Positions 1 to 64,000 of a stretch of DNA of 64,000 nucleotides are shown here, one piece after another; position 1 is the stretch's first letter, and each line of letters starts with the position of its first letter. The DNA comes from Macrostomum lignano (Eukaryota): positions 248,001 to 312,000 of the forward strand of contig NIVC01000317.1 in NCBI GenBank assembly GCA_002269645.1, written 5' to 3'. The notes under the pieces were generated by a model. The model did not search any database, was not told where the DNA came from, and saw nothing but the letters and a program-made list of their open reading frames with translations. Both the position numbers and the translations under genes were made by a program.

Positions 1-1683
1 CCACCTCGCTCCCTACTACCGCTATTAAATATACAGGTTACTAACAAACTACTGTTCAGGCTCATTGAAGTTATTGCTCTTGTCTGCCTAAATAGAAAGG
101 TAAAAATACAAAATAGGAGTTTCCATCGTCACAGTTGATGTCTATGTACTCGTATGCCATGGAATGGCCCTTCCCATCTCATTGGCCAAACAAGCTAAGT
201 GTTTACAAGCTAAATGGGAAAAGACTGAGACATCCATAATCGTATAGGCTTAGGTTCGCCTATATATACTTAACCCAAAAGCCTAACTCTGCTTAACGGA
301 GTTTGGCCATGACAGCGTGAACTTGACAAGCTGCATTGGAATTAATTCACTTACTTTTGGATCTCCCAATGAACTGGGAAATATATAAGCCAGAATTATC
401 GTTCAGAAGTTCTTTTATTTGCTCAAAACTTGGCTCACTGGACATTCCCATTTAAATTTGCGTGTCTTCATTCGCAGATCAAAAATCAAGCATCTCAAAC
501 TGGGAGAAGCGATACAAAAGCGTCAGAAGTTAACTTTATAATATTTTCATATTCAAAGAAAATTTTGTTAAACTAGATGTTAGATTGATGAACTGCATAA
601 TTTGTATAGATTTTGTTTTCGAACTTTTATACATATGAATAAGCGTCAAAATATTGGACTAAAAACCGGTGTAGTGCATGCGCCCTTGTCAGTTGGCAGG
701 GCGCGTTGCACTTTGGGGCTGGTTGGGGGGGGGTTGGCGGGCGTGGCAGGGTCTGGCCGCCGGCTGGGCTTTGCGCGTGCCCCTCCCCAGCCGTGCCCCT
801 GCCCCGTGCTCAGGGCTGGTTGGCTGCGGCTGGGCCAGCTTTGGCGCGGGTGCAGCCCCTCCCCCCTAGGCGGGGTTTTGATTGGCGGCCATTCTCTATT
901 TTTGTTGGGGTAGCTTGCTTGGGTGGGCTTAGCCGGTGGGGCCATCGGCCCCAGGGTTTGGTTATTATTTAATGCGGCTCTGGGCCTTGCTCACGCCCTT
1001 CGCGCTGTTTTCTCTGTTTGCTCTGTTTGTTCTGTTTGTTCTGTTCGTGCTGTTTTGTGTTTTGAATTGGTGTGCTTGGAGAGTACAAGTGCGAGACTAG
1101 ACGGTTAAACAGCAATTCTAGCTATTGAATACGAGAAAAGAATCAGAAGAGCCTTAAGAAGAATCTTGGAAGTTAGAACCTGCACTGTACAACGAGCGAA
1201 TCAATAAACGTAACGGCGATTTGGCCACTGGTAAGCCGCCTGCTGCTTGAGTTCGTTCTTTTCTGGGAGCTTGTTAGGCTGAGTTCTTGCCAGAGCGTCA
1301 TAACGCCGGGAGATCATATAGCTTTTTGTAGTATTGTACCATCTACTCTATATAGTGTGTACAACCTACAGTATTGAAACTAGAAGCACTCGAGAGTGTC
1401 ACCACACCTCAAGTCGCAGCGTGAACTCGGAGTGTCACAACACCAGAGGGATCGAACTATTATCGCAGAGCGTCGTCACGCCTGCTCGTATTCATAAAAG
1501 TACAGACATAGCGTCACTACGCCTGTATATTACGTATAATATATATTGTACTCGGGACTGTGCACCCAAACCGACCCGAGTTACAACTCGACTCTTGAGC
1601 ATCAGGTAGCGTTCGACACTCTAAAGAAGTTGTGTTCGACTGAAGTTCTCGCTCTGCCAGAGTTTAACTCTGATCCTGCTGTG

Positions 1684-2493
1684 AATTTTTTCCTCGACAA
1701 GGATGCCTCAGATATTTGAATAGGCGCTTGCCTTGGACAACTGCAATCCGACGGCGTCAAACGTCCAATTGCATTCTTTAGCCGTAAACTTCGCGATCCC
1801 GAGAAGCGCTACATGGTCACGAAGAAAGAGCTGCTTGCAATTGTGGACGCTATGCGACATTTCCGTCATTATTTAATTGGCAAGAAGTTTGAAGTTCGAT
1901 CCGATCATAGGGCCTTACTGTGGTTACTGAACCAGACTCAGGCCACGGGTATTTTAGGCCGCTGGATTGAACGCCTAAGCGAGGTCCGCATCCAGCTCAA
2001 CCACCGCAAAGGCAAGGACCACGCCAACGCCGATGCCCTGTCAAGAAGACCGGAGGCGCCGCCGATCTTCAAGCATGGCCGACTGCTAGAGCAACCTGGT
2101 CCTGTATCCCAACCCGGTGCGGACGACAGCATCAAGTCTGAGCGCCGTCATGACCTGGAACCGGATTTGGACTCAACTCCTGAGGCCACTGCCAGAACAG
2201 CCCTCCCGAAGACTGTCCACCCTCGCAACTTGGAGGCCGAGACTGACCTGGACGAAGACCTGGAAGCCACCGCGCCAGCAGCCTTCCAACAGGACGCCCA
2301 CCGCTGCAGTCAACGCCTGGAGACCGGCTTGGACGACAACCAGAGGCCACTGCGACAACAGCTCTCTGCAGCGATGCCCACACCGACTGCCGCTACTTGG
2401 AGACCAACCTGGATGAAGTCCTTGAGGCCACCGCCGACGCAGACCTTGACAACACCCAAGACAACAGGTCTAGGAATATGGAGACGCCCATGA
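1684..2493 (+). pseudogene. pol: Gypsy element A: degenerate pol, RNase H region plus low-complexity linker
   Basis: Reads FLDKDASDI*IGACLGQ...RPIAFFSRKLRDPEKRYMVTKKELLAIVDAMRHFRHYLIGKKFEVRSDHRAL...RWIERLSE...HANADALSR, the Ty3/Gypsy RT-RNase H motifs. In-frame TGA near 1718; RT domain absent. Confidence 0.9.
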
Positions 2494-2711
2494 ACCAAGA
2501 TTCAAAGGCCACCGCGCAAGCAGCTCTTCTGATGACGGCCCACAACGCAACTCCAGGACAGTAATCTAAGTACAACCCCTCTGAGCTTTTCGCTGAGATC
2601 TCTCGCCATGTTGAGAGGGGCCAGAATCTCGCGCCAGCTGCAAGGTCGAAGCTCTGTCCCCCGGGCCGACAGACAGCTGCTCGTCGCCTGGTCGGAAAGT
2701 CGAGTACTCCT

Positions 2712-3714
2712 TTGCGACGCCGCCCAGTGCAGGAGAAGACTCACTTAGTTTTGACGACGACTGAGCCGACAGCTACGGCTGCCTGCGACGAGGCCTACTT
2801 CACGTGTGGCACCTTGCCCTACAGCCAAGAGTCGCCTGGGCTAGGCAGTGGAGGCATGTGCACTGCTCCATCTGCAGAATTTTCTGTCAAGAGAGCGACG
2901 AAGAAAACTTCGAAACGAGATCAACGGACGTACGCCGACGTTGTGAGACAAAGTCCCTCGGAGCGACCTAATCCTGACGCCGACAAGACGGTGGTGTGTG
3001 ATCGACCTGGAGCCACTGAAGCGGAGACTGCAGAAATCCGGAATCCACAGCCATGCCACGCCGGGCTCACTGATTTTCTGAAGCTGCCGATGACTCGCCG
3101 ACAGTTCGTTGACGCCCAGCGCGCTGACCAAGCCATCAGCTACGTGCTCAACTTGGTCGAGAACGAAGCCCCGAAGCCGGAGTTCGACGCCCGGTTGCGA
3201 CTGACAAAGGAGCAGCGGAATCTGCTCGGATACTACGAGAACCTGCAGGAGGACAACGGCCTGCTGCTGATTGACCTGTCCGATGGCCAGCAGCCGCCGA
3301 AGGTTGTTCTGCCTGAGGCCCTTGACGCCCAGGTGCTCCAGGACCTCCACAGTTCGCCACTGTGTGGACACCTCAGCGAGACGAAGACGCTACCCAAACC
3401 CAAGAGCCAGACGAGACGAACTAGTCGTCCATCGCCGGAACCTTCTGCTCGTGCCTGACGCTGACTATACGAAGACTTTGGATCCCAAGGTCGACAAGCC
3501 GAAGCGCCGGCGACCGCCTGACGTTCCCGACAGCGCAGGACCCGCGACCCTGACACCGATCCCCGAGGACGACCAGGACGATCCCGACGACGATGATGAT
3601 GACGGCTATGACGCAAGGCCGGCCTTCCGATGGCACTTCCAGCCTTTGGCGATCCCGGAGGTGAAGCCCGGAGGTCACGACACCAGCGAACCAGGCAAGT
3701 GCACTTCGGTTTGA
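2712..3714 (+). pseudogene. pol: Gypsy element A: integrase N-terminal H2C2 start fused to post-integrase tail (DDE core deleted)
   Basis: KVVLPEALDAQVLQDLHSSPLCGHLSETKT (start of the integrase zinc-binding domain) breaks off near 3392 and joins, in another frame, ELVVHRRNLLLVP, a typical Gypsy C-terminal motif. No DDE core in between. Confidence 0.75.
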
Positions 3715-3855
3715 GCCAGTGCTGTATGGTGAATGTCATTTGCGTGAGCCTGTTCTTAATGCGTCTACGCCTGTTGCTTCTTTTCCGCCCGTTTCTGCTC
3801 CCGCCCTTCGTGATGCTTATTCTGTGGTCCGGACCCCCGGGCCGTCGCTATCCAC

Positions 3856-4039
3856 TGTTGTGTGTGGCTTGTGTGCTTTAATAGTTACTCTCGCGATTTC
3901 GTGTACATCTAAGTACACTGGCCTCCACCCCTTCTATGTACAGTGAAGTTCTCAACAATATATATCGGTTTTTACCCAGTGTCTAGGTCTAAGAGTTTTC
4001 TCGCTCGCTCGCAAACATGACTTGGCATTTATCATAACA
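3856..4039 (+). repeat. 5' LTR of Gypsy B
   Basis: Direct repeat of 23098-23281, TG...CA termini, followed by a PBS. Confidence 0.93.
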
Positions 4040-4079
4040 TGGCGTCGCAAGTCTAAACTACCTATCCAGTCTGGCAAGA

Positions 4080-5113
4080 ATGGAAGGATTGAGGCCGCCA
4101 GAGCCTATGGTTTTCGACAACAATAGGGTGGACAACTGGCGAAAGTGGATCAAAGCGTTCGATTTTTATATGAAAGCTACAAAGAGAACTGAAAAAACAA
4201 CGATGTGAAGGTCGCCATTCTGCTAACCGCCCTCGGATCCGACGGTCAAGATATCTACTCTACATTTCCTGCAGACAAAGTAGCTACGTACGACGAAGTA
4301 GTCGAGGCATTCAAAGACTACTGCGAACCTCTGTCAAATGAAACATTTGAGCGCTACCAGCTCCGAACAACAGTGCAAGGAGAAACTGAGGACTTCGACC
4401 AGTTTGTCAGCTCCCTCCGTCAGATCATCAAACGCTGCAATTACAGCAAGCCAGCTAACGAGGAGACAATCGAGAACAGCGTCCTTCGAGACCAGATCGT
4501 CATCGGAGTCAACGATCCAGCTCTGAGGGAAAGATTTCTGCGAGAGACGAAGCTGACTTTGGATCGCGCCATCCAGATGAGTCGAGCATCCGAGACTTCG
4601 AAGCGGCAGGCTCGGACCCTGGCCACTGCGCAGATCAGCCGAGCAGCGCCTGCAGCCGCGCCAGCGTCTGTCGATGCAGTGCAAAACCGAGCCAAAGCGA
4701 CAGTCGGCCACGCCAGATCGGCTCAGAGCTGCGGATTCTGCGGACAGCAGCATGAGCGGCGCAAGTGCCCGGCCTACGGTAAGACCTGTAATAATTGTGG
4801 TCGCACGAATCATTTTTCGTCCGTGTGCCTCTCAGCGAAGGTCAACGAGCTGGTGGAGGACTCCAAGGCTGACTGTGCCGGCGATGCTCCGGCAGCAGCA
4901 ATCATGACGGTTGAGAAGCCGAGTGCTCGCCAGCCCAAGTTGCAAACAGATCCCTCGTCAATGATGGTCTGCCTGTCAGTCACGGACTCTGGAAGAAAGC
5001 TGCACTTCAAGGTAGACACTGGGGCGGATGTTAATGTGATTCCTCTGAGACAGCTGATCCAGCTCGCCCCAGCAGCAGCAATTGAGCCTACGTCTTGGAC
5101 ACTGACAACCTAA
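4080..5113 (+). pseudogene. gag: Gypsy B gag-protease
   Basis: MEGLRPPEPM...NWRKWIKAFDFY start, frameshift near 4200, two zinc knuckles (CGFCGQQHERRKC, CNNCGRTNHFSSVC), aspartic protease FKVDTGADVNVI, in-frame TAA at 5111. Confidence 0.9.
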
Positions 5114-8100
5114 AATAAGCAGCTGTTGGACGTGATCGGCACCACGTACTTGACAGTGTCATCACCCTGCCGTAAGAATGTCAGACTTCAGTTTGTAGTC
5201 ATCGGCGAGAGCTCTACACCGATTATCGGATGGAAATCAGCAATTGAGGAGCTTCAGTTAGTCAAGAAACTATTTGCTGTGCAGAGCCAGAGCAGCAGCA
5301 TCAGCAAAGTGCAAAAAGAGCAGGTGTCAGAACTCACAGCCTCTCAGGTGAAAGCCGCATACCCTGTAGTATTTAACGGTTTTGGATGCATAGAGCAACC
5401 GTACACCATCCGGCTTGCTGACAACGCCGCGCCGAAAGTGCAGCCTCCTCGCAAAGTGCCGTTCGCTGCGTATCAACCACTCAAATGTGAGCTCGAAAGA
5501 CTGGAGAAAGAAGGCACCATTGGGCGAGTTGATGAGCCGACACAATGGGTCTCGAATGTGGCCATCGTCTGGAAGAAGGACGGATCCATGCGGCTGTGCC
5601 TGGATCCGACATACCTGAATAGGTTCATCGTTCGTGAGTACCATCCAATTCCGACTGCCGAGGAGGAGCGAGCTGCGACTGCTGGAGCCATCCTGTACAG
5701 CTCATTCGATGCGAACGAGAGATTTCATCAGCTGAAACTCGACGACGAAAGTTCTTTCCTGACGACATTCCACACACCATTTGGCCGATATCGCTGCAAG
5801 CGCGTGTCGTACGGTCTTTCGTCAATCCCGGAGGCCTTCCAGAAAATAATGGAAGAGAACGTCACCAACCACGTGAAGAGCACCAAGAACTTCTTTGACG
5901 ACATCATCGTTTGGGGCAAGACTATCGAGGAGCATGATCGGGCAGTGCGAGAGCTCCTGGAGCAGTGCAAGCAAGCCAATGTGACGCTGAATTTACAGAA
6001 GATGCGAGTTGGCGTCCAAGAACTCAAATACCTGGGAGATGTGCTGAGCTCTGAAGGATTGCGTGCTGACCCGATGAAAATCAAAGCAATCAAGGAGATG
6101 ACGAGGCCAAATGATGTTGAAAGCCTCACGTCAAAGAAGGAGCAGCTTCGCAGATTTCTCGGCTGCGTCACGTATCTGGCCATGTTTTGTCCACATCTGT
6201 CCACCACTGCAGAGCCCCTTAGACATCTGCTAAAGAAGGAAGTTATCTGGAGTTGGACGCATCAGCATGATGAGGCGTACGATGCAATCATCACTGAGCT
6301 CTGCTCAGACAGAGTGTTGGTCACATTAGATGTCACCAAGCCAGTCACCGTGCCTGTAGATGCCAGTAAGAGCGGCATTGAGCTGTGCTGCTCCAAGAGG
6401 ATCGTCCGGTTGAGTTTGCGTCGTCGGCAATGACAAGTGCTCAACAGTCTTATGCTCAAATTGAGAAGGAGCTCCTAGCAATTGTCTACGGCTGTAAGAA
6501 ATTTCACCGCTACCTCTGGGGCCGCACTGTCAATGTTCAAAGCGACCACAAGCCACTACAGGCCATCTTTAAGAAGCAGCTCTGTGACACCACGCCGCGG
6601 ATCCAGCGTCTATTGCTTCAGCTTCAGCCATACGACATCCGGGTGAGGTACACCCCACCCCAGGAAAGGAGTTGTACGTTGCCGACACGCTGAGCCGAGC
6701 TCATTCATGGACAGACAGACAGCTTGACACTTTTGCTGGAGGAAGCTTTAGATGGACAAGTGTTGGCTTTAGAGCGGTGCTTCAGTGGTGACCATGAGAT
6801 CCTGGACATGATCAAGAAGGCTACGACAGCAGATCAGACAATTCAGCGTCTACAGAGTATAATTTTAGCCGGCTGGCCAGAGCAAAGAGCGCGGTTGCCT
6901 GAAGATTTGAAGGCATTTTAGGACCTTCGGCACGATCTGACTCTCGTATTAGGACTGTTGTGTTTAAAAGACCGCATCTACGTTCCAGCTGGCAGTGCCA
7001 GAAGCTCCATCCTCAGCATCCTGCACGCTGGACACCCGGGGATCGTCAATATGGACCTTAAAGCCAAAGAATACTTCTACTGGCCAGGAATGCGCAACTG
7101 CATCGAGCGGACTGTTAGCCAGTGCGAGGCCTGTCAGCGGAACATGAAGGCGCAGTCGGAGGCTCTGATGACCATTGATATGCCTGAGTTCCCGTTTCAA
7201 GTTTGCTCTACCGACCTGTTCGAGTACCGCGGTGCAACCTATTTGGTGTACGTGGACGCCTACAGCCACTGGATGAGCGTCACCCGACTGCGCTCGACGA
7301 CCTGCAACGCCGTGGTGCAGGTGCTCCAAGACCATTTCCAGAACTTTGGTGTGCCTGAGAAGCTCATCAGTGATAACGGTCCGCAGTTCTCGGCCGGGGA
7401 ATTCCACCAGTTCATCAAAAGATTTCAAGTGGAGCACCGCACGTCGAGTCCAACCTACCCGCAGTCGAACGGCAGAGCAGAGCGATATGTGCAGACAGCC
7501 AAGAATATGATGAAGAAGTGTCAGGAGACTGGTCAGAGCCTGGTCATGGCCCTTCTGCACTATCGCAACACGCCAGTCGGTAGCGGCTTTCCAAGTCCCG
7601 CAGAGATGGCGTTCGGCCGCAAACTCCGGTGCGATTTGCCTACAGCGGTGCAGGATCTGCGGCCTCGGGAGACCCCCGTGCACGCCAGCATTGAAGCCTT
7701 TGAGAAGCAACGGACCCAAGCAGCTCAACTCTACAATCGCGGTGTCCGCGCACTGCAACGCTTGAAGGTCGGCGAACCGGTCTGGCTTCAATGCGGTCGT
7801 CGAGATTGGGCGGCTGCCGAGGTAGACAACGAAGTTGACGGCAGCCCAAGGTCCTACTGGCTTCGCACCGAGTCGGGACAGCTACTCCGGCGTAATCGGC
7901 GGTTCATCCGGCCTCGTCAGATTGGCGTTCCGTTCTATGAGAGCTACCCGGAGGCCGGCGAGGATGGCGAGATGGAAGCGGATGTGCAGCCGGCACCTGA
8001 GCAGAGGGCACCTGTGCAGCCGGCACCTGTGCAGCCGGCACCTGTGCAGCCTGACCAGACGGAGAGCTCCGGTTCGGAACAGCCTGGATTCCGAACCAGG

Positions 8101-8184
8101 CGAGGTCGACTCGTACAACAGCCAAAGCGATACCAGGCCTCGTGGGTGAACCAACCCAGTGAACTGATAATTGATTGCGATTGA
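5114..8184 (+). pseudogene. pol: Gypsy B pol (RT, RNase H, integrase)
   Basis: RT: LCLDPTYLN, FHTPFGRYRCKRVSYGL, FFDDIIVWG. RNase H: DASKSG, YAQIEKELLAIVYG, SDHKPL. Integrase: LHAGHPG...CEAC, STDLF, SDNGPQF, NGRAERYV. Frameshifts near 6380 and 6670, stop near 6919. Confidence 0.93.
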
Positions 8185-8259
8185 CTGTATTGACTGTAAT
8201 GGCGTATTGGCCGTTATACTATAATTGCGAGAAACTTTATTGTTGGTATATTCCTTGTT

Positions 8260-8990
8260 AGTAGAATGCATGAGGGGGCTTCTGGGACAAAATTTTTCAC
8301 GTCCTCCATAATCCCATTAAATCCATCTATATTATCCCCCGACAGAATCAGAAAAAAGGGGGGTCGCACTTACTCCAAAAACTTCGAACATAATCCCATT
8401 AAATCCATCCATATTATCCCTGACAGAATCAGAAAAAAAGAGGGAGTCGCACTCGCTCACAAAACGTCCTCCATAATCCCATTAAATCCATCCGTATTAT
8501 CCCCGACAGAATCAGAGCATAAAAGGTGTCCTACTTGTTCCGAAAACTTCGAACATAATCCCATTATAATCCACTGACATCCAGTGGATTATAATGGATG
8601 TCAGAGCATTCCCATAGCATCTTCGAAACAATCAGAAAATAATCTGCATTCTTCTCCCCACATTCAATTCGCAATTCGCAACGCATCCCAAAGACTTTAA
8701 ATCCCCTAACCCAGGGTCCTTACCCTTTGAAAAAAAATAAATTTTCTCTAAAAATGTTTCCAGTTGTCTCTCCAGGTTCTTATTATACTCAGCCTCATCC
8801 ATTGTACAAATCCAAGTACCAATGCAAACTAGAATGCAGCGAGTACATGAGAAAATATTGGCCCGACGTTGATATTAATGTCCCTAATATTAATCTAGCA
8901 CTTAAATCTCACTGGTTTGAAAAACATGCAGTAGTCATTGACGATTTTGACAGCTATTATAACTTTGCTGAAGTTATAAGGCAGTTGTAG
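8260..8990 (+). repeat. Left TIR of the Polinton (contains 82-bp subrepeats, a hairpin and a small ORF)
   Basis: Reverse complement of 22219-22956. Subrepeat ATAATCCCATTAAATCC... at 8308, 8390, 8473 and 8555. 16-bp perfect hairpin 8561-8597 (CCATTATAATCCACTG-acatc-CAGTGGATTATAATGG). Confidence 0.93.
8754..8990 (+). CDS. 78-aa hypothetical protein encoded in the left TIR
   Basis: MFPVVSPGSYYTQPHPLYKSKYQCKLECSEYMRKYWPD...; paralogue at 22219-22458 keeps an open frame and similar residues despite nucleotide divergence. Confidence 0.65.
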   Translation: MFPVVSPGSYYTQPHPLYKSKYQCKLECSEYMRKYWPDVDINVPNINLALKSHWFEKHAVVIDDFDSYYNFAEVIRQL

Positions 8991-9196
8991 TAGCCAACTA
9001 GAAGGTTGTACCCTGTAGAGTGCAGACGCAAGATCTAAAAATACTGACAAAATCATGTGCAGCATATAGCGGCTCGTATTAGTTACATTTGTAAGCGATA
9101 GCTTACTGATAGTAAAGCTATTTGAACATGGCGCGAATTCCTCACATGGTGGACTAGAAAATGTCGCTATGTGCAAGGGCGCATAAATAGCAGTTC

Positions 9197-9320
9197 CACT
9201 CAGCTGGCTAGAGGTGGAGCCGACCTCGTGTGGCTATGACTGACTGACGAGGGCAAACAAGCCCGAAACCGGTCTCAGTCTGCCCCGCATGGTTCGATTC
9301 CCACTGATAACATGATTTTT
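9197..9320 (+). promoter_or_regulatory. Pol III type 2-like A and B boxes bracketing the ribozyme
   Basis: tRNA D-arm-like CACTCAGCTGGCTAGAG (9197-9213), B box GGTTCGATTCCC (9291-9302), first T5 run at 9316-9320. Confidence 0.5.
9227..9291 (+). ncRNA. Type I hammerhead ribozyme
   Basis: GACTGA-CTGACGA-GGGC-AAACAA-GCCC-GAAA-C-CG-G-TC^-TCAGTC. Intact core (CUGANGA, GAAA, GUC); stem II 4 bp; stem I 6 bp, extendable to 9227/9291; minimal palindromic stem III (ACCGGT). Predicted cleavage after 9274. Confidence 0.88.
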
Positions 9321-9470
9321 ACGAACTTTCGTAAAAATCATGTGCAGCATAAAGCGGCTCTCAGTGGTTACATGATTTTCACGAACTTTCGTAAAAATCA
9401 TGTGCAGCATAAAGCGGCTCTCAGTGGTTACATGATTTTCACGAACGTTCGTAAAAATCATGTGCAGCAT
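9311..9470. repeat. 60-bp tandem array of 32-bp palindromes
   Basis: CATGATTTTTACGAA-CT-TTCGTAAAAATCATG at 9311, 9371 and 9431 with identical 28-bp spacers; a degenerate half copy at about 9046-9088. Confidence 0.92.
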
Positions 9471-9534
9471 AGAGAAAAAAAGCTTGCCCAGCTCAAGGAT
9501 TCCTTAACTAGCTCAAAGGATCCCTCGCCTAGCT

Positions 9535-10035
9535 TCACAAACGCCCATTTAGTTCCTTGTTTAAACCCCCAGTCTTCTCAACCCCCAGCTCTTTCAGCAG
9601 AACTCCTAGTTTTTTCCTTGGCGCGTGCAGTACAAAGCCCACCCCGCCCTCTCTCCCCGTACACCCACCCCCGACGCACACCCCCAACCCCAGTTTTGTC
9701 TTACCAAAAATAACCGCCTTGACTAATTTCCTAGCAATAGACTCGCGAAATCCGCTTGAAGCCCCTATATTGTCTAGTCTCCTAAGCATTTATTTGTCCC
9801 AACGATTCTTCTCCTCAGGAAAATCTCTATATTTAACATCGTGCCACATGCAGACAGAGTCTAGCTCGTTCACAGGCTCGTGCCCAGGATTTGGATTATT
9901 GTTTTTATCCAACTGAATTTCAAGTGGATTCAAAGGCCCACAATATTTGTACCCGGTAACTGTCCAGCCTTTGTTTGGATGAGGAAGCTTTTCTATCAGT
10001 CCATATGAATCTAACTTACCACCAGAGCGTTGCAT
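9535..10035 (-). pseudogene. Parvovirus VP1u-type phospholipase A2 (PLA2X-like)
   Basis: GYKYCGPLNPL...GHEPVNELDSVCMWHDVKY (Ca-binding loop and HDxxY). One in-frame TAA at 9790-9792 separates it from MLRRLD...KTKLGLG. Confidence 0.82.
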
Positions 10036-10065
10036 TATTTTATTTAAAATTTTCTTTTTAAAAAA

Positions 10066-11040
10066 ATGACAGATCAGAAACTTAAAAAACTCTACTACAG
10101 CGACAAAGGATTCTTTGTAGAAAAAAATGCAGTCACCAAACTCGCAGAACTAAGTAAGGAACCAAAAGCTACAGTAGAAAAGTGGCTCTCTAAGCAGGCT
10201 GTCTTTCAAGTCTATTTCCCACCAGTAAAATTTACAAGACCTCACTTTAGCATCTATAAACCTAATGAAGCGCATCAAGCAGATCTTTTGTTTCTCCCCA
10301 ACGACTCAGGCTACAAGTATGCTCTTACAATTATAGACATTGCTTCCAGATATAAGGAAGCTCGCCCACTCAAGACGAAGAAGTCAGAGGTTGTTGCCAG
10401 CGCACTGCAAGAGATCTATGAAACCTCTCCTCTAACCTATCCAGAAATGTTCATGGCCGATCAGGGTAAGGAATTCTATGGGGCAGTCAAATCCATTATG
10501 GAAAAGAAAAAGACAAAAATTCGCTATGGAAGAACTGAGCTCCACAGAGACCAAGCGTACGTTGAGAGATTCAATCTAACTCTAGCCAAGAGACTATTCA
10601 CTAAGCAGACAGCGCAAGAACTCAAACTGAGTGCGGGGCAGTACTATACAAAATGGACAGACCGCCTCCCCACTGTTATAGAGCAACTGAACAATGAAGT
10701 CACGCGCATGACTGGATTGAAACCATCCCATGCAATTAAACAAGACACTGTCGAACTTAAGTCATCTCATAAAACAGACACCTCAAACTACCCTAAGCTT
10801 AGTTTAGACAAACTCTGAGTTTCTACGCTTTTTATATCGACCTGGAGAGCTAGAGAAAGACACCAAAAGAAGAGCTACAGATCCAGACTTCAGCCTTGAT
10901 GTACATAAAATAGACAGACATTTTACCTCCGACTCCGGTGACTATTACTTTTTATCTCAGGCGTTTAACCCTAAATCCCCCACGCGGTCATTCACTAGAG
11001 CTGAACTCCTAGTGATATTAGCCGACACAGAAATTAATTA
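10066..11040 (+). pseudogene. Polinton rve-type integrase
   Basis: HQADLLFL, LTIIDIASRY, MADQGKEF, QAYVERFNLTL. Frameshift near 10815, after which LRFLYRPGELEKDTKRRATDP...RSFTRAELL completes the C-terminus. Confidence 0.9.
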
Positions 11041-11057
11041 AAATATTAAAATAAAAA

Positions 11058-11537
11058 ATGACAAAGATTGAAACCAGAACCATCAATAAACTCAATAAAA
11101 TCATTGAATCAAAGAAACCAGGTCTTATATCAATTAAAGGTATCAAAGTAAAAATCGATCCCATACAGCAAATAGTTCAGTGTAATGAGCAAACACACAG
11201 CATCACAGATGAAAAGTCAGGAGGAATCCTGCCATTAGCAGCTCTTATCCCAATCATTGCAGGCGCTGTAAGTGCCGCAGGTGGTGTAGCTGGAGGTGTA
11301 GCAACTGCTGTTAAAGCTGGTAATGATAGAGCCCATCAGCTAGAATTGCAAAAGATTGCAAGAGACAAAGGTATAACAATTAAGGCAGAAGAGGGCTGCC
11401 CTGAGGGCTACCCTGAGGGCTGCCCTGATTGTGATGGTCGTGATGATTGTGAGCATGAAAATTCTATAAGCAAGTCTGACATTGTCAAAGCCATCATGAC
11501 ACTGCACAATGCTGGGTTTACAATAATGCGCATGTGA
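11058..11537 (+). CDS. Adenovirus protein X (mu precursor)-like virion core protein
   Basis: KSGG-ILPLAALIPIIAGAVSAAGGVAGGVATAV resembles the adenoviral pX segment MRGG-ILPLLIPLIAAAIGAVPGIASVAL (recalled, not aligned by tool). Confidence 0.6.
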   Translation: MTKIETRTINKLNKIIESKKPGLISIKGIKVKIDPIQQIVQCNEQTHSITDEKSGGILPLAALIPIIAGAVSAAGGVAGGVATAVKAGNDRAHQLELQKIARDKGITIKAEEGCPEGYPEGCPDCDGRDDCEHENSISKSDIVKAIMTLHNAGFTIMRM

Positions 11538-23281: not shown

Positions 23282-25329
23282 TGCACCACTCCGGTGGAAG
23301 CGCCTGTAGGACTTGTAGATGTTGGTAGGCCTGCTAGGAATCGTAGGCAGCCCGATAGGCTAATCGTTAATCCTAGGGCCAAAACGTATGTTAGCAGAAT
23401 CGCCCGCATCCGTGCACAAAATAAAACGCATTACAGCTTAGCGATGTCTCGCCTTCCTAATAAGCGCAGTGAGCGCTCGCCGCCGACAGAGGACGAAAAC
23501 CGATCGGCCAATCGTCGGGTTCGATACGTGGCCACCTCTGTCCCAAACCTGCCGGCCCAAGCGATCGGCGCCGCGGCTGGGCAATATGAACCATTGGAGG
23601 TTCTCCGGATGCGCCTCGGGTGCCGGTCCGCTTAAGACTAGGGTATCACCCGACCGCACGGCCGAAGTTGCCGCCGCCAGGACATCGCTCTCCGCCGCCC
23701 GAGCGTCGACCGCTGATGGAAATTCTGCGTCAGGAGCCGAGATAGAGCAAGAGGCACAACCGGCCCCCCGGTGCCCCCCGCAGGGATCGAGTCAACCCCA
23801 CGGGCGAGGAGGACTCCGCCCCACTTCGACTCCTGCGCACCGCTCCGACGCCGAGCTCCGCTGCCGGCATGATGCCTCCTAGCGAAGCGATCGGGCTGAC
23901 TCTGGCCCAAGTCCGCTGGCAATTGGCTGCACAGGGTGCCACTGCGACTCACGCTCCGCAAGCATCAGCTCCTAGTCCTCCAGCTTCGAATGCCATGGTC
24001 GTCGACCCGACTCCACCGGTGCCGGGACCAAGGGCGCCGACGCAAAAGGCCGAAGCTATGACTCCACCCTGGCCTACGGTTTGCCGCGTGGTCAGGCCAG
24101 AGTTACGGCTGGAACCGGCCTCGCCGCCTAACAGCAGCAGCCCGCCACTGTTGCCGACTATCCCGGAGGACGCCCGGCCGGAGAGGCAGGATGCAGCGGC
24201 TCAAACCTCCGACCATGAGTTGACCGAGGACAGCTTGCCCACCTAGTCGTGGAGCCAGCTCGCTGATGAACTGCGAGCTGCTTGTCCAGCGGCGCTTCCC
24301 AACTCGCCGCAGCCAGCTTTCACGGAGGACGCCGCCATCCAGGTTGTCAGCACGGGAGCATCCGGCCAGAACGTCGCCGGTCTAGCCGGCTCAGGAGCAT
24401 CCGGCCTGGACGTCGCCGGTGTAGCCGACTCGGGAGCGGACGGCCGGGGCATCATCGGCCTGACTGGCGGCCAGGCGCTGATTGACCAAGGGGCCACTTA
24501 TGTCGCCGGCCTACTGGTCATGGCGGCCCAAGCCGGGGAGTGGCCTGACTTCGCGGAATGGCCGCACTGGGACCGGCTGCGTAGCCTAGCGGATGGTGAA
24601 CGCCAGGTCCTGATGAATAGTGCAGCCCGGCTCGCTCGTAACGAGCTGGCACAGCCACGGCACCCGGAAGTTCTGCACGCGGTCACCGGTCTCATCATCC
24701 GCGCCATCGCAGGCCGCGCACCGGTGATGCCGGATATTATTGCTAGGTCCTGTGGAAATCAGAAAAAAACAATTAACAGCAACTCGCATGACAATTGAAT
24801 TCAGGACATTGCCCAGGGTGCTCCCACCTCCCGAGCCTTCGGCTCAGCCGGGCACCGGCATGTCAAAAGGCCCTTTTTACTCACTTGCATTTGTTCTCGG
24901 TGCTGTATTTAGGCGCCTGTTTTCTGCGGGCTGGCGCCCCCGCTTCTATTTAGGGCTTCATTACGGCCTTCGCCCAGCTGAAATTGCCATAAAAACGGTT
25001 GCTGCGGATTACGTTGCTCCCTTTTGCGCCCTTTGTGGGCGCCCCTTTCTCTTGCTCCACACTTACTTAGGCCTCTGCTCATTGTTCAATGGCAACCCAC
25101 CATGTTTAGGCGCTACTTTCTCAGGGCTGGCGCCCCCTCCCATGTTCTAATACTCAAGGGCTGCAATCCTGGCCTTGGCCAAGCCATTGCGTCATTGTGA
25201 CAATTCCATCTTTTTACCAAAGACCCATCTTTTTCCTTTTTCAAATTAAATCTTACTACGAGCTATTTAGCTATTTTATTAAATAAAGCGCGCTTCGCTT
25301 TCACTCCGCCTCTTCATTTGAACGGGGAG

Positions 25330-27260
25330 AGTGTAGTCGCACCTTTACCCGGGTCGACCAAGAAATGCTGGAGTTCATGGAGGAAACCATCAACACGAAC
25401 CCGAGTATGACTTTAGCCAAGTTGAAAACTGGATTGCACGCTCGTTATCCTGACAAGCATGATGTCTCCATCGCAACAATAGGTCGACACTTCGATGGGC
25501 TGTTGTACACAACGAAGCTCGTGAGAGAGTTGCCAGTAGAGAGAAATTCGCCGGCGAATCTGGAACAGCGTCGTGCCTACTGTGAGTGGTGGTGCAGTCC
25601 GGCTGTAGGCAACAGCCCAAAGGTCTATGTGGACGAGTTCGGCTTCAATTGTTGGACACGACGCACGCAAGGACGCGCTCCTCAAGGCCAGAGGGCGTAC
25701 AGACTCGTCGCAGGTTCAAAGGGTCCTCGTTTGTCGGTTTGCTGCGCTATATCTCCAGGGGTTGGAGTAATGCACTTTCAAACTTACCCGACTGGCATGA
25801 CGAAAGAGCGTTTTGGTGAATTTCTCAACATCAGGCCAGCAACATCCAAGCTGCATTTAATGTGCTAGCATACATTATTTACGACAATGTGAGCAGTCAC
25901 AACGATGGTGAAGACCAAGAAGTCGCCGGAGTTGTCCAAATGTTGTGGCCTGCACCACAATGACCTTCTCCTCAACCTTTTTTTGGTGCATGCGAACCGC
26001 CCGGTCTGCCGCCCTAGCTGGTTTGAGTTGGTTTAGCCGGCTTTGGTTTTAGGCAGCCGGCGTGTGCTCAGATTGGCTGGCTGGGGTTGGGTGCTCGCGG
26101 GGTTCTGTTTTGTGAGTACTTGCGCTCAGGCCGGTTTGGCCCACTCCCCCATTTTTGGCATACTATTTATTAGCTGGCTTGGAACCGGCTGGTGGCACGC
26201 TGCTTGGATTTTGTGGTTAGGGCTACACCAGCGACTGAGTAGGAAAACTATTATAAAAGTACAAAACTGCATGAGCCCAGTGAATTCTCGAACAGTGCGT
26301 CACCAGCCAATCCGTGCCACCCGCCGTCCTCGAGCTGCCAGTCCAGTTATCACGGCTAAATAGACTGCGCTATATGAGTCGGTTCGACCCCGCCCGGTGA
26401 GCTAAAATTACGTTGTTCGGGTTGCGTTCGCGTTTTTTGGGACTCTCTGCACGTGTCTCCCCTCCATCCTCGCCGCCTCATCGCTTCACTTACTCACCTC
26501 CTTGCTCACCTGCACTCTTCGATTGGCTTGGAGTGTCTGTACGCCCCAGCTAATCCATCACCTCGTATCTCTTGATTGGTCTCTTGAGTGTCTGTTCGCC
26601 CCGACCAATCCCTCGTCTCGCATCCCTTGATTTGTCCGGAGTGTCTGTACGCCCCAGCCAATCCTTCACATTCACCTCGCTTTCTCATTCACCTCGGTGA
26701 CTCCCGGGCCGGCTCTGAGTGGCTAGCCGCTCCGCCGACCGCGGCAGTACCCCGAGCCTTCCTTCCGTGACCGAGGAGTGTCTGTGCGCCCCCGAGTCGC
26801 ATCTCTCCCTCTTTCCCTCGGAGTGGCCATCCGCCTCGAGGAGCGCCGGTCGTTCGCCTTCTGTCCATCCCTCCGCCGCGCACCCGGGGCAGTCCCACAC
26901 CGAACCCGCTACCCGGGGAAAACAAACGACCGGGCTAGACGAGATCGCAGCCCGCGAGTACAACACAAATACAACGCCTGTCACCTTACAGTCCGTTCTT
27001 GACGCCAGTCGAGAATGCAATTTCTACCTGGAAAGCTGCCATCAAGGCCGAGCTCACGAGAAACACGGACGCTTTCCTGAATCCGGACCAGGCGACATTG
27101 GCTGGACGAAGCAAGGCTACCTACCGGCGTGACCTTCTGGAGGCTGTCACAAATAACACGGTGAACTTTGTGACGCCTGACAACTGCCACGCGTGGTACA
27201 ATTACTGCTTGACCTACGTGCCGCGATGTATTGCGGGTGTGCCAATTAACGGCTGCTTAA
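25330..27260 (+). pseudogene. IS630/Tc1-superfamily DDE transposase split by a solo LTR
   Basis: VYVDEFGFN (D1), YDNVSSH (D2), LSPYSPFLTPVENAISTWK (E). Removing 25941-26969 restores the frame and gives roughly DD32E. Further frameshift or stop near 25830-25870. Confidence 0.88.
25941..26965. mobile_element. Solo LTR-like insertion, 1025 bp
   Basis: TGTTG...CAACA termini, 4-bp TSD CAAA; internal ~57-bp repeats built around GAGTGTCTGT at 26520-26670. Confidence 0.72.
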
Positions 27261-28215
27261 ATCATGCTACAGCTTATGACTATCCAATCATTTTGTGCTC
27301 ACTTTACGCTCGTAATGTCATTCATGTTCTTTTGATTATTTCGATTACCTGTTTTGTTTCTTTGAATTGCTTGTGTACTTCTCAGGTACGTATGAGCTGT
27401 AAAAGAAAGTCAATACATTGAATATTCACTGTAACAGGTTTGGAGTGTCCCAAAAGAATGACAGAATTCAGGAAAGAAAATTATTTTGTCTATAATTACT
27501 TGTCTTAATCGATTGAAAAGTGTCGGAATTGAATTTGCGGAATGAAAATTTCAACCAGAAAAACAATAATGCGCAGGCTCTTTTTACCCCACTTGGAGGA
27601 ATTGGTTGGCAATTGTTAGAACTGATTGACTGTTTGTCGAAAGTGTATGCAAAGTTTTGATTTTGAATCGCAGTTTGTCGCAACTGGTTGAAAACAGATG
27701 CCTCACTTGACGGAATTGGTTTGAAGTTGTTGGAAATTATTGAATTTTTGTTGGAACTGTATGCGAATTTTCAAATTTGTATCACTGTTAGTCGAAACTG
27801 GTTCAAAATCTAAGCTGTCACAACCAAAAAGTGTTGGAATCGGAAGCCAGAAAATTAAAATCGGTTGCAGATAGTTCAAAACTGAAAGTGAAAAGGTGTA
27901 ACGCATTTCAGGTGCGTGCTACCATTGCTACTAAAAACTTTCCGCCTTCTGAGATCCCATCTGCCAATGCACTAAGATAGGGCTAGTAGGCAGCACCTTA
28001 AGGACAGGATCTTTTTTGATCCTCTGATGAACCTTCTTGCGCTAGGAATATCTAATATCTCTGCAGCCAGCATACGAGCTACTTGTGAACTGTTTGTATT
28101 TAAATTGGTACATATGAGCCCCAGTTCGTCCCACTCTGGCATGATCACTGTTTCGATCTACTCAATGCTTTGCGGTTTGAAAATCAGCCCATAATTCTAG
28201 GAATGGATTCAACAA

Positions 28216-28490
28216 GTGCACCAATTCCACGCACACAGGGATGTCTGCAGAAAGATTTATACTACCACGCATTGGTCTTGCGTCATCCATTTGAAGGGGA
28301 AGGAATCTCCTGTTTCAGTGCTTGAGCTATTGTCCTCATCTCAGACTGCTACGACTTTGAAGTTCATCATTGACCTCTGGGTTACGCGTGCCGGGATGTC
28401 CATTTCGGGCTTGCACTTTGATCAAGTTGTAATTGACTACAATATTCCGACGCTGCAAGCGTCCTTGCTGGATTCAACGGCGCTAGCATT
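28216..28490 (+). pseudogene. NOF-FB/KDZ-like transposase fragment
   Basis: PVSVLELLSSSQTATTLKFIIDLW...DQVVIDYNIPTLQA resembles the PVxxxLSxxHxxxxIxxWL...EVVxDxSxAL segment; recognised by eye only. Confidence 0.4.
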
Positions 28491-29569
28491 TTCGGATATT
28501 TGCAATCTGACTCTAAGTCTGACTTTAACAGTCGGAAGTCACATGTCCATAAATTTTGCTTTTGGTCTGAGTATTCCAACTGCCAAGTCGGAAGTTACAT
28601 AGTCCATAAATTTTGCTATTGGTCTGAGTATTCCAACTGCCAAAGTAAAATCGTTAGAACATTGAAGTACCAGGTAGGCCTTTTTATCATTTGTTCGTTC
28701 AAATAGCATTCACCAGGCCGGGATTGTGCTGGAAAGCTTTTTTCGCATCTTTTTGGAGCCACTTTCGAATTCCATTTTATAAGCTCATCGTGTTCTTCAA
28801 GAAGCTGAAAAAGATGACATCAGCGATACCTATGCAGAACTAACAAGTGACCTGCTGTACTATCGTCTTGACAGTAAAGAAAATCGGCATTGTTTGAAGT
28901 AATGACTATTTCTACATGAAGACCGCCACTTTCGCCAATTATCCTACTATGACGATGTCAGTTTCTTTCATGCTTCTTTCTTATTTTGTGTCTTACATAT
29001 ACAGCATAATATTTATCATCTCTTTCTACGAGCTACATTAGACTTAAATTTTACTTTATTATTTAGCGCTGACGTATTTTTGCAATACAGTATAATTTAT
29101 AGAAATATTTAACAGTATATAAAACGTATTACAATCTATTTACTCTCATTTCCTCTCTTTCCTTTACATCGTTTCGTTCCTATACTACTACCCTTGTGCC
29201 ATCTTTTATATTAAGAGTAGTATCAATATATATCAAGAGTGGTTTAAGAGACAATCAGGCGGCTGCTGCTGCTTCTGCGGCCGGCCTTGGAGATTCTGCA
29301 TAGACATTCTCCTCGTTTCAGTTGGTTATTGAAATGTATCCCACTTTGCCTGTACGCCTTTTCTATCTCACCAGTGCTTTGCTAGCGGAGATTCTCATTA
29401 TAAGTAACCTCCGCTGCCATAGACAAAAAATTGACGAAAGATAAATTTACACTTTGTAAAAACTTTAAAACTTTGTAGACTTAAACACTGACACTGAGGA
29501 GCGTATCAACAAACTATAGTTTATTAGTCACTCGTAAAGAAAGATGTTATTATATAGTCAATCGTATCT

Positions 29570-30300
29570 ACCTCAGGATTACTTAGAAGTATTGATGGTA
29601 GTTGGTACACGGCTCTCAGGGCGGTGGGCAACGTATGCCTTGTACATTGATACGACACATCGGTCAGGATTCTCGCACGGATAGATCCGTGTAGTCTTGG
29701 GCTTCGTGTATGCTTTGCGAAGTCCGATCTTGCTATTCTTGGATGTTGTTTCGGTGTAAACTAGCACCTCATCACTTCCGATGGTCACTAGTTTAAGCTG
29801 GGATTTCTCACCATACAATAGATCACGATGTTCTTGGCAGGCTCGGAAGGAAAAGTGCAATCAAAGATGATAAACCAACGTATTGACGAGCTGGGTAGGA
29901 TCCGACAGTCCAAACTTACCCTCTTGCCACATTGCGTTCTCCTCTTCCTTGCTGATGGTACGAGTACGCTTAGGACTCACGTGAAATCCTTCCTTGGCGG
30001 ACAGCTTTATCGCTGCATCGATGCACTGGAACGTTCTCGAAAAAGCCGGGTCCGTTAGTATTGACAATTTTTTCCGTAGAAGTTTTGAAGTTTAAACTGT
30101 ATGTCGGAGACAAAGCGCTTGATTGTAGCAGGCGGGTAGTGATCACAGTTGCCTTTACGCAGTTCGAAAAGGAAATCTTGTAGTACATAGTCCCACTCAT
30201 CCTTCGTCCCGTGCTCCATCTCTTTCAGAACTTTCTGGTTGTATCTAATCGCACCGTCCAGGCCTCGTACCATGTTAGAAATTTTCCGAAGTTTCAGTTG
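29570..30300 (-). pseudogene. Crypton-type tyrosine recombinase (DUF3504) remnant
   Basis: LQDFLFELRKGNCDHYPPATI; ISKEEENAMWQEGKFGLSDPTQLVNTLVY; HFSFRACQEHRDL; YTETTSKN; ENPDRCVVSMYKAY. Multiple stops. Confidence 0.85.
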
Positions 30301-31382
30301 ACTCGCTTCAGCGTCAGAGGTATGCGCGATTGAATGAATGCCTCAATAGCCGCATCAGTACAAGATATGTACTATAGTAGAAGATAGTGCTTGTACTTTC
30401 AATGTCCCTTAACTCTGCAGGTGTCACACCAGCACCACAAATGGCGTCTACGTCAGCAGCGGTAAACTCTTGGAGTTCATCCATTGACAACTCGTTTGTG
30501 TGGCAGGATAAAATGAATCGGTGAAAGACGAGTATACGCACTTGAAAATTAACGCCTACAGGGAGCGGAGAATACTCATAATCTCCGCGAATCTAGTCAA
30601 TATTCTCGGCTCCTTGTATTCGTGGGATACATTATTTTATCTATGTACGAGCGTATCATCTGCTTCACTGTTTAAAATTAGCTCGTACATTCTCTTAATC
30701 ACAACCGTTAGAGCAAACTATTCACTATAAACTATAAAGATGACGCAACAATTTTCTTTTTTTAGCACACAGAAAGTGCTGGTGAATTGTTCTTAAAACT
30801 GGCGCAACAGAGTAAAGTCGCTATGGAACGGTGTCATTGAATAAACAGTCTAATAAACATGGAATAAACAGTCTGCAATGATCTACAATAAACAGCATGC
30901 AATGGACGCATGAAATAAAAGTGTACACAGCAAGGCCTCCACTTTTTTCTTTCACCGCCATGTCTTGTCGCACCGGAACTCATAAACCTGCCTTTGTGCC
31001 TGTCATTAAATGTGCAAGTTGCACAGTAAAAGAATTGTTTCTGCTGTGACAACAATCAAAATTTCAGTCCGAAATTAGACCATAACCGTTATAAGAGCAT
31101 TTCGAATTTCTACTGCAAATTTATGTCGGCAGTTTTAAGCATAAAGCTTTCCAGTAAAACATGATTACTATTATTTCTGCTTTTCATCCGCTACTTTCTC
31201 AGCATAATTTCCACTGTTATGATCCTCTTTTAATTCCATCCCGATTCTGCATTTCGATTCAGCTAAACCGATTTTTTTCTTGGGAATGTTAATTTGGACA
31301 AAACTGGGTACATCTTTTTGTGTAAAAGTCTGAGTGAGTAAGAGAAAGTGACACTAAAAGTTTACACATTCTAACGGTACAC

Positions 31383-33140
31383 TTACGAGCAGTCGGAGCA
31401 AAAATAACGGGTGTCATGCACTTCGCGTGCCGTGTGCGATCTGCAAAGACCTTCGTCACAGACATAGCTCCGTCGTGTTGTACTTAGCAGGTTTTTCTCT
31501 TCCTTGCTTTTGTGTCGGGCATACATCCCGGAGCGCTTTCGTCCACCGGTGGAAACCTTGGCCGCTGCCTCGCGAGCGAAAGTTTTAAACTCTCGTCGCT
31601 CACAGAGCATTCGGCGAGATGGAACATCAATCGCTGATTTGTTTTCACGTTTCGAAGCAAATTTTGCGAATTAGAACCACGCTTGATCAACGGTCGGAGC
31701 AGTTGGTCTGCCGCAAAGCGTTGAAACTCGTTTCGCATATTAGTCCGGCGAAGGTCAGGATGCAGGAATCGCCAAATCGCCAAGGCGTTCACAGCGGCGA
31801 TGTTTACGATGGCACCAGAAAAAAATTGCTTTTTCACCAGAGTCAGAGATCCGCTCGCTGTCGGAAGTGCAAAACATTCGGTTTCACACATCGGTACCAC
31901 ATTTAGTCTTATTGTAATAAACGCCAATTGCCTCTGGCTTGCCGTTGGGAAGAACCCGTGCATCGTGATGCATTGTGGAAAGCATCAGTACATTACGACC
32001 AACTTTTGGGCAATAGGAAATACATGTCAGCTCTTCTGAGAATCTGAACTCTGTTGAATGAGGAGCTTTCGATCGAATCGGATCTGTTAGAGAAGTTGGG
32101 AGCCCGCGTCGGTTTCGCATCACTGTTCCCACGAAAGTAGTCTTCATCTTGTGGTACAGAAACTTAGCAAGAGCTGGGCTTGAAAAAAAAAAGGTCACAT
32201 GTAACGTTGTACCAGTTACCTCGGAATTCGTTGACAAGACGGCAGACAACTTGTTCACTGCTCCAAACTTCTGCGCCGGTTGCTGCTAGAGCTTCAAAAT
32301 CGTTTGTCACGTGGGACGTCAGAAGTTTACCCTTTCCTGTGCACACTTCTGCGTTGAAAACGTACCGAATGTCTTCTGAGCCCTCAACTACAGGGTTGCC
32401 GGCCGAAGTCAAAAGAAAGAGCTTAGCACCATAGCAACATGATTTTTCCTTCAGAAACGTTGTGAAGTCACAGTCCACTTCCCAGTAAAGTACTAGAGTC
32501 TCATCAACGCAAAGATAGGGCCCAGGGAGTACTGGAACCCGCAGGTGAGACACGAAAGAGTCCCACAGTCTCCTGACTCCATGCATACTGTCGTATGCCG
32601 CAGTTCGCATCCGGTTTTCGGCCATGTCGAAGCGTAAATTGCACCAAATCATTTCGAATCGATCCCTGCTAAAAGCACACTGTAGCAAAGGATGGCATCC
32701 ACATTTACGTCCGTGCTCCATAAATCATGGACCGAAACATTACGGAGGTTGTTGCAACCGTAGTAGAAAAAAACGCCTATGATTCCTTCTATTTCGATCC
32801 TGTCTACTAGTTCAAAACTGTCCTCACGGCTCTCCCAAAGATTTTCGTTCGTCGCATTCACAATGGTGTCGAGCATCCTCGAATCAAAGAAGCCCATCAC
32901 AACGTCGCGTTCCGTTTGACCGATTGTTTGTCAGTTGATTGAAGGGTTCAATTCGTCTCTCAGACGAGGCACCTTGTCGCTTGGCCACTTTCTTGACCTT
33001 GGAAGCATTTCAGTCCAATCGATGGTCTCTGCCCGCACCGGAAAAATGGCCCTTCGCTGAACAGAGTTTTCAGGATCCGGGATGAATTCATCATCGGAAG
33101 GAATATAATCGTCGCTGGCGTCAGCCATTGAGTAGTTGTT
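31383..33140 (-). pseudogene. piggyBac transposase remnant
   Basis: FSRDRFEMIWCNLRFD, LCVDETL, YGAKLFLL, NVTCDLFF, FVGTVMRNRRGLP, MLSTMHHD, YNKTKCGTD and a C-terminal Cys-rich region; several frameshifts. Confidence 0.92.
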
Positions 33141-34479
33141 AAATAGAAATATAGCCAAATGCGTCCTTTAGTCCAGGTTGCTCAGTCAGCAATGTTATTT
33201 TACTAGAAGGCAGAGTAAGACGAGCTAAAACTTGAATCTGCTATACACTGAAAGTCTTGCAAAATCTTAGGGCAGAGGTATCCTCAGCAGAGTGGCAGGA
33301 TGACTTGAAAAATTGCAAGTTAAAGTCACTCTTTAGATTCCATCGTCCTCCTCTGGCCACCAGCGTTTATCGTCTATGGCGCGAATTCTGCCCTTCATTC
33401 AAGACAGTAAACGAATTTTGCAGATAAGTGGGAGGTATCTCTTGCTGTCTATGGTAAAAAGCCGTCCAAACAGATTCAAGCCGTCCAAGGCGCGTCGTTT
33501 CAGTTCATTTCAGTCCTCAACAGCCAGTCTATATTAGTGTTATGGGTAGGCTATAGCGCGGACGCACAACGCGGTTTCACGTCCACAGAAACTGTCTATG
33601 GTTGAAAAAGCTTTAGCTATATGCTTAGTGGCGGTTTCGCAGTCCGCGGAGACTGTCTATGGTTGAAACCCAAATAGAGTTTTAGGCATTCTTCTCCTGG
33701 TGGGTGGGAGAGAAAAATAAGATTTAAACAGCTTTAAAGGTTCGGAATTAGCCATGTTTCACTGGGAATCAATACTAGAGGAAGATATTAGCGGTTTAGA
33801 AATGAATGAGATTGTGTTTCTGCAGCAACTTGGACATCGAGATCCTGGTGAAGAAGTTAGTCAGTGGACTGGTCTGAGCGTAAGACAGCAGCAGTCGATT
33901 GACGCAGAATTGTCCAATCCAAGCACATTCAACATTACACAACGCTAGACAGATGTGTCGTGGATTGCAGTTTCTAACTACGACCATGTATTTGAGGTAA
34001 CTATTGATGAACTATCCAACCACATCTCATTCTGTGTTCCCAAACGGTATTTACTGAATTCTTTCGTTTATTTCGTGTTTCATTCATGTTGTGTTTGCTC
34101 TCGCAGTGAAATATACTGAGATGAAAAGTTATCCAATTTTACCCATGCTTAAATCAGTCGTGAGCAGATTTGCTTCGACCATAGACAGTGACGGCGGACA
34201 AATGTAAAGCGTTTCAATCGCATTTCAACCCAGGCAGCCTACACATAATGCGAATTACGTTTTTAAAGTGCAAAGAGACAGCGATAAGTGAAGTAAGCGA
34301 GGTAATATACCTTTTTGCAATCAATTTCGTCGTTTTTGCGTTCAATTTCGGCGCGAGCGCTAGTGTGCAGTCCAAACAACTGAGCCATAGACACTGGAAA
34401 ACTTTTGCGTTCAAATTGGACCCAAGATCGGCTCCACCGCAGAAAACGCCGCAGGATACCCGACCTCCAGCACACCTCA

Positions 34480-37200
34480 GACGAGCCAGAGCTCTGTTCC
34501 TTTCAGCTAAACTGCAACGGAATTAAGGCCAGATCCACCGAGATAGCTTGTTGCCTCGAGAGACATCGCCCGGCCATCGTGTGCTTGTAGGAGACCAAGC
34601 TCCGCACCGGCGAGGAGTACACCCCACCCCACCGGCGAGGAGTTGGTACCCCAACCGACTACCACTAACGCCCGGCCTACCTGGGAGGGGGGTTGTTCCA
34701 TAGACACTTGTTACAAGCTAAAAGCTTGACAAGTGAGTAGTGAGTAGTGATTTTCGTTTAATAGATAGTTTACAAGTTACAAGCTCCGAAAAGTGACAAG
34801 TGAGAAATGACAAGTGCTGGTTACAAGTGGTTTGTTTCATGGATATCGCTGTCGAGTAGTGAGCAGGGCTTGCTTGGCTGAATAGTCTGAATAGTCGTAT
34901 ATTTTCTGGCAAGCTTGTAACTCGTATATCTTAAACCTCATAAGTTTACCTCTGAAGTGATATCATATGCTATTATACACTACTCATAGTAGCAAGTCCA
35001 ACATCAAGTGACTAGGGTATTGGTCATAGACCAAATAGTTTGTTTTTCGGGCCACCTGTAGATTGTCAATAATTTAAAAAAATACATATGAAACGGAAAT
35101 GGTCCTTGGAGCTTGTCAACTTGTCACTATTCTCTTGTCTCTTGTAAAATCTATGAAACTCCCCTCTGCCGGCGCCTTTACGTGGACAATCCAGCAGACT
35201 GGTGCACCGGATGCCGGACGAGACGCGCCTGCCTGAACCGCAACGCTGCCACCATGAAAGCCCCTACCAACAGCCCTGCAGCGCTGCCGCCGCCGAAACC
35301 GCTAGCCGACAAAAAACAACCAAACCCAAGAAAACCACGGGCCGTGGCGGCGCCATTATCCTGGTCCGCGAGGAGGTGCGATACGCCAAACTCGAAGCCA
35401 ACCCCAACGAAGCAGACAAAGTCGATGCCACCGACTACGAAATCTTTCCGCCGCGCATCGGACCCACTACGGTCTACAACATCTACGCTCCACCAGTGAG
35501 CTCCCAGAGACAAGAAGTCTGGACCCCGACGTACTGCAACGTCAATATTAACGGTCCCCGCATCGTCACCAGCGATATCAAAGGACATGACTGCTGGGAG
35601 AAGTTCGCAGAACATTTTGCCCGGGGCGAAGCCTTGGAACTCTGGGCCGCCCAGCACAATCTCTCCTGCAACGGCTCAACCCACACCCGCACCTGCCCAT
35701 CGTCCGGCAGGAGATCATCTCCTAACGTCACGGCGGCCTCTCAGTCAATCGCTGAAGTCATCCGTCCCTCGTGGATGACTGGCAAATATATCGGCAGCGA
35801 CCATCTACCGATCCTTTTCCGCATCAGGAAAAGCCCCCAGCCACCACCGCGCAGTGGCCCGACTAGATGAAGCTTTCGCAAAGCCGATTGGCGGCTATTC
35901 AAGGACATCCTGAGTAACAGAGAAGGACCCCAAGACTGGCATAACATCGAACAGGAAAATACCGCTCTCTCTGTCAGGACATCATCGAAGCCCCCTTTGT
36001 GGCCATTTCTCGCGTGCGGTCCCCTCCTGGTCGGCCGGAGACGAATGCGCCAAAGCCAGAGAAGTCGCGGAATTGGACTTGTCACAGGAAGACCAACAAG
36101 CCTACAATTGCGCCAGGCACCACGCTACGGCCTCGATTTTACGGCGAGAGAATATAAAATGGCTCCTCTCCCAAGCAAACTACCTCCATATCAGAAGCGA
36201 CCTGTTCCACCGCAGCACTAGAGGAGACGGCCATAACCTACGCGACTTGGCCGACAGCACCTGCTGAGACAACAATGGCTCCACACTGCGCCCAGCCCGC
36301 ACCGACAAAGAAAAAGCCGACCACTTCTGCAAGATCTATGCCGAGGTGTCGCAGGTGCGGCGCCGCAGAGGTGACGAGGCTACACACTACGAGGCTAACG
36401 CAGCCCTTCGGGCAACAACCTCGATCGTTGGCCTGAGCAGCCCATTCTCCATCGGCGAACTCAAAGTGGTCCTAAGGAACCTCAAATAAAGAAAGAGTGC
36501 GGGACTCGATAACATCTGTAACAAAATGCTCAAGCAACTACTATAGCACATAGCACGCGGAATCCAGACTCCTCCACCTTATCAACCGCTCCTGGTCTAC
36601 TGGCTATAGCCCTCAAGGCTGGCAGATCTCTACCATCATTCCTATACCCAAAAAAGACAAAGAAGCGGCCGACCTGGAATCCTACTGTCCGTTCGCTCTC
36701 ACTAGTTGCATCGCAAAGTGTGCGGAGAAGCTGTTTCTATCCCGTCTGGGGCACCATCTCAAATCCAAAAATTGTTTGTCACCGACCCAGGCCGGCTTCC
36801 GAAAAGGCCGCAGCACGGATAAACAGCTGGCACGAGTCTGCCAGGACATCATTGACGGTCTTGAAGCTTCACCCTCCCATCGCAGTGTCCTATGCCTTCT
36901 CGACTTTCGCCGCGCCTACGACCGTGTCTGGTGAGCTGGCCGCCAAGCCTGGGTCCGCTAGGGCACTTCGCTCAGCCGACGCAGGGTTTTCCGCGAAGGA
37001 CTCCCGCAAGGGTCTGTCACCGCACTTTGTCTCTGGCTAATCTACGTTTATGAACAAGCAGAACGCATCTTCAACGCTGCTTCAGGTACCAGCCTAAGTC
37101 TGTACGCGGACGACTCCGCGATCTTGGCCACCGATAGCTCCCTGCCCGCCTGCGACAGGACCATCCAACCAGTCCTCGACGCGGCCTCATCACGGGCGTC
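34480..37200 (+). pseudogene. Degenerate non-LTR retrotransposon (LINE) ORF2: AP endonuclease and RT
   Basis: QLNCNG...*ETKL; GGAIILVR, YNIYAPP, GSDHLPI (APE); KSAGLDNI, IIPIPKK, QAGFRKGRST, LDFRRAYDRV, LYADD (RT). Interrupted by a ~470-bp AT-rich insert at about 34700-35160. Confidence 0.9.
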
Positions 37201-39800
37201 GACCGCGTGACTGGCGAAAGGGAGAAGCAGCAGAAGCGATACTTGTGTGACACCCTGAAGTCGCTGCATTGCAAGTACCTCACAGAGTTTCCTGGACGTC
37301 GCCAAATCAGCCTGTCTACATTTAGACGGTGGAAGCCGTTTGAGGAAGTGTGAATTGATTATCTTATATTGCTATCAATAATGTTAGATTCTGCATTTAA
37401 CATGCCATTTTACAACCTCCCATGCTTGGCACAGTCCCACGCCACTTAAGGGGCAAAAAGTCGGTCTTGTTCTTGATGTGTTTAGTGAGAAGACTAGCAA
37501 TCTAGCGCCCCCCTTCGGGGTGGCCAATAAGCAAGGGACGAATCCTTTAAAATGAAAAGAATTCTTAGGGAGGGGGGCTAGGAATCGAATTCTTATTTTA
37601 ATTCTGGGCTTATTTACAAGTCAAACATGCTTGTGCAGAATTTTATAACTGACAATTCAACCATACTTTGCTTCTTTCAGAGCAATAGCGTACTACTTTT
37701 ACAAGTACGCTCTGCAACGGCTGGAAAGCAGCAACAGCAAAAAATATTGTTAACCAATGTTACACAGTTGCCTATCATGCAGAGGCGTCATTGGCGTTGC
37801 ACCAAGTTTAATGATGTGTACGCTTAACTGTTTTAATGTTTGCATACAAACATGGGCGTCGGCTATTGTGACTGGAGCCAGTGGTTATTTGATAGTGGAT
37901 ATTGCCTGGTACAATGACTTACATTAATTGGTTCGACTTGCTTAAAGTTATTGTTTCCGTAATTTAGATTTTGTACTTTTGTACTTTTTTGCTACTCAAT
38001 TGCGAATATTTTCGCATAGCCTAATTTCCTTTTAGCTACAGTTCTTTCTTGCAGTTCTCACGTGCCCCAACCCTTTTCATCTTTATTCACTCACAGGGTA
38101 ATTAAAATGCAATTTTAATTTCACTAATAACTCAACTCTAGGAACTTGTAGTTTTCTAGCTGTTTTTCATTAAAGTTATTTTACGACTTTGCTTGACCTA
38201 TTTTGCATATCATGCAACTTTGAAATACATGGACTCACTCTGGTTAACTTATGCAATATATTTGTGCGACTCGTAGACTAAATTCGTCATCGATATCTTC
38301 AACTCCACTTGATTAATTCCTTAAGGCTTAACTGCGGAAACACGAGTGTGTGATTGATGTTAGATTTAAAATGTAAAAACGAACCCAGTTTTCTGTCTGT
38401 TTACAAAGTTGTTCGCTATGGTCTCTATGGATATGGACGCTATTATAGCTTTTTCTGGCATTGGGCCACTCTCACTCACTCATTACCCCAGATCATAGCG
38501 GTAGGCGGCATATGCCAGTGTGCATACATGTAGCATGTACTGTGCTTGGATTAAATTCGAGTTCGTTGCTGCCTGAGTGAGGAGGCTGGGTAAAAATTTT
38601 TCAACCAAACTTTTCTAGCCGCCTGACAAGACTGTACTGTCATGTAGCTACGCCTACCCATTCCCCCAGGCCGGGGGGACACGCCCGTGTACTTAGCAAT
38701 GTAGTGTCGGAATAACTTCTTCATTTGCGCCCCAGCCGGTGGAGAGGGGCGCAGTCATTGGCGGAAACTAATAGAACAAACATTTTACGCTCGTACTAAA
38801 TGTACTTAAAGTAAAACACTGCAACTTACAGCCACCATATTGATCACACGCCCAAACCTGCATTTAAAGTAATCCAACTTATATACTAAATACTAAATCT
38901 ATAACTAACTAACCAAAAATTAGAATGGCTGATAATAAATATTCAGTAAAATTTTCTACATTTTTAATGCAGAAGCAACTTTTTTAAAATGCTTTAGCTA
39001 CAGTCACAAATTAGGGCGCAGTCTCCCATTAATTAGTAACAAATAATCCTTTTCTCTGCGTACTCGAACAAAGAACAAGAACAACTCTGCACTGTAATTA
39101 CAAAAGCAAATTTATAAACCCAATCAACTGCAAGTAGTCCTTTTATTTATTCCGTATATTTACAATTTCAAAGTCATAAATTATTTACTCTGTATATTCA
39201 CAATTGCAAAGTCATAAAAGGATAAGAATTAAGATGTTTTTGCAGAAGGCTTCGCCAACAAGATGGCACCATTGCACAAATTCTGTTACGAAATTTTCAT
39301 TGGTGTCAATCTTACCACTTGTTGGCTTGCTTTAGTCTGCACAGCTGGACAGAGGCATTCACTTGGGGCATGTAAACTTCAGGGATTACTAATGAGCATG
39401 TAAGAAGAGTTTGCAACCCTCCTCTTTTTGCAACCGGGCTTGGGACCGGCTTCGGCAGAGTTAAAGCCATCACAACAGACTATCTGGGGTTTGCAAAGGC
39501 TGCTTCAAACCCCCTCTGGCTGCATTTGCATGTACGAGGGCCATTCCAAAAGTTCATGCAATCAGACATTTTCTCCCACTACAAAAGGCTGCTAATTTCA
39601 GCTTCTATCACCGCACTACCAGACTGTCTGTCCATACAATACATACAAGTAGATAGATACAATGCAACTCACTCTTGCAGGCGTACGTTTTGAAGGTCGC
39701 TTATTCCCGTATGGTTACACGCCCGTTCACTAACAGTCGGAACTTCATTGCTTCGATATATTGATCCCTTGGAGTCAACTGAAAGAGACACCTCCAAAGG

Positions 39801-42800
39801 TGTTGTGCTTTTGGCTTTAGCCTTTAGCAATTGTCAGTCTAGCGGTCTGTTGACCTCTGACGCGTCTATTATTTATTTCATAACTCAATAGCATGGTTCA
39901 ATTCATCAACGCAGTCGCGTAACAAAAATGTCTATGGCAAAGCCATCAACCCACAACACCCTCCCTCTTCTATAGGTAGGTGTACAATTATCACTCAGGT
40001 GCGATAAAAAATTCTAGTTTTCTTGGCCAAGCGTTTGCTTCGCCTGGGTGACGGCTTGGATTGAACTCCAACCTCAGTCTGTTGCTGTTGTGCTCTCTCA
40101 GCTTGTTCTGTTCCCGGTAGTATCTCAGTGTCTGTCGATGACGGACGCGTCTGTTGGCCGTCGTCACTTGGACTGCTGCCACCGGGCTTGGAATCCCCCA
40201 TTTCCGTAGTTCCGTGAGCCTCAGGTACCTCACCGATTCGTAGTTGATCGAGGTGGGTCTTTAGATTTCGTCCAGTCTCTGTGGTAACGACTGCTGTGTT
40301 GCTGCCAAGCATTTTGGCGAATCTCACAGTTCGTGGCTCATGAGAACTCGATGCACGGTAGATGAGTGATTCTCCTGGGATCCACTTGGACTGAGTGCTG
40401 CTCTCCGAGATGGGGAGTCTTATTTGTCTGCCGTTCAACAACTCGGACGGTGATGCTTGCTGCTTCCCCTTGGCAGCTCTGTAGAACAGTAGAAATCTGT
40501 CAATACTTCTTTGGGATAAACCATTGGTCTTGATTGTCTCTTTGACGGTTCGCACCATTCGCTCTGCAATGCCGTTGCTCTGTGGATGGTAGGCGGGCGT
40601 TGTGATGTGCGAACAGCCGGTCACCGCTTCGCTCACAAAACTAGGGCCGTTGTCTGACACGAGACACTTGGGCACCCCCTGTTGTGAGAACAATCTTCTA
40701 AGTCTGGAAATGACTGTGTCGGCCTTCATGTCGCTCGTGATGAAGACTTCCGGGTAGCTCGAGTGCGCATCCACAATGATGAGTAGGTACTTGCCCTCTA
40801 TCGGACCAGCAAAATCAATGTGCACTCGCTCCCAGGGGTTGTCAGGTTCTGGCCACGAGTGCCGAAAGTTCTTATTTCTGGACTTGTACGCGTTGCACAC
40901 GTTGCATCGTCCAATGTAGTCAGCGATGTCACGGTCCATCTGTGGCCACCAGAACTGTTCCCTCAAAATTGACTTTGACTTTTCCACCCCAAGGTGCGTT
41001 GAGTGTACAGCTGCCAGGGCAGTTTCTCTCAGGACACGAGGCAATACAATTCTGTTCATTCTGTAAATAATTCCATCATTGACAGTTAGCTCATCTTGAA
41101 CCTTCGAGTAGCTGAGTAGGTGTGGGTCGTCAAATAAATTATTGTTAATTATGGCTGCGCCCAGGCCATTTTGTTTCGGCGTCAGACAGAGTCTTGCTCA
41201 TGTACAGCACGACTTGACCGCTTTGTGTCAACACTCCGCCCAGAGCTCGCTGAGAACTGTCGCATTCCAGTTCAATGGGCTTCTCCGGATCAAATATTTG
41301 AAGACTCGATTGATCAGAGAGAGTGACCTTGATTTCGTCAAATGCTATTTGACACTCCTTTGTCCACACGAAGTCCTCATTTTTCTTTCTTAGTCGATTG
41401 AGAGGCTTGGTCAGTGCAGCTAGGTTTCTGATGAACTTGCCGCTAAAATTTACGAGACCCAGGAAAGATTCAAGCTCGCCAACGTTCTGCGGTGGTGTCA
41501 TGTCCTGGATTGCCTTCACTTTGGCTGGGTCCGGCTTGAGCTGATCTCCTTCCAATAAGTAGCCTAGAAACTTGATCGAAGTCTTGCGGAATTCACTTTT
41601 CGCCGTGTTGATCTTCAATCCTTGCTGGTTTAGTCGATGCAATACTTCCGTCTCACGAACTGCCAATTGTTCTACGCCTTTGCCGCATATCAATATGTCG
41701 TCTACGTAGGCAATGACGCCAGGAATTCCTTGTAGGACTTGGCTAATGTACCGCTGGAAGATCGCAGGTGCTGTTTTCACTCCGAACGGAAGCTTGTTGA
41801 AAGCGAACATCCCAAATGGTGTTGACATTACTGTCAGCTCTTTGGAAGCTTCATCTAGTGGGATCTGGTGATAAGCTTTCTCTAGGTCCAGACGAGTGTA
41901 TATCCGGCTGCCAGCAGCAGTTGCAATCACTTCGTCAGGTGCAGGCATCGGATATGAATCGTTGATAAGATGAGAATTGATTGTCACCTTGTAGTCGACG
42001 CAAAGTCTGAGCTTTCCAGAAGGTTTCTTGACCACGACAATTGGTGAGGCCCATTCACTGAACTTGACGGGCTTGATGGTGTCTTCTTCAAGCAACCGAT
42101 CGATTTCATCCTTGACTCCCTGTCTGAGTGCGAAGGGTAGCGGCCTGGGTTTGCAATGAATTGGAGTGGTTCCTTCCTTGATCTTAAGAGTTACTGGTGG
42201 AAATTCGCATGACTGGGTTGCCGATGTGCAGCTGTTGTCTACAGCGTTTAGCGTGAAATTGAGCTTGTCTCGGCCAACCAGAACAAAGTTCCTCTGCGAT
42301 TCCACAATGAAGAATGTGATTGGAATGAACTCGTCATTGTACTCCAACTCAGTGTCGTGTGTTCCAAAGACCTTCATCTGCGTATCAGCGTATGTTGTCA
42401 GAACAGTGTCTGTAGGTGTCAGCTTTGGACAACCCAATCGTTTCCAGATCGTTTTTTGACATTACCGAAACTCCTGCCCCAGTATCGATTTGTGCGTTCA
42501 CGCTAAGCATCGACCCGCTCGTGTGTCTGAGCCTAACAGGCACGGTGTAGCTATCAACGGGATGTCGAATGTGAAAACAATCCTCCTGTTCAGCTTCGCT
42601 TGCATCTACAAAGCTTGTGGTCCTTGGGCACACTGCAGCTCGCCTAAATTGACCAGATGCTGACGGGATTTTGAACGATTTTCGGCCTTTGCCAAAACCA
42701 GTTGATTTCGTTTTGCAAACTGTTGCGAAGTGGTTTTGCATGCCACATTTGTTGCACGTTTTTCCTTTCGCAGGACACCCTCCATTGGAGCCATGCATTG

Positions 42801-44414
42801 TGCCACATCTGCCACACTTGGAGCTTGTAGAGTGGGAGCCTCTGGCCACCGATGCTGAAATTTTCATTACTTCAGAAGACTGCGGCTGACTGGTGCAACC
42901 CTTTAGTATTTGCGTTTGTGATAGGTTTTGGTGCGCCTCAGCGATGTTGATAGCTGTCTCAAACGTGAGAGTGCTGAAGTCCTGTTCCAATAACTTGCTG
43001 ATGGCCACCTTGTCATTCAAACCGAATACGAGCTGATCTCTCAGTCTCTCATCTCTGGATAGGCCAAACTGACACTTGTCTGCCTGGATGCAGAGTTGCT
43101 GTGCATACTCACGAATGCTCATTGATGCCGTGCGAGTGATATGCTGGAAATTGAATCTCTCAGCCATGACGAACGTCTTTGGTTCCAGGATGCTGGCCAG
43201 TAGTTTGGTCAGTTCATCGAAGCTCTTTTCTCCCGGCTTCTTGGGAGCGGCTCGATCTGCCAATGCGTCGTACAGCTTGGTGCTGAGCTTCATCAGCAGC
43301 AGCTTGTTTTTCGTGTCGTCCTGCCAGCCGTTGAGTTCGCTGCACAGTGTGAATCGGTCCAACCACCTCTGGAAGTTCGAACTTTCATCGAGTTTTTCGA
43401 TGTCAACTTGCTGTCCTCTCGATACTTGTGCGCTTGGGTTCTGCGCTGTCGCTGTTGCCGACTTTGTCGCTTGGACTGATTTCGACGAGATCGCAAGCGG
43501 TGGTGCTTTGTCGCTCGAAACCGTTTTACCAACTCCTTTAGTTGGCGATGCTGGCGTACTTCCAGGCATTTTCGTAGCCTATGCTTGCCGACGCCACTGT
43601 TGTGCTTTTGGCTTTAGCCTTTAGCAATTGTCAGTCTAGCGGTCTGTTGACCTCTGACGCGTCTATTATACTTTTTTGCGATTGAATTCGTCCAAACTGC
43701 AAAACCTTTCGTCCACAAATGCTTTCTTAATGGGAGCTAAATTTAGATCATACCATAGACAACTGTGTTCACGCAAAACGGTTCATCCAGTTTGTAAAAC
43801 ATTTCGTCCCCTAGATTAGAGACCGACCAAGTGTACTGTTCCTACCATAGTTAACACCCAATTGACAGTTCGCTTTTGCTACCACTACAGCTACAGCAAC
43901 GCATATCTTCCATTCTGAGCCCGGCAAAACAGTCGAAGATGAACCGAGGCCTGGCGGATGCACATTTTGAAGAGAGAGGTCGAAGCTGCACTGCACGTGA
44001 TTACACAGGAGAAGTGCCAGCAATGGACCAATCACACTGTGGGTTACTACGGCCGCTGTTTGGACTACGAAGACATTTTGAACTAACATTCTAACAAGAG
44101 ACACTGTTTTTGCTTTGTTCAATATCTCGTGATATCAAATAAAGTCGCTCCGTTTAGCTGTTAGCTGTTTGGACGAAGGGTTTAGACGAAATGTTTTACA
44201 AACTGGATGAACCGTTTTGCGTGAACACAGTTGTCTATGGTATGATCTAAATTTAGCTCCCATTAAGAAAGCATTTGTGGACGAAAGGTTTTGCAGTTTG
44301 GACGAATTCAATCGCAAAAAAAGTATATTTATTTCATAACTCAATAGCATGGTTCAATTCATCAACGCAGTCGCGTAACAAAAATGTCTATGGCAAAGCC
44401 ATCAACCCACAACA
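39801..44414 (-). mobile_element. Ty3/Gypsy LTR retrotransposon C (young, internally deleted)
   Basis: Identical 158-bp LTRs (39801-39958; 43598-44414 minus the MITE); perfect TSD AAAGG; PBS TGGCGTCGGC; PPT AAGAGGGAGGG. gag-pro 43569-42385 (CCHC, IDTGAG), RT 42437-41145 (YVDD), integrase 41059-39995. Confidence 0.96.
43669..44325. mobile_element. Tc1/IS630-derived MITE in the 5' LTR of Gypsy C
   Basis: About 140-bp perfect TIRs (TACTTTTTTGCGATTGAATTC...), TA TSD; interior keeps a transposase C-terminal remnant HILKREVEAALHVITQEKCQQWTNHTVGYYGRCL. Confidence 0.93.
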
Positions 44415-45700
44415 AAAGGATTATTCGTGCTGTTGTATCTCGGATCCGAAGTCTTTACCATACCGCCGGCTATGCGAACAGCATCGGAAGTATTGCAACC
44501 TTCCCAAATAGACCGCAGGTCCTTGCCGAAAACGCTGACTCTCATCTCAGCCGAGTCGTCCACCAAGACGAATGAAAAAACTTCGCCTCGAACATCGTTC
44601 TTCATGTAGGACCTGATCTCCATCAACTCGGTTACAAGGCCAGTAACCGCTGCTGTATTCATGTAGCCCAGTTTCAGGCCAGAGATTTTAGCCTTAATTT
44701 TCTTGGTGATTGTAGACGCCATTGTTGCTAAGTTGTTCAGTTTAACAGCTTTAACAAAGTAGAAACAAAACTTAGAAAATAGAAAGAGCTTCTAGAAATG
44801 TTGCAGTGCAAAATACTTCAGTAGAAATAGCAGGTTAAAATCACAATTTGCAATACATTTTGATTTAAATAGTCAAGCCCACACCCCAATCACCAGCAGT
44901 CAACCCCACACGACTAAACAGCCAATCAGAATACAGATACCGCTCCCTCCCTGTGCAATCTCTTCGTTTTCAGACTAAATCGGCTGGGGTGGGTGGGGTC
45001 TAGATCTGACAATGGCGTGATCTCGCGAGGCTGATTGAACTGCCAGGGCCAACCCCTTCTCTGTGGGGGTTATCTGTGATTATCGTTTTTCACACTCAAA
45101 CGATGTGTCATTTAGTTAGTCTATTTAGTCAGAATTATTTGTGTTTACACTTTATTTTCCCTCCCTCTATCCAGTTCAGTCTTATTATTCTTCTCTCTCT
45201 ATGTACCCGCCGTCTGATTGGCTCTATAATCTCGCCTATCTTCTCAGTCGCACACTCTACACTCTACCACCCCTCCTAATTCTTACTTGCAATCAACCCC
45301 AACCCCGGAGTTTACAACTAAGTCTTTGGCATGACTAAGAGATTCGCGACAATGAAAAACTGCCGAGTATTGCTACTTACCAGCTCAAGCTGGTTTTGAC
45401 CCAACCTCTCCTGGTCCAGCTTGGCTTAATCCACCCACCCAACACAGTGCTCTCGCCCCTTCTCCCTGCCAGCGTGAGCTTTACCCCTCACCCCGCAATC
45501 CCCCGCATGGCTTAGCCCCAACCAATCCAGCCACTGCTGTCACTCTCTTGAGCTTAGCTCCACTTGTCTGCCCCACCCCTGCGTGGCCAACCCACCAACA
45601 CACCCCAAAACGTTTTGCTATAAATATATTCTCACTTTTTGCCCATTTTCTATTCGCTACTGAATTTCCTACTATTGCTACTACTATTCTGAAAGTTGAA

Positions 45701-46360
45701 ATGAAAGTTACCATCATCGAAGGCGGCCGGCCTCGACGCCGCCAGAACCAACCCCGTAGAAGTAAGTATCGTACATATTGTTACTACTTTTTCATTTCAC
45801 CTCTCTAGAAGTGTAGTGTAGAGTTTTATAAATACTGAACACTTACACAAACTTTCTTCTTTCTTGTTAACTCTTAGAAGCAAAAAACCCGTAGAGTTTT
45901 AAATACACAACGCGTACACACATTTGCTTCCTCTCTTTCTTCACTCTTTGAAGCAAACAAACCAATAGTACGAATCAATCTTAGTCGAACTATATATTGA
46001 ATTTAATTCTGGGCTAAAGTATAAATCAAACACGATTGTGTTAAATTAAAAAACTGACAATCACTATACACGCCTTCTTTCACAGAAATCGAATGCTACT
46101 TCTGCGGGGAAAACCACAGAGTGTCTCGCTGCGAGGCAGTGAAACAATACTACGCCCAACAGCGGCAGGAGCAGCAGGCACAGCAGCAGCAGGCACAGCA
46201 GCAGCAGGCACAGCAACAGCAGCAAACGGTGGAGCACGTTACCATCGAGTGCCCAGCTTTGGATAGCGCCAGACGAACACTCGGGATAACCAGCCTGAGC
46301 GCCCTCTGTAAGGACCCGGAAGCCGGCCGCCGGCTGTGGAACGCGTTTCAGCGACTGTAA
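45701..46360 (+). CDS. Two-exon Arg-rich/CCHC zinc-knuckle/polyQ protein, copy 1
   Basis: Exon 45701-45761 (MKVTIIEGGRPRRRQNQPRR, A|GTAAGT) splices in phase to CAG|46086-46360 (IECYFCGENHRVSRC...polyQ); 111 aa. Confidence 0.6.
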
Positions 46361-46605
46361 AGTAAGGCACTGCACCGAGGGTAACAACCAACAGATACAG
46401 CAATGCGAAAAACAAACAGCAGCAGCAGCAACAAAACCACCAGCAGGCGCAGCAGCAGGAGAAGCAGCAGCAGCAGCAGCAGCGACAGCAGCAGCACAAG
46501 CGAGCGCCTTCTGGCCCTCCTTCGCAGGTTGGGGCGCCTCTGAGCGCCCTCCCCCCAGCTGCCAGCGGCAGCGTTGTGGGGCGGTGGAAGAAAAGAAAAG
46601 AAAAG
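46230..46605 (+). mobile_element. LINE 3' fragment within a CAG tract
   Basis: TVEHVTIECPALDSARRTLG and LLALLRRLGRL* resemble LINE RT C-termini; (AAAAG)n tail near 46590. Confidence 0.5.
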
Positions 46606-47419
46606 AAGCAGCGACAGCAGCAGCAGCAACAGCAGCAGGACAAACAATAATAGCATAGCATCCACCACAGTTGCAATCTAAAATAAACATTTGCTGCCAG
46701 AAATTGCTGCCTTTTTTGAAATTTGCTGAACAGTGTGCTTTCTGAGCTTTCTCTTTTGAATTAGTGTAGAGGCGCAGTCATTGGCGGAAACTATATAGAA
46801 CAAATTAAATCTTACTACATGTACTTACAGTAAAACACTGCAACCTGGAACTACCATATTGATGACGCACACAAACCTGTACATTTAAAGTAATTTAACT
46901 AACCAAAATATCAGAATGGCTGACAATAAATATACAGTAAACTTTTCTGCTTAAACTTCACACAAAGCAATTTTTAAAAATTATACAGTGTCCCAAAAAT
47001 TAGGTACGTAATAAGAGAGCAGTTCCGATTGATTAATCCTTTTCTCTGCGTATTCAGACAAAAAACAAGAAACTCTATTACAAACAATTTTTGTAGGACC
47101 TAATTGCATCTTTCGTCTTGATTAAAAGAATCACTGCTTCGAAAGTAGTAGAATCACTACTACTACTACCTACTTACTACTACTACTACTACTACTACTA
47201 TGTCATGTTATGTTTATTACATTATTATGACTCATCAATTTGTTAGGCAAGTCAGTACCAGTCTCTATTAAAGTGAACAATATGGCTACGAAATCAAGTA
47301 TTGTGCTATGCTTCCACACTCAACGCTGTTAATTTATTTACTCTGTATTTACAATTGCAAAAAGTCATAAAAGAATAAGAATCGAGATGTTTCTGCAGAA
47401 GGCCTCGGCAACAAGAATG

Positions 47420-48040
47420 CATCTTAGAATGCACTGTAGAAGAGATTCTTAGAATGCACTGTAGAAGGGATTCTTAGAATACAAAGTAGAATAGATTCTT
47501 AGAATAGAAAAGTAGAAGACATTCTTAGAATAGAAAGTAGAAAAGATTCTTAGAATACAAAGTAGAAGAGATTCTTTGAATGCAAAGTAGAAGACATTCT
47601 TAGAATACAAAGTAGAATTCATTTTAAGAATACAAAGTAGAAGAGATTTTTAAAATGCAAAAGTAGAAGAGATTCTTAGAATAGAAAGTAGAAGAGATTT
47701 TTAGAATACAAAGTAGAAGTCATTCTTAGAATACAAAGTAGAAGACATTCTTCGAATACAAAGTAGAAGACATTTTTAGAGTACAAAGTAGAAGACATTC
47801 TTAGAATACAAAGTATAATAATTCATTCTAAGAATACAAAGTAGAATTCATTTTAGGAATACAAAGTAGAAGACATTCTTCGAATAGAAAGTAGAAGACA
47901 TTCTTCGAATACAAAGTAGAAGAGATTCTTATAATACAAAGTAGAAGATATTCTTCGAATAGAAAGTAGAAAATATTCTTAGAATACAAAGTAGAAGAGA
48001 TTCTTAGAATACAAAGTAGAAGAGATTCTTAGAATAGATT
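47420..48040. repeat. 25-bp minisatellite (~25 copies)
   Basis: Unit ATTCTTAGAATACAAAGTAGAAGAC; period checked at 47701/47726. Confidence 0.95.
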
Positions 48041-48329
48041 TATATATTCAAAATTCACACCAAGTCAATTGAGTTAAAGTCACACGAAGCAGTTATGACA
48101 TAATCAATTTCTTAGGCAAGCCAGTACCAGTCTCTATTAAAGTTAGCAATATGGTTACGCAATATAAATCAAGTGTTGTGCTATGCTTCCACACTGCGTT
48201 TTCAATACTGTGACGCAATTCAATTCAGTGTCAAAATTCAGCCAGTACACAGACGATAAATAAAAAGCCTATTGTGATGATGCAATCGATTTCAGAATCA
48301 GAATTCAACCAGTCAGTTTTTTCTCTAGC

Positions 48330-48595
48330 ATTCTTAAAATGCATTTCAAGTCGAAAAGTTTGCTTGACCTTTGCAAAAAAGCATGTTTTTCGAATATTTA
48401 ATCCCTTTAGCATTTAGCAATTTCTTAGCCAAGATACATGTACCGTCCCGGGAAAATTTCTGATCGAATGGTGCAAGTTTGAACAAAATCGGTTGAGCCA
48501 TTCGGGAGATAATCGATTGCGCACAAGCAAACATACATACAAACAACTCATTTTTAGTATATGGACTAGCCATTTAGCCCCCCGCTGGGGGGCAT
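48330..48595 (+). mobile_element. Helitron/HINE-like non-autonomous 3' end
   Basis: AAAATCGGTTGAGCCATTC, (ACAT)n, TAGTATA, then hairpin GCCCCCC-GCT-GGGGGGC (48577-48593); related ends at 51470-51690 and 59745-59930 [(GACA)n + TTAGAGATTTAGTATAG]. Confidence 0.5.
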
Positions 48596-49074
48596 TAAAA
48601 TGACACCAAGTGGTTTTGATTTTGGCCCAACAGTAAACCATTAATTTCCCTTTCCATTAATCAAAAATTACTTTTTCTCATTCTGAAAAAATAAATTGCC
48701 ATGAATCAAAACTTTCACCAGCAAAAAAGTTTCCTTAATCAGCCCAAAACCCGTTTTCAATCAGCAAATAGTGCTTATCCTTTCAAGCACAAACTCTTAG
48801 AGCATATCGTCATTGGCCTGGGCATATTTTGGTCCGCAGCAGGAGCTCAATATGCAAATCCCTGACGGCCTTTGACACCCCTCTTTATTAGCCTAACTCA
48901 AAGAATCAAACCTTTAAAAAATACGCTGGTATTTCCTATCAGCAGAATTCAGCATCACTTGTGTGTACTATTTCATTATCTGAATTAAATGAGCTACTTG
49001 AGCTGTACTACTTGACGATATGACAATCGAACAACAAACCTAACCCCCTCCCCCCAAAAATTCAGCCATCCCCA

Positions 49075-49620
49075 TGAGCCTTGACATCTCAGCAATTCCC
49101 CCAGTAGGCCTTGACATCTCAGAAATTCCCTCAGTAAGCATCGACATTGCAGCAATTAAACTCGAGCCTTGACATCTACGCAATTCTCTCAGGCCAGTAA
49201 GCCTTGACATCTACGCAATTCTCCCAGGCCAGTAAGCCTTGACATCTCAGCAATTCCCCGAGTAAGCCTTGAAATCTCAGAAATTCCCACAGTAAGCCTT
49301 GAAATCTCAGCAATTCCCCTAGTAAGTCTTGAAATCTCAGAAATTCCCACAGTAAGCCTTGACATCTCAGCAATTACCCCAGCAAGCCTCGACATCTCAG
49401 CAATTACCCCAGTAAGCCTTGACATCTCAGCAATCCCCCAGTAAGCCTTGACATCTCAGCAATTCTTCTAAGAAGCTTTGACATCTCAAGAATTTTCCCA
49501 GTAAGCCTTGAAATCTGAGCAATTCCCATGAGCCTTGAAATCTCAGAAATTACCCCAAAAAAGCCATGACATCTCAGCAATTCAACCAATAAGCCTTGAA
49601 ATCTCAGCAATTCCTGAGAT
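49075..49620. repeat. 30-bp minisatellite (~18 copies)
   Basis: Unit CAGTAAGCCTTGACATCTCAGCAATTCCCC; degenerate copies at 50160-50335. Confidence 0.95.
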
Positions 49621-51049
49621 GTCTCCACAACAACCTGAAATTATCCCTTCAAATCCCAAAAAAACAGACTGCAGTCATACTCTAGCGGCATAGAATTGTT
49701 CCCACAGCAAACAATAATTTACTCAGCAGTCCACAGTAGTCCACAGTTACCACCTGAGCAGTTTGCAGCTATACGCTCATAAGTCTGGAGCAAAGATAAA
49801 AAAGCAAAGAATATGGTCTGGAGGAGCTCCGTCTGCACATCTCACATCTTTAAATCTATGAAATGATCCTCCAGACCAGACAAAATGATCTATATGTCTG
49901 GAGGAACTACCTTAGCAGTTTGCAGTTTGTCCCCTTTGCAGTCTGCAATGATCCTTTTGACAATCTGCAGTTCTTCTGTCGGCCGGCTCCTCAGTCTCCT
50001 GCTTAGCAAACTGCAATGATATTTTCAACAATAAAAAATTGCTAACAGTTTAGTAACGACTCATCAATCAATTTTCGATACATACCGGCAGTTTTTTGCA
50101 CAAATCAGCATTAAGCAATACCTTCATTCCTAAATAGCAAGCATCCCCCAAAAGAAAGCAATCGCAGCATCTCCCCCCGTCAACCTTGTAATCTCAGCAC
50201 TTCCCCCCATAAGCCTTTGAAACCTCAATTCAAGCGATTCGTCCAGTAAGCCATGGCATATCAGCAATTCCCCATGGGCTTTTAAAGTCAAAAATTGCCC
50301 CAAAAACCCATGACATCGCAGCAATTCCTGAGATATGCCCACAACAACCTGAAATTATCCCTTCTAATCCCACAAAACAGACTGCAGTCATTATCTTAGC
50401 AGCCTGGAGTTATCCCCTTGCAGTCTATAACTTTCATTAACATTAAGCATTTATCCCCTCAGCAGCCTAGAACTGTCCCGTCAGCAAACCACAATAATTC
50501 ACTCAGCAGTCCACAGTAATCCCCTAAACAACCTGCACTTAATCACTTAAACTGTACAGTTTTGAAACTGATGTCTTGCTATCCTATCTTCTCTGAGAGT
50601 TGTCTTGCTCAGAAGTCTATCAATCCTCCAAGCAGCCCCCCTCAGCAGTTTTCAGTTTGTCCCCTTTGCAGTCTGCAGTTCTCCTCTCGGCCGGCTCCTC
50701 AGTATCCTTAGCAAACTGAAATAAAGGATCCTTTTAAGAATCTGATTTTTTTCTCAGCATTTATTACGATTCACTAATAAATTTTCGATACATATCGGCA
50801 GTTTTTTTCACAATTCAGCCTTCATTTTAACAATAAATTTAGCAGTTTAGCAATTTGATACTTTCATGGAGCTAGGCAATACCCATTGATGCGATGAGTA
50901 ATACGCGAAGCAGTTTTTTACAAATCAAATTTGCTTAGTAAATTAGCAAAATTTTTTCATGAAGTGTGCCTTGTGAATTCAACAAAAATATTCCTATTAG
51001 TTGAGCCCGAAGTTATATATAAATGAATAAATAAATTTAATTTTAATCA

Positions 51050-51130
51050 TCCGCCGAGGAGTCAGACTCGAACCTTGGACCTTACGCCTAGCCTAAACCT
51101 AGTCCTAGTGCCTACACTGCGGCTATTCCG
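51050..51130 (-). other. tRNA-derived SINE-like head
   Basis: Minus strand GGCGGAATAGCCGCAGTGT (A-box-like) ... GGTTCGAGTC (B box); no clean cloverleaf. Confidence 0.35.
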
Positions 51131-51999
51131 CCTACTGATGGGAGGGCGCAAAAATCAGCTATATATGCTTCTGCACTGCAGTCAAATACATAGCAGTGAT
51201 AGGCTGCTCAGTGTGCACAGGTTGTGTGCAGTCAGAGCCAATGCACAAATAAGTGAAATCTATAAATAGCAATTGTCTATGCAGTCCACCCGTCAGCCAG
51301 GGTCAGAATGTACACACGCAGCCACTGAGCATTATTTTCCTCTCCCTTATTGCAGCCAGTATTGAGGCGTACACAGTGAACAGAGAAAATTTGTGGCGCA
51401 ATCTTAATTGGAATTGAAATTCAGTTAGTGAGATTTTGACCTTTTCTAGCCTCCCATTGAAAGCATTAAAAAACTCGTTTTTCGAATATTTAACCAACTT
51501 CTCATTCGAATTTTTCAATGCAATTACACCCACACAATTTCACAAGAATTTGCAATTGAATGAAGCAAGTTTGAAAAAATCGGTTCAGGCATTCAGGCTG
51601 TGGACTGGAATACCGGTCAGACAGACCTTAGAGATTTATAGTATATTGTGATGATGGACTGGCAATCAACGCCCCCCGTTGGGGAGCAAACGAAATGCAA
51701 TACAGGTTTTTTATATGCAACATGTAGCTAAACCTTGAAATCTTAAAAAATCTCCTGTCAAACTTCTAACCATAACCCCAACCCTAACGATAACCCTAAA
51801 TTTAATATTTTGTTCACGAGTTTTTGCATGATGCTTGCATTATTTTTTGCATGACGCTTCCATAAACATTTTTAATAGGCTACATGAGCTAAGTTATAAG
51901 CTACCCTAACCCTAGCCATAAGCCAAATCTTAACGCTATACCCTGAACCTAACACTAAACCTTGAAACCCTAACACCAACCCTAACACTAACCCTGCAG

Positions 52000-52850
52000 C
52001 CTGACATTTGCATAAGTTTGTGAAGCGCTTATGCACCAAATTTTTGTGAACAGAATATTCTCAGTGACATGAAATATTTGAAGCTTTATTTATTTCCGCC
52101 ATAGCACATCACTACAAAGAACGTGCATATACGAGTACCATTTAATACTTGCATACTTGAGTGTAGGATGATACAAAACTGCGTGAATAAATTGGCCGAA
52201 CTATTAAACATTTCTGTTAGTTTCACGATTATTATACACAGTACATGTGCAAAGTACTGTTCAACTGTACTGTTACGAACTACAACAAACAAAAAACAAC
52301 AAACGGTACGTGCTTTTATTTAAATTTTAAACAACCGAAAATTGACATTCAGCAGTTAAAACAATATTTAAACCAACACATGTATTTTTTCAAATGATAT
52401 GATATGATCTTCTGCTGCTAATACGAGCGTATCAGATGAAAATTTGCAATAATGTAATAATTTATAACAAAAGGATCGACTGTCGCTTCAGCAGATGGTA
52501 CCATCGACAAGCAGCCAGTATAGCTTTAGCGGTACAAAAATGTACATGTATATGCCATCCTGACTACCTGCCGACTCGCGTCACTGCTCAATTGCATGCA
52601 TTGGGTGTAAGCAAATGTAGAGACATTCATTCTCAAACCAAACATTAAGTCGCTCCGCTCTGCTTAAGGCTGCTACAGAGCTTGACTGCAAATGCTCCTT
52701 TTAGAGTCTGGAACCACAGGGTATATAGAGCAGCTCCTATACACCATTCACAAACTCTTTTAGCCCAGTTAAGATGCAGTCAACCTACTCTCAATGAGGG
52801 CTGCTTCATAAACCCAATTATACATACATGTTTGACCTGCTTATACCTGT
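52000..52850 (+). repeat. Direct repeat, copy 1 (paired with 56385-57660)
   Basis: 52455-52840 is nearly identical to 57290-57660; upstream blocks are similar but partly shuffled; TAACCC-rich segments at 51765-51995 and 56560-56590. Confidence 0.9.
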
Positions 52851-53222
52851 ACTATTTCTGTTTACTGACTGTATTTTATGGTCTGTTCAGTGACTGTATT
52901 AGTGACTGTATTATTGTCTGTTTAGAGACTGTATTGTCTGTTTAGAGGCTGTATTGTCTGTTTAGAGGCTGTAGTGCCTGTTTAGGGATTGCATCATTGT
53001 CTGTTAAAAGACTGTATTTATTGTGTAATTTCTACCTTAAGTACTCCTATATTTATGTCCTATGAGTATAAGGAGGAACTTATGAAACATTCCTCGTGAA
53101 TAGGATTTACTCAATGCACTCTCTCAGGGCTATCAGTTCATTGAGACTCTACGCGACTTTGATTTCACTCTCAGCCATCAGACGCTCGGGTCAAAAAAGT
53201 GGCACGCGCCAACTGTGGCAAC

Positions 53223-54956
53223 TCACTGATACGAAGTGCTGTTCTGTACGCTGTGATCATCGAACGCCATTCTGCTCGACTCATCCTGACCGTCGACACC
53301 TCCACTACGGTGAAACTGACTCCGGTCATCACCCGTCGACACTCGTCTGTATCGAATCTGCGAGAAGAAAAAATTTATAAGGATATAAAATATGTGTAAC
53401 AAGAAAGTCCTATTAAGCATGAATACATAAAAGCAACACAATAAGTACTGTTCTCTTTGCTATTCAATTTGCGATTTTCAAAATAATTAGCTTAACTGAA
53501 CACCTGTCTAACAACTTTATTATATTTAATCTAAATATACTAAATCTTAATCAACTAAATTTGTAGAAAATCACTCACCTTTTTGCCATTTCCGAAGTCC
53601 CTCACAATTTCCTTCGAGTGTTTGTCATAAAATTCAAACAAGGCAGCAGGCTCCCGAATGGTGGTCACACTTTCGTCTCCAATCTCATCAGCACCAAGTC
53701 CTGGAGTAGGCACTGGAGCGGGCACAGGTTCAAACCGGGTATCCTTTGCATTCCTATACCAGTCAGCCAAGACTCTGGCTTCACCATCGTCACTGTTGCA
53801 TTTTACGTCAGAGTTCGAGCATCCCAACGTGACGGAGCCCGAATACTCCTGCACCTTTGCTCTTCTTATGGACAAAACATCGCCGATGTTCCACCTGTCC
53901 ACTTGAGCTGAGGACGAACCCCAAAACGTGCAGCTTACAGAACCGAAGGTTCGGTCAACCAAAGTCACTTTGGCTACGTTAACCTTTTTCCCAGCACGCG
54001 TTTGTACTTCTTCAGACGGTTGCCTGGCGTCGATCACTCCAAGCACATCGACGATTCTGATAGTGAAAGGGAGCAATACTTTTTTTAACTATTTGCACAC
54101 TAACTTAAGCATCACATTAGATTTCTATGTACATGTAACACGCGGTATTTGGGAGCACCAAAAACACGAAGGCCCCGTGAGGCAGTGATCGCTTTATTTA
54201 TGCAAGTTGAAGTTAAGCCTGCGATGTACATAGAGAGCGAACGTACATTAAATCAATACGATGATTCAGCTAATTATTTGTCACGATTGCTAACAGTTTA
54301 GACTGCCTCTAAGGCAAGGAATAAAATATTACATAAACTAACAGGAGCATCATGAAGCTAATAACCCAGGCTTCGTACAGTGTTGCGATGATAAATATTT
54401 TCAAACACAAGACAAACTAACTGTCACCCAAAAACACGATTACATGTGCTTTCACTCCGCGATATTTGAGCACTAATACATGACGAAAACTTCTAAATCA
54501 ATTAGTCACTCACCTGTCCAATCCAGTCTGTTGCAGTTGATTAATTCTAGTGTAATTAATTACTGGATCTCGAGCAACCGGCACTTCGTTGCTTCTATAG
54601 ATGAAGCCCTTGGAATCCACGGAAACGGTCATCTCAAGTGGATTGTCCGTACACTTGTACTCCGGCTTGGCAGTCTTCACCATCCCGCCGGATATGCGAA
54701 CGGCTTCAGCATCGTTGCATACTTCCCAGACAGCTTGCAAATCCTTACCGAAGACGCTGACTCGCATCTCAGATGAGTCGTCCACCAAGATGAACGAAAA
54801 CACTTGGCCCTGACCTTTGTTGTTATTATACGTGTGAACGTCTTTCAGGTTCGTCACAAGGCCAGTGACAGGCGTAGGCATTTGACCAACTGTCAGACCG
54901 GCAATCCCATCCTTCTTCGACTTCTTTTTTAAAGGTGACTCTGAATAAGAGGCCAT
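53223..54956 (-). CDS. RPA70-like two-OB-fold ssDNA-binding protein, copy 2 (3 exons, ~351 aa, apparently intact)
   Basis: Exons 54956-54514, 54056-53579 and 53357-53223 with GT-AG sites in matching phases (2, 0). Motifs GQGQVFSFILVDDSSEMRVSVF and RIVDVLGVI...VTLVDRTFGSVSCTFWG...IRRAKVQEYSGSVTL resemble RPA70 DBD-A and DBD-B. Confidence 0.8.
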
Positions 54957-55774
54957 TTTGCACAAAATATTATTCAACAATTAAAAAAATAACTGATAAA
55001 AAGTATCAATCAAACTTTTTCTAAGCAATGATAAGCTTTGATTTTAAGACACCAAAATTGGCTCAACAAATCACAAACTATATATGTAGAAATAAAAGTA
55101 GCCACGAAAAAACACTACCTCCCCTCCAGCCCAGTACATTGTACTCAATTTCGCATTCATTTTTACTTTATTACACAATCTAATTGGCTGGACACACAAC
55201 CCACCCCAATCACTCCAGTGCCCAGCATTAAAGCACACACTGCACCCTCTGCTGTACGCTAAGGTCTCCTCACTTTTCTCACTTAATCCTTTTGTTTGTT
55301 TGCTATCTCGTTTTATAGTGACACAATTCTCACCGACTGACTCAGCAAGTGTAGGCAATACTTTAGGAGTTCGCGGCCGCGTGTACTTCACTGCACAAAC
55401 AAAACTTGTATGGCGCGGCTGACTGGTTGAGCCATTTTCGCACCTTCTAAGCCGGGAAAAAAAGACAGGCGACCCTCCTCAAGTCAGGCTGCATGGCCAC
55501 CAGTACGCTAGACAATTTGTAGACCAATCGCCGATCTAAAGCCCCGAACTGCACACCCTCGCCTGCACAACCGACCAATAGGAAGCCACAGAAAACCAAC
55601 CTAAGGCTCAGCGAAGCCACACTCTCCACAGCAAACTGATACAACTGCTGAAGCGACGACTCACAACCCATAACCCCTATTTTATTCGCCCCTACACCTC
55701 AGTTTCAGTGCCTATATATATAAAAAATACGCTCATTAAGTATATTAGATATATTTAGACTGCTAATTTAGACT

Positions 55775-55991
55775 ATGCAAATAACTCAAATATTCGGTGG
55801 CGGTCGGCGCGGCGGCGGTCAGCGCGGCAGGGGCGGCCCACGTGGAAAAAGCAGTGAGTACCATCCCAAGACACTGTAAATCTTGAGCTTTGAGTACATT
55901 CGAGTAGTCTTAAATTGTCGTTTGTTTCTTCTGCGGAGGCCGCCACCGCGTTGCCAGCTGCATCGCCATGAAGGCCGCCGCCCGCCAATTG

Positions 55992-56023
<32 letters not shown>

Positions 56024-56261
56024 GCCACCACAACAACAACAACAGCAGCAGCCACCACAGCATCAGCCACCACAGCAGCAGCCACTACAGCAGCAGCCAC
56101 CACAGCAGCAGCCACTACAGCAGCCACCACAGCACCAGCAACAGCAGCAGCCAACAGCAACAGCAACAGCAGCAGCCACCACAGCAACAGCAACAGCAGC
56201 AGCCACCACAGCAACAGCAACAGCAGCAGCCACCCCAGCAGCAATTCGAGCGAATGACTGA
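55775..56261 (+). CDS. RGG/CCHC zinc-knuckle/polyQ protein, copy 2 (splice acceptor not found)
   Basis: Exon 55775-55853 MQITQIFGGGRRGGGQRGRGGPRGKS ends A|GTGAGT (phase 1, as in copy 1); downstream VCFFCGGRHRVASC plus a long Q tract; no in-phase AG seen. Confidence 0.45.
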
Positions 56262-56384
56262 ATAAATTTACTCAATAAATATACTCAATATACTCTCTTC
56301 TTTCACATTTTTTGACTTTTGATTAAAATACGTGATTGACTTACTTAATTTCTCGGACTTTTGAAACGCTGACGCACCGGTACA

Positions 56385-57660
56385 AAGTTTTGTGAACAGA
56401 CTACTCTAATGACTTGAAATATTTAAAGTATAATTCATTTCCGCCATAGCATTTCATTAAAAATAATGACCATACATATACACGTACGAACAAAAAATGG
56501 AATGGTTTTTTAAATAACCTACATGTAATGTCGAAATCTTAAAAAATCTCTTGTCAAACTTCTAACCCTAACCCTAACCATAACCCTAAATTTAATACAT
56601 TGTTCATGAGTTTTGAATGATGCTTCTATGATTTTTTGCAACAAATTTTTGCATTTGCACAGTAAATGTACAAAATAACAGTTTTATTCAACTGTACTGT
56701 TACGAACTACAACAAACAAATAAACAACAAACGTGTGACGGGGGGCTTGTGGAAAACTTCATTGTTTTACTATCGTTTTTACTATCAGTAGACTACGTAA
56801 GTGTATCATATTTTGTATGAATTCTGTGTACGAGTACATTCATTGAATCGGCTTTTATATGTCAGCAAGTGATGAATTTTTAACAAATCAATAATTTGCC
56901 CAGCGCCCATCGTAACTCTCAGCCAATTACAATTCGCTGTGTCATCTATCGTTTTATATTAACTGTTCGTTTTTCGTCGCTACTCAAAAACAAATAAAAA
57001 AACTTGCCCAACTAAGCAAGCAAAATATATCAATTCAATTGAATATTGGACTGCGCTATACTTGCATTTTTCTTCGGTCTTGTTCGGTCTTGTTCTGCCA
57101 AGGACTGCCAGATTAAATTCGTCACAAACGGTACGAGCTTTTATTTAAATTTTAAACAACCGAAAAATGACGTTCAAAAATTAAAACAATAGTTAAACAA
57201 AGACATGTATATATTCAAATGATATGATATGATCTTCTCCTGCTAATAGCAGGGTGAAAATTTAAAATAATGTAATAATAAATTAACAAAAAGATCGACC
57301 GTCGCTTCAGCAGATGGTACCATCGACAAGCAGCCAGTATAGCTTTAGCGGTACAAAAATGTACATGTATATGCCATCCTGACTACCTGCCGACTCGCGT
57401 CACTGCTCAATTGCATGCATTGGGTGTAAGCAAATGTAGAGACATTCATTCTCAAACCAAACATTAAGTCGCTCCGCTCTGCTTAAGGCTGCTACAGAGC
57501 TTGACTGCAAATGCTCCTTTTAGAGTCTGGAACCACAGGGTATATAGAGCAGCTCCTATACACCATTCACAAACTCTTTTAGCCCAGTTAAGATGCAGTC
57601 AACCTACTCTCAATGAGGACTGCTTCATAAATTCCAATTATACATACATGTTTGACCTGC
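56385..57660 (+). repeat. Direct repeat, copy 2 (interrupted by a solo LTR)
   Basis: Matches 52000-52850 once 56734-57126 is removed. Confidence 0.9.
56734..57126. mobile_element. Solo LTR, 393 bp
   Basis: TGTGACG...CGTCACA termini, 4-bp TSD AACG; the empty site is visible in the paralogous repeat near 52300. Confidence 0.88.
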
Positions 57661-57664
57661 TTAT

Positions 57665-58275
57665 ATACCTTTTTCATGACGCTTCTATGATTGTTTACAT
57701 GACGCTTCTATGTTTTTTACATGACGCTACTATGATTTTTTACATGACGCTTTTATGATTTTTCATGACGCTTCTATGATTTTTACATGACGCTTCTATG
57801 ATCTTTTACATGACGCTTCTATGATTTTTTACATGACGCTTCTATGATTTTTTTACATGACGCTTCTATGATTGTTTACATCACGCTTCTATGTTTTTTA
57901 CATGACGCTTATATTTTTTTACATGACGCTACTATGATTTTTTACATGACGCTTTTATGATTTTTCATGACGCTTCTATAATTTTTACATTGACGCTTTT
58001 ATAATTTTTACATGACACTTCTATGATTGTTTGCATGACGCTTCTATGATTGTTTACATGACGCTTCTATGATTGTTTACATGACGCTTCTATGATTGTT
58101 TACATGACGCTTCTATGATTGTTTACATGACGCTTCTATGATCTTTTTACATGACGCTTCTATGATTGTTTGAATGACGCTTCTATGATTTTTATATGAC
58201 GCTTCTACGATTTTTTATATGACGCTTCAATGATTGTTTACACGACGCTTTTATGATTTTTACATGACGCTTCTT
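57665..58275. repeat. 23-bp minisatellite (~27 copies)
   Basis: Unit CATGACGCTTCTATGATTGTTTA; degenerate units also near 51820-51865. Confidence 0.95.
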
Positions 58276-58619
58276 TTTAAAAAGTCTTTTAGTTTTCCTG
58301 ACGCTGAAAAGCTTTAATTAAAAAAATTATACTCTATGAAAATTCGAACCATCGTCGCTGCATTTAGCAGTTCAGTTTGTTCACCTCTAGGCTAGCTCTC
58401 ATCGTTTTGATAACATCAAATTTTGCACTTATATAATTCAACACTTTAAAATCCAAGCAGTTATGACATAATCAGTTTCTCAGTCAGTCAGTATCAGTTA
58501 ACAATATGGTTACGCAATTTAAATCAAGTCTGGTGCTACTCTTCCACACTGCATTTTCAATTCAAGTCGGAGTTACAATTCAGTTTTGATGCAATCTATT
58601 TCAGAATCAGAATTCAACC

Positions 58620-59370
58620 CTCCCAGATTAGCGCTACTCCCTCGAAATAACACAACTCTCTTCTAGATTCGGACTCAGCCCAGATTAGCACTACCTCCCC
58701 CCAGATTAGCCCCATTTCGCTCCCCCAGATTAGCACTACCTCACCCCAGATTAGCCCCACTTTGCTCCAGATTAGCTCTACTCCCCCAGATTAGCGCTAA
58801 TCCCCCACATTAACACAACTCCTCTCCAGATTAGCACTCCGCCCAGATTAGCAAGTCTCACCCCCAAGATTAGCACCACTTACCCCAAAATCAGCACTCC
58901 GCCCAGATTAGCCCCACCCCCTCCAGATTAGCACTATTTCCCCCCTAGATTAGCCCAATTCGCTCCATATTAGCACAACTCAGCCCAGATTAGCACTATC
59001 TCTCCCCAGATTAGCACTACCGCCCCTCAGATTAGCCCTATTCCCCTCCCCTAGATTAGCACTACCTCAGCCCAGATTAGCCCCACTTTGCTCCAAATTA
59101 GCACCACTCTTCCAGAATAGCACCACTCTTCCAGAATAGCACCACTCTTCCAGAATAGCACCGCTCCCCAGATTAGCACCGCTCCCCAGATTAGCACCGC
59201 TCCCCAGATTAGCACCGCTCCCAAGATTAGCATCGCTCTACAGATTAGCACCACTCCCCCAGATTAGCACCACTCCCCCAGATTAGCACCACTCCCCCAG
59301 ATTAGCACCGCTCCTCCAGATTAGCACCACTCCCCCCCAGATTAGCACCACTACCCAGATTAAGCACCGC
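58620..59370. repeat. ~19-20-bp minisatellite
   Basis: Core CCCAGATTAGCACCACT repeated more than 30 times with variable C-runs. Confidence 0.93.
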
Positions 59371-59934
59371 TCCTTCGCTCTAGAAGATTAATGGAGTCCC
59401 GGAATAATATCATTAAATTAAGATTTCAAAAAATTGGATCAATCTGCTTTGGAGGAGACACCATTATTGTCGCAAGTTACAGGGATAAATTTCTGCTTCA
59501 AGGCAGATTCGAATTTCTGACCTCTTAGGCTTTGCCTCTACAATACATTCTGCGCGTAGTTCTCCTCTCGGCTGGCTCCTCAGTCTCCTCAGTAAACTTG
59601 CAATGATCCTTTCAACAATTGAAAAATTGCTCAGCATTTAGTACGACTCACTAATCAGTATTTGATACATATCGGCAGACTTTAGCACAACTCAAGATTA
59701 GCAATGCCCAACTATTAGCAGCACAACTATTGAAAGCATTGGTAAAACTCGTTTTTCGAATATTTAATACCTTTATCATTGAAGCAAATTAAAGAAATTT
59801 TATCGGTACAATGGCCGGACAATTTGCAATGTTTTGCAGAAAACGCGGTTAAAAATAGTTGAGGCATTCAATTTGTAGAGTGAAATTCCACAGACAGACA
59901 GACAGACAGATTTTAGAGATTTAGTATAGGTGGA

Positions 59935-60620
59935 GGATGGACTGTAGCTGCATTAAAAATCGTATGTCATGTGGATACTGCCGCTTTTGTTGCCAAAGTG
60001 GTAGATTTTTGGAAGATTGTAAATGTCAAAACATCAGATCCTCACGCGATGCTGCTAATTTAAACTTTCTACTCAACTTTGCCTCCATGATTGGTCGAAT
60101 AGCAGGTCGACGTGGTCCCTGCCGACCGCGTTCCTTGACTATAGAGACTCAGAGAGCTGTTATCCAAACAGCGAGGGGTCTCGTTGAGATGTCGCAGTAT
60201 CTACTATCTCACTTGTAGGTACGAATAATACGAGCTATCAGGTATTAATTAGTTTAATTGAGGTTGTATATTACTAAATATTCATGCTATACAGCTATTT
60301 TCCTTATCCTTTTCAGGTGACTTTCAATCGGATCGGCTGGAGAAGGAATTCTCTATCTACAGGCAAGGCCATGGAGGTTGCTATTTCGTATCCGTAGAAA
60401 AAATACTTATGAGTGCTTACTTATTCGTCGCATGCAAGTGTACGCACGCCGTAAGGAGGATGCTCCAGAACAGGAGCGATCTGACTGTTGCGACAATGAA
60501 TCGTCTGAGGCTGAGCTGTTACAACTGGATGGCCTATGTGCCAATATGGAATGCATTTCGGAGAGAGTGACGTTGTACTATATTTGTGAACGTGGTGCGC
60601 AAAGAAGACATTGTTGATGA
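59935..60620 (+). pseudogene. P-element (THAP9-like) transposase C-terminal remnant with an intron
   Basis: TAAFVAKVVDFWKIVNVK; TARGLVEMSQYLL; after TTTTCAG, GDFQSDRLEKEFSIYRQGHGGCYFVSV. Confidence 0.78.
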
Positions 60621-60939
60621 CCTATAGTGTGAGGTTTCCGATGACTGCGCAATTGGCAGCTTGCGTCTTTGTGCTATGCCCTCTTTTTAATAGCAAAGCT
60701 GACTTGTGTCAATCGTGCAGGAAAGTTTTTTCCCTTTTCTTCAATTCATATATGGATGCTGCCAAATTTGCTGATGTTAATGTAGGTAGAATTTCAAAAC
60801 ACTTTGTGAATGTCTTTTTTAAAGGACTTGTACGTCGCGAATCAGTTGCGTCCCGAATATCCCCGAATGCCAATGCGCGCAGACTTCGCAAACTCTCCAA
60901 TCCCATGTAATATGTGTAAAAATTGACATTCACTTTGTG

Positions 60940-61075
60940 TAGATGCCATCTGTCTATAAAGCGTGCCGATTTTTTGCCATTGTACTCTTCTTGCAGATGC
61001 CACCTGTCTATAAAGCGTGCCGATTTTCTTTGCCATTGTACTCTTGCAGATTCAAACAGTCTATAAAGCGTGCCG
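60940..61075. repeat. ~53-bp tandem repeat (~2.5 copies)
   Basis: GTCTATAAAGCGTGCCG recurs three times. Confidence 0.8.
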
Positions 61076-61818
61076 GTATTCTTAACTCTGTCTAGTTTTA
61101 AACAGTGAATTTATTCTGTTTTTCGGTTTTTGGTTAGTCACTCTCAACAAAAAACTAAAACGTACAACGAAATATTTTACAACAAGCGAAGTATTGTATA
61201 AAGACAACTTGCTTATATTGCATCAAAAAACAAATGCACTTCTGTTGAAATTTGAGCTAGGGTGAAAAGGCAAAACAGGTGCTTGGAAGTTTTTCAGCCA
61301 TTATCAAGTGGCTACAGTTTACAGGATCCGTTGTGATTTAGTTATAGGCGTTATTTTTAAAACTGTTTTTACATTTGCTTTATACAAGAAACCTGCTATG
61401 TTATACCACTCTAGTCTATAATTTTTGCGTACGTTTTAAAAAAAGGTATAATATTAATATGACATCAAAAAAACAGAATTGAATACCCAGACTCAAAGTT
61501 CTTATTCTCAAAATCATTTGTCTTATTTCGTCTTTTGACCCTACTGGCGTATTTATATGATACAATGCGCGCAGAACCAGTACGTCTATTTGTACCTGTA
61601 CGTCTGCGATAGGTTTTCGCATGAACAAGTAAAATGTCCGCTCCACAGTGACAATGAACGGTTTGTACTGAAGCAGCGTTTGAAATAAGTGCTACAATAA
61701 AATGAAGAGACATTAATGTAGCACTTCGAAAATCACCAGACAAAAGCTAAATTTCGTCGCTTGAAACTAATTTCTAAGATTTCTGCATCGCGTTAATAAC
61801 CAACACAGATAATAAAAG

Positions 61819-62227
61819 AACTAGATGGGCCTCTCAGGCATATATACTTAGTAAAACACGTTTCTACTTTTAGTTCAGTAGCAAGGAAGTATATATAAGC
61901 TATTTTAAAGGCAGCTAAAATGACTTCGATAAGTTAAGAAGCCCAAGCCAGCAGCCGTAAACAGCTTGCTAATTTGTTTAGCAATAATGTACATTAGCCA
62001 GCGCCAACTAAAATGTACATGGCCGCTGCTGGAATGCTAAGAAAGGCAATAAAAATGTGGGGCGGGGAGAAGGGTAGTGTGGAAATGCGCGGTTGGAAGT
62101 TTAAGTGGGGGGGGGAAGAGTCAATAAATGAGCATTGCTTTAAAAAATACATAAAAATGCTTCCGTTTAACTTGCTACCGAACTGAAAGTAGCATGCAAG
62201 CAAATATGCTGAGTGGCCCATCTAGTT
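61819..62227. mobile_element. Small MITE-like element
   Basis: About 24-bp imperfect TIRs AACTAGATGGGCC(T/A)CTCAG...; no clear TSD. Confidence 0.55.
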
Positions 62228-64000
62228 ATTCTAGTATCTGTGATCACACATGAATAAGGACTAAGAATAAGGTAGCGCATCCTGTGAAAAAACTACGCTT
62301 CACCGAGTTTCTGGAGCCGGTCTACATAAAATTGTATAATCAGCCTCTAATAAAATTTGAATGTTTTGTGAGTGTCGCGTCCTTTTACTTAAGTAGTCCC
62401 TGGACGAAGGCTATACACACTGCTGGCCTGATCGCCTGCATCAGCCTTGGATGAAGTCGCCAATTGTCAACGAGGTAGCGGCTGAGGATTCTCGCGTGAT
62501 GTATGAGGCTTTGAGATTGTACGGATGGTCGCAGCGGTGTAGAGGTGGTTAAACTGACAGCAGAGTGCTAGGAAGCAATCATTCTGCTTCACTGCCAGCT
62601 GTGGACTTTTGCCTCCTACTTCCATCGCATTAGGAACCAGTTTCGCACAATTAAGCTTCTCAAGTTGACGCTGCAGCCTGGCCACATTAGACTGCACGTC
62701 AACTTTTCGGATAATTACGCCGCGAAATACAGCAGTAGTGCAGTCAGTGAACTTTGGCGATCAGGACAGTATCGTCCTGCATCAGGAAATTGGCTACGTC
62801 AACGGTTGGAAGCCGACTGCCTTTATTACTGTTTCAGACGCCTTGACGTCTGAGGCTAAGACTGCCGATGCAATTGCCGCACGTCTCAAGCCTGTACTAG
62901 TTTTTTTCTGGTCGAGTGCGAGAATCAGGGTTTCCGCGTTCGCCGACTGTCAATGCTTAGCGACTCGCCATCCAGTCAATATCGCAGCATGAATATGATA
63001 TATATCTTCCACCGTCTACTGTTGTACTTTGACATCACTGAGTGACAGTGGTTGTACACCGGGGCTAGTCATGGCAAATGAGCTGCCAATGGTGTCGGGC
63101 GGCTGTCAAGCGCCACTGTGACCGTATTGTCGTCAGCCGAGGCTAGGTCATCACGCCACAGGACGTCCTATTGACTATACTCGTACGATCGGCTGACAAT
63201 CCTATGTTATCTTGGTTGTATGAGGAGTGGGATGTTCAGGAGTTCTGCAACATACTTGAGATGCTGAAGTTTTCCGATATAGGGGGACATCTCCAAGATG
63301 CATAACGTATGGCGGACCGAAAAATGGGGACGCTGAAATTCGCGCGACTGGATTTCGCGCTACTTGTTTTCTGCGCGACAGGATTTTTCGTGAATCGGAT
63401 TTCGCGCGACCTGGAATGGAAGCGACTGTACTTCGCGCGACCGGATTTCGCGCGACTTAAGCGACTGAATTTGAGTTGAGAGACTTTGTGTATTTTATTT
63501 AGGAGATTTTTGAAGGCAGTAAGTTTGTCTCTGAGTTTAAATCATTTTTTTAGTCTCAAGTCATTTTAAATCCTATTTCGTGTTTCCGATATTCAGTGTT
63601 TGAGTTAGATACAAGACCAGAAAATATTTGAAAAAACACACAAAGCGTGTGTTTTACAAGTAAAACTGTTGGATTATGTTCAGTTACAATAAAGCCATTT
63701 GTTTTTCTTAAATAAGGATTTTTTTTATTTCTATTTTATTTCTAAATTTCTAAATTTCTAAATTTTATTTCTTTGTTTATCAAATCTGACATATAGTAAG
63801 CTTCCAAAGCAATGAAAACCGAAGGTCTGCAAGGGTATCAAGACATTCGGATCGTCTCATTGATCTAGAGGTCACTACTTACCGAGGCAAATATTTATTA
63901 TTTTATGTAAGGAAAACCAAGAGTTACCTTAACTTCGGGGGGGGGGGGCAGCTGCTCTGGTGTGCCAGCGACCCAGGCTCGATTCCAAAAGCAGTCACAT

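What the first reader, a model, noticed from the sequence alone, without database searches (positions are those of the whole stretch)
38745..56261. Duplicated head-to-head cassette: RPA70-like OB-fold gene plus Arg/RGG-CCHC-polyQ gene
Seen twice in the same layout. A minus-strand OB-fold gene (starts 44722 and 54956, same phase-2 intron) diverges about 0.8-1 kb from a small plus-strand gene (starts 45701 and 55775) whose Arg/Gly-rich exon ends in phase 1, followed by CxxCxxxHxxxxC and a polyQ tract. A shared AT-rich block lies downstream of each OB gene (38745-39270 vs 46768-47420). The copies are clearly diverged yet keep their motifs. Known: Helitrons can carry RPA70-like genes; CCHC/RGG proteins bind single-stranded nucleic acid. 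Inference: a two-gene ssDNA/RNA-binding module, either cargo of a rolling-circle element or a lineage-specific expanded family. I do not recognise this pairing.
Basis: partly seen in the sequence, partly recalled or inferred. Interest (0 to 1): 0.7.

Follow-up and report, generated by a model that had tools for sequence, protein, structure and literature searches.

The report
Helitron transposons carrying an RPA-like/zinc-knuckle gene pair
The two "cassettes" are the cargo of two neighbouring rolling-circle transposons (Helitrons) in the flatworm Macrostomum lignano. Each carries a single-stranded-DNA-binding gene derived from RPA70 and, transcribed the other way, a small zinc-knuckle gene; I found no earlier description of that second gene in Helitrons.

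Summary
The window is Macrostomum lignano contig NIVC01000317.1. Both cassettes exist, but they lie inside a head-to-tail array of three Helitrons on the minus strand:
- C, 59941..51659, carries cassette 2.
- A, 51658..48566, has no genes.
- B, 48565..37494, carries cassette 1.

None of the three encodes RepHel.

The OB protein is an RPA70 DBD-A+DBD-B tandem (PDB 1JMC, E=9e-27). All four aromatic DNA-stacking positions are kept, and it lacks DBD-F and DBD-C.

At every paralogous locus examined except one Helitron family, the OB gene sits 0.8-1.0 kb head-to-head with a small two-exon knuckle gene. That gene has a conserved phase-1 intron just before the first Cys. One 14.4-kb Helitron family carries RepHel, OB and knuckle gene between a single pair of termini. 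Another carries RepHel and OB only.

Both genes show purifying selection (omega about 0.2-0.45).

Cassette 1 is dead: an LTR retrotransposon splits OB exon 1, and exons 2-3 are deleted. In cassette 2 the OB gene is intact, but the knuckle is 1 nt out of frame.

RPA-like Helitron genes are known; the paired knuckle gene appears to be new.

The parts
51659..59941 (-). Helitron C, non-autonomous (no RepHel), carrying cassette 2
   Evidence: 5' end reads TCCATCCTCCACCTATACTAAATC...(GTCT)n...GAATGCCTCAAC and aligns with the 5' ends of Helitrons A, B, Y and type iv. 3' end is the hairpin CCCCAACGGGGGG followed by CGTTGATTGCCAG, i.e. CTAG mutated to CCAG, abutting the 5' TC of Helitron A. No other Helitron hairpin lies between 51684 and 64000. 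Its layout is colinear with B. Its 5' flank is G rather than A.
54514..54956 (-). OB gene 2, exon 1 (DBD-A-like OB fold; ends in phase 2)
   Evidence: ATG at 54956, donor AG|GTGAGT at 54514/54513. 59% identical to P0001.
53579..54056 (-). OB gene 2, exon 2 (DBD-B-like OB fold)
   Evidence: Acceptor tcag|A at 54057/54056, donor AAG|GTGAGT at 53579/53578. Pfam REPA_OB_2, E=1.8e-13.
53223..53357 (-). OB gene 2, exon 3 (acidic/Ser-rich tail, with stop codon). The complete model is 351 aa with no internal stops.
   Evidence: Acceptor cgcag|ATT at 53358/53357. Homologous to the C-terminus of P0001.
54957..55774 (.). 819-bp divergent intergenic region of cassette 2, presumed to be a bidirectional promoter
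   Evidence: Lies between the two ATGs. Promoter function is inferred, not tested.
55775..55853 (+). Small gene 2, exon 1 (MQITQIFGGGRRGGGQRGRGGPRGKS; ends in phase 1)
55908..56261 (+). Small gene 2, exon 2. The knuckle CFFCGGRHRVASC (55923-55961) and the polyQ/P tract are 1 nt out of frame with exon 1 through the only canonical acceptor.
   Evidence: This is either a real frameshift or a homopolymer error (A3 run 55912-14) in a PacBio/Pilon assembly (PMC5730564).
52299..52845 (.). Direct repeat R1 flanking cassette 2; its partner R2 is at 57124-57665
   Evidence: 94% identity over 549 bp.
57124..57665 (.). Direct repeat R2 flanking cassette 2. It is followed by a 23-bp satellite at 57670-58274 and a 19-bp array at 58679-59373.
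48566..51658 (-). Helitron A: gene-less, largely tandem repeats, sitting between C and B in the head-to-tail array
   Evidence: 3' end is ...GCCCCCCAGCGGGGGGCTAAATGGCTAG|TC at 48566. 5' end is TCCATCATCACAATATACTATAAATC at 51658.
37494..48565 (-). Helitron B, non-autonomous, carrying cassette 1
   Evidence: 5' end is 88% identical over 41 nt to the 5' end of the RepHel-encoding type iv Helitron. The 3' hairpin+CTAG|T is identical at L005 (4066) and L006 (17752), with different outside flanks. A possible older internal 3' end lies near 38645 (hairpin at 38663).
45701..46650 (+). Small gene 1 (GenBank BOX15_Mlig001744g2 = P0011). Exon 1 is 45701-45761 (phase 1). Exon 2 starts at 46086 and encodes KIECYFCGENHRVSRC plus polyQ. 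A 193-bp insertion at 46222-46415 interrupts the polyQ tract.
   Evidence: The GenBank annotation is built from transcripts (PMC5730564).
44415..44722 (-). OB gene 1, first part of exon 1
   Evidence: 94% identical to P0001 residues 1-104.
39673..39800 (-). OB gene 1, remainder of exon 1 up to the phase-2 donor. Exons 2-3 are missing because of a 2.26-kb deletion whose junction is at 39623-39633.
39801..44414 (-). Ty3/gypsy-type LTR retrotransposon inserted into OB gene 1 exon 1. The target duplication AAAGG is at 39796-39800 and 44415-44419.
   Evidence: gag, protease, RT, RNase H and integrase domains. L004 shows the empty site. The shared 89 nt of the LTRs are 100% identical.
38745..39270 (.). 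AT-rich block 1, the direct-repeat partner of 46768-47420; the two flank cassette 1 inside Helitron B
46768..47420 (.). AT-rich block 2, followed by a 25-bp x 24 tandem array at 47422-48036

Best explanation
The OB gene and the small knuckle gene form a two-gene accessory module of a Macrostomum lignano Helitron lineage. In the window the module occurs twice because two module-carrying, RepHel-less ('semi-autonomous') Helitrons, C and B, sit in a head-to-tail array C-A-B on the minus strand.

SHOWN
- The termini of the three elements, and the sharing of the B-type 3' end (hairpin plus CTAG|T) between loci with different outside flanks.
- The presence of the same module between the ends of a RepHel-encoding Helitron.
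- The RPA70 DBD-A/B nature of the OB protein, with aromatic residues kept at all four DNA-stacking positions.
- Conserved gene structure and purifying selection on both genes.

INFERRED
- The two genes are co-expressed from the 0.8-1.0 kb divergent intergenic region.
- The RPA-like protein cannot enter the RPA trimer because it lacks DBD-C, so it would coat the single strand that RepHel peels off during rolling-circle transposition.
- The small basic knuckle protein, with its RGG/RS/polyQ low-complexity tails, would act as a nucleic-acid chaperone or adaptor on that strand or on the terminal hairpin.
- B and C would be mobilised in trans by RepHel from relatives with matching ends. B's hairpin and 5' end resemble type iv; C's hairpin resembles the Y type.

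The window copies are decaying. B's OB gene is destroyed. C's terminal CTAG is mutated to CCAG, and its knuckle is out of frame.
For: ORGANISM AND LOCUS
- The window is NIVC01000317.1 (100% identical over 21 kb).

HELITRON ENDS
- the type iv Helitron runs from A|TCTAATATAC... to ...CCCCGAAGGGGGGTCAACTATTGCTAG|T. The 3' end is identical in L002, L008 and L010 (L009 has one C and one G fewer in the hairpin); the 5' end is identical in L002, L008 and L009 (L010 begins inside the element).
- the same B-type 3' end occurs at three loci with unrelated flanks, and B's 5' end is homologous to the type iv 5' end.
- the ends of C and A.
- B and C have colinear architecture.
- L004 lacks 51397-59762, as expected from unequal exchange between the homologous 5' regions of A and C.

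THE MODULE INSIDE A RepHel-ENCODING HELITRON (Y type, L001 6418-20797)
- RepHel, OB and the small gene lie between one pair of ends with no internal hairpin.
- The same unit is 99.8% identical over 14.6 kb in L011. In L012 the 3' end is the same but the flank is different.

LINKAGE
- The two genes sit head-to-head 0.87-0.98 kb apart at L004-L006 and L001, and the small gene's pieces lie upstream of the OB gene on the opposite strand at L007, L011 and L012.
- All rebuilt small-gene models (L001, L004-L006, both window copies) have a phase-1 intron 2-3 codons before the first Cys.

OB PROTEIN
- Matches 1JMC at E=8.7e-27. About 2500 representative-library proteins score E<=0.001; most of the listed top hits are about 600 aa and match at about residues 180-430, as RPA70 DBD-A/B does, and the few looked up by name were RPA70-like.
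- F69, Y100, W193 and Y219 are invariant in the family and align with RPA70 F238, F269, W361 and F386. The role of those residues comes from my knowledge of 1JMC.

SELECTION
- OB: omega 0.45-0.47 at dS 0.15; about 0.2 between the B type and copy 2; 1 or more between near-identical copies (1.3 and 1.7, on 8 and 13 differences).
- Small gene: omega 0.26 over 46 codons.

PRECEDENT
- A rice Helitron (the Mothra mother element) encodes RPA but no RepHel (PMC4683698).
Against: - No experiment or expression data was available for either window copy of the OB gene or for small gene 2. Neither OB copy 2 nor small gene 2 is in the GenBank annotation, though that annotation excludes transcripts that overlap repeats.
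- C is known from a single copy. Its 3' CTAG is mutated and its 5' flank is G, not A.
- The module's orientation relative to the Helitron ends differs between Y and B/C. A captured passenger could also show this.
- Pfam does not recognise the knuckle, and the window copies have CX2CX3HX4C spacing, so zinc binding is unproven.
- The omega values are moderate, and dS is saturated for the deep comparisons.
- I could not search the whole M. lignano genome, so copies of the pair outside Helitrons cannot be excluded.
Confidence: 0.8

Rival explanations
1. The pair is a host gene family that expanded by whole-genome or segmental duplication in a neopolyploid genome. On this view the Helitron ends nearby are incidental in a TE-rich region.
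For: The assembly contains 180 Mb of non-repetitive blocks that are at least 95% identical (PMC5730564). L004 and the window share sequence beyond the Helitron junctions at 93-99% identity, so that particular pair of loci is a duplicated or allelic segment. The window is packed with unrelated TEs.
Against: B-type copies in the window, L005 and L006 stop matching at exactly the CTAG of a Helitron 3' end and have unrelated flanks beyond it. Y-type copies behave the same way. Every OB-family locus examined (13) lies within or next to Helitron structures, and in the type iv family the OB gene follows RepHel by 545 bp (548 in L010) at four loci.
Confidence: 0.07
2. The pair is a host gene pair captured by Helitrons as a passenger, which Helitrons often do. 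It would have no role in transposition, and any constraint would reflect a host function or recent capture.
For: Helitrons are known for capturing genes (PMC6431247). The module is inverted between the Y type and B/C. In B and C it is bracketed by internal direct repeats, which could be scars of acquisition.
Against: The OB gene is present in at least four diverged Helitron lineages (B, C, Y and type iv), and omega is about 0.2 over saturated dS. The phase-2 intron position is kept in all of them. RPA-like genes are recurrent Helitron accessory genes in plants, cnidarians and fish. Captured fragments normally decay.
Confidence: 0.1
3. The small 'gene' is not a functional partner. It would be a low-complexity ORF, or a non-coding transcript driven by the OB promoter, that happens to contain a Cys/His pattern.
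For: Pfam finds no zf-CCHC domain. The spacing in the window copies is non-canonical. Most of the protein is polyQ, RGG, RS or PY repeats that differ entirely between families. Copy 2 is out of frame.
Against: All four Cys/His positions, the phase-1 intron 2-3 codons upstream and the basic stretch before it are kept in six diverged versions, including the Y type, which has canonical CX2CX4HX4C spacing. Omega is 0.26 at pS 0.64. The gene is annotated from transcripts at several loci (Mlig001744g1, g2 and g5; also L012 8720-9067).
Confidence: 0.1

Closest known systems
Rice DHH_Mothra 'mother element' and its autonomous sister family (Roffler, Menardo and Wicker 2015, PMC4683698)
   Same: Both are Helitrons that encode an RPA-like ssDNA-binding protein but no RepHel. 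Both have termini like those of a RepHel-encoding sister family, contain blocks of tandem repeats, and coexist with autonomous and fully non-autonomous relatives.
   Different: This case is in a flatworm rather than a plant. The OB protein has only DBD-A and DBD-B (about 350 aa). There is a second, divergently transcribed knuckle gene. The elements sit in head-to-tail arrays.
[quoted passage not shown]
   Same: An RPA70-derived OB protein is carried by a RepHel Helitron. The type iv family here has the classical RepHel-then-RPA order on one strand.
   Different: I found no description for Platyhelminthes in the searched library. The family's best matches outside Macrostomum were a trematode multi-OB protein and generic RPA70s. 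This fits an independent acquisition, but no phylogeny was made.
RPA70 (human RPA1; PDB 1JMC, 8RK2)
   Same: Tandem DBD-A/DBD-B OB folds. Aromatic residues are kept at the positions of F238, F269, W361 and F386.
   Different: There is no N-terminal DBD-F and no C-terminal DBD-C/zinc ribbon, so trimer formation with RPA32/RPA14 is not expected. It has a short acidic/Ser-rich tail instead.
Retroviral/retrotransposon nucleocapsid-type CCHC zinc knuckles (Pfam PF00098)
   Same: A small, basic protein with a single Cys-X2-Cys...His-X4-Cys motif next to Arg-rich stretches. The Y-type version has the canonical CX2CX4HX4C spacing.
   Different: It is not part of a Gag protein. The window copies have CX2CX3HX4C spacing. 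The Pfam model does not score. The rest of the protein is polyQ, RGG or RS low-complexity sequence.

Membership tests
Helitron (rolling-circle DNA transposon) | 5' terminus begins with TC | tested here: met
   B begins TCCATATACTAAAAATG at 48565, C begins TCCATCCTCC... at 59941, and A begins TCCATCATC... at 51658. All three align with the 5' ends of the RepHel-encoding copies.
Helitron (rolling-circle DNA transposon) | 3' terminus CTRR preceded within about 10-15 nt by a short GC-rich hairpin | tested here: met
   B ends CCCCGAAGGGGGGCGCTAGATTGCTAG at 37494. A ends ...GGGGGGCTAAATGGCTAG at 48566. C has the same hairpin but ends CCAG, one substitution away.
Helitron (rolling-circle DNA transposon) | Insertion between A and T without target-site duplication; copies have identical ends and different flanks | tested here: met
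   CTAG|T is seen in all copies. A|TC is seen for type iv in L002. The same B-type 3' end occurs in the window, L005 and L006 with unrelated flanks, and the Y-type 3' end behaves likewise in L012 vs L001. The 5' ends of B and A abut the preceding Helitron because they are in a tandem array. C's 5' flank is G.
Helitron (rolling-circle DNA transposon) | Encodes a RepHel protein (required only for autonomous members) | tested here: not met
   tblastn finds no RepHel anywhere in the 64-kb window, so B, A and C are non-autonomous. RepHel is present in the related Y and type iv elements.
RPA70 / Replication protein A large subunit | Tandem DBD-A and DBD-B OB folds | tested here: met
   Profile vs PDB gives 1JMC at E=8.7e-27 over profile positions 9-245 and 8RK2 residues 180-417. 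Pfam REPA_OB_2 scores E=1.8e-13. About 2500 representative-library proteins score E<=0.001, the listed top hits mostly about 600 aa matched at about 180-430.
RPA70 / Replication protein A large subunit | N-terminal DBD-F and C-terminal DBD-C with zinc ribbon (the trimerisation core) | tested here: not met
   The protein is 351 aa, DBD-A starts about 20 residues from the N-terminus, and the 100-aa tail has no Pfam match. It is an RPA70 derivative, not an RPA70 orthologue.
RPA70 / Replication protein A large subunit | Aromatic residues that stack on ssDNA (human F238, F269, W361, F386) | tested here: met
   These positions align with F69, Y100, W193 and Y219, which are invariant in the four family members aligned. 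The role of the residues is taken from knowledge of 1JMC. Binding itself was not tested.
zf-CCHC zinc knuckle (PF00098) | CX2CX4HX4C spacing | tested here: not met
   Both window copies and L004-L006 have CX2CX3HX4C. Only the Y-type small protein (L001) has the canonical CX2CX4HX4C.
zf-CCHC zinc knuckle (PF00098) | Significant match to the Pfam profile | tested here: not met
   None of four versions gave a zf-CCHC hit at E<=0.05. The domain is only 18 residues long, so this is weak negative evidence.
zf-CCHC zinc knuckle (PF00098) | Zinc coordination and nucleic-acid binding | not testable with these tools
   This needs recombinant protein.

The most novel reading that the evidence does not exclude
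Helitrons of this flatworm lineage encode a dedicated two-protein system for handling single-stranded DNA: an RPA70 DBD-A/B derivative plus a knuckle/low-complexity chaperone, expressed from a bidirectional promoter. The system would be needed for, or would strongly boost, rolling-circle transposition, and it can be supplied by RepHel-less 'semi-autonomous' elements. That would be the first Helitron accessory-gene pair, and a three-tier parasitic hierarchy (RepHel+module, module only, neither) in an animal.
Probability: 0.3. Interest if true: 0.65.

Novelty: new variant of a known kind. Interest (0 to 1): 0.5.

Why it matters
How eukaryotic Helitrons handle the long single strand they peel off is still poorly understood, and the role of their RPA-like genes has never been tested biochemically.

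This lineage offers one genome that contains all of the following:
- RepHel+OB+knuckle elements.
- RepHel+OB elements.
- Elements with the module only.
- Elements with no genes.

It therefore forms a natural series for asking which proteins are needed in cis or in trans. The host is also a flatworm in which transgenesis works (PMC5730564).

On the practical side, the OB and knuckle genes are currently annotated as ordinary host genes ("Replication protein A OB domain-containing protein", "hypothetical protein"). They should be flagged as TE-borne in M. lignano gene sets, including stem-cell and germline expression studies.

Tried and rejected
- DNA-level comparison of the two cassettes found only 170 bp of OB exon 1 plus the AT-rich block, so it is not a recent tandem duplication.
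- I first read the 8.4 kb missing from L004 (51397-59762) as an insertion of a mobile unit with its own ends. Its borders are not Helitron ends. It is better explained by unequal exchange between the homologous 5' regions of Helitrons A and C.
- I first took the Helitron 3' end at 48566 to be the end of the element carrying cassette 2. A further 3'/5' junction at 51659/51658 showed that a separate gene-less element (A) lies in between.
- The left end of L001/L007 colinearity (L001 7552) is not a Helitron terminus. The real Y-type 3' end is at L001 6418 and is confirmed by L011 and L012.
- A fuzzy-regex search for termini timed out and was replaced by blastn-short and plain regexes.
- P0001 could not be located on a contig.
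- Gene identifiers (Mlig001744 and others) occur in no paper of the library. No paper links Macrostomum Helitrons with RPA.
- Searching homologues of small protein 1 returned only its own cluster.
- The tail TVEHVTIECPALDSARR... encoded by the 193-bp insert has no relative in the window or in the fetched loci. Its resemblance to non-LTR ORF2 C-termini is from memory only.
- The third protein-database search was left unused. A query of about 20 residues of knuckle plus low-complexity sequence would not have been informative.

Full report
**Where the window comes from**

A protein built from the second OB gene found only Macrostomum lignano relatives, at 41-57% identity. The first OB copy is 91-94% identical to some of them. 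The annotated protein P0011 led to locus L003. L003 is 100% identical to window 35596-56650, so the window is contig NIVC01000317.1 of assembly Mlig_3_7, positions 248001-312000.

That assembly is PacBio/Canu polished with Pilon. Its GenBank annotation is transcript-based and leaves out transcripts that overlap repeats (PMC5730564).

Cassette 2:
- The OB gene is an intact three-exon gene on the minus strand: 54956-54514, 54056-53579 and 53357-53223. It encodes 351 aa, with a phase-2 first intron.
- The small gene starts 819 bp away at 55775. Its 79-nt RGG exon ends in phase 1.
- The only canonical acceptor (AG at 55906-07) puts the knuckle CFFCGGRHRVASC one base out of frame. A TAA at 55911-13 blocks every other route. 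One A fewer in the run 55912-14 would give ...GKS-ILIVVCFFCGGRHRVASC-polyQ.
- I cannot tell whether this is a real frameshift or a residual homopolymer error.

Cassette 1:
- The small gene (45701-45761, then from 46086) is the annotated gene BOX15_Mlig001744g2.
- It carries a 193-bp insertion in its polyQ tract (46222-46415) that the paralogues lack. The GenBank model treats the insertion as an intron.
- The OB gene is a wreck. Exon 1 is split by a 4614-bp Ty3/gypsy-type LTR retrotransposon (39801-44414, 5-bp duplication AAAGG; L004 shows the empty site).
- After the preserved phase-2 donor at 39673, a 2.26-kb deletion (junction 39623-39633) has removed exons 2 and 3.

The "shared AT-rich block" is real (69-87% identity). 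However, both copies flank cassette 1. Cassette 2 is flanked by a different direct repeat, 52299-52845 / 57124-57665, at 94%.

**What the OB protein is**

- Pfam finds REPA_OB_2 in exon 2 (E=1.8e-13) and a weak OB hit in exon 1.
- A profile of four family members matches human RPA70 DBD-A/B (PDB 1JMC) at E=8.7e-27, and full-length RPA70 at residues 180-417.
- Against 1.84 billion representative proteins the profile finds about 2500 hits. Most of the listed top hits are about 600 aa and match at about 180-430; the few looked up by name were RPA70-like.
- The four aromatic positions that stack on ssDNA in 1JMC (F238, F269, W361, F386; from my knowledge of that structure) align with F69, Y100, W193 and Y219. 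These are invariant in the family.
- There is no DBD-F and no DBD-C.
- So the protein is an RPA70-derived, stand-alone DBD-A/B protein. It is probably an ssDNA binder that cannot join the RPA trimer.

**Linkage at other loci**

I fetched eleven further loci besides L003 through annotated paralogues. They fall into three families.

B-type copies (L004, L005, L006):
- Each has an intact three-exon OB gene, 95-98% identical to P0001.
- It lies head-to-head with the small gene, with the two ATGs 870-977 bp apart at L004 and L005; L006 has the same layout in reverse.

Y-type loci (L001, L007, L011, L012):
- The OB protein is only 44-49% identical to the window copies.
- A small two-exon gene again lies upstream on the opposite strand; at L001 it starts 919 bp from the OB ATG. 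At L007, L011 and L012 only its pieces were mapped by tblastn.
- Its first exon is PY-rich and polyQ. Its second exon encodes GLCRFCLRRGHIAAEC followed by an RS repeat.

Type iv loci (L002, L008, L009, L010):
- These have the OB gene but no knuckle gene.

In all six rebuilt small-gene models (L001, L004-L006, both window copies), the intron is phase 1 and lies 2-3 codons before the first Cys.

**The Helitron context**

Type iv:
- The OB gene starts 545 bp (548 in L010) after the end of a RepHel reading frame on the same strand.
- The copies stop matching at A|TCTAATATAC... on one side and at ...CTCTCCCCGAAGGGGGGTCAACTATTGCTAG|T on the other. This is a textbook Helitron.

Helitron B:
- Window, L005 and L006 stop matching at the same point. 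Read on the minus strand, that point is ...CCACCCCGAAGGGGGGCGCTAGATTGCTAG|T. The flanks beyond it are unrelated.
- This is a Helitron 3' end at window 37494.
- The matching 5' end (TCCATATACTAAAAATGAGTTGTTTG...) is 88% identical over 41 nt to the type iv 5' end. It lies at 48565, directly after the CTAG of another Helitron.
- Helitron B is therefore 48565..37494 and contains the whole of cassette 1.

Helitrons A and C:
- A further junction...CCCCAACGGGGGGCGTTGATTGCCAG|TCCATCATC..., lies at 51659/51658.
- A 5' end that aligns with the others lies at 59941.
- No other Helitron hairpin occurs up to 64000.
- This defines a gene-less Helitron A (51658..48566) and Helitron C (59941..51659), which contains cassette 2.

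Shared architecture and partners:
- B and C share the same order of parts: 5' end, 5' region, a 23-25-bp tandem array, a roughly 0.6-kb block, the small gene (antisense), the OB gene (sense), the block again, and the 3' hairpin.
- The window contains no RepHel.
- L004 is otherwise colinear with the window at 93-99% but lacks 51397-59762. These borders lie at homologous points of the 5' regions of A and C, which suggests unequal exchange in the array.

Y type:
- This family shows that the module is not a chance passenger of defective elements.
- L001 6418-20797 (minus strand) runs from TCCTATATACTAAAAATG... to ...CCCCCAACGGGGGGCGAAGATTGCTAG.
- It contains RepHel, the OB gene (antisense) and the small gene (sense), with no internal hairpin.
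- L011 is 99.8% identical over 14.6 kb but has a different Helitron upstream. L012 has the same 3' end followed by a different flank.

**Selection**

| Comparison | Result |
|---|---|
| OB gene, B-type copies that differ moderately | dS 0.15, dN 0.065-0.07, omega 0.45-0.47 (31.5 synonymous and 49.5 non-synonymous changes) |
| OB gene, B type vs window copy 2 | dS saturated (1.4-1.9), omega about 0.2 |
| OB gene, near-identical copies | omega 1.3 and 1.7, based on only 8 and 13 differences |
| Small gene, first 46 codons, L004 vs L006 | pS 0.64, pN 0.29, omega 0.26 |

For the first comparison, about 19 synonymous and 62 non-synonymous changes would be expected under neutrality (my arithmetic from the site counts). 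The overall pattern is what one expects of genes that matter for active transposon lineages and decay after insertion.

**Mechanism (inferred)**

- Helitron transposition peels off one strand and passes through a circular intermediate (summarised in PMC6431247). An ssDNA-binding accessory protein is the usual reading of Helitron RPA-like genes (PMC4683698).
- I propose that the DBD-A/B protein coats that strand.
- I propose that the small basic knuckle protein acts as a chaperone or adaptor, and that both genes are expressed from the shared intergenic region.
- B and C would depend on RepHel from relatives with matching ends.
- None of this was tested.

**Comparison with what is known**

- The closest described case is the rice Mothra mother element. 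It encodes RPA but no RepHel, contains tandem-repeat blocks and has a RepHel-bearing sister family (PMC4683698).
- RPA-like genes are reported for plant, cnidarian and fish Helitrons (PMC6431247).
- I found nothing on flatworm Helitron RPAs, or on a knuckle gene paired with a Helitron RPA, in the searched library. That library is not exhaustive, and Repbase was not available.
- I therefore rate this a new variant of a known kind.

**Limits**

- I could not search the whole M. lignano genome.
- C is a single copy with a mutated terminal tetranucleotide.
- The knuckle fails the Pfam test.
- The functional model is inference.

Noticed in passing
window about 10066-22214 (+ and - strands): Maverick/Polinton-like element. 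ORFs carry an rve integrase (10066-10818), a protein-primed DNA_pol_B_2 plus an Endonuclease_7 motif (12599-14257), a weak Pox_A32-type ATPase hit (17696-18190, minus strand) and a double jelly-roll-like domain (20221-21330).
   Followed up: partly
window 1813-8184 (+): A second LTR retrotransposon: gag with two zinc knuckles (4730-4828), RT/RNase H (5126-6433) and integrase (6958-8184).
   Followed up: partly
window 25365-25868 (+), 32164-32721 (-), 35202-35870 (+): Fragments of a DDE_3 (Tc1/mariner-type) transposase, a piggyBac-type DDE_Tnp_1_7 transposase and a LINE endonuclease (Exo_endo_phos_2). The whole window is TE-dense.
   Followed up: partly
window 39801-44414: In the LTR retrotransposon inside OB gene 1, the two LTRs share only their outer 89 nt (39870-39958 and 44326-44414, 100% identical). 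A 143-bp inverted repeat (43667-43808 vs 44185-44327, 99.3%) abuts the right LTR, so the 5' LTR appears rearranged.
   Followed up: partly
window 51760-52000 and 56565-56590: Degenerate telomere-like (TTAGGG)n stretches inside Helitron C, within segments that are themselves repeated (51693-51851 vs 56495-56640).
   Followed up: no
window 38745-39270/46768-47420 and 52299-52845/57124-57665: In both module-carrying Helitrons the two-gene module is bracketed by a direct repeat. B's repeat and C's repeat are unrelated to each other, although the elements are otherwise colinear. The Y-type element has no such repeat. This is unexplained; possibilities are homogenisation within each element or scars of acquisition.
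   Followed up: partly
L005 vs L006 (OB gene and small gene): The OB genes are almost identical (dS 0.009), but the adjacent small genes are strongly diverged (L006 vs L004, pS 0.64). B-type Helitrons are therefore mosaics of different lineages.
   Followed up: partly
L004 15030-20364: A 5.3-kb Helitron made largely of the same 23-bp satellite as window 57670-58274. It is inserted at the position corresponding to window 51165 (between A and T) and is absent from the window.
   Followed up: partly
window 46222-46415: A 193-bp insertion in the polyQ tract of small gene 1. If read through, it ends the protein with TVEHVTIECPALDSARRTLGITSLSALCKDPEAGRRLWNAFQRL. From memory this recalls the C-terminal Cys/His motif of non-LTR retrotransposon ORF2. 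No relative was found in the sequences held.
   Followed up: partly
protein P0035 (Calicophoron daubneyi, CAL8082275.1): A 4022-aa predicted protein of a trematode with 26 matched stretches to the OB-family profile (E=8e-265). It may be a fused gene model across an array of RPA-like OB genes in another flatworm.
   Followed up: no
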